Origin: Candidatus Methanoperedens sp.
Lineage (GTDB): Archaea > Halobacteriota > Methanosarcinia > Methanosarcinales > Methanoperedenaceae
Direction of reading: 5' to 3'
NCBI GenBank assembly: GCA_027460535.1
Contig: JAPZAR010000009.1
Span: 47,819-79,818 of the forward strand
Length of the DNA stretch: 32,000 nucleotides
Positions 1 to 32,000 of this stretch are shown piece by piece. The number at the start of each line of letters is the position of its first letter. Within the stretch, counting starts at the first letter, position 1. Both the position numbers and the translations under genes were made by a program. The notes below the pieces were generated by a model. That model ran no database searches. It was not told where the DNA came from and was given only the letters and a program-made list of their open reading frames with translations.

Positions 1-340
1 TTGTAACGCGACTCATTTCCTTCAGTGCATCATTGTAATGCAAAACATGATGTAAGGCATCTTTCTCAATAACAACATCATATATATTATTGCGAAATGG
101 GAGATTGGATGCATCGGCTATCAAAAAATCTAAATTACAATTTTTTATCTTATTCCAATCATCAAACTTTTTAATGTCAATACAGATTAGTTTTGATTTT
201 TCTGATAATATCTGATCGAGATTTCCTTTACCACATCCAATATCTAATATCAAAAAGTTGTCTTTCAGTTCAATATTCAAATTATATACTATCTTATTAT
301 AATAACATTCTTCCGAATATTTGAACATTTTTTTCCGCAT
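1..340 (-). CDS. Class I SAM-dependent methyltransferase, N-terminal part (3' end lies beyond the left edge)
   Basis: Absent from the ORF track because there is no stop in the window. My minus-strand translation from ATG 340..338 reads MRKKMFKYSEECYYNKIVYNLNIELKDNFLILDIGCGKGNLDQILSEKSKLICIDIKKFDDWNKIKNCNLDFLIADASNLPFRNNIYDVVIEKDALHHV... LDIGCGKG is the SAM-binding motif I, and ADASNLPF is typical of Methyltransf_11/25-type enzymes. The ATG abuts the stop (343..341) of the upstream gene. Confidence 0.7.
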   Translation of the reverse strand, partial: MRKKMFKYSEECYYNKIVYNLNIELKDNFLILDIGCGKGNLDQILSEKSKLICIDIKKFDDWNKIKNCNLDFLIADASNLPFRNNIYDVVIEKDALHHVLHYNDALKEMSRVT

Positions 341-1747
341 TTATATTCTAAGCAATGCTCTTAACTTTACCATGGAATTTTTGGCGCCTTGCGACTTCAA
401 AAGGTGAAGAGTATTCAATATATTTTTTGAGCTAGTATATACTTTCAAATATGCCCTCTTTTGCAGAGCTACCAACTTTTTTTGATCTACACCCGCCAAT
501 TCCAGCGTTTTACCAGTTTGTTTGCTGTAATCGGACCAATTTTCAGATAATAATCGCAAACCTCCTTCACCCGTCCTCGCCATGTCAGCAATTCTTGTTC
601 CTGGGAAGGGGACCAGTATTGCAAAATTTGGATTGAATGCATCGAGTTGTGAGGCAAAATTAATAGTCTCCTTAATAGTCTTTTCAGTTTCATAAGGTAA
701 TCCGATGATAAAACATGCTCCTGCTTTGATACCGGCTTCTTTAGTCTTTTTAACAGTTTCCTGAATTAATCTTAGGTTCGTCTTTTTTCCAATCTTATTT
801 AATATTTCCTCGTTCCCACTTTCAACCCCATATCCTATCACTGTACAACCTGCCTCTTTCATCTTCTTCAATAAGTCAACGTCATTCATCAAGTCAACTC
901 TTCCACCTGTTTCCCATGTGATCCTCCTATGAAGTCCTCTTTTTATCAGTTCATCACATGTTTCTACTGCAATTCTCTTATTGATGCCAAAACTTCCCTC
1001 TACAAAATGTACCTTTGTTGCCCCAAAAAAATTTAAATTGCTTTCTATTTCATCAACTATTCTTTTGGCTGTTTTAAATCGGACACTTCCCCCAAAAGTT
1101 CTATAACAAAAAATACAGTCAAAAGGGCATCCCCTTGCACCTTCTACGGGTAACTCCAAGCCTTCAATATGCTCTCCTGTTGGACTAAATTTTCTATATT
1201 TTTCAAGATTAAAAAGATTCCATGCTGGATATGGTAATTCATTTATATCTTTTATTAGTTCCCTTTTTTCGGTTCTGATGATTTTATTATAGTTTTTAAA
1301 TATTATACCTTTGACACAATCGAATTTTTTATTTGATTCAATTGCTTCAACAAGTTCCAAGCATGTCTTTTCTCCTTCTCCAATAATACCAAAATCAAAA
1401 AAATTAAACTCTTTCATGGTTCTCTCGGGAATTGCGGAGATATGCGGTCCACCGATTATGCAATAAGTATTAGGAAGAACTCTTTTGATTTCACGGCACA
1501 TAATATCTGCGTCAATTATCTCCTCTGTATAAGCATTAATCCCAATCACATCGGGATCTAATCCTTTTAGTGTTTCGCAGAGTTCAACCAGCGAATAGTT
1601 TTCGATAACTGGATCAATTATTTTGACATTATAATTCTCTTGCAAAACCGCTGCGATACTTGCCAAACCCACTCTCGGAAATGTAGAACTACTTTGAATC
1701 TTATCGGATATTGTGTCTCTCAGAGGATTCATAAAAATAATATTCAT
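341..1747 (-). CDS. B12-binding domain radical SAM protein (class B rSAM, methyltransferase-like)
   Basis: ORF track gives 341..1768. I prefer the ATG at 1747 (MNIIFMNP...). The minus strand reads aaaGGAGGctaaaATG there, giving a Shine-Dalgarno 5 nt upstream, and this start removes the 20-nt overlap with the epimerase gene. An N-terminal B12-binding-like segment is followed by the canonical cluster motif GCPFDCIFC (CxxxCxxC). Confidence 0.85.
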   Translation of the reverse strand: MNIIFMNPLRDTISDKIQSSSTFPRVGLASIAAVLQENYNVKIIDPVIENYSLVELCETLKGLDPDVIGINAYTEEIIDADIMCREIKRVLPNTYCIIGGPHISAIPERTMKEFNFFDFGIIGEGEKTCLELVEAIESNKKFDCVKGIIFKNYNKIIRTEKRELIKDINELPYPAWNLFNLEKYRKFSPTGEHIEGLELPVEGARGCPFDCIFCYRTFGGSVRFKTAKRIVDEIESNLNFFGATKVHFVEGSFGINKRIAVETCDELIKRGLHRRITWETGGRVDLMNDVDLLKKMKEAGCTVIGYGVESGNEEILNKIGKKTNLRLIQETVKKTKEAGIKAGACFIIGLPYETEKTIKETINFASQLDAFNPNFAILVPFPGTRIADMARTGEGGLRLLSENWSDYSKQTGKTLELAGVDQKKLVALQKRAYLKVYTSSKNILNTLHLLKSQGAKNSMVKLRALLRI

Positions 1748-1748
1748 T

Positions 1749-2780
1749 TTAGCCTCCTTTCTTGACATCTTCTACCCATCCCAAAAGCCGCTTAATTCCC
1801 TCCCTATGCCCCACCTCTGGCGCCCATTTCAGCACTTCTCTAGCCTTCGAAATATCCGAAACGTAAACCTTCTGATCACTGGGGCGCCAGTCCGCAAAAT
1901 TTATTTTCGAGCGATGGCCGGTCAATTCCTCTAGAAGATCCAGAAGCTCCAGTAACGATATAGTATTCTCTTGTCCACCACCAATATTCAAAACTGCGCT
2001 GCTGTTTAGATTCAAGAAGGCATCATATGCTTTTACTAGATCTTCCACGTAAAGCACATCCCTCACCTGCTTTCCATCTCCATAAATCGTGATAGGTTTC
2101 CGAAATATTGTTGAAATTGCGAACCACGCAACCCAGCCTTGATCTTCGACGCCAAACTGCCTTGTGCCATAAATACAGCTCATTCTGAAGACGCCTGAAT
2201 TAAGCCCATAAAGATGCCCATAATCTTGACAGTAAATATCACCAGTTAACTTTGAGCAACCATATGGTGTATGTTCACACCGATCTATCGCAAAAGACTC
2301 TGAAATCCCATTCTTAAATTTATCCTCAAATACATACCGTTTTTCTTTTTCCATTACTTTAATCGCATTTACATTGTCGCCATATACCTTGTTCGTAGAA
2401 CAATATACAACTGCCTCAACATCAGAAGTCCTTGCAGCCTCCATTACATTAAATGTGCCTAGAGCATTTACCTCAAAATCCGTTTTCGGATCAACTACCG
2501 ATGTAGTAACTGCAGTCTGCGCAGCAGTATGTATGATCGCATCCGCACTCTTTGCAGCTTCTTTTAGTTCTTCTAAGTCTCTAATGTCTCCTTTGATTAA
2601 TTTCACATTTTTAATATTCTTTAAGTAATTCCAGTTATATGCGGTATCGATAGAATCCTTTCTAAGAAGTTCTCCCCTAGAAAGGTTATCATAGCACACA
2701 ACCTCATTTCCTTTTCTTGCAAAATATTCTGCAGCATGGCTGCCAACAAAACCTGCTCCACCTGTTATTAGTATTTTCAT
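1749..2780 (-). CDS. NAD-dependent nucleotide-sugar epimerase/dehydratase (extended SDR, CDP-paratose 2-epimerase/GalE-like)
   Basis: N-terminal TGGAGFVGSH matches the GxxGxxG NAD-binding motif. The catalytic YxxxK appears as YGCSK. Length is 343 aa and the gene sits in a glycosyltransferase operon. Confidence 0.9.
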   Translation of the reverse strand: MKILITGGAGFVGSHAAEYFARKGNEVVCYDNLSRGELLRKDSIDTAYNWNYLKNIKNVKLIKGDIRDLEELKEAAKSADAIIHTAAQTAVTTSVVDPKTDFEVNALGTFNVMEAARTSDVEAVVYCSTNKVYGDNVNAIKVMEKEKRYVFEDKFKNGISESFAIDRCEHTPYGCSKLTGDIYCQDYGHLYGLNSGVFRMSCIYGTRQFGVEDQGWVAWFAISTIFRKPITIYGDGKQVRDVLYVEDLVKAYDAFLNLNSSAVLNIGGGQENTISLLELLDLLEELTGHRSKINFADWRPSDQKVYVSDISKAREVLKWAPEVGHREGIKRLLGWVEDVKKGG

Positions 2781-2834
2781 CGTATCACATTTATTTAATT
2801 TTTATTCATATATTATTAATTAATTGCCCACAAT

Positions 2835-3980
2835 TTAAACGTCATTTAAATTTCGCATGAAAATTTCGTTATAATCAAATTGTTTTATGTATTTGGTTGC
2901 ATTTATAGAATATTCTTTTAGAATGTCTTCATTTTCTATCAATTCTATTATTGCGCTTTTTATACTTTCCACATTATTTCTAATTATTTTCCCACAATGG
3001 CATCGCTCAATTTCATGGGCATTATAAGGTATGTCAGTTAATAGAACAGGCAATCCCATCGCAAAATATGTCTTTAACTTCGTGGGATCGGCATAGTATG
3101 TAAAGGAGGCTTTTCCATTATCATACATAGCAACAGCGATATGTGATTTTCCTAATATTTTATTTAATTCTTTGGAATCGTATATCGGTCCCCTGAATTC
3201 AACATATTTATCAATCTCCAAATGATATGCCAATTTTTTTAATTCCGTCTCATATTCGCCATTTCCAATTATAATAAAATTAAAGTCTCTAATTTTGTTG
3301 GTTATTTCAGGTATAGCCTTTAAAACTAGTTGAACTCCTTGTTTTTCCAGTAAATGCCCGACAAAAATCAATGTTTTTCTTCCATACTTTTTATTTATTT
3401 GTGGCAGATCTTCTAGCCAAACTCCTATCGGAACAACTTTCTGTTTATTATATTTTTCAGTTGGCATATTGTTGTATTTTCCCCTACCTTCAGCCATTCT
3501 TGGGGATAGATTCCATGTCTGATCACAATATCTTACACATATTTTGTCTATAGAATGATATATTTTATTCAAAAATTTATTATTAAATCTGATAGGTGCA
3601 TAGTCTATGGTGTAAAAAACAACTTTTTCACATTTACCAGCCCATTTAAGTGACAACGCACTCAAAGCATTAAAGCCTCCACATCCTACAATTAGATCGA
3701 ATTTGTTTTTATTGAAAAAAATTCCAAAAAAAGAATAGAAGAAATCTTTAATGTATATGATAGTGTCTGGAAATAATTTGTAATCTAAGCATTCGATAAT
3801 ATTCTCTTTGTTCTTATTAAATTCAGTGAAAGTTGTCTTTCTATCCGGCAAAGAAGAAAAACTATGTTGTACCAGTAACACGTACCGAGTATTGTTTTTC
3901 TTCAAAAATCTGTAAAGATCTTGACCAGCGCCGGTGAAGAGATGATGGGTTATAATAGCATACTTTTTATCAAATAACAT
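2835..3980 (-). CDS. GT-B fold glycosyltransferase (GT4 / Glycos_transf_1-like)
   Basis: 381 aa. The C-terminal half has the Glycos_transf_1 pattern (LIFVGHLLEKQGVQLVLKA...IIIGNGEYETELKKLA...VEFRGPI...FAMGLPVLLTD). The gene is very AT-rich compared with its neighbours. Confidence 0.7.
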   Translation of the reverse strand: MLFDKKYAIITHHLFTGAGQDLYRFLKKNNTRYVLLVQHSFSSLPDRKTTFTEFNKNKENIIECLDYKLFPDTIIYIKDFFYSFFGIFFNKNKFDLIVGCGGFNALSALSLKWAGKCEKVVFYTIDYAPIRFNNKFLNKIYHSIDKICVRYCDQTWNLSPRMAEGRGKYNNMPTEKYNKQKVVPIGVWLEDLPQINKKYGRKTLIFVGHLLEKQGVQLVLKAIPEITNKIRDFNFIIIGNGEYETELKKLAYHLEIDKYVEFRGPIYDSKELNKILGKSHIAVAMYDNGKASFTYYADPTKLKTYFAMGLPVLLTDIPYNAHEIERCHCGKIIRNNVESIKSAIIELIENEDILKEYSINATKYIKQFDYNEIFMRNLNDV

Positions 3981-3983
3981 TCT

Positions 3984-4997
3984 TTACCTCTGTACCCATC
4001 CACTCCTATTCTCTTCTTCTACATGTATAGTATTCTTTATCAGGCCCCATGCGTACACGCCCATGGTTATCCAGCACGCCAGAATATGAAACCACCACGC
4101 TCTGTCCTGCTTCTGCCAGTAACCTCTCGAAACTTGAGAAACCAGCGGAAGAATAGTTATCGTATAAATAATGAATTTCAACAGTTTCAGTTTGCCAAGA
4201 CTTCCCCATGGATACTTCCTAAGCTTCAGCTTTTTATAATATGCGTAGTCCTTAATCCTTCGCCTTTGCTTCTTAATGAAAGTAAAAACATCCCCTGAAA
4301 AAAGATGCACAATCCCCACCTTGACTTTCGCAAACTTATTCTTTTTCTGCGTGATCAGTTCATAAACAATATCGATATCAAACAGGTAATCACCCCTGGA
4401 ACAATCCATTAGCGCCTCCCGCCTCACAAGGAACCCGTTCGCGCCTATGGTTGGCAGCTTCTTATCATCAAGTTCGATCTTAATATAATTCCCCTTATCT
4501 TCCTGGATCACTGGCATCTCAGTCCATTTATTGGTTACCATGCACATCCTGTCATAATTTCCCAGGAATAAGCACAGCGGGTCGTTCATCCCGAGCATGG
4601 CGCAGTATCGCGTAATATACCCATCCTCCTTTCGATACGTGTAATAAAGCGGCTCAGTCCCTGCGATCTCCCTGTCCTGGAACGGTTCAGTCATACGGGA
4701 AAGCCAGTCCCTTGAAGGAAGGATATTGTCCGAATCTATGAGAGCGATGATCTCATTTTTGGTATGTTTCACACCCGCGGCTTTGCCAGCTTCACCTGTT
4801 TTAAGAGGATTTGTATAGATCTTATCAGTGTATTTTTGAGCTATTTCAAGTGTGCTGTCAGTAGAGCCGCCGTCTGCAATGATGATCTCAGTTTCACCTG
4901 CATATACTTGAATCATAATGCTGTCAAGGCATAGAGAAATGGTCCTTGCTGAGTTATATGTCGGAATAACGATGCTTATAGAGGGTGATTTTTGCAT
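3984..4997 (-). CDS. GT2 (GT-A) glycosyltransferase with C-terminal membrane helices
   Basis: ISIVIPTYNSARTI...IIIADGGSTDST plus the DxD motif (IDSDN). C-terminal hydrophobic segments are LLKFIIYTITILPLV and WWFHILACWITMGVYAWGLI. The ORF track start at 5111 is a TTG. I prefer ATG 4997 (MQKSPSISIVIPTYN), though ATGs at 5099 and 5078 remain possible. Confidence 0.8.
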   Translation of the reverse strand: MQKSPSISIVIPTYNSARTISLCLDSIMIQVYAGETEIIIADGGSTDSTLEIAQKYTDKIYTNPLKTGEAGKAAGVKHTKNEIIALIDSDNILPSRDWLSRMTEPFQDREIAGTEPLYYTYRKEDGYITRYCAMLGMNDPLCLFLGNYDRMCMVTNKWTEMPVIQEDKGNYIKIELDDKKLPTIGANGFLVRREALMDCSRGDYLFDIDIVYELITQKKNKFAKVKVGIVHLFSGDVFTFIKKQRRRIKDYAYYKKLKLRKYPWGSLGKLKLLKFIIYTITILPLVSQVSRGYWQKQDRAWWFHILACWITMGVYAWGLIKNTIHVEEENRSGWVQR

Positions 4998-5170
4998 ATC
5001 TTTATTTTTCTCTTTTATTACATTCTTAATAGATAATAATGGTGCATGGGTTTCTAGCTGAAGAATAACGGTCCGCATAAAACACAATTTCTGTTCCATA
5101 TTGTGTAGCAAATATTATAAGCTCCGCTACCTCTGCACGGCCTTTTATCATAGCACTAGCTCAATACAAC

Positions 5171-5530
5171 CTAGCTGAGTAACGGTTTGATCGTGTTTTC
5201 CTGAAGATTGCAATATCTCTTAAGCGACGCCAGGAACATTTTTTCCTGTGCAAATCCTGTTGACCAGTAGGGGTCCTCAAAACCCTCTTTGCTGCTTAAT
5301 TCATTGATTATGAGCCTTACCTGGGCATCCGAGATGCGAAAACTCCTGCGAATTTTTGAGAGTATGTTTATATAATGCCCGATTTTCATCGGCATGTCGT
5401 CTGATATGTTTTTGACTGCTCCGCAATGTATGCAGTATGGATGCGATTTAAGGCCGTATACCTCCTCCCTTGAAATGTGAGGCAGCCAGACTTTCTCTTT
5501 GCTTCCACAGCTTTTATGTTCGCATTTCAT
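5171..5530 (-). CDS. Hypothetical small zinc-ribbon protein
   Basis: 119 aa. Four Cys are arranged CEHKSC...CIHC (C3, C8, C33, C36). A GAGGA Shine-Dalgarno sits about 8 nt upstream (aaaGAGGAttcaaaaATG). I recognise no family. Confidence 0.5.
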   Translation of the reverse strand: MKCEHKSCGSKEKVWLPHISREEVYGLKSHPYCIHCGAVKNISDDMPMKIGHYINILSKIRRSFRISDAQVRLIINELSSKEGFEDPYWSTGFAQEKMFLASLKRYCNLQENTIKPLLS

Positions 5531-5557
5531 TTTTGAATCCTCTTTTATGGTACCAGA

Positions 5558-7024
5558 TTAAGAATCACACTTTTCCTTATTCGAGAAATCAGTCAGATGT
5601 CCTGTGACTGCACTCACGCCCCTTTTTATAAATTTCAGGTCATCTATATTCCTGATGGACAGCAATCTTCGCAGGATGTAACCAGGTGTGATAAATACCT
5701 TGTATAGTTCCTGTGTTAACTCTTTAATCTCCTGTTCGGTTATCGGACACTTCATAACTGCCTCACGCATATCGAATCTATCCCAGTCTTCGGTTACAAG
5801 CCAGCCATTTTCCTTGCATTCCCTGTAAAGAGGAGTTCCTGGATAGGGGATAACGATGGTTGCCTGAAGCGTATCGGCCCATCCTTTTTTGAAAATCTCC
5901 TGGGCAAGTTTAACAGTCTGCAGAGCATCTGTTTTCGTCTCCCATGGATACCCGAGCATCACTGTTAAATGCGGGTCAAGCCCTGCCTTTTTAGCCATCA
6001 TGCATGCATTTGGAATATCTTCCACTTTTGTACCTTTATTAATTCTGTCAAGCGTACCCTGGTTCGCAGACTCAACACCGTAGAGTATGAACCTGAATCC
6101 AGCATTTGCCATCAGGTCATATTCTTCCTGCATGAGGGCATTCACGCGCATGTTACAGTGGATATTTATTTTTTTATTATATCCTCTCTCTATCATGCCA
6201 GTGCAGAAATCATGAAGCCAATTACCCACTGGAAAAGTACCTGTATCATCCATTATCTCCTTCACTTTATATTTCTCAATAAGCATACCTATTTCATCAA
6301 GCAGTTTTTCCGGAGTTCTTGCCCTGAAGGATGGATAAGTAGTAGTCCATGAGCAGAAAGTGCATTTTGCATGCCAGCAGTCTCTTCCGACCATGGTATA
6401 GGTGCCTGGTGTCCTTTTATAATTGCCATTTTTTTCGCTGTAGAGCTTCCATTTTGTCAGATCACGGTCAATGAAGGGCAGTTCATTCAGATCATGGTCA
6501 AGCTTGAATAATCCTGAATTCTTTATGGTTCCATCTTTCCTGTACCATATCCCTGGTTCTAACTTCACACCTTTTGCTAGATGATCTGCAAGATTTAGCA
6601 GGAGGAAATCATAATCCCCCCCTGTGAGTATGAAATCGGCCTCACAGTTCTCCATAGATTCTTGCGGGAGCGCAGTCGCATGATCTCCTGCGAGAACAAT
6701 CCTTGTATCAGGACTCTTGCGCTTTATATCATCGATAATATTCCAATGTCTTTTGACCACTGGAGTTTTTGTCTCTATGGCGATTACATCCGGTTCTTGC
6801 ATTAGAATATCATTGCGCCACTTCTCATAAGTCTTATTTTCCGCGATCCCGTCGTCCCAGATGACCTGATAGCCGCTTCCTTTCAATAGAGTAGCAGCAT
6901 AAGCAGGAACCATGGGGTAGATATAAGTAGGATTATTAAACCATTGGAACTGCCTGTTTTGGGCCAGCAATGGGGTACCCTTTGGGCTTTCAATCGGAGG
7001 ATATGATATTGAAATTTTCATCAT
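5558..7024 (-). CDS. B12-binding domain radical SAM protein (second copy, variant Cys motif)
   Basis: 488 aa. An N-terminal B12-binding-like domain (DVIAIETKTPVV...IVLAGDHATA) precedes a radical SAM core. The only Cys triad is DCWHAKCTFC at 6353..6379, which is CX4CX2C rather than CX3CX2C. The ATG overlaps the upstream stop by 1 nt (TAATG). Confidence 0.85.
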   Translation of the reverse strand: MMKISISYPPIESPKGTPLLAQNRQFQWFNNPTYIYPMVPAYAATLLKGSGYQVIWDDGIAENKTYEKWRNDILMQEPDVIAIETKTPVVKRHWNIIDDIKRKSPDTRIVLAGDHATALPQESMENCEADFILTGGDYDFLLLNLADHLAKGVKLEPGIWYRKDGTIKNSGLFKLDHDLNELPFIDRDLTKWKLYSEKNGNYKRTPGTYTMVGRDCWHAKCTFCSWTTTYPSFRARTPEKLLDEIGMLIEKYKVKEIMDDTGTFPVGNWLHDFCTGMIERGYNKKINIHCNMRVNALMQEEYDLMANAGFRFILYGVESANQGTLDRINKGTKVEDIPNACMMAKKAGLDPHLTVMLGYPWETKTDALQTVKLAQEIFKKGWADTLQATIVIPYPGTPLYRECKENGWLVTEDWDRFDMREAVMKCPITEQEIKELTQELYKVFITPGYILRRLLSIRNIDDLKFIKRGVSAVTGHLTDFSNKEKCDS

Positions 7025-7983
7025 TATCTCTCCAGTTCCCCAACTGTCAGGCCGCGAATAAAATATACACCATATGCAATGTGTGTTGCAATTGTTCCTG
7101 TAAATACCAGAGGTAAATATCGCAGATCTTTTCCATAAGCAGTTGCCATTAAAGAAACTGCAAACGTTGCAAACAGGTATAAAAACAGTATAGAAATATA
7201 GGCAAGAAAAATGGAATTATTCATTAACGGGAAAGCAATGCCAAATATTAAGAAAAGGACAAACATTGAAGGGATGAAATAGTTCACACGGAGGGACGTT
7301 TCAGGGAATTTTTTCGCAAAAAAGCCTCGATGGAGGCCGAACCTGGATACCTGCGCCAGATGCTTCGCAAATAATGGTCTTCGATGATGGAAGACGATTA
7401 CCTCAGGGGATTCGATCATCTTTTTCCCGAGCTTCTTTATTCCAAGACATATCAACGTATCCTCCCCAGGCCAGTATTTCTCATCCCATCCGGCAATCTC
7501 TTCGAGAACTGATCTCCTGGCAATGAAATTACATGAATGAATATCGTCGGATTCGCGGGATTTCCCGGTATTGTACCTGTCAGCAAGGCCACCTACCATG
7601 AAAGAAGAAAGAACATATCCCCCTGCCTTCTGTAGAATAGTATCCCTCGGTGGCGTCACTCCCGGGCCTCCCACCGCTGCGATATCGGGGCAAGCGAAAT
7701 ATTTAACTGCATTAATGAGCCAGTCCTTTCTCGGATACGCATCGGAATCGATAAAAGCCAGAAATTCGCCAGTTGAGTTTTTGAGTCCGATATTTCTCTT
7801 TCGGCCAGGGGAAACTCCACCCGTTGAAATTATTTTTACATCGTCAATTGAATTCGAACCGTTGTCTGGTAAGACGATTATTTCAAAGTTTTCATAATCG
7901 AGCTCCATACATTCGTGGATACACTCTAAGGTGAGGGCATCTACATCGTTACAAGGGATTATTATGGAAATTTCAATATTCAT
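7024..7983 (-). CDS. GT2 (GT-A) glycosyltransferase with C-terminal transmembrane region
   Basis: ISIIIPCND...FEIIVLPDNGS, a DxD motif (IDSDA), and four or so C-terminal hydrophobic helices (FIPSMFVLFLIFGIAFPL..., ILFLYLFATFAVSLMA...). Confidence 0.8.
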   Translation of the reverse strand: MNIEISIIIPCNDVDALTLECIHECMELDYENFEIIVLPDNGSNSIDDVKIISTGGVSPGRKRNIGLKNSTGEFLAFIDSDAYPRKDWLINAVKYFACPDIAAVGGPGVTPPRDTILQKAGGYVLSSFMVGGLADRYNTGKSRESDDIHSCNFIARRSVLEEIAGWDEKYWPGEDTLICLGIKKLGKKMIESPEVIVFHHRRPLFAKHLAQVSRFGLHRGFFAKKFPETSLRVNYFIPSMFVLFLIFGIAFPLMNNSIFLAYISILFLYLFATFAVSLMATAYGKDLRYLPLVFTGTIATHIAYGVYFIRGLTVGELER

Positions 7984-8109
7984 TCAATTCTCCATTCTGA
8001 CGAAGCACTCCAAATTTACCCACTGTTCAGCATTCTCATGGGTGAATATCTCTGCTCCGCCCGCTGCAGGATTCTTGATGTCACGCCAGTTGTAAAAAAG
8101 TATTCTCAT
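7984..8109 (-). pseudogene. Remnant of a GT4 glycosyltransferase N-terminus (41 codons)
   Basis: My translation is MRILFYNWRDIKNPAAGGAEIFTHENAEQWVNLECFVRMEN*. The first ~30 aa match the characteristic N-terminus of many GT4 enzymes as I recall it (MxILxxNWRDxxNPxAGGAExxxxE). The frame then diverges and stops. The ORF exactly fills the gap between two GT2 genes. Confidence 0.45.
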
Positions 8110-8111
8110 AT

Positions 8112-9050
8112 TCATTTCTCGAATTTTCTTGCAAGGGATTCGTAAGGTAAGGTTAAAATAACTATTACAAAACTCAAAGCGAATAGGGCAATCAAACTTC
8201 TTGATTCAATTCCTGGTAATAAGAAGGGATCAATAAACTGTTTGTAAAGGTATATCCCGGATATTGAAACCATGAGCATGATAGTTGAGTCTCGAATAAT
8301 CCTTGAATAGTACTGCAAGAAACCGAATCGGCCTGCTACTGCAACTGTATCGAGAAAGATGTTGGTGATAACCTTAATATTTATCCTTCCCCACCCCTTT
8401 CTTGTGAATTTCAAAATTATGGGCGCTTCCACGATCTTATAACCGAAACGCCTGGCATACGCCAATAACTCCACATCAAAGGCGTACCTCTTCACGCGCA
8501 TCAGCGGAAAGACCTTTTGCAGGACTTCCCTCCTCATTAATTTGAAGCCAGCCTGAGTATCCCGGATTTCCAATTGCAGAAGCAATCGGAGTATGATATT
8601 GTACATCTTACTTAAGAATTTTCTAATAAGTGGATAGTATTCTATGGTGGAGAGGGGATGTCTCTTACTTCCCACAACGATATCTGCATGGTATTTTTTC
8701 ATGTACTCTAATAGAATGCTTATCTGCTTTGGATCAAGTTCCATGTCTGCATCAAGAAAAGTGACGAGGTCTCTTGTTGCAAATTTCAATCCGTATCTTA
8801 TGGCATTTCCTTTGCCCATGTTGTGCTTAACTTGCACGACATTGACATTGTCAAATCTTTTTGAAGTGGCTTCCTCATAAGTATTGTCAGTGGATCCATC
8901 ATCTACAACTATTATTTCATGATCCACTCCGAGCTCTGTGAAGAGATCTTTCACATGCATTATTGTTTTAAGAATGTGTCCTTCTTCGTTGTAAGCCGGA
9001 ATAATTACCGACAGCTTATCATTTTTCATATTTGACTTTCCACTTTTCAT
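8112..9050 (-). CDS. GT2 glycosyltransferase, dolichyl/polyprenyl-phosphate hexose synthase-like (AglD/AglJ/DPM1-type)
   Basis: LSVIIPAYNEEGHI...IIVVDDGSTDNT, a DxD motif (LDADME), and a C-terminal membrane anchor (IMLMVSISGIYLY, LIALFALSFVIVILTL). The start could instead be ATG 9029 (MKNDKLSVII). Confidence 0.85.
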   Translation of the reverse strand: MKSGKSNMKNDKLSVIIPAYNEEGHILKTIMHVKDLFTELGVDHEIIVVDDGSTDNTYEEATSKRFDNVNVVQVKHNMGKGNAIRYGLKFATRDLVTFLDADMELDPKQISILLEYMKKYHADIVVGSKRHPLSTIEYYPLIRKFLSKMYNIILRLLLQLEIRDTQAGFKLMRREVLQKVFPLMRVKRYAFDVELLAYARRFGYKIVEAPIILKFTRKGWGRINIKVITNIFLDTVAVAGRFGFLQYYSRIIRDSTIMLMVSISGIYLYKQFIDPFLLPGIESRSLIALFALSFVIVILTLPYESLARKFEK

Positions 9051-9220
9051 GAACTATACCGTTGCCGATATAAACTGGAATAATCATTCATTAACCTGCC
9101 GTCTATTGATTTGCGAACAACAAGATAACGATAATATGTAATAATTCCAATTGTATTCTCTCTTTTTCCCGTTTCTGACCACCGATCTCTCATGCCAACG
9201 CTATTTACAAATAGTAAGAT

Positions 9221-9228
9221 ATTTATAG
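9221..9228 (+). promoter_or_regulatory. Candidate archaeal TATA box (atttatag) in the divergent intergenic region
   Basis: An A/T-rich TATA-like octamer lies in the 300-bp gap between the divergent genes 8112..9050 (-) and 9352..11139 (+). Position and sequence are the only evidence. Confidence 0.2.
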
Positions 9229-9351
9229 TTTATGCATCATTGCAGTATTGAAGGATTAACCAGTGGTGGATATCCTATTGAGAATGAGATAAATCACCAA
9301 GTGGCGAAGAGAATCTCTGCCTATTATAATAAGAATAAGGAGGAAATACTA

Positions 9352-11139
9352 ATGGTGGATGGAAAAAAAAGAAAAGGATCTTTGATAGCAAGTACAGTTA
9401 TCACAATGATCATTGTAACGATGTTGATTTTTTCGGGACCGATCGCGCAGGCGTTACTGGTCACGTTGAATGCCGATAAGACCTCGGTACAGATCGGAGA
9501 GGCGGCGGAGAACAAGATCACGTTCACAACATGGGTGAATTTATCGAGACCAGATAATACAGTCCCGATACAGCGCGTTTTCCTGAATTTATCTGGCAAT
9601 TCCCCAAGATCTTTTTCATTCGATCTGAATGGAAATGACATCCGTGGTACTGCTTTCCCAAGCGAAATAACCATAGCTTCTCCAGGAGGGGACCCCTGGG
9701 GGGGAGGTAATTTTGGAACAGGGTATGGATATGATTTTAATACCGGGGTGGGATATAATTTCGGCTATGGATATGGATACGGTGACGGGACAAATCCGCT
9801 GAATAGATCATTCATTATTACCCTTAATACATCAATGATGTTTGACGGAAGTTATACATCAAAGACCAATGTATATGCTGCGGGCAGCAGCTTGGCGCAA
9901 GGATTTACATCGACACCATTCAGTTTCACCCTCACACCGAGGATGATAAATACGACCGTTGGGTCATTCCCGGCAAATACAACACAGGACTCAGGAATTA
10001 TCCCTTCCCCGATCGGGAATATCCAGTACATAGTGACAAGCAATAGTACGACGATCCCTGTGATGATCAACGTGACCGTGTCGGTTCAAGCCCCATCGGG
10101 GTCAACAGACATCACTTCGTTCACTTCCGGTGCTATTCCTAACATTTACTTCAATATCTCGGTGAGCAACCCTGCCTGGTTCGCGAACATTTCCAATATC
10201 CAGTTCAGGGGATATTATAATGCGTCAAATATCCCATCAACTGTGGCGGAGAGCACGCTTCGGCCATACAGGTTCGCAACAAATTGGCAGAGGCTGGATT
10301 GCGGTGCGGGCGAAATATGCGCTCCAACAATCGGGCTCACTGACGGTGCGATCCTCTATGCAGCCGGTGTGAATACAACAGGTGATTACGTCTGGGCGAA
10401 CCTCAGCAGATTGTCAACCTTCGGTATCGCAGGTACAGTATCAGTATCAGCACCATCAGGCGGCAGCAGTGGCGGAACCGGAGGCGGGGGCGGTGTAGTT
10501 TCAGGCGAGCCTTTTGCCAACATAGTAAAGTCAGAAACACATGACATGGATCTGGTTTCCAACGCTCCGGTTAAATACACATTCACAACCCCCGAGATCG
10601 GTATATATCAGGTAGTTGTCACGAATAAGGAGAGTGAAAACGGTATTTCCCTGAGAGCAGAAATTCTCAAAGGCACATCGAAACTTGTGGCAGCCAACCC
10701 GCCAGGAACCGTATATAAGAATGTTAACCTGTGGATCGGTACACAGCGTGTAAATAGTGTTCTCATCAGGTTCAAGGTCGACAACACATGGCTTACCAAT
10801 AACAATGTGGCAGCCGGTGATGTCAAGCTGCTCAAGTGGGATGGAAGCCAGTGGACACAGCTTGATACTGCACAGACGACCGCGGATAGCGCGAGTACCT
10901 CCTACGAGGCAAAGTCCAGCACCTTGTCGATATTCGCGATAAGCAGTACAAAGGGAGTCGCAGTGCCAGGCGGAACTGCAGCAGGTGCAACGCCAACAGC
11001 AGCAACACCAGGTGCGACAACGCCAGCAGCTTCTCCTACCGCGACTGCCACGAAGGCACCAGGATTTGAAATGGTAACCAGCCTGGCCGCATTAACAGTG
11101 CTGATTACCGTCTTCCTGAGAGATAGAAAGAGAAGATGA
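9352..11139 (+). CDS. Secreted surface glycoprotein with PGF-pre-PGF domain and PGF-CTERM archaeosortase signal
   Basis: ORF track start is 9232. I prefer ATG 9352, which has aAGGAGG at 9337..9343 and yields a signal peptide (MVDGKKRKGSLIASTVITMIIVTMLIFSGPIAQA). The protein has a G/Y-rich patch (GYGYDFNTGVGYNFGYGYGYGDG) and a poly-Gly linker. The PGF-pre-PGF pattern spans 10501..10950 (VYKNVNLWIG...FKVDNTWL...VKLLKWDGSQWTQL...LSIFAIS). A Thr/Pro/Ala linker leads to the PGFE+TM+RDRKRR terminus. Confidence 0.85.
   Translation: MVDGKKRKGSLIASTVITMIIVTMLIFSGPIAQALLVTLNADKTSVQIGEAAENKITFTTWVNLSRPDNTVPIQRVFLNLSGNSPRSFSFDLNGNDIRGTAFPSEITIASPGGDPWGGGNFGTGYGYDFNTGVGYNFGYGYGYGDGTNPLNRSFIITLNTSMMFDGSYTSKTNVYAAGSSLAQGFTSTPFSFTLTPRMINTTVGSFPANTTQDSGIIPSPIGNIQYIVTSNSTTIPVMINVTVSVQAPSGSTDITSFTSGAIPNIYFNISVSNPAWFANISNIQFRGYYNASNIPSTVAESTLRPYRFATNWQRLDCGAGEICAPTIGLTDGAILYAAGVNTTGDYVWANLSRLSTFGIAGTVSVSAPSGGSSGGTGGGGGVVSGEPFANIVKSETHDMDLVSNAPVKYTFTTPEIGIYQVVVTNKESENGISLRAEILKGTSKLVAANPPGTVYKNVNLWIGTQRVNSVLIRFKVDNTWLTNNNVAAGDVKLLKWDGSQWTQLDTAQTTADSASTSYEAKSSTLSIFAISSTKGVAVPGGTAAGATPTAATPGATTPAASPTATATKAPGFEMVTSLAALTVLITVFLRDRKRR
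11059..11136 (+). other. PGF-CTERM sorting signal (archaeosortase A target)
   Basis: The sequence is PGFEMVTSLAALTVLITVFLRDRKRR*. That is a PGF tripeptide, a hydrophobic helix and a basic tail, preceded by the Thr/Pro/Ala-rich linker ATPTAATPGATTPAASPTATAT. Confidence 0.8.
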
Positions 11140-11147
11140 GCAATCAT

Positions 11148-11167
11148 CTTCTTTCTTTTTTTATTTT
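11148..11167 (+). terminator. Oligo-T tract, candidate archaeal terminator
   Basis: cttctttctttttttatttt lies immediately after the stop at 11137..11139. Confidence 0.3.
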
Positions 11168-11223
11168 AATCATTAAATTATTCAGTTATCCTTAAGTTAT
11201 TTGGAGGCATTTATATGACCTAA

Positions 11224-11889
11224 ATGCAACTTGAAATAACTCAATTGTTCTCGATAATAGGTGAAGCTGTCGTATATTTCGTAATTTTTCTGTTAGCGAT
11301 TGCAGTGCTGGGTTCGCTGCTTATTTTCTATTCCTTCAAGACAGAGAAGTTCATTTTCCCGGGTTTCATGCTTTTCTCTATCACCATACTTGAAACCCTT
11401 GTCAAAGCCCTGTTCCGCCTCGTAGGTGCGGATGATTCCATCGTGGATGATGTAGGCATCGCCCTCAAGAACAAGATATCCCTTAAGAAATTCAGGAATA
11501 CTCCGATCAACAGGAGGATGATATTCCTGCCCCAGTGCCTGAGAGCCATAGACTGCCCCTCAAAATTGAGCCCCGAAGGAATGAAATGCATTGACTGCGG
11601 GAACTGCGAGGTCGGGAAAGCAAAGAAATGCGCCGAGGACCTGGGTTACAGGGTGTTCATCGTTCCGGGTTCAAGCTTCATAAAAAGGCTTGTGCGGAAA
11701 CACAAACCATTCGCAGTACTTGGCGTGGGATGCATGACCGAAGTCAAAGCCGGGATTGAGATGTGCGAAAAAATGAAACTCTTTGGGGTAGGTCTCGTTC
11801 TTGATAAAGCCGGGTGCGTTTCCACAGTGCTTGACTGGGATAGATTCTATGAGTTCATAGAATTTGATGACACGGCAATTTCTTCCTAA
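11224..11889 (+). CDS. DUF116-like Cys-rich membrane-associated protein
   Basis: Two N-terminal TM helices are followed by conserved Cys patterns (LPQCLR, CIDCGNCEVGK, LGVGCMTEV, KAGCVST) and IVPGSSFIKRL. These resemble DUF116 (PF01976) as I recall it. Confidence 0.5.
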   Translation: MQLEITQLFSIIGEAVVYFVIFLLAIAVLGSLLIFYSFKTEKFIFPGFMLFSITILETLVKALFRLVGADDSIVDDVGIALKNKISLKKFRNTPINRRMIFLPQCLRAIDCPSKLSPEGMKCIDCGNCEVGKAKKCAEDLGYRVFIVPGSSFIKRLVRKHKPFAVLGVGCMTEVKAGIEMCEKMKLFGVGLVLDKAGCVSTVLDWDRFYEFIEFDDTAISS

Positions 11890-12058
11890 ATTATCCCTGC
11901 AAATCCATGAATCCATAAACAAACTGAAAAAGGATTTTTAGCATATCTGCGTGTTATCTGCGATTCTTATCCAATAGTTCCTGAGGGTAATTTCGGACAT
12001 CCGCGGCGCCAGATTTTAATAATTATAACGTCATAATAACTGCTATTCAAATCCGAAC

Positions 12059-12066
12059 TTTTATTA
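12059..12066 (+). promoter_or_regulatory. Candidate TATA box for a leaderless mfnA transcript
   Basis: ttttatta ends 24 nt before ATG 12090 and no Shine-Dalgarno is present. This geometry is typical of archaeal leaderless mRNAs. Confidence 0.3.
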
Positions 12067-12089
12067 ACAGGCATCTTGATGTTTAGCAC

Positions 12090-13223
12090 ATGGACCAAAA
12101 AGGGCTCCCGCAGAAAGAAGTGCTTTCCTTCCTGGATTCGGCAAGGCAAAAGGACACTTCATATGACAGGGTTCTGAGCTCTATGTGCACACGACCTCAT
12201 CAAATAGCTGTAGAAGCCCATATGCGATTCATAGAATCAAATCTTGGCGACTTTGGCTTATTCCCAGGAACAAAAGAGCTTGAAGAAAAAGTGATCAGCA
12301 TCATGGGAAGCCTGCTTGGCGATCCTAATGCTTGCGGTTATATAACAACAGGCGGTACCGAATCCAACATTCAGGCGCTAAGAGCGATCAGGAACCTCGC
12401 GAAAAAAAGCCATCCGAATGTGGTTATTCCTTCTTCAGCCCATTTCTCATTCGACAAAATAGCTGACCTTCTTGGTATTGAGTTAAGAAAAGCCGGATTG
12501 GATGGGGAATTCAAGGTCGATGTCAATCGTGCGGAGAGCCTCATCGATGAGAAAACAATAGCGCTCGTTGGTATTGCAGGTTCGACCGAGTTCGGGCAAA
12601 TCGACCCGGTTGATGAACTTTCAGACCTCGCTTTATCTCATGATATTTTCCTTCATGTGGATGCCGCATTCGGTGGATTTGTAATACCTTTTCTTGATAA
12701 AAAATACGATTTCGATTTTTCAGTGGGGGGTGTGACCTCGATGACCGCCGACCCACACAAGATGGGTATGTCAACAATACCAGCAGGAGGCCTTCTCTTC
12801 AAAGAAGATGCGTGCCTTCTGCCTCTTGAAATAGATACACCTTACCTCACCATAAGGGCGCAACACTCACTCACTGGAACGAGAAGCGGTGCAGCAGTGG
12901 CGGCAGCTTATGCTGTGATGACGTACCTTGGCAGGGAGGGTTATAGCAAGATCGTGGGGAGATGCATGAAAATGACCCGGAGGCTCGTCGAAGGAGTTGA
13001 AGAATTTGGGATCAAGCCTCTCATCGATCCTGTAATGAATATAGTAGCTCTGGATGTGCCTAATCTGGAAGAGGTCAGAAAAGATATGAGGGCAAAAGGC
13101 TGGTATACTTCGATAACAAGATCTCCGAAAGCAATGAGGTTGATAATGATGCCCCACCTGCGCGAAGACACCCTTGAAATGTTCATTACAGATCTTGGGG
13201 CATGTGTTAATAAGGTCACATAG
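12090..13223 (+). CDS. mfnA: L-tyrosine/L-aspartate decarboxylase (PLP-dependent, methanofuran/CoA biosynthesis)
   Basis: 377 aa. Motifs SSMCTRPH, TGGTESN and HVDAAFGGF are present, together with the PLP-lysine motif DPHKMG. Length and N-terminus match archaeal MfnA. Confidence 0.88.
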   Translation: MDQKGLPQKEVLSFLDSARQKDTSYDRVLSSMCTRPHQIAVEAHMRFIESNLGDFGLFPGTKELEEKVISIMGSLLGDPNACGYITTGGTESNIQALRAIRNLAKKSHPNVVIPSSAHFSFDKIADLLGIELRKAGLDGEFKVDVNRAESLIDEKTIALVGIAGSTEFGQIDPVDELSDLALSHDIFLHVDAAFGGFVIPFLDKKYDFDFSVGGVTSMTADPHKMGMSTIPAGGLLFKEDACLLPLEIDTPYLTIRAQHSLTGTRSGAAVAAAYAVMTYLGREGYSKIVGRCMKMTRRLVEGVEEFGIKPLIDPVMNIVALDVPNLEEVRKDMRAKGWYTSITRSPKAMRLIMMPHLREDTLEMFITDLGACVNKVT

Positions 13224-13244
13224 CCCTCATAATTAAAATTGTAC

Positions 13245-13268
13245 TGCTTTTGGGCTTGAGTTTTTTAT
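13245..13268 (+). terminator. Oligo-T tracts downstream of mfnA
   Basis: ctgcttttgggcttgagttttttat follows the TAG at 13221..13223. Confidence 0.25.
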
Positions 13269-13392
13269 AACCCGCTTCAAAGTCTTTTTTGCACCGAAAA
13301 GTCTTATCATTATAATAACTATTATTATTATTTTTTAATTGCGATAAATTTATTTAGCTTAAGGTTTTAATAGATTAATAGTGGTGTGACGA

Positions 13393-13728
13393 ATGTCCAA
13401 CAGGATCATAGATGACGGCCAGAGCGAAAACCAATCAAATTATCTGAAATATGTCCTTTTATTCGGGATTGTATTCACTGCCCTTCAGGTATCTGACCTG
13501 ACCCTGACCCAGCACAGCCTTAAAAATCCAAATATAAGAGAGCTAAATCCCCTGTATGACCAGGACTGGTTCGTTCCTTTCAAACTAACCATGGTTTTCC
13601 TAATAATGGGTACGATGTACAGACAGCCGGGCAGGAACCAGGGAATAGCTAAGAAAGCAATGTCAGGAATTATTATTATGTACCTGTTTATTAACCTGAA
13701 CAACCTGTATTTCGTACTATCAGTGTAG
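13393..13728 (+). CDS. Small integral membrane protein (DUF5658-like)
   Basis: 111 aa with three hydrophobic helices. The D-L-T-L-T...ELNPL motif resembles the DUF5658 pattern. A GGTG lies 6 nt upstream of the ATG. Confidence 0.4.
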   Translation: MSNRIIDDGQSENQSNYLKYVLLFGIVFTALQVSDLTLTQHSLKNPNIRELNPLYDQDWFVPFKLTMVFLIMGTMYRQPGRNQGIAKKAMSGIIIMYLFINLNNLYFVLSV

Positions 13729-14044
13729 TTCAGCTTTTACAGCTTCGGTTATCGAAGGCAACACGTTGCAAGCTTTTGCTCACATGAGAATCCTGTGGGA
13801 GCATGTATGATGTCAAACGAAGAGACGTGCAATATTATAACACAGCTATGGCGGGTTTATTGAAATAACTTTATTGTAGTTAATACAATAGTCTCCTGAC
13901 AGACCTCGCATTAGTTTACAAGGAAAATCCTGGCACTAGATATAGTATTTGTTTTTCTTTTCTTCAGTGCATTCAAATATCAGACATCTTCTTCAGCCCT
14001 GAGTAGTTTACTATTGTTACGCTACCAGGTTCTCAAGTACACAA

Positions 14045-16786
14045 TCATTCTTTTTCTCCTTTTTCATACCCCGAGCCCCGATGGATTATCTCTCTGGCTT
14101 TATCATAAGACTTTCTTGCTTCCTCGTATTCCCCTAATTTATAAAGATCAAAACCTTTGTTATACCAGGCACTGGCATATTCAGGAGTTATCTCTATAGC
14201 TCTATCATAAGCCTTCATTGCCTCTTCGTATTTCCCACTGCTTTGAAGGGATTGGCCTTTGTTATACCAATCATCGGCAGATTCAGGAGTTATCTCTATA
14301 GTTTTTTCATAAACCTTTATCGCCTTTTTGTATTTCCTACTACCATGAAGGGCAAGAACGATGACTATCAAGGCAATTAGAATATATCCCCATGGAGGGA
14401 ATTTTGATCCAATTGTGTTTTTAGGAATTGGTACAGTGATTCTCTCTGCAGATCTAATCTGTATTTGAAGTTCCTGACTTTTCGTGCTGATCTTTCTACC
14501 TTGGGTGTCGAATTCATAGTAATCAGCAGTCGCAGATGGGAGTTTGAAGGGCAGTGTTGAACCTATTTTAACAGCATAGTTTAAACTCACTTTCTCGTTT
14601 GCCTCCAAAGGTCTTTCAAGAGTTGTATTCCCGCTGACCAGGGTCACATTATCTGGCAGCAGGTCATTGATAATCACTTTTGTGGGTGTACTTCCAGTGT
14701 TTTCAGCGATTACTGTTACGATCACAGTATCTCCGGGCCTGACAACAGAAACATCTGTCTGCTTCGTCAGTACAACCTTTGGCCCAAGCACCACAATCTT
14801 TGGCTGGTTTGATCCTATGTTGTATGATCTATTGTTTATATTGAACTCGGCAGTTGCCACCGGGAATACGATGCCCACGTTGTTTGGCTCCAGAGGTCTG
14901 ACATCATAGTGGTATTTCCATTCCCCATTGGCAGGAATATCAACCACCCAGTGCAGCGATTGGTTGCCGAGGAGCTTAAAACCGTCCGGGAGAGAATCCG
15001 TAATACTCACATTTTTAAGATCGTACGTTCCATTGTTTTTTACTGATAATGAAATGCTGGTATAATCCTTCAAATACATCGTGTCAACCGTACTCTTCCT
15101 TATGGAGAGCCCCTCTTGAGGCTCACCAAAGAGTATTGAGTTCAAAAAAATATACGCTTTGCCAAGCATTTCATATAATGTGTTAAGAGGTTCATAGATT
15201 AGCGGTGTTATAGCAGGCACAGGTGTCGCTACTGTGATTTGAGGAGTCGGTGCCGTGGGAATTATCATTACAGTAGCTGCAGGTATTGTGATTTGTGGAG
15301 TAGGTATAGGAGTTTTCTTTGCGGATTTAAGCTGTATTTCAACTTCCTGACTGCTCGTGCTTATCTTTCTACCTATGGATCCGAGTTCATAGTATTCAGC
15401 ATTTGCAGCAGGAAGGGTGATGCTCTCTTTGGAATCGATTCTAAGGATGTAGCTGAAACTAATATTCATTGTTGCTTCCAGAAATCCCCCACTCGATGTG
15501 CTGCCTCTGACCAGGGTCACATCATCTGGCAACGTGTCCATGATATTCAACCTTGTAGGAGTACTTCCTGTATTTTCTGCAACCACAGTTACAGTCACAG
15601 CATCGCCAGGGTTGAACTCTGAAACATCCGCATGCTTCGTGAGGATAATCTTTGGTCCGTATACAACAATCATCGGCTGGTTTGATCGCACGCTATAAAA
15701 TTCATTATTTACTACGAACTCAGCGGTGGCTGCGGGAAAGATGATACCCTCCTTGTTCGACTCAAGAGGTCTTACCAGATAGTGGTAGTCCCATTCCCCA
15801 TTGACAGGAATATCAACAACCCAGTGCAGCGATTGGTTGCCGAGGAGTTTAAAACCGTTTGGAAGAGAATCTGTTATATTTACATTTCTAGCATCGAGCC
15901 TTCCATTGTTTTTTACAGATAATGAAACGATGTTGTAGTCCTTTAAATACATCTTATTAACCGTGGTTTTGCTTACGGAGAGCATAACAGGAACCTCGGC
16001 TGCCATTGAAATGCTCTTTATGGACGTTGCCGTATATGGAATATTCATAACATCGTATCCGCTGACGTTTGCTGATATGCTGTGCATTTCCAGTTCTGGG
16101 AGAATGGGTGATGCAAATGTAATGGTCTCGGTGGCGGATTCCCCTATTTTAATTCTATCATAGTGATATTTTAGATTTCCCCTGTTTATTGGAAGTTCTG
16201 TGTCAATGACCATATCAACATTAACCGCATCAGCCGAGCCTGTATTTTCTAAGTTTACAGTTGCAACAATGTTTGTGGTGTATGAGGATACGTATTTATC
16301 TTTGTCCGTCTGTATCGATACCGCAAGGCTTGGAATACCTCTTGGATCCAATTCAATTACCGCCCACGGAGCATAACTTTCAAAAATCCACTCTTGTGCA
16401 TTTTGAGCAGGGAGTCCGGTTGCTGTAACTCTCAAATTACCATCAGGAACGATATACGATTCCGTCAATCGGAGGGCAGCAGTGCCTATGTAACTGCCAT
16501 TTTTTGAAATATCCAGCTCCACGAAGGGTTCAACATGTTCTTCAGGCCCTGGTCTGTATTTTGCCGATTCCACAGGTGCCGGAAATCCTATCACTTTTAC
16601 TGAATACCCATTATATGTGAGCATTTCGCCACGAATGAGCTTGTTTGACACACCCCCTGTCCACTGCAGTTGTGAACTATCAGATGTTTGGGCAAAGCCG
16701 AACCCTGAGAAAATCAAGGCTATTATGATACCACAAATCAAGCCTTTTTTCCTCTTGTCGAGAGTGGATATATTTTTAAATAACAT
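14045..16786 (-). CDS. Surface protein with DUF11/CARDB-type repeat domains, a C-terminal TM helix and a cytoplasmic TPR tail
   Basis: The ORF track start at 16813 is a GTG. ATG 16786 gives a signal peptide (MLFKNISTLDKRKKGLICGIIIALIFSGFGFAQT). The DUF11-like signature recurs (VKNNGRLDARNVNITDSLPNGF; PGDAVTVTVVAENTGSTPTRLNIMDTLPDDV). A ~219-aa two-domain module is duplicated. The C-terminus has a Pro/Thr linker, a TM helix (WGYILIALIVIVLALHG), RKYKK and near-consensus TPRs. Confidence 0.8.
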   Translation of the reverse strand: MLFKNISTLDKRKKGLICGIIIALIFSGFGFAQTSDSSQLQWTGGVSNKLIRGEMLTYNGYSVKVIGFPAPVESAKYRPGPEEHVEPFVELDISKNGSYIGTAALRLTESYIVPDGNLRVTATGLPAQNAQEWIFESYAPWAVIELDPRGIPSLAVSIQTDKDKYVSSYTTNIVATVNLENTGSADAVNVDMVIDTELPINRGNLKYHYDRIKIGESATETITFASPILPELEMHSISANVSGYDVMNIPYTATSIKSISMAAEVPVMLSVSKTTVNKMYLKDYNIVSLSVKNNGRLDARNVNITDSLPNGFKLLGNQSLHWVVDIPVNGEWDYHYLVRPLESNKEGIIFPAATAEFVVNNEFYSVRSNQPMIVVYGPKIILTKHADVSEFNPGDAVTVTVVAENTGSTPTRLNIMDTLPDDVTLVRGSTSSGGFLEATMNISFSYILRIDSKESITLPAANAEYYELGSIGRKISTSSQEVEIQLKSAKKTPIPTPQITIPAATVMIIPTAPTPQITVATPVPAITPLIYEPLNTLYEMLGKAYIFLNSILFGEPQEGLSIRKSTVDTMYLKDYTSISLSVKNNGTYDLKNVSITDSLPDGFKLLGNQSLHWVVDIPANGEWKYHYDVRPLEPNNVGIVFPVATAEFNINNRSYNIGSNQPKIVVLGPKVVLTKQTDVSVVRPGDTVIVTVIAENTGSTPTKVIINDLLPDNVTLVSGNTTLERPLEANEKVSLNYAVKIGSTLPFKLPSATADYYEFDTQGRKISTKSQELQIQIRSAERITVPIPKNTIGSKFPPWGYILIALIVIVLALHGSRKYKKAIKVYEKTIEITPESADDWYNKGQSLQSSGKYEEAMKAYDRAIEITPEYASAWYNKGFDLYKLGEYEEARKSYDKAREIIHRGSGYEKGEKE
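14078..14395 (-). other. TM helix plus ~95-aa TPR tail module
   Basis: WGYILIALIVIVLALHG-SRKYKK-AIKVYEKTIEITPESADDWYNKGQSLQSSGKYEEAMKAYDRAIEITPEYASAWYNKGFDLYKLGEYEEARKSYDKAREIIHR. The basic residues right after the TM helix imply a cytoplasmic tail. Confidence 0.8.
14453..15985 (-). repeat. Internal duplication: two ~219-aa modules offset by 873 bp
   Basis: aa 277-497 (15323..15985) and aa 569-787 (14453..15109) of the track protein align colinearly. Examples: MYLKDYNIVSLSVKNNG... vs MYLKDYTSISLSVKNNG...; LHWVVDIPVNGEW vs LHWVVDIPANGEW; GRKISTSSQEVEIQLKSA vs GRKISTKSQELQIQIRSA. Confidence 0.85.
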
Positions 16787-16869
16787 CTTTGGATAACTTA
16801 ATAATTCTAACACTCATGCTTTTGCACGTAGTTCCCAATTTCCTTGACTTTGGTGCAAACAATACTGCT

Positions 16870-17106
16870 TTATTTTTCATCTGTAGCCTCTTTGGATGAA
16901 TACATCCATAGCGGCTTCTTTTCACTGCCTACATTGCGTCGCTGGATTTTATCTGTCTCAAGCAGGATTGTTATGAGATTCTCTGCCGTTGATTTGCTGC
17001 AACCAAGGCTATTTATTATTTCACGCAGCGATTTTTCACGAACATATAGCAAGACCAATACTTGCTCGGTTGTGAATTTTTTTTGATACTGGTGTTCTAA
17101 ATGCAT
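16870..17106 (-). CDS. Small winged-helix/HTH DNA-binding protein
   Basis: 78 aa with an HTH-like core (KSLREIINSLGCSKSTAENLITILLETDKIQRRNVG). A GAGGTGA Shine-Dalgarno sits 3 nt before the ATG. The start overlaps the upstream gene by 10 nt. Confidence 0.55.
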   Translation of the reverse strand: MHLEHQYQKKFTTEQVLVLLYVREKSLREIINSLGCSKSTAENLITILLETDKIQRRNVGSEKKPLWMYSSKEATDEK

Positions 17107-17351
17107 CGCGTCACCTCAATCATATTAAGGGCAGCTAAATTAGTTCCATCGGTAATTTCATCGATGGCTTCAACGTAAAGACTTTCACTGATCGTCGCTG
17201 AGGTTTTTTTTGCAATCCGGGTACTCCTGGCGTTCGTTACGTCCCGCCTCCGGATGAGCACGGCAGATGCCACGGCAGCCACCATTGCAATGAATATCAT
17301 GGGCGTGCCTATACCTGCCAGCGCCTCCTCAGTCTTTATTAATGCCTTCAT
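17097..17351 (-). CDS. Archaellin/type IV pilin N-terminal-domain mini-protein (84 aa)
   Basis: MKALIKTEEALAGIGTPMIFIAMVAAVASAVLI matches the archaellin class III signal and hydrophobic core (consensus ...G-IGTLIVFIAMVLVAAVAA-VLI). The downstream ...SESLYVEAIDEITDG... resembles ...ASGLQVIRVLG.... A strong Shine-Dalgarno is present (AGGAGGAGGAaacgtacATG). Full archaellins are about 200 aa or more. Confidence 0.6.
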   Translation of the reverse strand: MKALIKTEEALAGIGTPMIFIAMVAAVASAVLIRRRDVTNARSTRIAKKTSATISESLYVEAIDEITDGTNLAALNMIEVTRCI

Positions 17352-17608
17352 GTACGTTTCCTCCTCCTTTTATAATTATTATGATGAGTATCATAAATTA
17401 ATAGACACAATAGAATTTAAACTTTACGCTTTGAAGCTTTGAGCCTAAAAGGTTTTCTCGCTGATTTTTGTGCAGATAATGGGGATTTTATGGTAGAATT
17501 TGCCTCCAGTTCTTCCACTAATTTCATTCCTGTCAATTTTAAGAGAGTTATATTTATATATTTACAATGCCAATGTCATCATAATACTTATTATAACAAT
17601 GTGGTAAT

Positions 17609-18010
17609 ATGGATAAAGAAATCTGCACCTGTCCAAAATGCGGTAATCAAGATAACATTTGGCATGGTTACAGATACAACAAATCCGGGGAAAAAAGACT
17701 GAGGAAATGCAAAGGCTGCGGTACAAAATTCACTCCAGATGATGGATTCCTGAGACGGCGTTTCCGGAAAGAGCATATCAAGGAGGCGGTCTCCCTTCGC
17801 CAGAGCGGTCTTTCGCTGGGCAAGGTTAAGGAGCATATGCAGCAGCGCCACGGGATTGAGGTTTCGCGATGGATGATTAGTCTGTGGTGCCGGGATTATT
17901 TCAGGAGTATGGATAAATTCACTGAAACAGTTATGCCAGATATAAAAGGAAATGCGCATGCTGGAGACGTAATTGTGATCAAGGATAACAGAAACTTGGA
18001 TGAGATATGA
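17609..18010 (+). CDS. Zn-ribbon + HTH protein resembling the N-terminal DNA-binding part of IS1/IS6-type transposases; no DDE domain
   Basis: CPKCGNQDNIWHGYRYNKSGEKRLRKCKGCGTKFT is a CxxC...CxxC zinc ribbon. It is followed by an HTH-like stretch (EAVSLRQSGLSLGKVKEHMQQRHGIEVSRWMISLWCRDY). The ORF ends at 133 aa near AHAGDVIVIK, roughly where the first catalytic D region (WHxDE) would sit in IS6-type enzymes. Confidence 0.5.
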   Translation: MDKEICTCPKCGNQDNIWHGYRYNKSGEKRLRKCKGCGTKFTPDDGFLRRRFRKEHIKEAVSLRQSGLSLGKVKEHMQQRHGIEVSRWMISLWCRDYFRSMDKFTETVMPDIKGNAHAGDVIVIKDNRNLDEI

Positions 18011-18052
18011 AGTCCAGAATTGTATTTATAAAGAAAATCGGAGGATTAGAAT

Positions 18053-19648
18053 ATGAAAGGAAATTATAAAATTGGAATTGCAGTTTTACTGTTGGTTACG
18101 ATAACAGCAGCGTCGGCAGCTACACAGATCGGAGACAATATAACTGTTGCGAATAACGTCACAGCACAGAACTTTATAGGTAATTTAAATTGGGCATATT
18201 TATTAGGAATTCCTACAGATTTTCCGAACTCGACAGCGGTAACAGCAAACAATACAGCGAATGGTGCTGTTCAAACTTCGCTTTATAATGGCGACTTCCC
18301 GAATACCTCTTTGCCGAATTATCTTTTGATTTCAACATACGGTACCGACTTCCCGAACTTGACAGCAGTAACAGCAAACAATACAGCGAATGGTGCTGTT
18401 CAGACTTCGCTTTATAATGGCGACTTCCCGAATACCTCTTTGCCGAATTATCTTTTGATTTCAACATACGGTACCGACTTCCCGAACTCGACAGCAGTAA
18501 CAGCAAACAACACAGCGAATGGTGCTGTTCAGACTTCGCTTTATAATGGCGACTTCCCGAATACTTCCTTGCCGAATTATCTTTTGATTTCAACATACGG
18601 TACCGACTTCCCGAACTCGACAGCAGTAACAGCAAACAACACAGCGAATGGTGCTGTTCAAACTTCGCTTTATAATGGCAACTTCCCGAATACCTCTTTG
18701 CCTAATTATCTTTTGATTTCAACATACGGTACCGACTTCCCGAACTCGACAGCAGTAACAGCAAACAACACAGCGAATGGTGCTGTTCAAACTTCACTTT
18801 ATAATGGCAACTTCCCGAACAGTTCTGTCCTGACAAAAGAACCGGCAATCACAGGCTCAACCTCAAATACTTTTTGGAATGGATTAAAACAATTTGTTAC
18901 TCTATCAAGCGGATTGATTACTGATTTTTCAGCAGCGGTAAGAACAAATATATCAGCAACAGGTAATGCTACTTACAACTCAGCCACCGGAGTGATTGAT
19001 GCTCTTACCAATATAACAGCAGTAAGGACTTCAATATCAGCAACAGGCAATGCTACTTATAATTCATCGACTGGTGTAATTGACGCATTAACTAACATCA
19101 CTGCAGTAAGGAATTCAATATCATCAAGCAGCGGGCTTGTATCTTATAATTCTTCGACAGGAGTAGTATCGGATAGCATCAATTCATCTGCAAATCTGTA
19201 TAATATAAATGGCAGTAATGTAACAAGTGGCAAAGTAAATAGTCAATTCCTTAATATAACCAATATTACGTCGTATTTATCTAGTAATAAAGTTACACCA
19301 AACAACAACGTATACGTTGTCGGGCCTACCATAAATCTTCAAGCCGGCACATGGTTTCTTAATGGAGGAGTTACAGTATCCGAAGTCGGAGGTGCTGGTT
19401 CACTAAAAGTAGTAACGTGTAATATGTCACAAGGTGGCACAAATGTAATATCTTCAGGTGAAGCTGCTAGCAATGCCGTACCAGCGGTAATCCAATTGTC
19501 CGGGCTTATATCCCTTAGTTCACCAGCTACCGCACAGATTGCTTGTGCCGGTGGTGCTCAAAATGCAACTATCTATGCGGCTGTACCTGATAATGCTGGA
19601 GGAGCAGGAAATACTGCAAGCTATATTACAGCGCTAAGGATCGGATAA
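18053..19648 (+). CDS. Secreted repeat protein, tail-fibre/adhesin-like
   Basis: cGGAGGA Shine-Dalgarno 7 nt upstream. Signal peptide MKGNYKIGIAVLLLVTITAASAATQ. The protein has 4.7 x 43-aa repeats and 3 x 28-aa repeats (AVRTxISATGNATYNSxTGVIDALTNIT). The C-terminal ~130 aa is Gly/Ala/Ser-rich, probably a beta domain, and ends ASYITALRIG. Confidence 0.75.
   Translation: MKGNYKIGIAVLLLVTITAASAATQIGDNITVANNVTAQNFIGNLNWAYLLGIPTDFPNSTAVTANNTANGAVQTSLYNGDFPNTSLPNYLLISTYGTDFPNLTAVTANNTANGAVQTSLYNGDFPNTSLPNYLLISTYGTDFPNSTAVTANNTANGAVQTSLYNGDFPNTSLPNYLLISTYGTDFPNSTAVTANNTANGAVQTSLYNGNFPNTSLPNYLLISTYGTDFPNSTAVTANNTANGAVQTSLYNGNFPNSSVLTKEPAITGSTSNTFWNGLKQFVTLSSGLITDFSAAVRTNISATGNATYNSATGVIDALTNITAVRTSISATGNATYNSSTGVIDALTNITAVRNSISSSSGLVSYNSSTGVVSDSINSSANLYNINGSNVTSGKVNSQFLNITNITSYLSSNKVTPNNNVYVVGPTINLQAGTWFLNGGVTVSEVGGAGSLKVVTCNMSQGGTNVISSGEAASNAVPAVIQLSGLISLSSPATAQIACAGGAQNATIYAAVPDNAGGAGNTASYITALRIG
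18221..18825 (+). repeat. In-frame tandem repeat, 129-bp unit x ~4.7
   Basis: Unit starts (ttcccgaact) fall at 18221, 18350, 18479, 18608 and 18737, an exact 129-bp spacing. Only a few substitutions separate the units. The encoded unit is FPNSTAVTANNTANGAVQTSLYNG(D/N)FPNTSLPNYLLISTYGTD. Confidence 0.9.
18935..19186 (+). repeat. In-frame tandem repeat, 84-bp unit x 3
   Basis: Units begin at 18935, 19019 and 19103 (gc[g/a]gtaag[a/g]...). The third copy is more divergent. Confidence 0.85.
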
Positions 19649-19689
19649 GGTTTGGTCTTTGATGGATAAACTTGTCATATAAAAATAAT

Positions 19690-22600
19690 ATGAGACTGTT
19701 TATTTATTTGATAGGCATTGCATTGATAATCGGAGTAGCTTCGGCTGACGTCAGCATTGTAGACGACACTCTTTTCAACCTCGGCAATGGTGCCTTCATT
19801 AAAGTCCTTGCAGTCCAGAACTCGACAAACATCACCGTATACAGTTCAACAAATTCACCGGCATCCACGCTCCAGTTTTACATCAACGGCACAGCGATAA
19901 GATTCACCGCAAACACCAATAAAACGCTCTCAAATATTTCTTATGATAATGCGACCGATGTCGTAACATACACCGGGAATGGCACTGATGGCTATCTCAA
20001 TGTATCGACGCGAATGCAAGTATCATCGGTAAATTATGGATTGAAGGTTGACGGAGTTGTTGACCAAAGGCAACAATCCAATGCTACCGGGTGGGTGACA
20101 TTCAATTACACAGGATGGAGCCCGAATCTGCATGTCTTTGAAATATCGAATCGAACATATATTCCTCCAGCACCCACGAACCTGATCAATGTCAGCGATA
20201 ACTTTTATGTGAACCACAGCTGGCAGGCAGGATCAGGAAACATAACGGATTCGTACAATGTAAGCGTCAATGGTACCTGGCATAATGGTGCAAACAGTAC
20301 CTATTACAATAATTCAGGTTTAGCTCCACACGGCTGGAGCAACATCTCGGTATATTCATACAACAGTTCAGGTACAGGCACGATGAACACCACGGCTGTA
20401 TCCCAGAACACCCGGGTCCCGGATAATCCAGTAACGATAACTAATATTTCAGATTCATATAATCTCAATGACAGTGAGACTCTTTACATAGCTGCGAATT
20501 GCACTGACATAGACGGCGACACATGCATTTTTAATAGGAATTTCACTCAAGGGACATTCGATTCATCTACGGGAATACTCAACTGGCAGGCAGGATACGG
20601 AAATTATAGCTGGCAGATTAACGTCACTGATGGGTTTGGTTCAGTTTCCAGGAAGAATTTCACAGTTGCGGTAAACGACATCCACCCCCCATCGCAGGTA
20701 ACTAATTTTCATAACTCTACCATCCCAACTGCGGATTCAGTCAATGTTGCATGGAACGCAAGCAATGACGGTGCAAACGGCTCTGGGATTAAGGAATACA
20801 GAATTGAGCGAACCAATGAATCGTTCAATTACATGACCATTGATAGGCCCATAATAAATGCAACTGGAATAGCATCGGGGTACGAGAACGATTCTTACTG
20901 GTATACTTTCAAGACCAATGAACCGGTTAACTGTCAGGGATGCCACGTCAATGGAAGGACGAGAATAGGCAATTTCTGGACCAAATACAATACAACGTAC
21001 CTCTACGTGATGGTGCATGCACCGGATAACGACACAAATATAAGCGATGATAACATAAGTCTTGCATTCGACGTGAACAGGGATAGTGGCACAGCTCCGC
21101 AGCCGGATGACCAGATGTATGAAATTACTGAGCAGAACAACCTTCTCCGCTATACAGGCAACGGCACAGATTGGGTCGCAAACAGTACCAGTGCTGTAAG
21201 TGCCGTAGCGGGTGCAGGTTCAAAAGCGCCAGTATATGAGATAAGAATTCCACTATCTGAAATAGGCAGCCCTTCTAATAACACGCCTATAAATTTCTTA
21301 TTTGAGAACGTATGTACCGGCAGCGGTGATTTTATAGAGAGGCACACATATTTCCCGAAAAACCCAAACGCCAGCGAAAAGGATCCAAGTTCGTGGGGAT
21401 TGATAACATTCAGGAGCCTCACGGATTATGTTCAGATAGCCAATCCATCAGGAACTTCTTATATGATTGCGGATCTAAAGGATGGTTTCAGGTATGACTT
21501 CACAGCTAAGGCCGTGGATAATGTCGGCAATACAGGTCAGCGTTCAGACCCATTGATTATTCAGACTGCGGGAGATCTCGGTTACAATATCTCAGGGTAC
21601 GTTTTTAATTACCTTGGAAATCCAATACCAAATGTTCGTGTCCAGACGCCCAAAGACTATATCGTAAGTTCGCATTCAAATGGCGATTATTTCTTAGAAG
21701 AGCTGATTAATTTTACTTATGATGTTACTGCAAGCAGCGGAGTTTACAGCAGCGATATCACACAAGTTACAGTAAATGGCGCTGATGTTCATAATGTCAA
21801 TATCACAATTCCGCATATTACAGTAAACGCCACAGACTTGGTCACTGCATGCGGGAATTTCTATTGCAACTCAACATGGACTGCTGGAGGTAACACTACA
21901 TCGTTTAATATAAGCCAAAATGAAACCTGGTATAATGGCACTACCAATAATTATTTTAACGTCTCGATCAGCCCGCATGAATACAGCAATATCACAGTGT
22001 CTGGTTACAATGACTATACGACAGCTCTTAGTATTGGAAGTGTAACGCAGAACACTTCAATCCAGAACAATCCTGTTACAATAGGCAACATATCAGATAA
22101 CTATTCATTGATCGAAGGGCAAACCCTCATCATATATCCAAATTCAACCGATGCGGACAGTGACACTCCGACGTTTGCCAGGAATTTCACGAACGGTACG
22201 TTCTACACGAATAACGGCACAATGCTCTGGACGACTACGGGCAGCGATATAGGCATTCATTCCTGGCAGATAAACGTGACTGATGGGTATGGTTCGGTTT
22301 CCTCTGCAAATTTCACGGTAACCGTGAATTCATTCGAAGTGAGCCTGACAAATATATCTGCTTTAACAAATACTACTTTTGCAGGAACAAATGCGATCTA
22401 TATTCTCAATCTGACCAATAACGGTACAGCAGGAGCGGATACGTATAATCTCACGATCGATAATACAAACGGAGCATCCGCTTCCTTGAACGTCTCCCCG
22501 GATTTTGTGTATGTGCCTCAAGCCGGAAGCGTAATATTCGCACTCAATGTAACCAATGCATCGTCAGGAATATTCCGTGTCAATGTCACAGCAACCTCGG

Positions 22601-25600
22601 TGAATAACTCAAATAAGATTGCATACATCAATACCACAACGACTGTGAATGCTGTCAGGGCAGTCAGCCTGAGTGTGGATCCTACTGCAAGGACCACATC
22701 AGCTGGAACCAATGCAACCTACGTACTCAACATCACCAACAACGGCAGCGACCCGGATACCTATACTCTCCTTGTAACCAATGCCAGCAGTGCCTCCGTA
22801 GCATTGCTGAACATCTCCTCCCCAACATCCACGCTCGGTTCAGGTCAGAGCCTGATCCTCGCCCTTAACGTCACCAATACCTCTTCAGGCACATTCCTTG
22901 TGAATGTAACCGCAACCTCAAGCAGCGATGCCACGAAATTCGCCTATGTCAATACCACAACGACTGTGAATGCGGTCAGGGCAGTTAACCTGACCGTAAA
23001 TCCAAGCGAACAGGCAACATCCACAGGCACCAATGCCACCTATCTCCTCAACCTCACCAATAACGGTACTGATGCAGATACCTATACTCTCGTCGTTACT
23101 AACGCAAACAATGCATCAACCGCTTTGTTGAATACCTCATTGAGCCAGAGCCTGAATGCAGGGCAGAGCCTGATATTGGCTCTTAACGTGACCAATTCAT
23201 CAGCAGGTTCAGGTACTTTCAATGTAAATGTAAGTGCCACCTCAAGCGATCCTACTAAGTTCGCGTTCGTCAATACCACAACGACTGTGAATGCGGTCAG
23301 GGCAGCCAACCTGACCGTAAATCCAGGCGAACAGGCAACATCCACAGGCACCAATGCCACCTATATCCTCAACCTCACCAATAACGGTACTGATGCAGAT
23401 ACCTATACTCTCCTTGTAACCAATTCCAGCAGTGCCTCCGTAGCATTGCTGAACATCTCCTCCCCAACATCAACGCTCAGTCCGGGTCAGAGCCTGATCT
23501 TCGCCCTTAACGTCACCAATGCCTCTTTGGGCACATTCCTTGTGAATGTAACCGCAACGTCAAGCAACGATGCCACGAAATTCGGCTATGTCAATACCAC
23601 CACGACTGTGAATGCGGTCAGGGCAGTCAGCCTTACAGTAAATACAGCCGCCCAGACAACATCTGCCGGAACCAATGCCACCTACGTACTCAACCTCACC
23701 AATAACGGTACTGATGCAGATACCTATACTCTCCTTGTAACCAATTCCAGCAGTGCCTCCGTAGCATTGCTGAACATCTCCTCCCCAACATCCATGCTCA
23801 GTCCGGGTCAGAGCCTGATCTTCGCCCTTAACGTGACCAATACCTCTTCGGGCACGTTCAAGGTGAATGTAACCGCAACCTCAAGCAGCGATGCCACGAA
23901 ATTCGCCTATGTCAATACCACAACGACTGTGAATGCTGTCAGGGCTGTTAGTTTAAGCATAGATGCTCCTTCAAAGGACACCGATGCCGGCGTGAATGCC
24001 ACCTACGTGCTCAATCTTACCAATAACGGCAGCGACCCGGATTCCTATGCCTTGCTGGTAACCAACGCGAGCAATGCCTCTGTAGCGGCTCTCAATATCT
24101 CCTCGCCCACTTCTACGCTCAGTCCGGGTCAGAGCCTGATCTTCGCCCTTAACGTGACCAATACCTCTTCGGGTACGTTCAAGGTGAATGTAACCGCAAT
24201 CTCGCAGGGCAACAATTCGAAGTTCGCCAGCGTGAATACCACAACTGTGATGGGTGCTATCCGGGGTGTCAGTTTAAGCATAGACGCTCCTTCAAAGAGC
24301 ACCGACGCCGGCGTGAATGCCACCTACGTGCTCAATCTTACCAATAACGGTACTGATGCGGATACCTATACTCTCCTTGTAACCAATTCCAGCAGTGCTT
24401 CCGTAGCATTGCTGAACATCTCCTCCCCAACATCCACGCTCGGTTCAGGTCAGAGCCTGATCTTCGCCCTTAACGTCACCAATACTTCTTCGGGTAACTT
24501 CAGCGTCAATGTAACCGCAACCTCAAGCATCAATGCCACAAAATTCGCCTATGTCAATACCACAACGGCTGTGAATGCGGTCAGGGCAGTCAGCCTGACC
24601 ATCAATACAACTGCCCAGACAACATCAGCCGGAACCAATGCCACCTATATCCTCAACCTCACCAATAACGGTACTGATGCAGATACCTATACTCTCATCG
24701 TTACTAACGCAAACAGTGCCTCAACCGCTCTTCTGAATACCTCATTGAGCCAGAGCCTGAATGCAGGACAGAGTGTTATATTCGCCCTTAACGTCACCAA
24801 TACCTCCTCAGGCACATTCCTCGTGAATGTAACCGCAACCTCAGGCAACGATGCCACAAAATTCGCCTATGTCAATACCACCACGATTGTGAATGCAGTC
24901 CCGACTTACATACCTCCGACCCCGACAGATTTATCGAGCACTCAGGGTAATTTCTGGATAAACTACACATGGAGTGCAGGGAGCGGGAGCGTAACGGATT
25001 CATACAATGTAAGCGTCAACGGCACATGGCATAACGGAACAAACAGTACCTATTACAATAATTCAGGTTTAGCTCCACATGGCTGGAGCAACATCTCGGT
25101 CTATTCCTTCAACAATTCAGGCACGGGCACGCTGAACAGCACTGCCGTATCCCAGAACACCCGGGTGCCGAACAACGTACCTGTCCAGGCATCGATCGGC
25201 AACAAGAACGTGTACGAGAACGAGACATTGAGCTTCACGGTCTCTGCAACAGACGCAGACGGCGATACCATGACCTTCGGCACCAATGCATCAAAAGGCA
25301 GCCTCAATACAACAACAGGCTTATTCACCTGGACGCCCACGTTCGGGGACTCAGGGATTTACGTCTGGTACTTCAATTCAAGCGACGGGTACGAAGGTAT
25401 AGCGACTGAAACCATAACAGTGACCGTGAACAATATCCCATTAACAATCACCTCGCGTTCACCCGGCACCGACCCGACCACAATCGTAGATACAGGTCAG
25501 ACCTTCACTGTAAACCTGAACAGGAGTGCAAACGTCACCTGGTACATCAACGGCATATCTGTCCAGGGAAACACCAGCATAACCTCGGCAAGCTATACCA

Positions 25601-28600
25601 ACCTAACTTCCGGTGTGGGTGTGCATAACCTAACAGCAATGGTATCCGATGCTTTCGATACCACTCCAACCATGTGGAACTGGACTGTAACTGCATTCCC
25701 GACCCACATGCCCCCGACCCCTTCCAATCTTACCAGCAGCACAGGATATTACTTCGTGAACCACAGCTGGCAGGCAGGAGACGGGAACGTAACGGACAGC
25801 TATAACGTCAGCGTAAACGGCACATGGCAAAACGACACGACCGGTACCTATTACAACAATTCAGGGTTGTCTGCACACGGTTGGAGCAACATCTCGGTCT
25901 ATTCCTTCAACACTTCAGGCACAGGAGCCCTTAACGAAACCCCGGTAACCGCAAATACCCAGGTTCCCAACAACGTTCCTGTCCTCACACCAATCGTAGA
26001 TAAAGTCGTGACTGCAGGCATCTGGCTGAATTTCACAGTCGTTGCGACGGATGCAGACGGCGATCCTTTAACCTACGGCACCAATGCCACCAGGGGAGCA
26101 CTCGATCCTGCATCAGGTAACTTTAACTGGTCAACCACAGGCAGCGATGTGGGAACCTATGTGTGGTACTTCAGCTCAAGTGATACCTACGGCGGTGTTG
26201 CATCAGGAACAATAACAGTGACCGTGACTGCTGCTCCCACGTATCTCCCGCCAAGCCCGGTGAACCTTGCCAGCACCACAGGGAATTTCTATGTCAACCA
26301 TACCTGGAATGCAGGCTCAGGAAACGTAACCCACAGCTATAAAGTGAGTGTGAATGGTACATTTCAAAATATTGGGTTGAACTGGAGTGCTGGTATCCCA
26401 GTGGGAGTTGGTATTCTTGCATTGACTTATGCTGGAAACGGAACTGTTATCGCTGGTGATTACTCTAATGGTAATATTTATCGTTCAACAGACTATGGTC
26501 AAACCTGGGGTGCTGGTATTTCAGTTGGAAGTAGTATTGGTGGACTAACCTATACTGGCAACGGGGTTATTATCGCTGCTGATAGCAATAACGGTAATAT
26601 TTATCGTTCGACAGACTATGGTCAAACCTGGAGTGCTGGTATTCCAGTCGGGAGTGCTATTTTTGAATTGACGTATGCTGAAAACGGAACAGTTATCGCT
26701 GCTGATAGCAATAACGGTAATATTTATCGTTCAACCGACTATGGTCAAACCTGGAGTGCTGGTATTCCAGTTGGGAGTGTTTATTATGCATCGACTTATG
26801 CCGGAAACGGAACTGTTATCGCTGGTGATTATGCCAATGGTAATATTTATCGTTCCACAGACTATGGTCAAACCTGGAGTGCTGGTATTCCAGTCGGGAG
26901 TAGTATTGGTGTAATAACCTACGCTGGAAACGGAATTGTATTCGCTGCTGATAGCAATAACGGTAATATCTATCGTTCAACCGATTATGGTCAAACCTGG
27001 AGTGCTGGTATTCCAGTCGGGAGTGTTATTTTTGCATTGACTTATGCAGGCAACGGAATTGTTATCGCTGGTGAGGACAGTGACGGTGATATTTATCGTT
27101 CAACCGACTATGGTCAAACCTGGAGTGCTGATATTCTAGTCGGGAGTGGTATTGATGGGATAATCTATATTGGAAATGGAATTGTTATCGCTGGTGATTA
27201 CAAAAACGGTAATATTTATCGTTCGGATCCTACCTATACTACGCATACCTATTACAACAATTCAGGGTTGTCTGCACACGGATGGAGCAACATCTCGGTC
27301 TATTCCTTCAACAATTCAGGCACAGGAACCCTTAACGAAACCCCGGTAACCGCAAACACCCAGGTTCCCAACAATCCGGTCTCGATAGGGAATGTATCGA
27401 GCAGCTACACATTAACCGCGGGTGACATGTTATCGATATATCCGACTTCGAGCGATCTGGACGGCGACACTCCCACGTTTGCCAGTAATTTCACCAACGG
27501 TACGTTCTACGCGAATAACGGCACACTGTTCTGGACGACAACGGGCAGCGATGAAGGCATCCATTCCTGGCAGATAAACGTGACAGACGGGTACGGGTCG
27601 GTCTCCTTTGCAAATTTCACGGTAACCGTGACCGCAGTACTTGCACCCAACATCACTTCCTGGGGCAATAACAAGACCAACAATGAGAGCTTGACTTTAA
27701 CCCTGAACAATAGCGAAGGCATAAGGTTCAATGCCACTGCAAACCAGAGTATAACCACATGGACATGGTTCCAGGACGACGTTAACCAGAACAATAACTA
27801 TGACAATTTCTCAACCAGCCTCACTGGCGGAAATCATACCATTAAAGTCAATGCAACCAATGGTAACGGGGTAAGCAATACTATTACCTGGATTGTTACG
27901 ATAACTCCAACGCCAACCATCTCACCGGTAATCACAGGCTTTGCTCCTTCTTCGCCCGTAATTGATATCGTGGGTGCAACTAGAACCTTCAACATCACCG
28001 TTAACCAGACCGTGAACGTAACCTGGTATGTCAACGGAACGCAGGCTCAGACAAATACGAGTGTGACTAATGCAGGTTATACCAACGCCAGTGCAGGACT
28101 TGGCGTATGGAACGTAACAGCCACTGCAGCCAATTCCAATGGTGTCGTATCACAGGTATGGATATGGAATGTGACAGCAGCACCGAGTGGAGCACCTAAC
28201 ATAACCAGTTTTGCTCCTTCTTCGCCCGTAAATGATATCGTGGGTGTAACTAGAATATTCAACATCACCGTTAACCAGACCGTGAACGTAACCTGGTACA
28301 TCAACGGAACGCAGGCTCAGACCAATATCAGTGTGACCGATGCCAGTTATACCAACACCAGTGCAGTCCTTGGAGTATGGAACATATCAGCAAATGCAGC
28401 CAATTCCAATGGCGTTGTTTCACAGGCGTGGATCTGGAACGTGACAGCAGCCCCGACAGGAACACCTAATATAACCAGTTTTGCCCCGGCTTCGCCTGTA
28501 AACGATATCGTGGGTGCAACTAGAACATTCAACATCATCGTTAACCAGATCGTGAATATAACATGGTACATCAACGGAACTCAGGTTCAGACAAGTATGA

Positions 28601-29715
28601 GTGTGACCGGTGCCAGTTATACTAACACCAGTGCAGTCCTTGGAGTATGGAACATAACAGCCACTGCAACCAATTCCAATGGTGTTGTATCACAGGTATG
28701 GATGTGGAACGTGGCAGCAGCACCAACCCCGGCACCCACTCGGAAATCTGTTACCGGCGGCGGTGGGGGTGGCGGAGGTGGAGAAGGCGCAAAATCCTCG
28801 GAACCGCCCATAAACATTGAGTCGTTTGAGCTTGCGGAACAATACTTAGGAGCAAATACTCCTGCCTCTTATATATTCACTACACCAAACCTTGTAATTT
28901 CTGAAGTGTTAATAACTCCTGCAAGGAACTTTGGAACTACAAGCATAAGAATAGAAACGCTCAAAAATTTATCAAACAGAGAAGGGATGACACCACCCCC
29001 AGGAATTGTTTATAAATATGTTAATATCTGGGTCGGTGCAGGGGATATCGATAGTCCAGACAGCATCATAGACGCATTCATAGGGTTTGAAGTCGATCGC
29101 GGCTGGCTTGCGCAGAATAACCTTGAGGAGAATAATATAAGACTTCTTAGATGGGACGGAAGCAAGTGGAACTCGCTGGATACTCAGCCAACGAGCAGTG
29201 ATGAAACATTCGCATATTATTATTCAAGAACCAACGCATTCTCGCCTTTTGCAATAGTTGCCCTTCCCCTTTATCCATCTGCCACAGCTCAGGCAGGCGA
29301 AACTCCAATAACAGAGGCTCCAATGCAAGAGCTAATAAAACAGTTGGCGGTAGAACGGGTATCCTGGCTGTGGATGTATGCATTAATTGCTTTGATACTT
29401 ATCAGCCTTGCCCTTTATAAATTAAGTAAATACCAAAAAAAGGCAATTAAAGTTTATGAAGCTGTGGCGATAAAGCCAGAGAATGCCGATGCATGGTATG
29501 GTAAAGGCGCCGAGCTTCAGGAGATAGGGAAATACGAAGAGGCAATAAAATCTTATGATAAGGCTATAGAGATAAATCCAGAATATTCCAATGCTTGGAA
29601 TAACAAAGGTTTTGCCCTCTATGAATTAGGGAAATACGAAGAGGCAGCAAAGGCATATGATAAAGCAAGAGAGATAATCCATCGAAGCAGGCAATCGGAT
29701 GAGGACTCTTTATGA
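19690..29715 (+). CDS. Giant (3341-aa) modular surface glycoprotein with a PGF-pre-PGF domain, TM helix and cytoplasmic TPR tail
   Basis: The ORF track start at 19672 is a TTG. ATG 19690 gives the signal peptide MRLFIYLIGIALIIGVASA/DV. Modules, read by eye, in order: five FN3-like plus cadherin-like/He_PIG pairs (acidic DxDxDGD motifs); an FN3 with a CBM9-like insert; a CarboxypepD_reg-like domain; eight 107-aa CARDB/NEW3-like repeats; a seven-unit Asp-box propeller; five NVTWYING-type Ig-like modules; a G9 linker; a PGF-pre-PGF domain; TM; TPRs. Confidence 0.9.
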   Translation: MRLFIYLIGIALIIGVASADVSIVDDTLFNLGNGAFIKVLAVQNSTNITVYSSTNSPASTLQFYINGTAIRFTANTNKTLSNISYDNATDVVTYTGNGTDGYLNVSTRMQVSSVNYGLKVDGVVDQRQQSNATGWVTFNYTGWSPNLHVFEISNRTYIPPAPTNLINVSDNFYVNHSWQAGSGNITDSYNVSVNGTWHNGANSTYYNNSGLAPHGWSNISVYSYNSSGTGTMNTTAVSQNTRVPDNPVTITNISDSYNLNDSETLYIAANCTDIDGDTCIFNRNFTQGTFDSSTGILNWQAGYGNYSWQINVTDGFGSVSRKNFTVAVNDIHPPSQVTNFHNSTIPTADSVNVAWNASNDGANGSGIKEYRIERTNESFNYMTIDRPIINATGIASGYENDSYWYTFKTNEPVNCQGCHVNGRTRIGNFWTKYNTTYLYVMVHAPDNDTNISDDNISLAFDVNRDSGTAPQPDDQMYEITEQNNLLRYTGNGTDWVANSTSAVSAVAGAGSKAPVYEIRIPLSEIGSPSNNTPINFLFENVCTGSGDFIERHTYFPKNPNASEKDPSSWGLITFRSLTDYVQIANPSGTSYMIADLKDGFRYDFTAKAVDNVGNTGQRSDPLIIQTAGDLGYNISGYVFNYLGNPIPNVRVQTPKDYIVSSHSNGDYFLEELINFTYDVTASSGVYSSDITQVTVNGADVHNVNITIPHITVNATDLVTACGNFYCNSTWTAGGNTTSFNISQNETWYNGTTNNYFNVSISPHEYSNITVSGYNDYTTALSIGSVTQNTSIQNNPVTIGNISDNYSLIEGQTLIIYPNSTDADSDTPTFARNFTNGTFYTNNGTMLWTTTGSDIGIHSWQINVTDGYGSVSSANFTVTVNSFEVSLTNISALTNTTFAGTNAIYILNLTNNGTAGADTYNLTIDNTNGASASLNVSPDFVYVPQAGSVIFALNVTNASSGIFRVNVTATSVNNSNKIAYINTTTTVNAVRAVSLSVDPTARTTSAGTNATYVLNITNNGSDPDTYTLLVTNASSASVALLNISSPTSTLGSGQSLILALNVTNTSSGTFLVNVTATSSSDATKFAYVNTTTTVNAVRAVNLTVNPSEQATSTGTNATYLLNLTNNGTDADTYTLVVTNANNASTALLNTSLSQSLNAGQSLILALNVTNSSAGSGTFNVNVSATSSDPTKFAFVNTTTTVNAVRAANLTVNPGEQATSTGTNATYILNLTNNGTDADTYTLLVTNSSSASVALLNISSPTSTLSPGQSLIFALNVTNASLGTFLVNVTATSSNDATKFGYVNTTTTVNAVRAVSLTVNTAAQTTSAGTNATYVLNLTNNGTDADTYTLLVTNSSSASVALLNISSPTSMLSPGQSLIFALNVTNTSSGTFKVNVTATSSSDATKFAYVNTTTTVNAVRAVSLSIDAPSKDTDAGVNATYVLNLTNNGSDPDSYALLVTNASNASVAALNISSPTSTLSPGQSLIFALNVTNTSSGTFKVNVTAISQGNNSKFASVNTTTVMGAIRGVSLSIDAPSKSTDAGVNATYVLNLTNNGTDADTYTLLVTNSSSASVALLNISSPTSTLGSGQSLIFALNVTNTSSGNFSVNVTATSSINATKFAYVNTTTAVNAVRAVSLTINTTAQTTSAGTNATYILNLTNNGTDADTYTLIVTNANSASTALLNTSLSQSLNAGQSVIFALNVTNTSSGTFLVNVTATSGNDATKFAYVNTTTIVNAVPTYIPPTPTDLSSTQGNFWINYTWSAGSGSVTDSYNVSVNGTWHNGTNSTYYNNSGLAPHGWSNISVYSFNNSGTGTLNSTAVSQNTRVPNNVPVQASIGNKNVYENETLSFTVSATDADGDTMTFGTNASKGSLNTTTGLFTWTPTFGDSGIYVWYFNSSDGYEGIATETITVTVNNIPLTITSRSPGTDPTTIVDTGQTFTVNLNRSANVTWYINGISVQGNTSITSASYTNLTSGVGVHNLTAMVSDAFDTTPTMWNWTVTAFPTHMPPTPSNLTSSTGYYFVNHSWQAGDGNVTDSYNVSVNGTWQNDTTGTYYNNSGLSAHGWSNISVYSFNTSGTGALNETPVTANTQVPNNVPVLTPIVDKVVTAGIWLNFTVVATDADGDPLTYGTNATRGALDPASGNFNWSTTGSDVGTYVWYFSSSDTYGGVASGTITVTVTAAPTYLPPSPVNLASTTGNFYVNHTWNAGSGNVTHSYKVSVNGTFQNIGLNWSAGIPVGVGILALTYAGNGTVIAGDYSNGNIYRSTDYGQTWGAGISVGSSIGGLTYTGNGVIIAADSNNGNIYRSTDYGQTWSAGIPVGSAIFELTYAENGTVIAADSNNGNIYRSTDYGQTWSAGIPVGSVYYASTYAGNGTVIAGDYANGNIYRSTDYGQTWSAGIPVGSSIGVITYAGNGIVFAADSNNGNIYRSTDYGQTWSAGIPVGSVIFALTYAGNGIVIAGEDSDGDIYRSTDYGQTWSADILVGSGIDGIIYIGNGIVIAGDYKNGNIYRSDPTYTTHTYYNNSGLSAHGWSNISVYSFNNSGTGTLNETPVTANTQVPNNPVSIGNVSSSYTLTAGDMLSIYPTSSDLDGDTPTFASNFTNGTFYANNGTLFWTTTGSDEGIHSWQINVTDGYGSVSFANFTVTVTAVLAPNITSWGNNKTNNESLTLTLNNSEGIRFNATANQSITTWTWFQDDVNQNNNYDNFSTSLTGGNHTIKVNATNGNGVSNTITWIVTITPTPTISPVITGFAPSSPVIDIVGATRTFNITVNQTVNVTWYVNGTQAQTNTSVTNAGYTNASAGLGVWNVTATAANSNGVVSQVWIWNVTAAPSGAPNITSFAPSSPVNDIVGVTRIFNITVNQTVNVTWYINGTQAQTNISVTDASYTNTSAVLGVWNISANAANSNGVVSQAWIWNVTAAPTGTPNITSFAPASPVNDIVGATRTFNIIVNQIVNITWYINGTQVQTSMSVTGASYTNTSAVLGVWNITATATNSNGVVSQVWMWNVAAAPTPAPTRKSVTGGGGGGGGGEGAKSSEPPINIESFELAEQYLGANTPASYIFTTPNLVISEVLITPARNFGTTSIRIETLKNLSNREGMTPPPGIVYKYVNIWVGAGDIDSPDSIIDAFIGFEVDRGWLAQNNLEENNIRLLRWDGSKWNSLDTQPTSSDETFAYYYSRTNAFSPFAIVALPLYPSATAQAGETPITEAPMQELIKQLAVERVSWLWMYALIALILISLALYKLSKYQKKAIKVYEAVAIKPENADAWYGKGAELQEIGKYEEAIKSYDKAIEINPEYSNAWNNKGFALYELGKYEEAAKAYDKAREIIHRSRQSDEDSL
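20932..20946 (+). other. CXXCH motif (CQGCH), candidate covalent haem c site
   Basis: tgt cag gga tgc cac is in frame. It uses two of the seven Cys I counted by eye in the 3341-aa protein. It lies ~25 aa before the CBM9/DOMON-like core (TYLYVMVHAPDND). The motif is certain; the function is speculative. Confidence 0.35.
22342..24900 (+). repeat. In-frame tandem array, 8 x ~321 bp (107-108 aa CARDB/NEW3-like domain)
   Basis: Unit starts fall at 22342, 22666, 22987, 23308, 23629, 23950, 24271 and 24592. The conserved core is GTNATY(V/I/L)LNLTNNGTDADTYTL...ALNVTNTSSGTF.VNVTATS...KFAYVNTTTTVNAVRAV. Confidence 0.95.
26380..27230 (+). repeat. In-frame tandem array, 7 x 123 bp (41-aa Asp-box/BNR blades)
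   Basis: ggt(aat/gat)at(t/c)tatcgttc recurs at 26470, 26593, 26716, 26839, 26962, 27085 and 27208, an exact 123-bp period. The unit is SAGIPVGS.I..LTYAGNG.VIA.D..NGNIYRSTDYGQTW, and STDYGQTW fits S-x-D-x-G-x-T-W. Confidence 0.95.
27925..28734 (+). repeat. In-frame tandem array, 3 x 270 bp (90-aa Ig-like module)
   Basis: Units start at 27925, 28195 and 28465. The unit is P(N/V)IT.FAP.SPV.DIVGATRTFNITVNQTVNVTWYINGTQAQTN.SVT.A.YTNTSA.LGVWN.TA.A.NSNGVVSQVW.WNVTAAP. More divergent copies lie at ~25435 and ~27640. Confidence 0.9.
28798..29265 (+). other. PGF-pre-PGF domain (TIGR04213-like) of the giant protein
   Basis: SEPPINIESFE...VYKYVNIWVGAG...IGFEVDRGWLAQNNLEENNIRLLRWDGSKWNSLDT...AFSPFAIVA is colinear with 10501..10950 in the PGF-CTERM protein. 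Both domains are preceded by a poly-Gly linker. Confidence 0.75.
29365..29690 (+). other. TM helix plus TPR tail module
   Basis: WLWMYALIALILISLALY-KLSKYQKK-AIKVYEAVAIKPENADAWYGKGAELQEIGKYEEAIKSYDKAIEINPEYSNAWNNKGFALYELGKYEEAAKAYDKAREIIHR. By my hand alignment it is ~70% identical to the tail of the 14045..16786 protein. Confidence 0.8.
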
Positions 29716-29884
29716 ATGGTCTTTAATTTATTCTGTTCTTAACAATGCTTTGCAGCATAAGAGTAAAGATGCCACCTATGTCTCCCTGGATGTACTGAGG
29801 CTGATACGTGAGGCAGAAGACAAGGTGAAACGGCTTGCTCCAGGTGAATATAGAAAAATTCTTATAGATGCTGTAAATCCTTGA
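29699..29884 (+). CDS. Hypothetical small protein (61 aa), paralogue of the next ORF
   Basis: The ATG overlaps the giant gene's end by 17 nt. It shares the ALxHKS...LxxDxLRxIxExDxKxK pattern with 29907..30164. No family recognised. Confidence 0.3.
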   Translation: MRTLYEWSLIYSVLNNALQHKSKDATYVSLDVLRLIREAEDKVKRLAPGEYRKILIDAVNP

Positions 29885-29906
29885 CGTCTTAATTGATTAC
29901 GAAATT

Positions 29907-30164
29907 GTGGGAAATTATAAGAACTTACGGAAAGCATTGCTGCATAAAAGCGATACTGTTGCGCATTTGGCCATAGACCTTCTCAGGAAAATCAAAGAGG
30001 AAGATCAGAAAATTAAGGAAATAGAGCAACTCACGCAAAAGGGAACGAATCTCCAGATACAAAATGTGAGTTTTTTATGCACAATATTGAAAAAAATCAA
30101 AGAAGATCGACATCCAATTTTAATGAGCATTAAAAAGATAGAAAAGTATAATAGCATGACATGA
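29907..30164 (+). CDS. Hypothetical small protein (85 aa), paralogue of the previous ORF
   Basis: GTG start. KALLHKSDTVAHLAIDLLRKIKEEDQKIKEI aligns with NALQHKSKDATYVSLDVLRLIREAEDKVKRL. Confidence 0.3.
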   Translation: MGNYKNLRKALLHKSDTVAHLAIDLLRKIKEEDQKIKEIEQLTQKGTNLQIQNVSFLCTILKKIKEDRHPILMSIKKIEKYNSMT

Positions 30165-30498
30165 CATAACATTCAATGACCTGTACATAGGATAAATCGT
30201 AATGATGTCATGGCTGGGATAAGGTAAGTCAAATTGATTCTTTGATAGGAGAGTCTATCGACTTTCAGTAATTAATCCACCACATATTGTTGCGATTATA
30301 AAAGATAGTAGGATGGGAGGAATATAAAAATGAACTTAAAAATGGTAATGGTATTGTTGACTCTGGCTTTTATCCAGGGAGCGTCAGCACAACATACCCA
30401 AAACGCTGCGTGCGAATCTGCAGGTTGTCATAAGTACCCATCGGTATTTCTAAAAAATACCGTAAGTATACAGGGTATGTAACAATCAGGAGGTTATC

Positions 30499-32000
30499 AT
30501 GAAAAATAGAAATATTAAAAAATATAGAATCTTGAGACAAAGTGTGATGATCTCGATTATATTTTTCTCAATAGTAGTTTCTATCAATGCGGCAAGTGCT
30601 GTCGATAAAACGTACTACTGGACCCCATCGTCAGGAGCTATAGGTTCGTCAGGATTTACAGCCGACTGGGGAAATTGTAATGCTAAACCAACTTCTTACA
30701 GAATCACTACGCTCACCAGTACAGGATTCACATGCCTCAGCGATTATTTGACAAAGACTACATCTGGCGACCAGTATCTGGCAATTTATCCTACAGCATA
30801 TAGTTCTGATACTAAAATAGCAGGCAAAACAGGTGCTACTTTTTATTTGTCAAGTCAAAAGGCCGGCTATACTGCAACATATCGCTTTGATATGGGATAT
30901 GCTGTGGGAGGCACTTTTACATCATTGGGATATGTGACACAGAGTTCTTATAAAGGTAAAAACAATATCATAAATCTGAGTAACATTAGCGGTACCGCCC
31001 CCGCGGGATCATATCTTGCATTGAAAGTCTCGGTAACAACTTCAAAGGGCGGAAGAGTAAATCTGGGAACAAATGGTGGTTCTACCGGCTCAAACAGCGG
31101 CCGTTTCTATGTTACAGAGACCGCTGCAGCACCTACCCCGTTAAACGGAACGAGTCTGACAAATATAACACCACTCACCCAGTCAACTGTTGCTAGCGTG
31201 AATGCCACCTACGTGCTCAACCTCACCAATACCGGCAGTCTGACAGATAACTATATACTCACAACCTCAAATTCAGGCAGTGCACTTATTGGTCTGAATA
31301 TTTCATCGCCAGTGATGCTGGCTTCAGGAGCAAGCCAGATATTCCGTCTGAACGTTACAAAAGCGTCTGCAGGCAAATTCAATGTCAACGTCACAGCCAC
31401 ATCGCAGAATGATCCAACCAAGGTTGCGTTCGTAAATACCACAACCAATGTTACAGTGACCGCACCGCCGTTAAACGGTACGAGTCTCACCAATGTGACT
31501 TCGCTCAGCGCAACAGTGGTTGCTAGCGTGAATGCCACCTATGTGCTCAACCTCACCAATACCGGCAGTCTGACAGATAACTACATACTCACAACCTCAA
31601 ATCCAGGCAGTGCACTTATTGGTCTGAATATTTCATCGCCAGTGATGCTGGCTTCAGGAGCGAGCCAGATATTCCGTCTGAACGTTACAAAAGCGTCTGC
31701 AGGCAAATTCAATGTCAACGTCACAGCCACATCACAGAATGATCCAACCAAGGTTGCGTTCCTAAATACCACAACCAATGTTACAGTAACAGCGCTCGGA
31801 GCACCTAATATAACCAGTTTTGCTCCGCCTTCGCCTGCAAATGATATCGTGGGTGCAACTCGAACATTCAGCATCACCGTTAACCAGAGCGTGAACGTAA
31901 CCTGGTATATCAACGGAACTTTGGTTCAGACAAATACGGGTGTGACTAATGCCGGTTATACCAACACCAGTGCAGGACTTGGCGTATGGAACATAACAGC
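30499..32000 (+). CDS. Secreted modular surface glycoprotein, N-terminal 500 aa (continues beyond the right edge)
   Basis: Absent from the ORF track because there is no stop in the window. I translated 30499..31998 and found no stop codon. GGAGG at 30489..30493 lies 5 nt before the ATG. Signal peptide: MKNRNIKKYRILRQSVMISIIFFSIVVSINAASA. After a unique ~180-aa N-terminal domain come two 110-aa CARDB/NEW3-like repeats and an APNITSFAP...NVTWYING module homologous to those in the giant protein. Confidence 0.85.
   Translation, partial: MKNRNIKKYRILRQSVMISIIFFSIVVSINAASAVDKTYYWTPSSGAIGSSGFTADWGNCNAKPTSYRITTLTSTGFTCLSDYLTKTTSGDQYLAIYPTAYSSDTKIAGKTGATFYLSSQKAGYTATYRFDMGYAVGGTFTSLGYVTQSSYKGKNNIINLSNISGTAPAGSYLALKVSVTTSKGGRVNLGTNGGSTGSNSGRFYVTETAAAPTPLNGTSLTNITPLTQSTVASVNATYVLNLTNTGSLTDNYILTTSNSGSALIGLNISSPVMLASGASQIFRLNVTKASAGKFNVNVTATSQNDPTKVAFVNTTTNVTVTAPPLNGTSLTNVTSLSATVVASVNATYVLNLTNTGSLTDNYILTTSNPGSALIGLNISSPVMLASGASQIFRLNVTKASAGKFNVNVTATSQNDPTKVAFLNTTTNVTVTALGAPNITSFAPPSPANDIVGATRTFSITVNQSVNVTWYINGTLVQTNTGVTNAGYTNTSAGLGVWNIT
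31141..31800 (+). repeat. Tandem duplication, 2 x 330 bp
   Basis: 31141..31470 and 31471..31800 differ mainly in the first ~45 nt. After that I see only about six substitutions. Confidence 0.95.

Follow-up and report, generated by a model that had tools for sequence, protein, structure and literature searches.

A putative lineage-specific cell-surface gene cluster with a transposase-derived small gene in Candidatus Methanoperedens

Two large genes for secreted proteins, A and F, are transcribed divergently from a 2.9-kb core of four open reading frames in the genome of the methane-oxidising archaeon Candidatus Methanoperedens. Do these genes form a functional unit, and what would it do at the cell surface? 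The analysed stretch of 32,000 nucleotides, hereafter the window, holds A, F, the core and the gene of a third secreted protein, G, at the positions given by the initial annotation (Table 1). The arcN and wHTH reading frames overlap by 10 nt. A glycosyltransferase cluster of atypical GC adjoins. Comparisons with related loci (labelled L0xx) favour a lineage-specific surface cluster of two divergent units with small-gene regulators, shared protein tails and a role in attachment or as a coat. The probability of this reading is roughly 55%.

Table 1. Features of the window. Positions count from the first nucleotide of the window.
Feature	Position	Strand	Product	Remark
635-aa surface protein	9232-11139	+	635 aa	PGF-pre-PGF and PGF-CTERM
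A	14045-16786	-	913 aa	
wHTH	16870-17106	-	78 aa	
arcN	17097-17351	-	84 aa	
Promoter-region motif of the wHTH operon	17417-17430	-		Alignment of upstream regions
IS6-element left-end remnant	17531-17570	+		Motif shared with ZnHTH homologues
ZnHTH	17609-18010	+	133 aa	
E	18053-19648	+	531 aa	
F	19690-29715	+	3341 aa	
Inverted-repeat arms	14079-14304 and 29459-29684			TPR-tail coding regions of A and F
Short ORF 3' of F	29699-29884	+	61 aa	
Short ORF 3' of F	29907-30164	+	85 aa	
G	30499-32000	+		Signal peptide; cut by the window end

The giant ORFs might be chimeras, created when short-read assembly collapsed or expanded the repeats, as the initial annotation had cautioned. The arrays are long and alike (129 bp x 4.6 at 97%, 321 bp x 7 at 77%) and their copy number varies among assemblies. 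However, gene order and open frames were the same in one NCBI MAG contig (78 kb), in one from ENA (78.6 kb) and in several shorter ones, all with 99.4-100% identity. Every repeat unit length is a multiple of three, and other species have F-like proteins with the same module order. Only two tandem arrays differed in copy number: the 129-bp array of E yields 531, 488 or 402 aa, and the 321-bp array of F yields 3341 or 3234 aa. Since independent assemblies have the identical layout (99.9% identity), the ORFs are real and the repeat copy numbers uncertain; chimeras are practically ruled out.

Protein A starts with a signal peptide and a conserved N-terminal domain, followed by Ig-like/CLIPPER (DUF11) modules, a Pro/Thr linker, a transmembrane (TM) helix and tetratricopeptide (TPR) units. 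The Ig-like/CLIPPER module pair is internally duplicated and gives four DUF11 stretches, with 93.7 bits for Pfam DUF11 (PF01345; cut-off 24.6) and 82 bits for TIGR01451 (cut-off 24). A hydropathy scan located one TM helix at aa 795-816 (nt 14339-14404). The tail behind it has two TPR units and a half unit (nt 14048-14338; Pfam TPR_1/2/11). This architecture suggests a stalk-like type-I membrane protein exposed on the surface. Relatives with 61-86% identity were present in L009, L011, L014, L044, L045, L046, L057 and L063. They carry two, one or no TPR units, so the tail is evolutionarily labile; those of L011 and L046 lack both TM helix and TPR units. In a neighbour-joining tree without support values, A of the window fell with the clade of the Sec61beta locus, a grouping at odds with simple vertical descent.

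Fibrillar adhesins, archaeal ones included, are known to use DUF11/CLIPPER as a stalk domain (PMC12617251). Like these adhesins, the cluster proteins have a signal peptide, a tandem Ig-like stalk of CnaA type, a long modular ectodomain and a C-terminal anchor, and the domain vocabulary noted by the initial annotation is similar to that of a fibrillar adhesin. In contrast to them, the anchor is a TM helix with a cytoplasmic TPR tail and not a sortase or archaeosortase signal, no adhesive tip is recognised, and the isopeptide triad Lys-Asp-Asn is not clearly conserved. Visual inspection of A found a Lys (LTK) and an Asp (IMDTLP) in module 3 at the 33-residue spacing of 9IFR (PMC12617251). At the position of the candidate Asn (PAANAEY), L009, L011 and the fourth module of A itself have Thr.

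F is a much longer chain. Behind its signal peptide and N-terminal domain, five FN3-like X modules are each followed by a cadherin-like/Big_9 Y module. The profile search recovered the cadherin-like modules, predicted earlier, in four stretches (Big_9, E 5.5e-7). Eight to nine Ig-like repeats of 107 aa occupy nt 22628-24900. The proposed propeller was also found: a 7-blade BNR/Asp-box propeller, called from sequence, is inserted inside X5 (nt 26382-27224). Its seven 41-aa units (residues 2232-2512) each contain YRSTDYGQTW, in agreement with the motif S-x-D-x-G-x-T-W, and score 45.5 bits for BNR_6 (cut-off 27). Four Ig-like repeats of ~90 aa (array nt 27940-28724) and a Gly9 linker lead to a PGF-pre-PGF domain (TIGR04213; residues 3039-3191, nt 28804-29262) with 130 bits (cut-off 28, E 7e-38). 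F has 223 N-x-S/T sequons compared with 92.6+-7.6 in shuffled sequences, ~17 standard deviations above, which would suit heavy N-glycosylation. F-like relatives are encoded in L007, L008, L044, L046, L057, L060 and L061.

Other expected domains were not detected in F. Of the DUF11/CARDB domains assigned earlier, DUF11 is valid for A; the 107-aa repeats of F stayed below every Pfam DUF11/CARDB threshold. The search for families of carbohydrate-binding modules yielded only a spurious 22-residue match to CBM26 (E 6e-4) below the cut-off; in place of the carbohydrate-binding-like domain proposed earlier, F has PGF-pre-PGF. The N-terminal domains of A, F and G matched neither a family nor a solved structure.

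The C-terminus of F is unusual for a protein with PGF-pre-PGF. Archaeal surface proteins with PGF-pre-PGF/PGF-CTERM are sorted by archaeosortase A (Haft et al. 2012; TIGR04213). In F, the PGF-pre-PGF domain is full-length and follows a Gly-rich linker, as in canonical members and in the 635-aa protein of the window. The latter (TIGR04213, E 7.5e-34) has the canonical PGF-CTERM end KAPGFEMVTSLAALTVLITVFLRDRKRR, the usual anchor that is missing in F; P0058 and P0060 also have a normal PGF-CTERM. The tripartite terminal signal of PGF motif, TM helix and short basic tail is absent from F as well as from its relatives P0001, P0002, P0003 and P0006. Instead, F and these relatives end in a TM helix and 60-100 residues of TPR, to which L057 adds a coiled coil of ~190 aa. 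The TM helix of F was located by hydropathy scan at residues 3223-3246 (nt 29356-29427), and ~95 residues with two TPR units follow (nt 29428-29712). An AlphaFold2 model of the tail (pLDDT 80.5) comprised a beta-sandwich, the TM helix and four TPR helices; a fold search with this model was swamped by TPR matches. As the TM helix and TPR tail replace PGF-CTERM, F probably stays a type-I membrane protein and is not cleaved and lipid-anchored.

Both A and F thus end in the cytoplasmic TPR tail that had been recognised for two of the proteins. In the window, the tails share 73 of 106 residues (69% over 106 aa), in L044 55 of 93 and in L057 41 of 76. Within each genome, the tails of A and F are mutual best matches and have equal numbers of TPR units. 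Their coding regions form a 226-nt inverted repeat with 78% complementarity. The two tails of one genome may be kept alike because the inverted copies undergo gene conversion, or because selection favours binding to a common cytoplasmic partner.

As far as the window shows it, G consists of a signal peptide, a unique N-terminal domain and repeats of the F types (two of 107 aa, one of ~90 aa), with 26 sequons (12.8+-3.0 expected). Of the three module-sharing proteins proposed initially, F and G do share ectodomain modules. A shares with F only the TM helix and TPR tail, and with the visible part of G nothing. The two short ORFs 3' of F are homologous to repeat units of larger cytoplasmic proteins encoded after F-like genes in L007 and L044 (71-80% identity over 40-49 aa, tblastn). 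The larger proteins have 167, 214 and 471 aa in L007, the longest with an Arch_fla_DE domain (E 1.1e-21), and 167 and 230 aa in L044. The short ORFs are probably shortened or decayed versions of such genes.

ZnHTH combines a Zn-ribbon (CPKCG...CKGCG) with a helix-turn-helix (HTH). Its transposase-like appearance had been noted, and the origin can now be named more sharply. Its family comprises 31 proteins, most of them with 107-145 aa. With the N-termini of IS6 transposases of 314-318 aa, ZnHTH shares 61-80% identity. These full-length relatives (L016, L017) match the whole IS6 transposase model with 121-125 bits and DDE_Tnp_IS240 with E 2e-16. Residues 48-110 of ZnHTH align to positions 2-64 of NF033587. 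A DDE_Tnp_IS240 match was not obtained for ZnHTH, and the ORF ends with residue 133 in the decayed start of that domain, which reads HAGDVIVIK in the window and HADEVIVKTKGKKNWYWGAKD in the full-length copies. By these alignments, ZnHTH is demonstrably what remains of an IS6-family transposase after loss of the DDE domain, namely its N-terminal, DNA-binding part.

The left end of the insertion sequence (IS) is preserved 5' of ZnHTH as TGTCAATTTTAAGAGAG followed by a TATA-like TTATATTTATATA. The motif (17531-17547) stands before every ZnHTH homologue and is unique in the window, with 0.12 chance matches expected. Full-length copies have this motif as their left terminal inverted repeat, GATATTGTCAATTTAAAG, with the mirror image TTAGACAATATC behind the stop codon; on both sides of the L017 copy lies the direct repeat TAATGACC(G). 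For ZnHTH, no right end is left. The intact frame and a dN/dS of 0.10-0.29 (at dS 0.2-2.4) indicate purifying selection. Compared with an IS6-family insertion sequence, ZnHTH retains the Zn-ribbon/HTH part with the left inverted repeat and promoter 5' of it; DDE domain, right end and mobility are lacking. Together with fixed orthologous positions upstream of surface-protein genes and the purifying selection, this identifies ZnHTH as a domesticated gene that appears to head the E-F operon, and not as part of an active IS. The left-end remnant is taken as the ZnHTH promoter and is presumed to be the ZnHTH binding site. Truncated N-termini of transposases can regulate their own element, for example InsA of IS1. 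Other ZnHTH paralogues occur in unrelated contexts (L018, L020, L021, L023, L059).

The second small gene, wHTH, lies directly upstream of A in the same orientation. Homologues with 72-89% identity are found directly upstream of A in L044, L046, L057, L061 and L063, and dN/dS is 0.24-0.26. It is probably a dedicated transcription regulator. The family match is weak: Lrs14/Sta1 was hit with E 1e-4, and the Lrs14 model (NF040939) scored 22.2 bits, below the cut-off of 90. Lrs14/Sta1 are archaeal winged-HTH regulators that control biofilm and motility in Sulfolobales. Similar to these, wHTH is a small single-domain HTH protein and heads a surface-protein operon; the score of 22 versus 90 bits and a different phylum separate them. 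Aligning the wHTH upstream regions of L044, L046 and L057 with the arcN upstream region revealed the motif GCGTAAAG(T/C)TTAA, which is located upstream of arcN in the window and also present in L063.

Two genes that the initial annotation had placed in the core do not belong to its conserved part. The pilin-like gene arcN encodes a class-III signal peptide and a hydrophobic N-terminal helix, behind which ~40 more residues follow. Its product matched NF006325 (E 1.7e-7) and stayed below the cut-off for Pfam Arch_flagellin (PF01917; 20.2 versus 29.5). Full-length archaellins of 182-207 aa align to residues 1-80 only, so arcN is the N-terminal ~40% of a Methanoperedens archaellin; a C-terminal archaellin remnant was not found. 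Signal peptide and helix are those of archaellins (FlaB), but with 84 of ~200 residues the globular domain is missing. Outside the window population, arcN was present only in L063, with the frame shifted by a 1-nt deletion, and it is missing from most related loci. Its dN of 0.171 is about three times that of the neighbours (0.050-0.072). This gene is probably a decaying archaellin fragment, which came to lie between wHTH and its promoter by an insertion confined to this sub-lineage.

E, putatively fibre-like according to the initial annotation, encodes a secreted protein without membrane anchor. Its tandem repeats (TRF) are one of 129 bp (43 aa) in 4.6 copies (18224-18819) and one of 84 bp in 2.1 copies, and the protein has 31 sequons (17.4+-3.5 expected). 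Family, PDB, PHROG and viral searches found no relatives, and the AlphaFold2 model reached a pLDDT of 43.5. E is missing in L057 and L061 and shares only aa 1-89 with an E-like gene of L046 (63%). On this pattern, it is best described as a hypervariable accessory gene.

Co-occurrence across related genomes, on which the initial annotation had staked its proposal, was observed for A, wHTH, ZnHTH and F. The divergent unit A <- wHTH / ZnHTH -> F is also present in L057/L058, L061 and L063; this order of four genes persists at protein identities of 60-89%. The half ZnHTH -> F was seen in L060 and L062. In L046, wHTH -> A is accompanied by divergent E-like and mini-F genes, in L044 by a convergent F-like gene. 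The ZnHTH clade of the window stands upstream of F-like genes (L057, L060, L061, L062, L063). A second clade is located directly upstream of A relatives between Sec61beta and LplA (L009-L015, L045, L047), with a 4-nt overlap or a 5-nt gap between the called genes (L009/L010, L011-L013, L014). The flanks differ between genomes: L044, L046 and L057 have a lipoprotein-HK-RR operon beside A, which the window lacks. The four genes appear to be the conserved core of a lineage-specific cell-surface cluster, with the reservation that all related loci are from one genus and conserved synteny could partly reflect shared descent and not function.

In the preferred explanation, wHTH and A would form one unit, which places a CLIPPER/DUF11 stalk in the membrane by one TM helix with a short cytoplasmic TPR tail. 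ZnHTH, E where present, and F would form the other, for a giant chain, presumably with heavy N-glycosylation, in which Ig-like, cadherin-like and propeller modules lead to PGF-pre-PGF, TM helix and TPR tail. Most likely, wHTH and ZnHTH regulate transcription of their own units. ZnHTH was fixed together with the left IS end, on which the transposase-binding inverted repeat and the promoter lie. By binding to this site, it likely autoregulates an operon that now holds a surface-protein gene. Some observations count against this explanation: an adhesive tip domain was not recognised, the TPR tail is dispensable in some A relatives, the wHTH family match is weak, flanks differ, ZnHTH has paralogues in unrelated contexts, and the tree placement of A does not fit.

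A variable protective coat is one alternative. The proteins would be glycosylated envelope decorations that evade viruses or grazers by repeat variation and module shuffling, with attachment not the main role. Repeat number varies between near-identical populations (the alternative lengths of E and F given above), sequon density is extreme, a glycosylation cluster of atypical GC adjoins, related loci diverge strongly in E and in the N-terminal half of F, and no adhesive tip domain was identified. Yet the A ectodomain is strongly conserved, with 61-86% identity and many invariant columns, unlike a diversifying target, and the copy-number differences may be due to short-read assembly collapse. 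Protection as the main role is therefore considered rather unlikely, although coat and adhesin are not mutually exclusive. The picture of a patchwork, in which unrelated or decaying genes gathered in a recombination-prone surface-protein region without a functional system and with ZnHTH as a relic, draws on the relaxed arcN fragment, the shortened ORFs 3' of F, the lost DDE domain, decayed copies of the same IS in unrelated contexts and the varying flanks. It is improbable because ZnHTH and wHTH have intact frames and show purifying selection even where dS reaches ~2. Furthermore, each of the two ZnHTH clades keeps its place immediately before A-type or F-type genes across several species, and the four-gene arrangement is repeated at the protein identities given above.

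The archaellin origin of arcN, the Arch_fla_DE protein after the F-like gene in L007 and the related fragments 3' of F in the window could also mark a former motility operon, that is, the remnant of an archaellum or pilus locus in which the surface proteins arrived later. But flaF/G/H/I/J are absent from the window and from every related locus, and arcN, missing in most relatives, was clearly inserted behind a pre-existing wHTH promoter. The FlaD/E-related genes accompany F-like genes and not archaellins. Such an origin is very unlikely.

An adhesive tip domain was not recognised in the cluster proteins; the propeller or the cadherin-like modules of F could bind ligands. Outside-in scaffolding, as suggested initially, would correspond to signalling through the TPR tails. 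For Candidatus Methanoperedens, the cluster probably serves the attachment of cells to each other or to surfaces, or the building of a glycoprotein coat.

The open reading frames proposed in the initial annotation were all present (see table). The window shares 99.9% identity with contig JAPZAT010000041.1 (GCA_027460495.1) and with an ENA contig. Gene order and open frames are common to independent assemblies, so the region is not the assembly chimera considered in that annotation. Differences are confined to two tandem arrays. The 129-bp array in the repeat protein E, with units of 97% identity, yields 531, 488 or 402 aa depending on the assembly, and the 321-bp array in the surface glycoprotein F yields 3341 or 3234 aa. 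Among assemblies of 99.9% identity, these copy numbers reflect either real population variation or short-read collapse. The architecture of the cluster is not in doubt; repeat copy numbers are uncertain or genuinely variable, since the assemblies differ in both arrays. All named relatives are labelled Candidatus Methanoperedens.

Coordinates of features in the window and in related loci (L handles)
Feature	Location	Strand	Remark
Glycosylation cluster	1-9050
Fourth surface protein	9232-11139	+	635 aa
A	14045-16786	-	ORF
wHTH	16870-17106	-	ORF
arcN	17097-17351	-	ORF; 10-nt overlap with wHTH
ZnHTH	17609-18010	+	ORF
E	18053-19648	+	ORF
129-bp array in E	18224-18819
F	19690-29715	+	ORF
321-bp array in F	22628-24900
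50-aa ORF	30331-30483	+
G	from 30499	+	ORF; runs off window end
F-like gene with coiled coil	L057 5741-11452
Apparently intact IS6-family element	L017 9935-10957
Doubled IS-end-derived motif	L009 9889 + 9979; L011 4254 + 4344; L045 754 + 844		upstream of ZnHTH
Lipoprotein/histidine kinase/response regulator operon	L044 7698-9941; L046 7312-9530; L057 255-2583

Upstream of the region lies a glycosylation cluster with one GT1, three GT2, an epimerase and two B12-binding radical-SAM enzymes, whose best partial matches are HpnJ and BchE-like. A further surface protein, DUF116, MfnA and DUF5658 are also encoded there. The first 4 kb have 32–37% GC vs. 41–51% elsewhere and may be of foreign origin. 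Rfam families and tRNAs were not found in the window. A defence-system reading was dropped, as PADLOC gave no meaningful matches.

The divergent arrangement, with wHTH leading A on one strand and ZnHTH leading F on the other, recurs in three further contig sets (L057/L058, L061 and L063), with 85–89% identity for the L063 copy. The ZnHTH-F half was seen in L060 and L062. In L046, wHTH precedes A, and the E-like and mini-F genes are divergent; in L044, wHTH likewise precedes A, and the F-like gene is convergent. Across these loci, wHTH is 72–89% identical with a dN/dS of ~0.25, and an upstream motif, GTAAAG(C/T)TTAA, is conserved. A search for a viral origin of wHTH found no IMG/VR relatives and only two weak PHROG matches. 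In three related loci, an operon for a lipoprotein, a histidine kinase and a response regulator adjoins the 3′ end of A; it is absent from the window, where DUF5658 and MfnA are found instead. L048–L054 encode paralogues of A at half its size (~480 aa; 43–51% identity), in which the duplicated module is present only once, and three of these seven loci (L048, L049, L052) have a second, convergent copy on the opposite strand. In a neighbour-joining tree of A without support values (window vs. L009–L057), the window protein groups with the ZnHTH-led clade of the Sec61beta locus, despite its position behind wHTH like the other A clade. This discrepancy hints at gene replacement or recombination.

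Two genes lie outside the core. The mini-gene arcN, initially described as pilin-like, is a decaying fragment: only its first ~80 residues can be aligned with full-length archaellins (182–207 aa), its L063 copy has a 6-nt indel and a frameshift, and the dN of arcN is 0.171 vs. 0.050–0.072 for the neighbours. An exhaustive HMMER search recovered only eight relatives and a word-based search none. The fragment separates wHTH from its conserved promoter motif, and is absent from L044, L046, L057 and L061. For E, relatives were not detectable beyond the N-terminal 89 aa shared with L046. Its single-sequence AlphaFold2 model (pLDDT 43.5) had no usable fold, and a viral origin was sought without relatives in IMG/VR or a match in PHROG.

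ZnHTH is the domesticated N-terminus of an IS6 transposase. It has 31 relatives, mostly of 107–145 aa. Versions of 314–318 aa (L016, L017) have this N-terminus as well, and both the IS6 transposase model and the DDE_Tnp_IS240 model match them; the window copy ends early in the DDE domain, whose start is decayed. Every copy is preceded, at about 60–80 nt, by TGT(C/A)AATTT(T/A)(A/G)AG(A/G)G and then a TATA-like box. The former motif constitutes the left terminal inverted repeat of full-length copies, GATATTGTC..., and has its mirror image ...GACAATATC past the stop codon. The window contains it once, with 0.12 chance matches expected, and a search for the right end of the element found none left. 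Three clades are distinct in a neighbour-joining tree: mobile copies, copies preceding F-type genes (the window copy among them), and copies preceding A-type genes at a Sec61beta/LplA locus. The dN/dS is 0.10–0.29 at dS up to ~2. Taken together, homology, upstream motif, tree and dN/dS suggest that the DNA-binding domain was fixed with its own putative binding site and promoter as a regulatory cassette. This IS6-derived cassette is a new element; it clearly exemplifies, in a prokaryote, how the DNA-binding domain of a transposase can become fixed before host genes with its own predicted binding site and promoter. The mobile relative is the apparently intact element of about 1 kb in L017, with terminal inverted repeats GATATTGTC and the direct repeat TAATGACC(G) on its flanks. 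Upstream of ZnHTH at the Sec61beta/LplA locus there are two copies of the IS-end-derived motif, 90 bp apart.

A consists of a signal peptide, an internally duplicated ectodomain with four DUF11/CLIPPER stretches, a single TM helix, and two and a half TPR units. Fibrillar adhesins are documented to have DUF11/CLIPPER as a stalk domain (PMC12617251). Self-comparison of F resolved a signal peptide and an N-terminal domain; five pairs of an FN3-like and a cadherin-like/Big_9 module, in that order; eight to nine Ig-like repeats of 107 aa; a seven-blade BNR propeller inserted within the fifth FN3-like module; and four Ig-like repeats of ~90 aa before a Gly9 linker. The C-terminal part runs from a PGF-pre-PGF domain (E 7e-38) through a TM helix to two TPR units. 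The 107-aa and ~90-aa repeats both recur in G, the third secreted protein. F contains 223 N-x-S/T sequons vs. 92.6±7.6 in shuffles; E and G are also enriched, A is not. An AlphaFold2 model of the F tail from 12 sequences (pLDDT 80.5) shows a beta-sandwich, a TM helix and four TPR helices. TPR matches dominated the fold search with this model, which returned nothing for the PGF-pre-PGF sandwich. With full proteins, the PDB sequence search gave nothing but TPR matches; with the ectodomains alone it gave none. Upstream of G, at a distance of 15 nt, a 50-aa ORF encodes a signal peptide and one haem-binding-like CESAGCH motif (CX4CH); it could be a cytochrome-gene remnant or a small haem protein.

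Canonical relatives (P0058, P0060 and the 635-aa protein of the window) end in PGF-CTERM. F and its relatives P0001, P0002, P0003 and P0006 have TM and TPR in its place. The tail homologue search was swamped by generic TPR proteins, and only P0001–P0006, P0058 and P0060 were informative. The TM-TPR part of F is a variant anchor for PGF-pre-PGF surface proteins. This replacement, also a new element, swaps the archaeosortase signal for a TM helix and a cytoplasmic TPR tail. The 635-aa protein itself, with a PGF-pre-PGF domain and a textbook PGF-CTERM, is a fourth surface protein, encoded after the glycosylation cluster and before the island, beyond the range initially annotated.

A and F share only the tail (69% over 106 aa). 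Within each genome the two tails are mutual best matches, with identities of 73/106 in the window, 55/93 in L044 and 41/76 in L057, and with the same number of TPR units. Some A relatives lack the tail altogether. The within-genome matching of the two tails is new and points to a shared, potentially identifiable intracellular partner. The regions that encode the two tails in the window make up a 226-nt inverted repeat. An inversion switch driven by this repeat was rejected: inversion between 3′ tails only exchanges the tails and leaves expression unchanged. Related cytoplasmic proteins are encoded downstream of the F-like genes in L007 and L044, one of them in L007 with an Arch_fla_DE domain; the window has short versions. 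The F-like protein of L057 has a cytoplasmic tail of one TPR unit and a ~190-aa coiled coil. Because a stand-alone 168-aa gene 3′ of the F-like gene in L007 is homologous to the coiled coil, this is a gene fusion that links the two.

These features would allow a surface-to-cytoplasm device, a speculative and rather improbable reading. The TPR tails of A and F would dock a shared partner, perhaps the coiled-coil and FlaD/E-related proteins downstream of F-like genes, or wHTH/ZnHTH. Engaged ectodomains would then influence, by feedback, either cluster expression or the change from motile to aggregated life stages and back. ZnHTH, derived from the IS, would form with its inverted-repeat operator a regulatory cassette of transposon origin that was twice recruited to control surface proteins.

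The initial observation holds in large part and its interpretation in part. Without the pilin-like gene, and with a fibre-like nature of E as a putative feature, this is a conserved and probably co-regulated surface-protein cluster with an adhesin-like vocabulary, for which adhesion and signalling through the tails are putative roles. Methanoperedens oxidises methane with nitrate, metals or electrodes and switches between planktonic and aggregated forms. To our knowledge, its envelope and attachment machinery are essentially uncharacterised. The cluster supplies a conserved, testable pair of candidate attachment proteins for Methanoperedens.

Follow-up and report, generated by a model that had tools for sequence, protein, structure and literature searches.

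A recurrent FN3-like/PKD-like didomain in a giant, predicted membrane-anchored protein of Candidatus Methanoperedens

A long reading frame of Candidatus Methanoperedens sp. (ANME-2d; contig JAPZAR010000009.1) raises the question of how one archaeal protein came to hold five copies of the same pair of domains with different domains between them, and what such a protein might do. The window, that is the whole stretch of DNA analysed, is 32,000 nucleotides long, and all features described here lie on its + strand. The frame extends over 19672..29715, and translation from the ATG at 19690 gives a protein of 3341 amino acids. The gene call in the public record JAPZAT010000041.1 has the same length and starts at the same ATG, and the near-identical protein P0028 has the same start Met. 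An earlier note on this DNA had proposed that an FN3-like module (here A) and a cadherin-like module (here B) form a pair that acts as a duplicating cassette, with varied cargo between the copies.

The protein was compared with itself by running chunks of it as BLASTP queries against a masked copy. The five pairs lie within a few codons of the positions first proposed for them (20158, 21830, 24901, 25696 and 26233). The (Y/H)(I/L/M)PPxP motif at the beginning of module A starts at nt 20158, 24907, 25705 and 26242, with the degenerate copy beginning near nt 21811 (aa 714). A1 (20155..20424, aa 162-251), A3 (24904..25173, aa 1745-1834) and A4 (25702..25971, aa 2011-2100) were each recognised by motif, self-BLASTP and alignment, and A1 also by HMM. 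A2 (21811..22068, aa 714-799), which lacks the PPxP start and has no Pfam match, was recognised by alignment and by its BLASTP match to A1 (44% identity, E 2e-18). The corresponding values for A1 with A3 and with A4 are 79% (E 1e-51) and 66% (E 2e-43). A5 is split into an N-terminal half with strands A to C′ (26239..26370, aa 2190-2233; local HMM positions 1-45) and a C-terminal half with strands E to G (27232..27372, aa 2521-2567; positions 46-90), the latter 93% identical to the corresponding part of A4.

Each A is followed by a B module carrying one acidic motif, and all five motifs are present as originally quoted. B1 (20425..20691, aa 252-340; CTDIDGDTC) was identified by Pfam, alignment and HMM, and B4 (25972..26232, aa 2101-2187; ATDADGDPL) and B5 (27373..27642, aa 2568-2657; SSDLDGDTP) by alignment and HMM. 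B2 (22069..22335, aa 800-888; STDADSDTP) is 74% identical to B5, or 69% in the chunked BLASTP (E 2e-44). B3 (25174..25437, aa 1835-1922; ATDADGDTM), which is covered by the structural model described below, is 55% identical to B4 (E 3e-29). The five A+B pairs align over 185 columns, 40 of them invariant. These results, together with the self-comparison, confirm the homology of the five A copies with one another, and likewise of the five B copies.

The structure of A3+B3 was predicted with AF2 from an alignment of 51 diverse pairs (pLDDT 96.6, pTM 0.79); when only the five pairs of the window were supplied as the alignment, A was modelled at pLDDT <50. The model has seven strands in each domain, ordered A, B, C, C′, E, F, G in module A, and a Foldseek search of the PDB returned cadherin EC pairs, tandem FN3 domains and SraP cadherin-like modules at E ~1e-6. 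Module A is predicted on this basis to be an FN3-like seven-strand sandwich. The FN3-like label first given to it is consistent with the predicted fold, but A falls short of the fn3 profile (PF00041): A1 scores 16.9 bits (E 0.0074) against a cut-off of 25, and only 2 of 51 A family members match fn3 at E ≤ 0.01. The A consensus has no Pfam match, and nothing significant was found for A among Pfam, NCBIfam or PDB sequences. An hhalign comparison with human 10Fn3 gave a non-significant E of 0.11, and the best match of an A-only profile among PDB sequences was T4 Hoc, at E 0.27, again not significant. Because these sequence matches are non-significant, the FN3 label of A rests on predicted structure. 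In common with fibronectin type III domains, A has seven predicted strands, the PPxP start and a B-strand Trp, and hhalign places its L-x-P-x-x-Y/W...V-Y-A/S-x-N pattern, non-significantly, in register with 10Fn3. It differs from them in its six to eight conserved N-glycosylation sequons and in having no significant match to FN3 models or solved FN3 structures.

By its profile matches, module B is a Big_9/He_PIG PKD/cadherin-like sandwich, in line with its initial description as cadherin-like/He_PIG. Big_9 (PF17963, cut-off 23.6 bits) matches B3 with 35.9 bits (E 1.4e-8) and B2 with 27.4 bits (E 6.4e-6), and B1 lies slightly under the cut-off at 22.5 bits. He_PIG (PF05345, cut-off 24 bits) matches B3 with 28.1 bits (E 2.9e-6). 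Among 51 family pairs, 33 match Big_9 and 24 match He_PIG. The classical cadherin profiles remained below their cut-offs for B (Cadherin_5, 17.5-20.3 bits against 26.5; Cadherin_4, 15.4 against 25.1). Cadherin EC repeats and the SraP CDHL module (4m03) were the top Foldseek matches both for B and for the two-domain model, and cadherins also have acidic motifs close to the domain junction. In cadherins, however, both neighbours are EC repeats with three bridging Ca2+ ions, whereas the upstream neighbour of B is the FN3-like A module and the ligand set is of the single-Ca PKD type.

A search of PDB sequences with the B profile identified the Ca-bound PKD-like domain of the clostridial collagenase ColG (4aqo, E 2e-6) as the nearest solved relative. 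The Ca ligands of ColG are N685, D713, D715 and D754, and in ColG and ColH Ca2+ both stabilises the domain and brings the N-terminal linker into line with the domain's axis (PMC4356367). In the HMMER alignment to 4aqo these four residues align with N93, D119, D121 and D163 of B, the collagenase-type set of a linker Asn, two B′-C loop Asp residues and an Asp before strand G. They are kept in 131, 140, 140 and 140, respectively, of 141 B modules, although the HMM used to collect these modules was built on the copies in the window, so that conservation is overstated. The alignment of four ligand side chains of the ColG/ColH domains (4aqo, 4jrw) with near-invariant residues makes B a candidate Ca2+-binding domain. 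It differs from the collagenase domains in having a third conserved Asp (DxDxD), in being archaeal and bearing sequons, and in following an FN3-like domain where the collagenase domains follow a peptidase or another PKD domain. The putative site would combine the DxDxD loop with the linker Asn of a conserved ...NTQ(V/I)PNN junction. Since it draws on the A-B linker, Ca2+ would be expected to stiffen the A-B joint.

Between pairs 1 and 2 lies a canonical fn3 domain (20704..21561, aa ~345-630) in which a CBM9_1-like domain is nested (aa ~407-579, E 2.3e-7); the C-terminal half of the fn3 domain (profile positions 42-82) is recovered downstream of the insert at E 2.5e-5. It is followed by a CarboxypepD_reg-like domain (21589..21810, aa ~640-713; PF13620, E 9.6e-8). 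Both had been recognised as cargo in the earlier note. Eight Ig-like units of 107 amino acids (22339..24900, aa ~890-1743) separate pairs 2 and 3, detected by TRF as a 321-nt period with 7.1 copies and 77% matches. The number of units is as previously counted, but their assignment to CARDB is not confirmed, no match to PF07705 having been obtained for one unit, the whole array or the whole protein. The array matches instead DUF2808 (E 6e-12, 46.2 bits), OCRL-like ASH and, weakly, DUF11 (E 0.09), and reaches 57.5 bits (E 1e-15) with the NCBIfam choice-of-anchor T model, under its cut-off of 70. P0028 (3234 against 3341 amino acids) is shorter overall by 107 residues, the length of one array unit. 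An Ig-like module between pairs 3 and 4 (25447..25701, aa 1926-2010) has no significant Pfam match and is homologous to three 90-aa repeats near the C terminus (39-47% identity, E 1e-17 to 1e-24). These repeats and one divergent module occupy 27643..28761 (aa 2658-3030; TRF period 270 nt, 2.9 copies, 87% matches), with only marginal Pfam matches.

The two halves of A5 are separated by 288 amino acids that form a BNR/Asp-box propeller of seven 41-aa blades (26371..27231), in the C′-E loop. Matches to BNR_6 (E 1.7e-18, 65.1 bits), BNR (55.6 bits, six stretches) and Sortilin-Vps10 (E 3.8e-13) were obtained. The existence of a propeller thus agrees with the original description, but it is nested in A5, whose halves flank it, and is not cargo between pairs. 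P0028 carries the same propeller insert. The sequence YRSTDYGQTW occurs six times and is followed by a degenerate seventh blade; TRF reports a 123-nt period with 6.9 copies and 80% matches. New domains have probably also arisen inside FN3 loops; the blades are 68-83% identical to one another, which suggests that the propeller arose by amplification in place. Such nested propellers, together with the linker-level mosaicism described below, are tidy cases of the evolution of giant surface proteins.

The ends of the protein point to a type I membrane topology. The start codon is followed by a hydrophobic, signal-peptide-like N-terminal segment (19690..19746; MRLFIYLIGIALIIGVASA), placed by a hydrophobicity scan, the public gene call and the start of P0028. 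The predicted ectodomain of ~3200 amino acids includes a PGF-pre-PGF domain at 28804..29262 (aa 3045-3197; TIGR04213, E 7.3e-38, 129.9 bits against a cut-off of 28). It is followed by a single predicted transmembrane helix (29356..29427, aa ~3229-3252; Kyte-Doolittle window maximum 2.27) and a predicted cytoplasmic TPR tail of ~95 amino acids up to the stop codon (29428..29715; TPR_1 E 4e-18), which is 69% identical to the tail of a neighbouring 922-aa protein. The PGF-pre-PGF domain is typical of Methanosarcinales surface proteins, and the strong match to its model is shared with them. The present protein differs in ending with a separate transmembrane helix and the TPR tail instead of a terminal PGF-CTERM signal, and so does not have the form of an archaeosortase substrate, in which a PGF motif, a transmembrane helix and a short basic tail come last.

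The protein contains 223 N-X-S/T sequons, 2.4 times the ~93 expected from its composition; every one of them is in the ectodomain, and the TPR tail has none. Thr (13.7%), Asn (11.7%) and Ser (10.9%) are abundant, and a composition of this kind raises the sequon background. A modules contain a mean of 7.9 sequons, and at each of six alignment columns 77-92% of 141 modules carry one. Because the most conserved residues of A mostly belong to sequons, A is probably a glycan-carrying spacer. The gene lies in an island that also encodes GT2, GT4 and AglJ-like glycosyltransferases, an NDP-sugar epimerase, B12-radical-SAM proteins and two further surface-type proteins. A second PGF-pre-PGF protein is encoded 9 kb upstream, and two other loci have similar gene neighbours. 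Sequon density and gene neighbourhood are consistent with N-glycosylation of the protein.

We regard it as fairly probable that the product is a membrane-anchored, very heavily N-glycosylated adhesin- or matrix-like protein with a Ca-stiffened A-B stalk, its mosaic pairs having arisen by recombination at the conserved A-B linker. The chained A-B joints would form a rigid, protease-resistant stalk, which would space and present likely binding modules, namely the CBM9-like domain, the BNR propeller and the Ig-like arrays, at the cell surface. Its role might lie in cell-cell, cell-matrix or cell-mineral contact. ANME-2 archaea, Methanoperedens included, occur as aggregates and are in contact with minerals or partner cells. 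In its very long string of Ig-like domains with putative acidic Ca sites at the junctions and occasional likely ligand-binding modules, the protein resembles the giant Ca2+-rigidified repeat adhesins of bacteria, such as SiiE with its BIg repeats (2yn3), which appears at rank 34 among the Foldseek matches. SiiE-type giant adhesins, however, are type I secreted and held in the outer membrane, whereas the protein described here has a predicted Sec-type signal, a PGF-pre-PGF domain, a transmembrane helix and a TPR tail, and alternates two distinct domain types.

The strong PGF-pre-PGF domain, the extreme sequon density and the presence of a glycosylation cluster and two further surface-type proteins in the island would also suit a lattice-forming S-layer or sheath subunit, in which the A-B units are wall bricks and not part of a stalk. 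We consider such a subunit unlikely. No S-layer duplication domain was matched in Pfam or NCBIfam, and the protein ends in the transmembrane helix and TPR tail instead of a PGF-CTERM signal. The architecture of the family is highly variable, P0028 differs by exactly the length of one array unit, and this variability appears more adhesin-like than lattice-like.

The distribution of the modules outside the window bears on the origin of the pairs. With the A profile, 556 protein clusters were retrieved at E ≤ 1e-3, and a single protein can hold as many as 11 A modules. Matches in genomes came from Methanoperedens and ANME-2, and from two bacterial-labelled MAG contigs. In a set of 173 proteins plus that of the window, the next module after A is B in 193 cases, a further A in 67 and something different in 121. 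Of 236 B modules, 202 have an A before them. As B follows A in only about half of the cases, the A-B joint is not obligatory, and A-only arrays exist (P0027, P0033 and P0041). Nearly perfect (AB)n arrays are also found: P0029 has four units with a period of ~181 amino acids in which A and B are both 88-97% identical, and P0026 has units at 424, 607, 785 and 965. A-B is thus a recurrent, lineage-typical didomain. We found no description of it in the open-access literature on ANME/Methanoperedens surface proteins and Borgs, and to our knowledge the surface proteins of ANME-2 are almost unannotated. The unit is a common building block of the lineage, and finding it is a real but fairly ordinary result that does not overturn current understanding. 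A didomain present in more than 500 protein clusters, with a candidate Ca2+ site and a conserved sequon pattern, nevertheless offers a handle for annotating giant proteins, for targeted glycoproteomics and for a curated model of A, which is absent from Pfam and NCBIfam.

If the five pairs descended from one ancestral A+B pair by repeated duplication of the cassette as a unit, the cargo being acquired between copies, the A and B modules should share one history. In the window protein they do not. The tree of the A copies is ((1,3),(4,5)),2, and that of the B copies ((2,5),1),(3,4). Sliding-window identity changes abruptly at the linker, falling from 80-100% to 26-35% between pairs 1 and 3 and from 90-95% to 21-37% between pairs 4 and 5, and rising from ~45% to 80-95% between pairs 2 and 5. 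The A modules have their nearest relatives among the other A modules of the protein, whereas the nearest relatives of the B modules are in other proteins. These conflicting trees, linker breakpoints and differing nearest relatives indicate that the five pairs are mosaics and not copies of one cassette, and common duplication of whole pairs is contradicted here.

Across the family, the best A partner coincides with the best B partner in 23 of 141 units. In 53 unit pairs A is at least 70% identical but B less than 50%, and in 26 the reverse holds; in 50 both modules are at least 70% identical. Identities of A and B are weakly but significantly correlated (Mantel r = 0.18, p = 0.001). The last two results, the order A before B and the tandem amplification of whole pairs in P0029 and P0026 speak for a duplicating cassette, and those two proteins carry true duplications of the pair. 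As an account of the five pairs in the window, set against the discordant units, the A-only arrays and the breakpoints, a cassette seems quite improbable. A and B are best seen as exchangeable modules in their own right, with a preference for being joined, and the pair has been amplified as a cassette in some relatives. Recent gene conversion of A was rejected as the source of the incongruence. Copies with the same residue at a position share its codon only somewhat more often in A1-A3, A4-A5 and B2-B5 (0.63-0.70) than in other pairs (0.33-0.59), and nucleotide identity between any two copies is at most 81%, so that any exchange must be old. For such an old exchange, conversion and module replacement fit alike.

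The CBM9_1 match and the BNR_6 and Sortilin-Vps10 matches of the propeller could instead indicate a carbohydrate-binding or -processing scaffold, in which these domains bind or cleave exopolysaccharide and the A-B units are inert linkers. No catalytic domain was detected across the 3341 amino acids by Pfam and NCBIfam profile searches, and the propeller appears to resemble a Vps10 or Ycf48-type binding propeller more than a sialidase, its blades being only 41 amino acids long and near-identical. Such a scaffold as the main role of the protein is rather unlikely, although it overlaps with the adhesin- or matrix-like role and the two are not mutually exclusive. That the repeats are a by-product of low complexity, despite the strong bias towards Thr, Asn and Ser, can be dismissed, as it is refuted by self-BLASTP matches over full modules with E down to 1e-51, by the invariant columns of the five pairs, by the confidence of the structural model and by hundreds of homologues in other genomes.

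Returning to the favoured adhesin- or matrix-like protein, we tentatively raise a bolder possibility, for which our confidence is well below even. Module A may be an undescribed FN3 family for glycan display, confined to ANME-2 and Methanoperedens, in which six to eight sequons have been selected and the BC and C′E loops give birth to propellers from single blades; with B, it might be the main matrix brick of methane-oxidising aggregates. The nested inserts occupy the BC and C′E loops, which are the binding loops of engineered FN3 scaffolds (monobodies).

A single very long open reading frame occupies positions 19672..29715 (+) of the window. From the ATG at 19690 it encodes a 3341-aa product, and the same call is made in the public record GCA_027460495.1, JAPZAT010000041.1 (78,350 bp). 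Its N-terminus resembles a signal peptide, and about 3200 aa form the ectodomain. Also present are a PGF-pre-PGF domain (TIGR04213, E 7e-38), a single hydrophobic helix at aa ~3229-3252 and, at the C-terminus, a TPR tail. When the protein was cut into 100-aa chunks and compared by BLASTP with a masked copy of itself, two module types were recovered in five adjacent pairs. The FN3-like module (A) and the Big_9/He_PIG PKD/cadherin-like module (B) lie at aa 162-251 and 252-340 in pair 1, 714-799 and 800-888 in pair 2, 1745-1834 and 1835-1922 in pair 3, 2011-2100 and 2101-2187 in pair 4, and 2190-2233 plus 2521-2567 and 2568-2657 in pair 5. Pairwise E-values within the protein were 1e-51 to 2e-18 between A copies and 2e-44 to about 1e-10 between B copies, with 40 invariant columns common to all five pairs. 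An earlier note had placed these pairs from the sequence alone; its coordinates deviate by no more than a few codons, and each of the five acidic motifs that it quoted is present.

To determine the distribution of module A, 1.84 billion representative proteins were screened with a profile built from four copies. At E <= 1e-3 there were 556 matching proteins, of which 443 also passed E <= 1e-10; a single protein holds up to 11 A modules. Among contigs taken from one genome per species, matches were found in Methanoperedens, ANME-2 (Methanogaster, HR1) and other Methanosarcinales MAGs, and on two contigs binned as bacteria, where the modules could be explained by wrong binning, by an extrachromosomal element associated with Methanoperedens or by genuine transfer. 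The bacterial-binned loci, L008 (a 153-kb Pedobacter sp. MAG contig, 8945-11626) and L014 (a 72-kb WOR-3 MAG contig, 9890-11281), encode A-B-A and A-B-A-B proteins; their 20-kb stretches are low in GC (0.38 and 0.33) and have nearly all genes on one strand. Adjacency was counted with local HMMs on 173 retrieved proteins and the window protein. Immediately after A came B 193 times, A 67 times and something else 121 times, and A preceded B in 202 of 236 cases; these counts make A-B a preferred but not an obligatory didomain. Arrays of A only occur in P0027, P0033 and P0041.

No curated model for A was found, and the A consensus gave no Pfam match. Pfam fn3 scored only 16.9 bits against A1 and matched two of 51 family members, an A-only profile found nothing better than E 0.27 among PDB sequences, and the hhalign alignment with human 10Fn3 was in register and not significant (E 0.11). 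An AlphaFold2 model of A3+B3 from a 51-sequence alignment (pLDDT 96.6, pTM 0.79) has seven strands per domain, and Foldseek matched it to cadherin EC pairs, tandem FN3 domains and SraP cadherin-like modules. Since the fn3 sequence matches are weak or non-significant and support comes from modelling and Foldseek, "FN3-like" is a structural prediction and not demonstrated family membership. The A consensus consists largely of N-glycosylation sequons, a feature absent from the earlier account. Composition alone predicts about 93 N-X-S/T sites in the 3341-aa protein; 223 are present, every one of them in the ectodomain, and the tail has none. A modules (n=141) average 7.9 sequons per ~88 aa, and six alignment columns (NxT in strand B, NVS, NGT, NNS, NIS and NxS) hold a sequon in 77-92% of them; B modules average 4.1.

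Module B matches Pfam Big_9 (33 of 51 family members) and He_PIG (24 of 51), several window copies exceeding the cut-off. A profile from 51 A-B pairs matched PDB sequences in its B half only. Collagenase ColG ranked first through its Ca-bound PKD-like domain (4aqo, E 2e-6), and cadherins came next. The Ca2+ ligands of ColG are N685, D713, D715 and D754, and in ColG and ColH Ca2+ brings the N-terminal linker into line with the domain axis and stabilises the domain (PMC4356367). N685 aligns with the second Asn of the A-B linker ...PNN, D713 and D715 with the first two Asp of the B DxDxD motif, and D754 with the Asp of the ...SDGYG turn. The aligned residues are N in 131/141 and D in 140/141, 140/141 and 140/141 modules; B resembles the ColG domain in keeping all four ligand residues of a predicted Ca2+ site.

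The pair had been proposed to act as a duplicating cassette. This describes some relatives, P0029 (four units) and P0026 (several), in which A and B are both 76-97% identical with a period of about 181 aa. In the window protein, however, the histories of A and B conflict: identities group the A modules as ((1,3),(4,5)),2 and the B modules as ((2,5),1),(3,4). Scanning identity in a 20-column sliding window placed breakpoints at the linker, where A1 versus A3 fell from 80-100% to 26-35%, A4 versus A5 fell from 90-95% to 21-37%, and pair 2 versus pair 5 rose from about 45% to 80-95%. The window A modules have their closest relatives among other A modules of the same protein, the window B modules theirs in other proteins. 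The five pairs are thus mosaics built by exchange at the conserved ...NTQ(V/I)PNN linker. Across the family, A identity and B identity are weakly correlated (r = 0.18), the best A partner is also the best B partner in only 23 of 141 units, and 53 unit pairs have A >= 70% but B < 50% identical, with 26 of the reverse kind. No recent event has occurred among the window copies, because the top nucleotide identity between any two is 81%.

Domains assigned as cargo between the pairs were also re-examined. The propeller is instead nested within A5, in the C'-E loop, since A5 is broken after strand C' by 288 aa comprising seven 41-aa BNR/Asp-box blades (BNR_6 E 1.7e-18; 123-nt period, 6.9 copies) and restarts at ...TYYNNSGL. 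The blades are 68-83% identical to each other, a level at which they could have been amplified in place. Another five A modules (P0034 aa 473-803; P0047 626-961 and 1049-1399; P0119 23-358; P0164 20-351) are split in the B-C loop by inserts of 238-269 aa, each with five or six near-identical WYLISG...GFNWTGSxWQxDS repeats of a propeller-like family. Pfam bore out both the CarboxypepD_reg label and the fn3 with nested CBM9_1, the CBM9-like domain sitting after strand C of a canonical fn3 at aa ~345-630. An eight-unit array (22339-24900) is real, with 107-aa units and a 321-nt period; the CARDB identity given to it was not borne out, as the units lack a CARDB match and score best with DUF2808, ASH-like, weak DUF11 and choice-of-anchor T models. 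BLAST gave a single HSP between the window protein and a near-identical relative, P0028, covering the first ~1630 residues at 94.5% identity; the C-terminal 120 aa are identical in the two. P0028 has 3234 aa against 3341, a deficit of exactly 107 aa, as long as one array unit. This suggests that it has seven units; the difference would reflect either variation in copy number or collapse of the 321-nt repeat during assembly. At 22000-26000, covering the array and the next modules, GC is 0.48-0.51 with a skew of ~-0.2, compared with about 0.42 and ~zero outside, probably owing to Thr, Ala and Asn codon bias of the repeats.

Giant surface proteins built from Ig-like repeats whose junctions bear Ca sites are well known. 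New here are a lineage-restricted A family with no curated model and a sequon pattern of its own, its preferred pairing with a PKD-type domain bearing a predicted Ca site, and loop-nested propellers; no description of the A-B didomain was found in the open literature searched. In the mechanism that we propose, A would carry many N-glycans and B would bind one Ca2+ through the linker Asn, which would hold the linker in line with the domain axis and stabilise the domain as in ColG/ColH (PMC4356367). Chained A-B joints would then form a stiff, protease-resistant stalk holding binding modules away from the membrane, and the TPR tail would link the protein to a cytoplasmic component. We consider this overall picture moderately probable; its structural and evolutionary parts (observed architecture, homology, conservation of sequons and Ca-ligand residues, and mosaic history) are much firmer than its functional parts.

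The gene for the 3341-aa protein belongs to an island with a glycan-related gene run at 341-9050 on the - strand. The run encodes an NDP-sugar 4,6-dehydratase/epimerase, two B12-binding radical-SAM proteins, and glycosyltransferases of GT4 and GT2, some of which are weak, below cut-off matches to AglJ-like and polyprenyl-phosphate sugar synthase-like proteins; GC content here falls to 0.34-0.38, below that of the remaining window. Next to the A-B gene of L014 there are likewise GT4 and B12-radical-SAM genes, and on the P0019 contig a B12-radical-SAM gene follows immediately downstream of an A-B gene that is fragmented. A 922-aa protein (14045-16813, -) has DUF11 repeats (E 1e-26) and a C-terminal transmembrane helix plus TPR tail whose counterpart in the 3341-aa protein is 69% identical over 106 aa, the ectodomains being otherwise unrelated. 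This common cytoplasmic anchor module suggests a common intracellular partner. The third surface-type protein of the island (635 aa; 9232-11139, +) has a PGF-pre-PGF domain (TIGR04213, E 7.5e-34) and no Pfam match. Between the surface-protein genes lie those for a DUF116 protein (11224-11889, +) and a pyridoxal-dependent decarboxylase (12090-13223, +), possibly a methanofuran-pathway MfnA-type enzyme; such genes fit a chromosomal background of methanogen or ANME type. A 531-aa ORF (18053-19648, +; 488 aa in the public record) with no Pfam or NCBIfam match ends 24-42 nt upstream of the large gene, shares its strand and may be co-transcribed with it.

Follow-up and report, generated by a model that had tools for sequence, protein, structure and literature searches.

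A giant surface protein of Candidatus Methanoperedens with a nested CBM9/DOMON-like domain that probably carries a single c-type haem

The window analysed here, a stretch of 32,000 nucleotides of a Candidatus Methanoperedens contig (JAPZAR010000009.1, assembly GCA_027460535.1), encodes a giant surface protein of 3341 residues. The same frame is open further upstream, up to a TTG at 19672 from which an ORF of 3347 residues (19672..29715) can be read. The true start is likely the ATG at 19690, as in the annotation of the NCBI assembly GCA_027460495.1, which gives the gene a length of 3341 residues. The possibility that the ORF is an assembly artefact was rejected, since two independent assemblies agree exactly over its first 1221 residues. 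An exact protein look-up with the giant protein gave no match. The nearest relatives of the product of the neighbouring MfnA gene are found in Ca. Methanoperedens. The features of the gene are as follows.

19690..29715, + strand: giant surface protein gene, 3341 aa from the ATG at 19690 (ORF list and translation)
19690..19749, + strand: putative signal peptide, MRLFIYLIGIALIIGVASAD, the sole strongly hydrophobic N-terminal segment
20683..20823, + strand: N-terminal half of a split fn3 domain (Pfam fn3 profile positions 2-39, 13.9 bits alone)
20824..21432, + strand: CBM9/DOMON-like β-sandwich, proposed haem-c domain, residues 385-587, nested in the fn3 domain
20932..20946, + strand: CQGCH, proposed haem-c attachment motif, TGT CAG GGA TGC CAC, in frame
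21016..21018, + strand: codon of His449, candidate distal axial ligand (last residue of YVMVH, before APDND)
21433..21621, + strand: C-terminal half of the split fn3 domain (Pfam fn3 profile positions 47-82, 17.4 bits alone)
21589..21810, + strand: CarboxypepD_reg-like domain, end of the conserved cassette (Pfam PF13620, 35.2 bits, cut-off 32.3)
28804..29262, + strand: PGF-pre-PGF domain, residues 3039-3191 (NCBIfam TIGR04213, 130 bits, cut-off 28)
29362..29421, + strand: single C-terminal transmembrane (TM) helix, about WLWMYALIALILISLALY, read off the translation
29434..29688, + strand: TPR tail, cytoplasmic, residues 3255-3339 (Pfam TPR_1, TPR_2, TPR_11, TPR_16 and ANAPC3)

The signal peptide, the PGF-pre-PGF domain, the single TM helix and the cytoplasmic TPR tail together indicate that the CBM9/DOMON-like domain is extracellular, and the same sequence features place the CQGCH motif on the extracytoplasmic side. 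The PGF-pre-PGF domain is a hallmark of archaeal surface proteins; here it is followed by the TM helix and the TPR tail, with no PGF-CTERM sorting signal. The protein contains 223 N-X-S/T sequons, and the N-termini of most of the homologues described below resemble its own. The cassette that includes the proposed haem domain is separated from the C-terminal membrane anchor by more than 2,600 residues.

The preliminary description of this DNA had reported a lone CXXCH haem-c motif at 20932-20946, in a giant protein that is extremely poor in Cys, with about seven of them. Both observations were borne out. Counting gives exactly 7 Cys (0.21%) in the protein, at positions 277, 285, 421, 424, 548, 727 and 732 when counted from the TTG, and C-Q-G-C-H, in frame at residues 421-425, is its only CXXCH. 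It is also the sole CXXCH in all frames of the window that are open over at least 150 aa. Shuffling the giant protein's own composition 20,000 times produced a CXXCH at a frequency of 5e-5. This frequency and, above all, the conservation of the motif in homologues led us to reject a chance occurrence. In the proposed haem site, Cys421 and Cys424 would be the thioether partners and His425 the proximal ligand, and the corresponding tryptic peptide would be TNEPVNCQGCHVNGR. The 'VNCxxCH' context bears a weak resemblance to the haem sites found in MtrC domains and in the tetrahaem cytochromes of reaction centres.

The motif is located in a loop at the N-terminal edge of the CBM9/DOMON-like β-sandwich. 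Pfam CBM9_1 (PF06452) matches residues about 407-579 with 33 bits (cut-off 23.4), in agreement with the CBM9-like assignment first made from the sequence alone. When the domain is aligned to solved CBM9 structures or to remote CBM9-like domains, the alignment starts only past the motif, which had indeed been placed just upstream of the core. The description of the domain as an insert also proved right: each half of the flanking fn3 domain scores below the cut-off of 25, whereas joining them by removal of residues 385-587 restores a full-length match of 33.7 bits, covering profile positions 2-82 of 84. The AF2 model of the CBM9/DOMON-like domain has a pLDDT of 79 and a pTM of 0.79. Its best Foldseek matches are the CBM9 structures 7nwn and 1i82 (E about 1e-8, TM 0.6-0.77). 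The haem-b subunits EbdC (2ivf_C, E 4e-5) and NxrC (7b04_C, E 7e-5) are also matched, with a probability of 1.0 and a TM of about 0.5, and the match to CDH (4qi7) is weak (E 0.08). The Pfam profiles EB_dh (PF09459), DOMON (PF03351) and CDH-cyt (PF16010) gave no match to the domain even at E <= 10; of these and CBM9_1, only the latter, a sugar-binding family, matches. A PDB sequence search with the single domain found no match, and a PDB profile search found weak CBM9 matches alone. The suggested kinship to the EB_dh/DOMON haem domains thus stands for the fold, through EbdC and NxrC, but not for the Pfam sequence profiles.

Homologues were obtained from an exhaustive HMMER search alone; a word-indexed protein search with the 280-aa domain or with a 14-sequence alignment gave no match. 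All named homologues belong to Ca. Methanoperedens or the Methanoperedenaceae. A related-locus search with a 4-sequence alignment retrieved 3 genome and 2 metagenome loci, from Methanoperedens or unassigned, and no match in viral contigs. The block common to all homologues is the cassette, residues 323-710 of the giant protein, and the C-terminal parts that follow it differ widely. The homologous domains are 38-62% identical to the window domain. The conservation of C-x-x-C-H on which the haem proposal depended was found in every homologue that retains the loop: C-Xn-C-H is present in 17/17 distinct homologous domains with the loop kept, these counts being drawn from a small and phylogenetically narrow family and not representing independent events. 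The two Cys are separated by freely varying residues, and the His after the second Cys is invariant in all 17. A single CXXCH, aligned with that of the giant protein, is found in each of the proteins P0002-P0008 and P0010-P0012, where XX is TT, DS, TS, AQ, SL, TG, QE, TE, NT and LI; L005 has CTICH and L009 CANCH. The spacing is longer in P0013 (CX4CH) and in P0009, L007 and L008 (CX5CH, CGQPxPCH). In P0008 the only two Cys of its 521 residues are those of the motif. One homologue, P0014, has lost the entire motif loop, and none of 59 more distant CBM9-like matches contains a CXXCH. In several homologues an Asn before the first Cys creates an N-C-[ST] sequon, the glycosylation of which might compete with haem attachment in those proteins.

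A distal Met or His ligand was the other feature expected of a haem site, and sequence comparison offers a candidate that co-varies with the motif. In the column of His449, the 17 distinct motif-bearing domains have His (15/17) or Met (2/17) at this strand end. In contrast, the CBM9-like domains devoid of CXXCH mostly have Asp/Glu (Asp/Glu and other residues in 68/71), and the close homologue P0014, with its deleted loop, has Ile. The association between His/Met at 449 and the presence of the motif gives a Fisher p of 2e-15, a value that ignores kinship among the sequences, and the joint loss of the motif and of His449 is represented by one sequence, P0014. This pattern is the one expected if the residue were a distal axial ligand.

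CBM9 (PDB 1i82, 7nwn; PF06452) is the closest known system to the window domain by both sequence and fold. The two have in common the β-sandwich, an 'LYV..x.D' strand and the DxxD loop after it. CBM9 is haem-free and clamps the ends of sugars with a pair of Trp, whereas the window domain has C-Xn-C-H in its N-terminal loop and, at the strand end, His/Met in place of the Asp/Glu/Ile of CBM9-like domains. In the sugar clamp of TmCBM9-2, formed by Trp71 and Trp175, the equivalent of Trp71 in the window domain is Ile457, according to a manual mapping on the HMM alignment to 1i82.

Two readings of the conserved residues do without haem. In the first, Cys-Cys-His and His/Met449 would form a mononuclear metal site, for example of Cu(I)/Cu(II) or Fe, with a structural or metal-sensing role. 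CBM9 modules bind metal ions, a metal centre would be equally well served by the four conserved ligands (C, C, H, H/M), which are soft or borderline, and metal-binding loops tolerate a variable Cys spacing such as X2, X4 and X5. However, the His directly follows the second Cys whatever the spacing, which is a specific signature of haem c. An exported CXXCH in an organism with an active Ccm system is an expected Ccm substrate, and ligands that alternate between His and Met are typical of copper or haem iron, not of zinc. The known redox relatives of the fold also bind haem. We therefore hold a metal site to be distinctly unlikely.

The second reading is a CXXC disulfide, structural or redox, that would staple the N-terminal loop to the β-sandwich, with the His being incidental or tuning the pKa. 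Such disulfides are common in secreted proteins, and among exported archaeal CxxCH matches thioredoxin-like proteins are the commonest false positives (PMC4429474). The motif loop is also poorly predicted, with low pLDDT in the cofactor-free model, as we would expect too of a loop that is ordered by a cofactor. A disulfide leaves both the invariant following His and the co-varying His/Met449 unexplained, and the fold is not thioredoxin-like. Moreover, the host is a strict anaerobe of reduced habitats and its surface proteins are otherwise almost without Cys, which argues against a reliance on disulfides. This second reading is highly improbable.

A point against haem c itself is the CX5CH spacing, which is unusual for this cofactor. 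Many cytochromes c and extended CXnCH motifs have been described in the Methanoperedenaceae group (PMC9012536, PMC4683180, PMC4429474): 87 proteins of the M. nitroreducens MPEBLZ assembly have at least one CxxCH, and several of its multihaem cytochromes have an additional CxxxCH or CxxxxCH motif (PMC4683180). ANME-2d genomes encode CcmABCEF, CcmH and several CcmF paralogues, and it has been proposed that the latter handle motifs in which additional residues separate the two Cys (PMC9012536). For archaeal cytochrome c maturation, CcmABCEF suffices (PMC9084895). According to Kletzin et al., a true archaeal monohaem cytochrome is recognized by an export signal, a motif conserved in homologues and a ccm-bearing host (PMC4429474). 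Judged by its sequence, the candidate would qualify as one, with the ccm genes being those of the published ANME-2d genomes.

The best explanation, in which the attached haem, its distal ligand and its function are all inferred, is that the family contains what is probably a monohaem c-type 'cytochrome-lectin' module. We estimate a probability of about 0.65 that CQGCH (Cys421, Cys424, His425) is a genuine c-type haem site in the nested CBM9/DOMON-like cleft, and likely an exposed redox site. The giant protein would be exported by Sec, and the haem would be seated in the ligand cleft of the β-sandwich nested in the fn3 domain. His425 would be the proximal iron ligand and His449, at the end of the next β-hairpin, the distal one, replaced by Met in some paralogues. 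Such a pair, His425 with His449 or Met, would give a six-coordinate, low-spin haem of the electron-transfer type. The cassette, fn3::CBM9 (the proposed haem domain) followed by CarboxypepD_reg, is a recurrent element of a Methanoperedenaceae surface-protein family. Its distance of more than 2,600 residues from the C-terminal anchor suggests that it would be displayed at the outermost part of a long fibril bearing heavy glycosylation, of roughly 100 nm as a rough estimate from the domain count.

The fold superfamily of the window domain includes EbdC (ethylbenzene dehydrogenase gamma, 2ivf_C) and NxrC (nitrite oxidoreductase, 7b04_C), which have one haem per β-sandwich, on the extracytoplasmic side, wired into Mo-enzyme complexes. 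Their haems are non-covalent and of b-type, with Met/Lys ligation. Unlike them, the window domain has a CXXCH, is part of a surface fibril and has no Pfam EB_dh match. Two Methanoperedens-associated proteins are likewise extracellular, with a haem domain of the DOMON superfamily, as proposed for the giant protein: an EBDH-gamma-like haem protein with cohesin domains from the Lilac Borg (bioRxiv 10.1101/2021.07.10.451761), and ANME2D_02958, which combines EB_dh with a CxxCH (Kletzin cluster 68; PMC4429474 supplement). Both have been discussed as linking attachment with electron transfer (bioRxiv 10.1101/2021.07.10.451761; PMC4429474). Going by their descriptions, they are set apart as true EB_dh proteins (PF09459), whereas the window domain is of CBM9 type, nested in fn3 and with CXXCH in a loop of its own. 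The ANME proteins MHC-A/B are very large exported proteins that combine haem c with surface-layer fusions and are matured by Ccm, possibly by specialised CcmF paralogues (PMC9012536). They contain tens of packed CXXCH in multihaem folds and can conduct along the protein; in contrast, the giant protein and each of its homologues have exactly one haem motif, in a lectin-type fold, and so fall below the three or more by which multihaem cytochromes are screened.

If haem c is attached, it might also act not as a relay but as a sensor of NO, O2, sulfide or redox state, or as a surface catalyst of the peroxidase type. Elsewhere, ligand-binding folds that gained a CXXCH became sensors: one example is the Cache domain with a c-type haem (PMC12889525), another the periplasmic haem-c PAS sensors of Geobacter. 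In both systems, as in the window domain, an extracytoplasmic fold that binds ligands has acquired the CXXCH. A single TM helix with a cytoplasmic TPR tail could recruit partners, and a lone haem is a poor wire. On the other hand, those sensors have other folds and are membrane-proximal in signalling proteins, whereas the window domain lies at the far end of a giant fibril, and it seems implausible that a conformational signal could reach the TM helix across dozens of domains that span more than 2,600 residues. The cassette is joined to quite different C-terminal parts in the homologues, and the conserved distal His/Met suggests a closed six-coordinate site. A sensor or catalyst is thus unlikely.

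For the c-type haem that we favour, the most likely role, by analogy, is that of an exposed one-electron redox site. At the contact points of the fibril, its partners in electron exchange could be minerals, humics or extracellular multihaem cytochromes. The model for this role is provided by the haem-b DOMON or cytochrome domains of cellobiose dehydrogenase (CDH) and the CYBDOM ferric reductases (PMC10784544), extracellular β-sandwiches in which a single exposed haem shuttles one electron at a time to acceptors outside. These domains are eukaryotic, with Met/His ligation, and draw on an attached flavin or cytochrome b561 as electron source, whereas the giant protein has no such source in its polypeptide. 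With more than 2,600 residues between it and the membrane, a single haem cannot be connected electrically to the cell by the protein chain that carries it. No genes for multihaem cytochromes were found in the regions flanking the window and 5 homologous loci, so gene neighbourhood provides no argument for electron transfer. The further proposal that lineage-specific 'cytochrome-lectin' heads at the fibril tips serve as extracellular electron transfer (EET) contacts to minerals, humics and partner cells, coupling adhesion to redox, is a tentative one that we would sooner doubt than accept.

Methanoperedens oxidizes methane and passes the electrons to extracellular acceptors. Work on this electron exit has centred on multihaem cytochromes, commonly defined by at least three CXXCH motifs, and screens for '3 or more CXXCH' would have overlooked the present family (PMC10542353). 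Our searches of the open-access literature turned up neither an account of this giant-protein family nor a c-type haem in any CBM9/DOMON fold. Should no haem be attached, what would be left is a surface-protein loop conserved for a metal or a disulfide, of modest interest. If the proposed c-type site is real, this would be, as far as the literature searched shows, the first haem domain of the DOMON/CBM9 superfamily with covalent c-type attachment, a sugar-binding pocket turned into a cytochrome by a short loop and one ligand. A conserved monohaem lectin-fold module, distal on giant surface proteins, would then be a new component of the electron-exit picture, and the candidate offers a concrete, testable meeting point of adhesion and electron exchange.

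The CXXCH motif and the gene that carries it read as follows:

20932-20946, forward strand: CQGCH motif, TGT CAG GGA TGC CAC (Cys-Gln-Gly-Cys-His), in frame with ORF 19672..29715.
19672..29715, forward strand: long ORF of the giant-protein gene; probable ATG start at 19690, giving 3341 aa (ORF reading).

On NCBI contig JAPZAT010000041.1 (GCA_027460495.1), the gene call likewise gives 3341 aa. The preliminary description of a Cys-poor protein with about seven Cys and a lone CXXCH proved accurate: 7 of 3347 residues are Cys and the single CXXCH spans residues 421-425 (TTG numbering). When the protein was shuffled 20,000 times with its composition kept, a fraction of 5e-5 of the shuffles contained CXXCH, and none of the window's other open frames of 150 aa or more has one. 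Residues 1-1221 are identical between two independent assemblies. Repeat copy number differs between assemblies: the giant protein (gene repeats at ~22400-24900) measures 3341 aa in one assembly versus 3234 aa in P0001, its counterpart in another; similarly, the 43-aa-repeat protein at 18053-19648 (+) has 531 aa in the window versus 488 aa at two other loci (L001, L002), an offset of 129 nt. These copy-number differences reflect either strain variation or repeat collapse in assembly. Neighbouring genes encode glycosyltransferases, radical-SAM enzymes, other surface proteins and MfnA, whose nearest named relatives (75-80% identity) are all Ca. Methanoperedens. With a GC content of 43%, the window is part of a Methanoperedenaceae (ANME-2d) chromosome.

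The domain surrounding the motif matches Pfam CBM9_1 at residues ~407-579 (33 bits, cut-off 23.4). Separately, the two flanking fn3 halves are sub-threshold (13.9 and 17.4 bits); once residues 385-587 are taken out, they join into one full-length fn3 match, which scores 33.7 bits and covers profile positions 2-82 of 84. The CBM9-like domain is thus a true insert, as had been proposed, nested within fn3, and a CarboxypepD_reg domain follows the block. Residues 375-600 were modelled with AlphaFold2 from an alignment of 14 sequences (mean pLDDT 79, pTM 0.79); the CXXCH loop, between model strands 35-40 and 58-65, is the least confident internal segment of the model. Foldseek against the PDB ranked CBM9 modules first (7nwn, 7nwo, 1i82; E about 1e-8), followed by a putative carbohydrate-binding protein of Bacteroides (4jpq) and the haem-b gamma subunit of ethylbenzene dehydrogenase (2ivf_C, E 4e-5). 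NxrC of Kuenenia nitrite oxidoreductase (7b04_C, E 7e-5) was also found, with weak matches to cellobiose dehydrogenase and the dopamine beta-hydroxylase DOMON. These matches place the fold in the CBM9/DOMON-like superfamily, which has haem-binding members. The suggested DOMON/EB_dh relationship therefore holds for the fold but not for the sequence, where CBM9 was the only Pfam model matched.

No homologues were found by a word-indexed protein search. Exhaustive HMMER comparison of residues 385-587 with 1.84 billion representatives yielded 73 matches. In all 12 closest non-self matches (P0002-P0013; 38-62% domain identity), the aligned position is occupied by a haem-type motif. It is CXXCH in 10 of them, XX being TT, DS, TS, AQ, SL, TG, QE, TE, NT or LI, and CTNTNCH (CX4CH) in P0013 and CGQPEPCH (CX5CH) in P0009. 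Genome and metagenome scans added CTICH, CANCH and two further CGQPxPCH. Each homologue has one such motif, and the only two Cys of P0008 (521 aa) lie within it. Conservation, which the preliminary description had called for checking, thus extends to all members retaining the loop; in one close homologue, P0014, the loop is deleted. CXXCH is absent from all 59 CBM9-like matches at greater distance. Source names, where given, are all Ca. Methanoperedens or Methanoperedenaceae. The homologues have in common an fn3(N half)-CBM9-fn3(C half)-CarboxypepD_reg cassette, at varying distances from the N-terminus and joined to different repeat stalks. Two family members from JGI, P0005 and P0010, each lie on a 6081-bp contig, probably one and the same, which would make them tandem paralogues of the haem cassette.

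Other features of these domains deserve mention. In P0004, P0006, P0007 and locus L005 (VNCTSCH, VNCSLCH, LNCTGCH, VNCTICH), an N-C-[ST] sequon starts at the Asn before the first Cys, aligning to window 20929-20940; the window protein, with VNCQGCH, has none. If used by AglB, this sequon would compete with haem attachment for the same tripeptide. Cys548 (21313-21315; ENVC) is conserved in most motif-bearing members and in a few haem-less CBM9-like domains; P0008 and P0010, although both retain CXXCH, have Lys at this position. The thiol of Cys548 would be unpaired.

A check for a distal Met/His ligand had also been proposed. We aligned all matches to the family profile and tallied the column of His449, the final residue of strand YLYVMVH, which the conserved PDNDT loop follows directly:

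Distinct domains with the motif (17): His in 15, Met in 2 (P0012, P0013).
P0014, which lacks the loop: Ile.
Domains without CXXCH (71): Asp in 20, Glu in 10, His in 2, Met in 1 and other residues in the rest.

The sixth ligand of a c-type haem is canonically His or Met. The association between motif and His/Met has a Fisher p of 2e-15, uncorrected for shared ancestry, the loss being a single event. His449 is a candidate distal ligand. In our HMM alignment to 1i82, it lies eight residues before the equivalent of the sugar-clamping Trp71 of CBM9, itself replaced by Ile, a placement compatible with a haem in the former sugar cleft.

Taken from sequence, CQGCH is probably a haem-c attachment site, to which we assign a probability of about 0.65. 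Without haem, the same residues might form a Cys2His(His/Met) metal site, which is unlikely, or the Cys pair a CXXC disulfide, which is very unlikely; what speaks most against both is the invariant His next to the second Cys, which persists whether the spacing is X2, X4 or X5.

Lone CxxCH hits are mostly false positives, and Kletzin et al. ask of archaeal monohaem candidates an export signal, a motif conserved in homologues and ccm genes in the host (PMC4429474). The CQGCH family has the first two, and its host would have the third, going by published ANME-2d genomes. CcmABCEF is encoded in most ANME genomes and ANME-2d also has CcmH homologues; ANME possess several CcmF paralogues, which possibly serve very large apoproteins and Cys spacings with extra residues (PMC9012536). 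In Methanosarcina, maturation requires no more than CcmABCEF (PMC9084895). In the M. nitroreducens MPEBLZ assembly, 87 encoded proteins contain one or more CxxCH, and an additional CxxxCH or CxxxxCH occurs in several of the multihaem cytochromes (PMC4683180). A 50-aa ORF at 30330-30482 (+), located after the giant gene and before the next gene for a surface protein, combines a signal-peptide-like N-terminus with CX4CH (MNLKMVMVLLTLAFIQGASA/QHTQNAACESAGCHK...). Gene calls for it exist on 5 contigs of several assemblies; it may encode a very small secreted peptide with one haem, or the motif may be there by chance.

Haem-b domains of the DOMON superfamily and giant multihaem/S-layer fusions of ANME are known kinds, as is a Borg-encoded extracellular EBDH-like haem protein with cohesin domains (bioRxiv 10.1101/2021.07.10.451761); ANME2D_02958, a Methanoperedens EB_dh protein with CxxCH, was listed previously (PMC4429474). 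In the open-access literature searched, we found no covalent c-type site in an fn3-nested CBM9-type module recurring as a Methanoperedenaceae surface-protein cassette. Cytochrome surveys requiring at least three CXXCH (threshold as in PMC10542353) would omit this monohaem-motif family. The cassette is interesting, and its predicted haem is directly testable.

The giant protein has an N-terminal hydrophobic signal, 223 N-glycosylation sequons, many Ig-like repeats, BNR/Asp-box repeats and Big_9, and a C-terminal region with PGF-pre-PGF (130 bits), one hydrophobic helix and a TPR tail. The signal, PGF-pre-PGF, helix and tail together place the haem-motif domain outside the cell, with over 2,600 residues between it and the membrane anchor. 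The same C-terminal architecture, a TM helix and a very similar cytoplasmic tail (KYKKAIKVYE...TPE.A.AWYNKG...), occurs in the giant protein at 29419-29691 (+) and in a 922-aa DUF11-repeat protein at 14045-14330 (-), which suggests a shared intracellular docking/sorting module replacing the PGF-CTERM signal. At window 26400-27400 (~residues 2250-2570), about seven BNR/Asp-box repeats (NGNIYRSTDYGQTW) split one copy of the recurring module ...SYNVSVNGTWxN/TxTYYNNSGLxxHGWSNISVYSF... exactly between NGTFQN and THTYYNN, a possible second domain-in-domain insertion read from translation and Pfam BNR matches.

After Sec export, Ccm would join haem to Cys421 and Cys424, with His425 as proximal and His449 as distal ligand, yielding a six-coordinate, electron-transfer-type haem within a converted lectin pocket. 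Since the domain is distal and alone, its own polypeptide cannot wire it to the cell, and no adjacent multihaem cytochrome gene was found at the loci examined (the window and 5 homologous loci). Such a haem might act as a ligand or redox sensor or as a surface catalyst, a minor possibility. In cellobiose dehydrogenase and CYBDOM ferric reductases, exposed DOMON/cytochrome domains with haem b pass single electrons to external acceptors. By analogy with these nearest working counterparts, we favour electron transfer: the domain would offer an exposed one-electron exchange site where the fibril makes contact.

Follow-up and report, generated by a model that had tools for sequence, protein, structure and literature searches.

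Architecture of the host protein

The window, a 32,000-nt stretch of DNA from Candidatus Methanoperedens sp., contains the gene of a large surface protein on the plus strand. Its product (P0272) is identical over the full length to MCZ7355925.1/MCZ7370663.1, named 'PGF-pre-PGF domain-containing protein [Candidatus Methanoperedens sp.]' at NCBI. From the N-terminus to the C-terminus the protein consists of a signal peptide, Ig/FN3-like and other beta-sandwich modules, a PGF-pre-PGF domain, a transmembrane helix and a TPR tail. The PGF-pre-PGF assignment is secure, with 129.9 bits against a cut-off of 28 for TIGR04213 (E 7e-38). The sequence predicts a heavily N-glycosylated, membrane-anchored protein. 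A small ORF is present in the window at 29907-30161. Five Ig/FN3-like modules were found in the host protein, and the fifth is interrupted. The parts are:

19690-29715, plus strand: host surface protein gene, 3,341 aa (single ORF, 19672/19690-29715)
19690-19746, plus strand: predicted signal peptide MRLFIYLIGIALIIGVASA, read from the sequence
20143-20427, plus strand: Ig/FN3-like module 1, intact (module HMM positions 2-101, E 3e-53)
21808-22071, plus strand: Ig/FN3-like module 2, intact, divergent (module HMM positions 3-101, E 3e-41)
22628-24900, plus strand: tandem array of 321-bp (107-aa) beta-sandwich repeats in the host protein (TRF)
24892-25176, plus strand: Ig/FN3-like module 3, intact (module HMM, E 3e-52)
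25690-25974, plus strand: Ig/FN3-like module 4, intact (module HMM, E 5e-51)
26227-26370, plus strand: left half of split module 5, ...SYKVSVNGTFQN (HMM positions 2-51)
26371-27246, plus strand: insert, Asp-box propeller domain plus linker (Pfam, AF2, gap in the module HMM match)
26383-27243, plus strand: seven 123-nt (41-aa) units (TRF, repeat spacing and translation)
27247-27375, plus strand: right half of split module 5, TYYNNSGLSAHGW...QVPNN (HMM positions 53-100)
28804-29262, plus strand: PGF-pre-PGF domain (TIGR04213)
29365-29418, plus strand: predicted transmembrane helix WLWMYALIALILISLALY, read from the sequence
29431-29688, plus strand: C-terminal TPR repeats, presumably cytoplasmic (Pfam TPR_1, E 4e-18)

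The peptides ...VSVNGTFQNIGLNWSAGIPVG... and ...NIYRSDPTYTTHTYYNNSGL... span the junctions between the insert and the module.

The initial annotation had called the modules FN3-like, which is fair as a description. Matches to Pfam fn3 (PF00041) are nearly full-length (profile positions 2-79 of 84) with E values of 0.008-0.095, for example 0.0079 for module 1 (16.8 bits) and 0.034 for module 3. Since the scores of 13.4-16.8 bits lie under the 25-bit cut-off, 'Ig/FN3-like' describes the modules and does not assign them to the fn3 family. Within the module family 5/33 members match Pfam fn3 at E <= 0.1. The best solved relative by profile comparison is Ig-like domain 1 of T4 Hoc (E 0.0011). A word-indexed homologue search with the intact module returned no candidates, and an exhaustive profile search with the module returned 569 proteins.

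Module 5 is split by a complete domain

The profile HMM of the intact module matches module 5 in two pieces, positions 2-51 at residues 2178-2227 (E 6e-19) and positions 53-100 at residues 2517-2564 (E 1.3e-22), leaving a gap of 289 residues. The region reads ...SYKVSVNGTFQN / IGLNW...IYRSDPTYTTH / TYYNNSGLSAHGW..., and neither half of the module contains a frameshift or stop. A 4-aa loop of the module, DTTG at the equivalent point of module 4, has been replaced by the insert. The length first given for the insert, about 288 aa, was close in size, but the actual composition is a 286-aa propeller (IGLNW...IYRSD, 26371-27228) plus the 6-aa linker PTYTTH (27229-27246). In the relative P0126, which is 58% identical over approximately 490 collinear residues, the module is uninterrupted and reads ...VSVNGSWMN-GTTS-TYYNDT... 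Together the divided HMM match and the collinear relative confirm that an Ig/FN3-like module carries a whole Asp-box propeller in one of its loops, so that a complete guest interrupts an Ig-like stalk domain. Should the module adopt an FN3-type sandwich fold, the insertion loop (profile positions 51/53) would correspond to the C'-E loop.

A chimeric join or a miscounted repeat in a short-read metagenome assembly could give a false arrangement of this kind. Other arrays do vary by assembly: the 321-bp array, which gives a product of 3,341 or 3,234 aa, and a 129-bp array at the same locus, which gives 531, 488 or 402 aa. However, a 1,152-nt region is 100% identical across NCBI and ENA assemblies that differ in those other arrays (two further assemblies, L017 and L018), and the 123-bp array is identical in three assemblies. 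The units are 12-33% diverged, so that ordinary reads can distinguish them. Furthermore, the reading frame continues through the insert, whose two junctions lie at a single loop of the module. An assembly artefact is extremely improbable.

The insert contains seven 41-aa repeats

TRF identified a 123-bp array at 26382-27224 (6.9 copies, 80% matches, 1% indels, score 1034). Units start at 26383, 26506, 26629, 26752, 26875, 26998 and 27121, and the start-to-start spacing is exactly 123 nt five times. With the translation, these results bear out the earlier reading of seven 41-aa units at an exact 123-bp period. Two other parts of that reading did not hold. STDYGQTW was said to end every unit; it ends 6/7, and unit 7 ends with IYRSD, its box being split by the host. 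The blades were also called near-identical, and their pairwise nucleotide identity is 67-88% (mean 79%), with dS of 0.14-0.65 (mean 0.37 for blades 1-6). Amino acid identity between blades is 56-85% in fixed register. Over the shared length it is 61-85% with a median of 76%, above the median of 60% that defines highly repetitive beta-propellers (Pereira & Lupas 2022, PMC9218822). Differences are concentrated in columns 10-14 and 25-29, with no variation in the Asp-box or the GNG turn. Blades of 41 aa had been placed at the short end for propellers; they are normal for this family, in which relatives span 38-48 aa.

The insert is predicted to be a closed propeller

Pfam models recognise the insert as an Asp-box (BNR) domain. 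BNR_6 scores 62.5 bits, BNR 53.2 (cut-off 27) and Sortilin-Vps10 48.2 (cut-off 33), all above threshold, in agreement with the six exact STDYGQTW copies. The AF2 model of the insert has a pLDDT of 94-98 and a pTM of 0.80, and DSSP of the model gives a regular strand pattern over the seven repeats. A structural blade consists of residues 9-41 of one unit followed by residues 1-8 of the next (W-SAGIPVG, strand 4), and blade 7 is completed by residues 1-8 of unit 1. The top Foldseek matches to the model are seven-bladed Ycf48 structures (E 1e-13, TM 0.75, about 304 aligned columns). The confident model and the Ycf48 matches support, at the level of structure prediction, the initial proposal of a closed seven-bladed propeller.

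The sequence has the features expected of this fold. Asp-box propellers with 1+3 Velcro closure hold at most n-1 boxes, and the box sits in the hairpin between strands 3 and 4, once per blade (Quistgaard & Thirup 2009, PMC2716378). The predicted propeller has six boxes in seven blades and an N-terminal 'NWSAGIPV' strand. That the array begins with NW-SAG and ends with IYRSD, as first noted, fits 1+3 Velcro closure (PMC2716378).

The resemblance to Ycf48/HCF136, a photosystem II assembly factor (PDB 2xbg, 5ojr), is structural only. Identity is 19-20%, and the family models score far under their cut-offs (PF14870, PSII_BNR, 24.5 bits versus 27; PRK13684 26.2 versus 326). Unlike Ycf48, the insert belongs to a non-photosynthetic archaeon and is extracellular.

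A surface-displayed Asp-box glycoside hydrolase is another reading of the same fold, since the majority of characterised Asp-box propellers are glycosidases (PMC2716378). The NCBIfam F510_1955 family glycosylhydrolase model (NF045728) matches the insert with 107.8 bits (E 5e-31), although the cut-off for membership is 175 and the match covers only profile positions 74-212 of 246. With 41 aa per blade there is hardly any loop from which an active site could be built. No blade-specific set of conserved acidic, Arg or Tyr residues is visible, since the residues at the variable positions change between blades, and the best structural match, Ycf48, is non-enzymatic. A glycoside hydrolase is therefore quite unlikely, and a binding module is the preferred reading.

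Origin of the propeller

GC3 is 0.28 in the insert versus 0.50-0.69 in the flanks (0.50 in the left half of module 5), with steps at both borders; because the blades stem from few ancestral codons, this contrast is worth about one 41-codon sample (about 3 SD). GC3 is likewise low (0.30-0.36) in some other genes of the window. N-x-S/T sequons are five-fold fewer in the insert, 1.4 per 100 aa versus 7.5 elsewhere in the protein. Homologues of the propeller number 887. Three free-standing homologues (P0001-P0003) are 55-66% identical to the insert, share its borders ('DIGKNWSAG...IYRSD') and also have low GC3 (0.23-0.38). Judged from the GC3 step, the sequon drop and the homologue borders, the insert is of different origin from its host.

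Because 6-7 blades and the termini of the insert are already present in its closest free-standing homologues, the propeller was most likely gained as a multi-blade domain from free-standing 'IGxNW...IYRSD' proteins. The alternative is that one blade or fragment was inserted and then amplified to seven in place, or kept uniform by gene conversion. The exact 123-bp period with no indels between units would fit such a process. So would the within-protein blade identity, whose mean of 73% is the highest among the compared relatives (36-67%), and the fact that blades 1-5 are each best matched within the same protein. Shorter relatives are also found, with a single blade in a neighbouring gene fragment of L027 and four blades in P0047. 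Since the inner blades are more alike than they are to any outside blade, some amplification in situ is possible.

The divergence between blades argues against amplification of the whole array in place. The blades differ by 12-33% in DNA, about 21% on average. The initial statement that amplification or gene conversion must be recent is not consistent with this difference or with a dS of approximately 0.37. The last blade stands apart and, outside this protein, is matched best by the final blade of P0002. Identities along the array point to a three-blade step more than to a single-blade one: they are 87% at lag 3 versus 81% at lags 1-2, suggesting at most a three-blade (369-bp) duplication after acquisition. 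With free-standing relatives of 6-7 blades already having the same termini, recent amplification in situ is unlikely. We favour acquisition of a multi-blade domain whose inner blades would later have been partly duplicated or homogenised, a three-blade, 369-bp duplication being one likely step.

Genome and metagenome contig scans detected no second copy of the nested arrangement; only distant propellers were found, mostly bacterial and 24-46% identical. Because the free-standing homologues carry an N-terminal 'HNDLQNRD..HP' motif, a viral tail-fibre or receptor-binding origin was suspected. The idea found no support: the only PHROGs match is phrog_8700, whose function is unassigned, and the homologue P0009 lies among ordinary chromosomal genes.

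Fate of the split module

If the insertion had destroyed module 5, the two halves would be linkers and the propeller another bead on the string. The AF2 model of the nested region leaves the halves unassembled, with a pLDDT of 36-78 in the module flanks (left 49-78, right 36-55). This model was built from an alignment of the query with 28 trimmed propeller homologues, so the module flanks had no alignment depth. Because module 'HSWQAG' resembles blade 'NWSAG', MAFFT misplaced the module halves. An intact module, modelled with a 4-sequence alignment (three paralogues), also failed with a pLDDT of 30; the failure on the halves of module 5 is therefore uninformative.

Sequence conservation was compared between the halves of modules 4 and 5. 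The left halves are 67% identical in amino acids and 68% in nucleotides. The right halves are 96% identical in nucleotides, and the identical tract stops exactly at the half-module borders. Recent gene conversion from module 4, and not selection for folding, may account for this near-identity, in which case conservation of the right half is compatible with a broken module. Against a broken module, the profile still matches both halves strongly, and neither is disrupted by a frameshift or stop. Ig-like split domains that fold around guests are documented (PMC12077191), and members of this module family tolerate an insert of 240-270 aa in another loop, three times in P0142.

The topology of the propeller is also compatible with nesting. 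Under 1+3 closure both chain ends lie at one hairpin, and the chain would enter (at about N2231) and exit (at about D2513) the propeller at the position of the seventh Asp-box hairpin, on the bottom face. With entry and exit at one hairpin on this face, the two half-modules could still pair into one sandwich. A broken module is improbable, and we retain the reading in which the split module would fold around its guest.

The propeller as a probable side-mounted head

Given this topology, the propeller would bud sideways off the stalk. Asp-boxes face opposite the active or binding face (PMC2716378). On a canonical blade topology the variable positions would map to the D-A and B-C loops, that is to the top face, which would point away from the stalk. 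From this analysis the propeller is probably a side-mounted binding head, and it would act as a non-catalytic ligand-binding head for a glycan or protein, like the split domains of RTX adhesins. Taken as a whole, it is likely that module 5 carries in its loop, in frame, a complete seven-bladed Asp-box propeller that arrived ready-made and serves as an outward, non-catalytic head.

A second insert type in the module family

Other proteins of the module family carry a different insert in another loop. It consists of five 49-aa repeats and occurs at profile position 33-36 (approximately) in P0129, P0142, P0204 and P0247. Kinship of these repeats to Asp-box blades was rejected (hhalign probability 1.4%). 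Their sole match among PDB sequences is non-significant, a GH62 arabinofuranosidase at E 7.4, and serves as a lead only. GH62 enzymes are five-bladed propellers, and the five 49-aa repeats are possibly a five-bladed propeller as well.

Both types of head, the Asp-box propeller and the five 49-aa repeats, also exist as free-standing proteins. We tentatively raise the idea, which at present seems rather less than even, that the stalk module of the giant surface proteins of ANME-2d (Methanoperedens) is a general and evolvable 'socket' into which ready-made beta-repeat heads were plugged independently, in at least two loops. Such a socket would mean that archaea had evolved, on their own, a counterpart of the split-domain system of RTX adhesins, and it would allow surface binding specificity to be swapped via domain grafting.

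Relation to known systems

Asp-box propellers of the BNR/BNR_6/Sortilin-Vps10 type have the same motif, n-1 boxes and 1+3 Velcro closure (Quistgaard & Thirup 2009, PMC2716378). They are described as characteristically irregular, whereas here every blade is exactly 41 aa, which is minimal; and instead of being free-standing or in tandem, the insert is nested in another domain. Highly repetitive propellers, which according to Pereira & Lupas (2022, PMC9218822) include Asp-box members and occur in Euryarchaeota, are a second precedent. In contrast to the WRAP example, which has no synonymous changes, the blades here have a dS of about 0.37 and are not at the near-identical extreme. That paper makes no mention of inserted propellers, the word 'inserted' occurring 0 times.

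The closest analogue is the 'split domain + ligand-binding domain' arrangement of RTX adhesins, in which an Ig-like stalk domain is interrupted by a guest (PMC12077191, PMC10865825). With its N- and C-termini next to each other, the guest is proposed to point the binding site away from the stalk (PMC12077191). The guests are a CBM, an RTX beta-roll or a vWFA domain, propeller guests being unmentioned in that paper (PMC12077191), whereas the present guest is a seven-bladed propeller. The host module is from a different sequence family. Instead of type I secretion, the archaeal host has a Sec signal peptide, PGF-pre-PGF and a transmembrane anchor. Family scans of the host detected no RTX repeat family, and the host does not qualify as an RTX adhesin secreted by the type I system of Gram-negative bacteria.

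Surface-layer proteins of Methanosarcinales resemble the host: they too are large, come from related archaea and contain both beta-propellers and Ig-like domains. They reportedly contain YVTN propellers and PKD domains. These domains are presumably arranged in tandem and not nested, and the propeller family is presumably a different one.

Significance

This is not a new type of system. Precedents exist for the propeller family, for highly repetitive propellers and for nested ligand-binding domains. The domain insertion is largely real; neither its propeller type nor its design principle is new. What the locus offers is a natural, clean case in which a small beta-sandwich has received an entire propeller in one of its loops. 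Because both parents are identifiable, as intact paralogous modules and free-standing propeller homologues, and the junction scars (GC3 step and sequon drop) are still visible, module 5 lends itself to studies of how a domain becomes inserted and how its host tolerates it. The arrangement suggests that surface proteins of archaea have likewise evolved the design, known in bacterial RTX adhesins, in which a split stalk domain presents a binding head. The propeller probably marks the part of this Methanoperedens surface protein that contacts partners, minerals or polymers, and such contact could be important for an organism that relies on extracellular interactions for its way of life.

An Asp-box array interrupts one module of a giant protein

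The array lies within a single long gene.

19672-29715, + strand: open reading frame of the giant protein, ATG start likely at 19690

NCBI MCZ7355925.1 and MCZ7370663.1, named 'PGF-pre-PGF domain-containing protein [Candidatus Methanoperedens sp.]', have the same sequence as the 3,341-aa product. A signal-peptide-like segment at the N-terminal end is followed by many beta-sandwich modules, N-x-S/T sequons number 223, and the C-terminus carries, in order, a PGF-pre-PGF domain (TIGR04213, 129.9 bits), a hydrophobic helix and TPR repeats. These features suggest a giant surface protein that is glycosylated and anchored in the membrane. It was missed by the word-indexed homologue search and by exact contig look-up, yet an identical protein (P0272) is in the collection; for very long proteins, no return from either method is not evidence of absence. 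The gene also contains a 321-bp (107-aa) beta-sandwich repeat array at 22628-24900. In the ENA assembly this array is one unit shorter (3,234 aa vs 3,341 aa) and the propeller array is the same.

A module of roughly 95 aa occurs in the protein as four intact copies, reading ...SYNVSVNGTW(H/Q)N-xxxx-TYYNNSGL..., plus a fifth, interrupted copy. A profile HMM made from the intact copies finds the fifth split in two: profile positions 2-51 align at aa 2178-2227 (E 6e-19), and profile positions 53-100 align at aa 2517-2564 (E 1.3e-22), with 289 aa between them. Judged from these matches, the insertion is objective and confined to one loop of module 5, and the interruption by an Asp-box array described in the initial annotation is real.

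An exhaustive profile search found the module in 569 proteins, 133 of them at E <= 1e-30, and the few with source names come from Methanoperedens or ANME-2. Pfam fn3 spans profile positions 2-79 of 84 in the intact copies and in the fifth copy with the insert deleted, at 13-17 bits, under the cut-off of 25. The sole solved relative of a 33-sequence family profile is Ig-like domain 1 of T4 Hoc (E 0.0011). 'Ig/FN3-like' is thus a fair description from sequence, which does not extend to membership of Pfam fn3. In the nested AlphaFold2 model the module halves have pLDDT 49-78 (left) and 36-55 (right), values that are uninformative either way since the intact module, modelled alone with just its three paralogues as alignment, also reached only pLDDT 30. 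The right half of module 5 (27247-27372) is 96% identical in nucleotides to that of module 4 (25846-25971) vs just 68% for the left halves. The tract of identity runs exactly from one half-module border to the other, and we read it as a short stretch of gene conversion between the two modules.

The insert is predicted to form a seven-bladed propeller

Tandem Repeats Finder (TRF) reported a 123-bp array at 26382-27224 (6.9 copies, 80% matches, score 1034), a repeat search gave a spacing of exactly 123 nt between units, and the translation of 26383-27243 contains seven 41-aa units. Six of the seven end in STDYGQTW; unit 7 ends in IYRSD, followed by PTYTTH-TYYNNSGL. The array of seven exact units is therefore real, and the earlier statement that each ends in STDYGQTW holds for six. 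An assembly artefact is unlikely as the source of the array, because the NCBI contig (L017) and the ENA MEGAHIT contig (L018) both contain the 1,152-nt region at 100% identity, in assemblies that vary from each other or from the window in two further repeat arrays of the locus, and because the units have diverged enough for ordinary reads to distinguish them.

A 129-bp tandem repeat is located at 18224-18819 (4.6 copies, 97% matches), in the gene of a secreted repeat protein (18053-19648, + strand). The encoded protein has 531 aa in the window, 488 aa in L017 and L018, and 402 aa in another contig, L019; repeat copy number varies between assemblies or populations.

The insert passes the Pfam cut-offs for BNR_6 (62.5 bits), BNR (53.2 bits) and Sortilin-Vps10 (48.2 bits). 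AlphaFold2 was run on a 384-aa query with an alignment of 28 trimmed homologues. Residues about 50-340 were modelled at pLDDT 94-98 (pTM 0.80), with one strand pattern seen seven times. Foldseek against the PDB returned seven-bladed Ycf48 as top match (E 1e-13, TM 0.75, about 304 aligned columns, 19-20% identity), followed by seven-bladed WD40 domains. These results predict the closed seven-bladed propeller that had been proposed, with six boxes rather than seven. An n-bladed Asp-box propeller never has n boxes (Quistgaard & Thirup, PMC2716378). The insert fits this description with six boxes for seven blades, and likewise with its '(L)NWSAGIPV' strand at the N-terminus and 'IYRSD' at the C-terminus. 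The host module would take the place of the seventh Asp-box hairpin, and chain entry and exit would lie at one point on the Asp-box face, a geometry that we infer from the topology.

Blade divergence and origin of the propeller

Blade pairs are 67-88% identical in nucleotides (mean 79%) and 56-85% in amino acids at fixed register (median 76% over shared length), and blades 1-6 have a mean dS of 0.37 and a mean dN of 0.15 (Nei-Gojobori). The description of the blades as near-identical is wrong at this level of divergence. Identity is highest between units spaced by three (87% vs 81%), and TRF at period 369 gave 85% vs 80%, which hints at a three-blade duplication within the array. Blades 1-5 each match another blade of the same protein best, and the best outside match of the last blade is the last blade of P0002, a free-standing homologue. 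These matches suggest that some in-place homogenisation or duplication of blades is likely. A recent burst from one single blade is not likely, and the recent amplification proposed earlier is unsupported given the blade divergence and the positional match to P0002.

Among 887 propeller homologues detected, the closest are P0001-P0003, free-standing proteins of 380-480 aa that are 55-66% identical to the insert. Their propellers start 'DIGKNWSAG' and end 'IYRSD(I/V)xY', borders that the insert shares ('NIGLNWSAG...IYRSDPTY'). GC3 is 0.28 in the insert (26371-27246) vs 0.50-0.69 in the adjoining segments, with a step at both borders, and 0.23-0.38 in the genes of the free-standing relatives. 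N-glycosylation sequons number 1.4 per 100 aa inside the insert vs 7.5 outside. P0126, a collinear relative of the giant protein with 58% identity across about 490 collinear residues upstream, has an uninterrupted module at the corresponding place (...VSVNGSWMN-GTTS-TYYNDT...). The homologue borders, GC3 step, sequon drop and uninterrupted P0126 module point to a propeller that was acquired ready-made, already with several blades, from a gene in the free-standing family.

Seven blades are found in P0001, P0003, P0004, P0007 and P0009. Six in P0002, four in P0047 and a single blade in a gene fragment adjoining P0002 (contig L027, 1920-2288, between 'QDIGKNW' and 'IYRSDIAYK') come from short metagenome contigs, in which collapsed repeats are possible.

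A second type of insert in the module family

Across 443 module instances from the 150 best family representatives, Asp-boxes occur only in the giant protein and its 3,234-aa variant. A further six instances have an insert of another type.

Module instances with the other insert
P0129, aa 468-807
P0142, aa 27-368, 620-965 and 1043-1403
P0204, aa 20-362
P0247, aa 15-355

This insert (238-269 aa) occupies another loop, at profile position about 33-36, and in most instances is made of five ~49-aa repeats (WYLISGxxxGxFxGYNWTGSxWQSDSxIxSGLxDxGxxSxPTVFxKDGT), the pattern being more degenerate in two of the three P0142 copies. Pfam gave no match to this insert, which likewise lacks a profile (HH) relationship to the Asp-box blades and could be a five-bladed propeller. 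The repeat domain is also free-standing in P0282, P0284 and P0297, archaeal surface proteins of ~400 aa. With a second insert type in another loop in six instances, grafting of repeat domains into this module seems recurrent.

Surrounding locus

341-9050, - strand: glycosyltransferases, an NAD-dependent epimerase and two B12-binding radical SAM enzymes
9232-11139, + strand: 635-aa surface protein
12090-13223: neighbouring MfnA gene, exact match to Ca. Methanoperedens records
14045-16813, - strand, and 29365-29715, + strand: two different large surface proteins, same tail type
about 30492-32000, + strand: further surface-protein gene, running past the window end

The 341-9050 cluster is directly upstream of the surface-protein genes and may supply glycans for the sequon-loaded products. 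The 635-aa protein contains a Gly/Tyr-rich stretch (GYGYDFNTGVGYNFGYGYGYG) and ends in '...PGFEMVTSLAALTVLITVFLRDRKRR', a PGF-CTERM-type sorting signal of the kind that archaeosortase recognises. In the shared tail, 'KKAIKVYE' lies between a transmembrane helix and the TPR repeats that follow (...AWYNKG...GKYEEA...KAREIIHR), which suggests a common cytoplasmic docking module. The gene starting at ~30492 (MKNRNIKKYRIL...) contains a 330-bp repeat (31189-31787, 97% matches) and ends with a repeat like the 270-bp array of the giant gene (27940-28724); common to both is APNITSFAP.SP.NDIVGATRTF.ITVNQ.VNVTWYINGT.

Relation to known systems and proposed function

The propeller belongs to the Asp-box family and falls within the 60% criterion of the 'highly repetitive' propellers of Pereira & Lupas (PMC9218822). 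Assignments to Ycf48 and to the F510_1955 hydrolase (107.8 bits vs 175) were rejected. Genome and metagenome scans contained no second copy of the nested arrangement, and neither PMC9218822 nor PMC12077191 mentions a propeller as guest. The propeller insert is real, a moderately interesting variation on known designs.

The Asp-box, GNG turn and strand cores are invariant among the blades, and columns 10-14 and 25-29 are variable. By canonical blade topology the variable columns would fall in the D-A and B-C loops, opposite the Asp-boxes, on the face that serves catalysis or binding in known members (PMC2716378). An enzyme is the less likely of these, since each blade is of minimal size, the 107.8 bits from the glycosylhydrolase family model fall short of its cut-off of 175, and Ycf48, the closest fold, has no catalytic role. 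If the chain ends lie on the Asp-box face, the variable face would be directed off the stalk. In RTX adhesins of bacteria a ligand-binding domain with adjacent termini splits an Ig-like stalk domain, and its binding site lies at the greatest distance from the junction (PMC12077191). The nested design resembles this split-domain unit in how it works, with the same logic of a binding site held away from the stalk, although membership is ruled out because the giant protein is archaeal and neither an RTX nor a type I secretion protein. By analogy, the propeller probably serves as a side-mounted binding head on the stalk.

Follow-up and report, generated by a model that had tools for sequence, protein, structure and literature searches.

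A transmembrane helix with a TPR tail follows the PGF-pre-PGF domain of a giant Methanoperedens surface protein and may dock it to a cytoplasmic scaffold

Archaeal surface proteins combining a PGF-pre-PGF domain (TIGR04213) with a PGF-CTERM signal (TIGR04126) are described as substrates of archaeosortase A (ArtA; Haft et al. 2012, as cited in PMC5244752). Domain counts from that article show pre-PGF domains far outnumbering PGF-CTERM domains in ANME and Methanosarcinales genomes (PMC5244752). A second point of comparison is provided by the microbial GAIN domains, or MAIN domains (Brogan & Rudner, bioRxiv 2026, 10.64898/2026.05.12.724683). The cleavage-site sequences reported in this preprint are H-L-S/T-x-F-A-V for GAIN and H-F-S for MAIN; its MAIN table includes Methanoperedens and Methanosarcina surface proteins with a terminal 'ZU5' domain, and MAIN domains are argued to release proteins rather than to signal (10.64898/2026.05.12.724683).

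Here, a 32,000-nucleotide stretch of a Candidatus Methanoperedens genome (hereafter, the window) was found to encode a giant protein with a different C-terminus. Its reading frame is uninterrupted (ORF 19672..29715 on the forward strand, the actual start being the ATG at 19690), and the translation of 19690..29715 is identical to NCBI MCZ7355925.1, entitled 'PGF-pre-PGF domain-containing protein [Candidatus Methanoperedens sp.]'. The elements that a first-pass annotation had listed at 28798-29715 were all found there, in this single open frame; they are listed together with the whole gene, its lead-in and a separate comparison ORF:

19690..29715 (+): giant surface glycoprotein gene, 3341 aa, Candidatus Methanoperedens
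28756..28782 (+): poly-Gly lead-in (G9), N-terminal to the pre-PGF domain, read from the sequence
28804..29262 (+): PGF-pre-PGF domain (TIGR04213, AlphaFold2 model, Foldseek)
29230..29256 (+): motif T-N-A-F-S-P-F-A-I, best conserved part of the domain (79 homologues)
29263..29364 (+): linker from domain to membrane, low-confidence AlphaFold2 region
29365..29418 (+): transmembrane (TM) helix WLWMYALIALILISLALY, Kyte-Doolittle mean 2.27 over 19 residues
29419..29442 (+): basic stop-transfer KLSKYQKK, from its K+R count
29443..29712 (+): TPR tail (Pfam TPR_1 67 bits, E 7e-19; TPR_2 60 bits)
29443..29484 (+): half TPR repeat AIKVYEAVAIKPEN, from sequence
29485..29586 (+): TPR 1, full Pfam TPR_1 repeat
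29587..29688 (+): TPR 2, full Pfam TPR_1 repeat
9232..11139 (+): internal comparison, a surface protein with a PGF-type tail (TIGR04213 117 bits, and sequence)

The assignment of the domain itself is borne out by HMM scoring, as TIGR04213 matches residues 3-155 of a 305-aa C-terminal stretch over model positions 2-153 of 153 (136 bits, E 1e-39, against a cut-off of 28 bits). The giant protein thus shares its membrane-proximal domain with PGF-CTERM substrates, together with the poly-Gly lead-in (also present in ORF 9232..11139 and in the majority of homologues) and the order signal peptide, ectodomain, pre-PGF domain, linker, hydrophobic helix, basic residues. The canonical arrangement is available for comparison inside the window: in 9232..11139, the pre-PGF domain (10507..10944) is followed by a T/P/A-rich linker and by PGF at 11059, and the C-terminus, ...KAPGFEMVTSLAALTVLITVFLRDRKRR, is judged by eye to be a PGF-type tail. 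An HMM search for PGF-CTERM gave no match in this ORF despite its obvious PGF tail; the absence of the signal from the giant protein is therefore deduced from reading the sequence, not from HMM silence. Indeed, there is no P-G-F ahead of the giant protein's helix, and the protein does not end with this helix but continues for approximately 98 residues that form TPRs. The initially proposed substitution of a genuine TM helix and TPR tail for PGF-CTERM is hence present in the sequence, and ArtA lipid anchoring is not expected for this protein.

The same annotation had presented the uncoupling of the two PGF elements as noteworthy and ArtA-processed lipid anchoring as the canonical fate, which proved overstated: among the 151 nearest family representatives, approximately 69 are anchored by a plain TM helix followed by a short basic tail, approximately 54 have a PGF-like motif, and Pfam PGF-CTERM matches only 16 of 79 pre-PGF family members. 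The PGF motif being missing in about half of the nearest relatives too, this difference from PGF-CTERM substrates is by itself ordinary. Together with the published domain counts, these figures indicate that plain uncoupling is ordinary, and that the TPR tail alone is unusual (nine of the 151 representatives, all Methanoperedens).

The giant protein starts with a signal peptide (MRLFIYLIGIALIIGVASA), followed by He_PIG/Big_9-like modules, nine CARDB-like repeats of ~107 aa, seven BNR/Asp-box blades and PKD-like modules; it then runs through the pre-PGF domain, linker, single TM helix, basic stop-transfer and 2.5 TPRs to a conserved C-terminal end (KAYDKAREIIHRS...). The type I topology with cytoplasmic TPRs that had been predicted for it is supported by the signal peptide and the single helix, by the distribution of N-X-S/T sequons (223 ahead of the helix versus 0 after), by charge (two K+R in the 15 residues before the helix, on the outer side, versus five in the 15 after) and by composition (37% N/S/T in the ectodomain versus 14% K and 13% E in the tail). 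Read directly from sequence and models, it is a heavily N-glycosylated type I surface adhesin. The type of TPR is uninformative on compartment, since near-identical TPRs are found in related archaea on secreted proteins that have signal peptides. With its TM helix and cytoplasmic tail of ~98 residues, the protein is therefore anchored through its own helix rather than through lipidation by archaeosortase A.

AlphaFold2 modelled the 305-aa stretch (mean pLDDT 88.7) as a sandwich, a disordered linker (pLDDT ~50 at residues 160-189, and <50 at 164-173 and 183-187), one long unbroken helix (190-220) and a TPR stack (helices 230-242, 246-259, 264-276 and 280-304). The tail is 42-44% identical to designed consensus TPRs; among NCBIfam TPR models it matches MamA best (56 bits, far under the cut-off of 200), and membership of that family is not claimed. 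As in membrane-anchored short-TPR proteins, a few near-consensus TPRs would be held at the cytoplasmic membrane face via a single helix; those proteins, however, are essentially anchor and TPR alone, whereas here the TPRs form the tails of a 3200-residue adhesin and, as detailed below, of a DUF11 protein. The architecture recurs in 13 independent Methanoperedens loci (NCBI, ENA, JGI and Logan assemblies) and purifying selection acts on the tail (dN/dS 0.19-0.59), so that this is not a chance arrangement. The number of TPRs varies among orthologues (~1 to 3), which argues against a fixed peptide-binding groove, and conservation is lower in the tail than in the pre-PGF domain (48% versus 77% between the window and L002, by tblastn).

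The isolated pre-PGF domain (pLDDT 95.7, pTM 0.90) models as a GAIN_B/MAIN-like beta-sandwich: six of the top 13 Foldseek matches in the PDB, the top five included, are GAIN domains of adhesion GPCRs (4dlo, 9mqr, 8vy2, 8oek, 8ikj and 8hc0; query-normalised TM-score 0.39-0.50, best E 4e-4). At the sequence level, Pfam GPS, GAIN and ZU5 gave no match. The conserved motif spans the last beta-turn and the last strand (DSSP strands 138-145 and 150-155), its best columns across the 79 homologues being T (75), F (76), S (70), F (77), A (72) and I (78); in the model, its F-S sits at the turn that would correspond to the site of autoproteolysis (GPS/HFS) in GAIN and MAIN domains. The giant protein shares with MAIN/GAIN proteins the succession of signal peptide, adhesion domains, beta-sandwich and cell-surface anchor, as well as a conserved F-S then F-A-I at the last turn and strand; GAIN_B domains head its fold matches in the PDB, and Methanoperedens proteins figure in the MAIN list. 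By contrast, the His of the H-X-S/T catalytic motif was found at motif position -2 in none of the 79 aligned homologues, 76 of which have A/S/G/T there (Ala in the giant protein). Moreover, sortase or SLH anchors the bacterial MAIN proteins, which lack a cytoplasmic domain, and adhesion GPCRs have seven TM helices after GAIN, whereas the giant protein has a single helix followed by TPRs.

A second gene of the window encodes the same C-terminal unit; it was absent from the first-pass annotation. This gene and other neighbours of the giant gene are as follows:

14045..16786 (-), also given as 14045..16813: DUF11 surface protein, with a signal peptide and two DUF11/TRAP_beta-like units; second cassette gene
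14045..14392 (-): TM+TPR cassette of the DUF11 protein, 68% identical to that of the giant protein
16870..17106 (-): 78-aa small protein (the 'wHTH' protein of the first annotation), directly upstream of the DUF11 gene
18053..19648 (+): 531-aa secreted repeat protein, adjoining the giant gene on its upstream side
29732..29881 (+): remnant of a 165-aa Arm/HEAT-like gene (the '61-aa ORF'), of which residues 46-95 remain
29877..30149 (+): remnant of a ~230-aa HEAT-like gene (the '85-aa ORF'), of which residues ~116-218 remain, in a different frame

The DUF11 protein, encoded ~3 kb from the giant gene, ends with a TM helix (WGYILIALIVIVLAL; K+R six on the inner versus two on the outer side), RKYKKAIKVYE, 2.5 TPRs and YDKAREIIHRG. 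Both cassettes are 68% identical over 107 aa (E 5e-48; ~70% for DNA, dS 0.75, dN/dS 0.36), and the proteins are otherwise unrelated. Cassettes were detected only in Methanoperedens, where 13 loci have one on a giant-type protein and four have one on a DUF11-type protein; approximately 100 other Methanoperedens DUF11 paralogues do not carry one. Such a distribution over two unrelated proteins points to domain shuffling, and the unit formed by TM helix, KYKKAIKVYE, TPRs and KAYDKAREIIH is, as far as sequence tells, a portable, Methanoperedens-specific C-terminal cassette. Both cassette genes adjoin each other in the window and in L012, where the DUF11-TM-TPR orthologue is 61% identical along its entire length, and their tail lengths are paired within each genome (99 and 100 aa for the window; 68 aa for both in L012). 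No DUF11-TPR gene was seen in nine of the 13 giant-type loci, most of which are short. Other neighbours recur as well: the 78-aa protein, for which a Pfam search gave no match, is 74% identical to the product of the L012 gene in equivalent position (the L016 copy lies at a contig edge), and homologues of the 531-aa protein precede the giant gene in L010, L012 and L016.

Downstream of the giant gene, most genomes encode Arm/HEAT-like proteins (165 aa and ~230 aa), a coiled-coil protein and an ArlD/E-domain protein (Pfam: Arm 24.7 bits, cut-off 20.6; Arch_fla_DE 74 bits). In 10 of the 12 giant-type loci with downstream DNA, the arm165, heat230 and coiled-coil genes lie on the same strand and start within ~100-350 nt. 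Inspection by eye, not by a predictor, revealed no N-terminal hydrophobic signal-like segment in the downstream protein sequences so inspected, and all named members of the arm165 family (50 clusters) come from Methanoperedens. Indirectly, these conserved downstream genes favour the existence of a cytoplasmic partner. The 61- and 85-aa ORFs, initially put forward as partners of the tail, are nevertheless internal fragments of these larger genes, intact in other genomes (tblastn: 61-71% identity to the intact genes of L001, L008, L010, L012 and L013 for the former, 45-80% for the latter); such decayed fragments are unlikely to be functional partners here. In addition, L014 has the surface gene without downstream Arm/HEAT/coiled-coil genes, and L017 has this triad without the surface gene; the L012 cluster includes a response regulator and a histidine kinase.

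We consider it about an even call that the cassette is a permanent anchor docking surface proteins to a cytoplasmic scaffold. After Sec-dependent export by the signal peptide, the ectodomain of ~3200 residues stands outside the cell, followed by the membrane-proximal GAIN_B/MAIN-like sandwich, the flexible linker and one TM helix, with the last ~98 residues (basic stop-transfer and 2.5 near-consensus TPRs) in the cytoplasm. The TPR tail would be the docking site linking giant and DUF11 proteins to one shared scaffold, putatively made of the Arm/HEAT-like, coiled-coil and ArlD/E-domain proteins encoded downstream, and docking would position, cluster or mechanically brace both surface proteins. 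In the window's genome, where the downstream genes at this locus have decayed, any partner would need to be supplied from elsewhere in the genome. Integrins and cadherins are type I adhesion receptors whose short cytoplasmic tails bind helical-repeat adaptors, with talin and catenin respectively. The likeness is a functional analogy: one helix joins a large, modular ectodomain to a small tail in the cytoplasm, for which Arm/HEAT-like and coiled-coil proteins are the candidate ligands. There is no homology, however, and the interaction in Methanoperedens is putative. The lower conservation of the tail, the fragmented downstream genes of the window, and the solitary surface gene of L014 and triad of L017 speak against docking, and gene adjacency could mean shared regulation or function without physical contact.

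The moderate sequence conservation, the decay of the candidate partner genes in the window and their absence from L014, with the variable TPR count and the sufficiency of a helix and a few basic residues for most family members, would suit a passive anchor, in which the TPRs act as a folded plug resisting pull-out or shedding with no specific partner. Yet a plug does not need near-consensus TPRs, conservation of its first and last elements (KKAIKVYE and KAYDKAREIIH) in two protein families, tail lengths that agree within a genome or strong linkage to cytoplasmic repeat proteins, and we regard this explanation as rather unlikely. The matched tails on neighbouring proteins in two genomes might instead reflect tails binding each other, co-clustering adhesin and DUF11 protein without any further partner, as self-assembling TPRs (e.g. 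MamA, designed TPR oligomers) are among the best structural and sequence neighbours; the nine giant-type loci showing no DUF11-TPR gene, albeit mostly short, make this improbable.

A mechanosensory receptor analogous to adhesion GPCRs or polycystin-1, in which force would release or rearrange the ectodomain and the remaining stub (last strand, helix, TPR tail) would alter cytoplasmic interactions, draws on the GAIN fold matches, the F-S-x-F-A-I motif at the last turn and strand, the 'ZU5' proteins of the MAIN table and the two-component genes of L012. It is likewise improbable, given the missing catalytic His, TM-scores of at most 0.5, the releasing rather than signalling role argued for MAIN domains (10.64898/2026.05.12.724683) and a giant protein without fused signalling output domain. 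That the helix and tail are recognised by a dedicated factor during biogenesis and then removed, as PGF-CTERM is by ArtA, seems very unlikely: the unit does occupy the position of PGF-CTERM and other C-terminal sorting domains, and is lineage-restricted and common to several surface proteins, but its ~100 folded residues far exceed known sorting signals, no conserved motif marks the helix on its outer side, the place of archaeosortase cleavage, and no archaeosortase/exosortase-family Pfam match is listed for the genes called in the examined loci. Finally, deletions in the window's downstream DNA might suggest a tail born of misassembly, frameshift or fusion to a downstream gene, an origin with practically no chance of being correct, as it is refuted by the same continuous frame in the 13 independent assemblies and opposed by purifying selection on the tail.

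With regard to docking, the occurrence of one helix and TPR unit on two unrelated neighbouring surface proteins suggests that Methanoperedens has a means of tying its surface to cytoplasmic partners.

The protein under study, a surface protein of 3341 residues, is encoded by a 10 kb gene, here called the giant gene.

19672..29715, plus strand: ORF of the giant gene, by translation; the real start is the ATG at 19690
28798..29712, plus strand: last 305 residues of the giant protein, with pre-PGF domain, TM helix and TPRs

Its product is identical to MCZ7355925.1 (NCBI, ‘PGF-pre-PGF domain-containing protein’, from a Candidatus Methanoperedens MAG). Beyond a typical signal peptide (MRLFIYLIGIALIIGVASA) it possesses one hydrophobic segment, and the 305-residue C-terminal region contains one membrane-length helix. 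The succession of C-terminal elements described in the first-pass annotation was recovered as such. Indeed, the NCBIfam model TIGR04213 scores 136 bits (cut-off 28) over positions 2–153 of 153, confirming a full-length PGF-pre-PGF domain; 34 residues further lies the hydrophobic stretch WLWMYALIALILISLALY, followed by KLSKYQKK and by 2.5 TPRs (a half repeat, then two full ones) up to the C-terminus ...KAYDKAREIIHRSRQSDEDSL. Pfam TPR_1 (PF00515) detects two repeats in this tail (67 bits, cut-off 27.8), and the TPRs are 42–44% identical to consensus TPR structures. A C-terminal position of the domain, just ahead of the membrane anchor of a secreted protein, was also observed in nearly all of the 151 nearest representatives.

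The cytoplasmic location predicted for the TPRs is upheld by the signal peptide and the single TM segment, by the N-X-S/T sequons (223 ahead of this segment, 0 behind), by the charge bias (K+R: 2 in the 15 residues before the helix, 5 in the 15 after) and by composition (37% N+S+T and 1.2% K in the ectodomain; 14% K and 13% E in the tail). The AlphaFold2 model of the C-terminal region, built from an alignment of 79 homologues (mean pLDDT 88.7), comprises a confident beta-sandwich, a low-confidence linker, one continuous helix (residues 190–220) that spans the TM segment and the juxtamembrane KKAIKVYEAV, and four TPR helices, the TPR helix pairs having pLDDT >90. Judged from sequence features, a type I protein with its TPRs inside the cell would be the only simple reading, and we read the giant protein as a type I, heavily glycosylated adhesin whose own helix anchors it and whose TPR tail is folded and faces the cytoplasm.

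In the region 22000..26000 of the giant gene, a second assembly (P0121 compared with P0267) has one 107-residue repeat fewer (3234 versus 3341 aa). Both versions agree exactly over their N-terminal 1261 and their C-terminal 1747 residues, which indicates repeat-number variation or assembly collapse.

No P-G-F motif stands just before the TM helix of the giant protein, where the sequence reads ...LAVERVSWLWMY..., and the helix with a short basic cluster is not its extreme C-terminus, as approximately 98 residues lie beyond. The PGF-CTERM models (TIGR04126, PF18204) did not match the giant protein either. This silence was discarded as proof of a missing PGF-CTERM, because the same NCBIfam and Pfam models leave undetected the obvious PGF tail of a control ORF (9232..11139, plus strand) and are thus insensitive; as originally described, the pre-PGF domain of that ORF (TIGR04213, 117 bits) is followed by a T/P/A-rich linker and a PGF-type tail, KAPGFEMVTSLAALTVLITVFLRDRKRR. 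No ArtA gene was found in the window, and archaeosortase A is reported in ANME-2d genomes (PMC5244752).

The pre-PGF domain was detected in 3204 of 1.84 billion representative proteins (full HMMER scan), of which the 151 closest were sorted by C-terminus.

C-terminal types among the 151 closest pre-PGF proteins, sorted by a crude motif and hydropathy rule
Plain helix with short basic tail: about 69
PGF-like motif with helix: about 54
Helix with TPR tail: 9
Helix with another long tail: 6
Truncated or without helix: 13

PGF-CTERM processing had been presented as the canonical fate of such proteins. It is indeed common (about 54 of 151), but a plain helix is common as well (about 69). From this tally, from the Pfam PGF-CTERM model matching 16 of 79 family members, and from published counts in which pre-PGF domains far outnumber PGF-CTERM in ANME-2 and Methanosarcinales genomes (PMC5244752), PGF-CTERM is one of two common fates. 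ANME surface cytochromes carry single C-terminal anchors or PGF-CTERM (PMC9012536). Accordingly, the loss of PGF-CTERM is not unusual in pre-PGF proteins, and the annotation habit can be corrected: ‘PGF-pre-PGF’ does not imply PGF-CTERM. The rare part is the TPR tail, present in 9 of the 151 nearest representatives.

A second type of long tail was seen behind the pre-PGF domain and TM helix of P0007 (Ca. Methanoperedens) and P0231: predicted to be cytoplasmic, it has ~55 residues, is charged and coiled-coil-like, and has the common motif NR-x-YI-x3-K-x-SI-x-KLK. Yet other tails, of 20–104 residues, end P0218, P0193, P0201 and P0245.

The TM helix, basic stop-transfer and TPRs form a cassette that is also C-terminal in another protein of the window.

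14045..16813, minus strand: DUF11 surface protein of 922 residues, with a signal peptide and two DUF11/TRAP_beta-like units

This protein, which ends ...WGYILIALIVIVLALHGSRKYKKAIKVYEKTIEITPE...YDKAREIIHRG, has no pre-PGF domain and is unrelated to the giant protein apart from the cassette; its K+R count rises from 2 in the 15 residues before the helix to 6 in the 15 after. The two cassettes are 68% identical over 107 residues (E 5e-48). Their DNA identity of ~70% and dS of 0.75 rule out recent gene conversion and, with a dN/dS of 0.36, point to an old duplication under purifying selection.

Motif-guided scans covered 185,579 species (one genome each) and JGI metagenomes with a narrow motif that misses diverged cassettes; they returned Methanoperedens loci and two weak outside matches (32–33% identity over part of the query). 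A wide distribution was set aside on these scans, within the reach of that motif. Taken together, the scans and protein searches yielded 13 distinct loci with pre-PGF domain, helix and TPRs (giant-type genes) and four with DUF11, helix and TPRs, all organism-named loci belonging to Methanoperedens. Since approximately 100 other Methanoperedens DUF11 paralogues have neither helix nor TPRs, the cassette was added to the DUF11 family. Orthologues have ~1 to 3 TPRs and retain KKAIKVYE as first element and KAYDKAREIIH as last; tail lengths agree within each genome (99 versus 100 residues in the window, and 68 for both tails in the comparison locus L012; n=2). Helix and tail constitute a shared, selected, lineage-specific module.

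The DUF11 paralogues in question (P0320–P0420, ~570 aa) end in a Cys motif, …LNSILGCND…ACNFF…, with no membrane anchor. The 922-aa protein carries a related Cys-less stretch, IFLNSILFGEPQ, between its two DUF11 units, and hence resembles a tandem duplication with the cassette added. Database matches to the TPRs only were rejected as further examples: none combined ectodomain, helix and C-terminal TPR, and many were secreted or N-terminally anchored. Many tail-like TPR proteins of Methanosarcinales-type archaea (P0022, P0033, P0035 and others) have N-terminal signal peptides, so that near-consensus TPR arrays also seem to be exported there.

The surroundings of the cassette were also found to recur. 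In 10 of the 12 giant-type loci with downstream sequence, the surface gene is followed on the same strand, after ~100–350 nt, by a set of genes encoding a 165-aa Arm/HEAT-like protein (arm165), a ~230-aa HEAT-like protein (heat230) and a coiled-coil protein. Three of these 10 loci also contain a gene for a 470–490-aa protein, directly after the TM-TPR surface gene.

L001, 2272..3753: 470–490-aa protein gene
L002, 1695..3110: 470–490-aa protein gene
L005, from 2820: 470–490-aa protein gene

Its product joins a heat230-like N-terminus, tandem coiled-coil repeats and an archaellum ArlD/E domain (Arch_fla_DE, 74 bits), and the gene lies outside any archaellum operon. By eye, no N-terminal hydrophobic segment was seen in the downstream-set proteins inspected. 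The arm165 family comprises 50 clusters, every named member of which comes from Methanoperedens, and two such loci (L015 and L016) belong to one genome. In L012, an orthologue of the DUF11-TM-TPR gene (61% identity) lies with its upstream 78-aa gene 4 kb past the downstream set; the cassette genes are thus neighbours in two divergent genomes. The association is not strict, as one locus (L014) has the surface gene without the downstream set and another (L017) the set without the surface gene.

Behind the giant gene itself, the set is decayed.

29732..29881: internal fragment of the arm165 gene (the ‘61-aa ORF’)
29877..30149: internal fragment of the ~230-aa HEAT-like gene (the ‘85-aa ORF’)

These two ORFs had been suggested as partners of the TPR tail. 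This proposal was dropped: within 29699..30164 they are out-of-frame internal pieces of larger genes, of which other Methanoperedens genomes have intact copies behind the orthologue of the surface gene. Deletion took the first 45 codons of arm165, as well as the span from arm165 codon ~95 to heat230 codon ~116. A 50-aa ORF at 30330..30482 encodes a signal peptide and CESAGCH, a C-x4-C-H motif; it looks like the beginning of a c-type cytochrome and is possibly another gene remnant.

Several further genes were noted. In L012, a response regulator and a HisKA/HATPase histidine kinase (22923..24361) stand between the coiled-coil and DUF11-TM-TPR genes. A Roadblock/LC7 gene adjoins a GTPase gene near the arm165 triad in L015 (19325..20498; Ras/Arf-type; ~7.4 kb past the last gene of the triad) and in L017 (8225..9840; MMR_HSR1/YGR210-like; directly upstream of the triad), a proximity that may be coincidence. 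In the window, a third surface-protein gene with a signal peptide starts at 30571 and runs past the end (32000); its modules, CARDB-like (‘NLTNTGSLTDNYILTTSN’) and ‘APNITSFAP...VNVTWYINGT’, are as in the giant protein, and its repeats cast shadow ORFs on the minus strand (31251..31538 and 31581..31913). The interval between the cassette genes contains two small ORFs (17609..18010, and 17097..17351 on the minus strand). The 133-aa one, whose first 40 residues include two C-x2-C pairs and which has no Pfam match, resembles the N-terminus of IS1-type transposases; the N-terminus of the 84-aa one is weakly of the archaellin/pilin type (Arch_flagellin, E 8e-4, below cut-off). A glycosylation island (341..9050, minus strand) adjoins the surface-protein genes, with three GT2 and one GT1 glycosyltransferases, an NAD-dependent epimerase/dehydratase and two B12-binding radical SAM enzymes; GC falls to 0.34–0.36 in the first 4 kb of the window.

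The fold search with the whole C-terminal model was swamped by TPR matches, and the pre-PGF domain was therefore re-modelled alone (AlphaFold2, pLDDT 95.7, pTM 0.90). Six of the top 13 PDB matches, including the top five, were GAIN domains of adhesion GPCRs: BAI3 4dlo (E 4e-4, TM 0.47) and CD97 9mqr (TM 0.50) at the top, then CELSR1 8vy2, BAI2 8oek, CD97 8ikj and GPR110 8hc0. These model-based matches are borderline (query-normalised TM-score 0.39–0.50, best E 4e-4). The most conserved sequence of the family, T-x-x-F-S-P-F-A-I, covers the last turn and last strand of the domain; GAIN domains are cut at the equivalent position, H-L|S/T-x-F-A-V, and the recently described microbial MAIN domains at H-F|S (bioRxiv 10.64898/2026.05.12.724683). 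However, where GAIN/MAIN domains have H-X-S/T, the pre-PGF turn reads [A/S/G/T]-F-S (F in 76 and S in 70 of 79), and none of the 79 aligned sequences has the catalytic His. Given this absence and the borderline TM-scores, we grade the resemblance to the GAIN fold only as likely. Neither Pfam GPS, GAIN and ZU5 nor searches of the PDB provided a sequence-level link, single-sequence searches giving no matches and profile searches TPR and low-complexity matches only. The MAIN protein table of the same preprint lists Methanoperedens and Methanosarcina surface proteins ending in a ‘ZU5’ domain, and the archaeal pre-PGF domain, though not named there, probably belongs to that MAIN set.

How the tail is used can be weighed against these observations. 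The reading we favour, to which we give roughly an even chance, is that both cassette proteins of the window, the giant adhesin and the DUF11 protein, are docked through their tails to a scaffold of cytoplasmic Arm/HEAT-like, coiled-coil and ArlD/E-domain proteins, and that docking would position, cluster or brace them. It would draw on the recurrent downstream set; L014 and L017 show either part without the other. A tail serving as a passive anchor is a weaker candidate, with some claim to consideration given how common plain-helix anchors are in the family, and with the kept TPR elements to be set beside it. Co-clustering of the two proteins tail to tail, to which the agreeing tail lengths could be related, seems rather improbable. 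A removable sorting signal is very improbable, the giant protein showing no PGF motif and a folded tail beyond its helix, and an artefact is excluded by the recurrence of the architecture.

On a par with tail-to-tail contact, and so also rather improbable, is a GAIN-like mechanosensory receptor, in which the pre-PGF domain would be an archaeal GAIN/MAIN-type force-sensitive module connected by one helix to a TPR tail that engages Arm/HEAT, coiled-coil and ArlD/E-like proteins. GAIN/MAIN domains are expected between adhesion domains and a cell-surface anchor, and the pre-PGF domain of the giant protein stands there; the missing His bears on the other side. In adhesion GPCRs, a seven-transmembrane domain follows the GAIN domain, whereas the giant protein has no such domain and one helix only. 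If this is true, the giant protein would act as a prokaryotic adhesion receptor, reporting mechanical events at the surface to the cytoplasm or transmitting them there, and it would depart from the current view of microbial GAIN-like domains, in which their sole role is to release surface proteins.

Part of this was known already: public databases list the giant protein under a generic designation, pre-PGF proteins are commonly anchored by a bare helix, and cytoplasmic TPR proteins attached to the membrane were noted earlier in Methanoperedens elements (PMC9674854). Three points appear to be new, a full-text literature search having found no description of them: the helix-TPR cassette as C-terminal module of giant surface proteins, its sharing by two protein families, and its linkage to a conserved set of genes for cytoplasmic proteins. 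Discussions of archaeal surface proteins usually consider one of two anchors, a lipid attached through archaeosortase or a bare C-terminal helix, and to our knowledge little is known of the ties between the archaeal cell surface and the cytoplasm. Methanoperedens matters for methane cycling, and its surface biology (aggregation, extracellular electron transfer) is poorly understood. As their membrane-proximal domain looks GAIN/MAIN-like, the pre-PGF-TPR proteins are well suited to testing whether a microbial GAIN-like domain can couple to an intracellular output. A lineage-specific, portable cassette linked to Arm/HEAT, coiled-coil and ArlD/E genes is thus a concrete candidate for a surface–cytoplasm connection in Methanoperedens.
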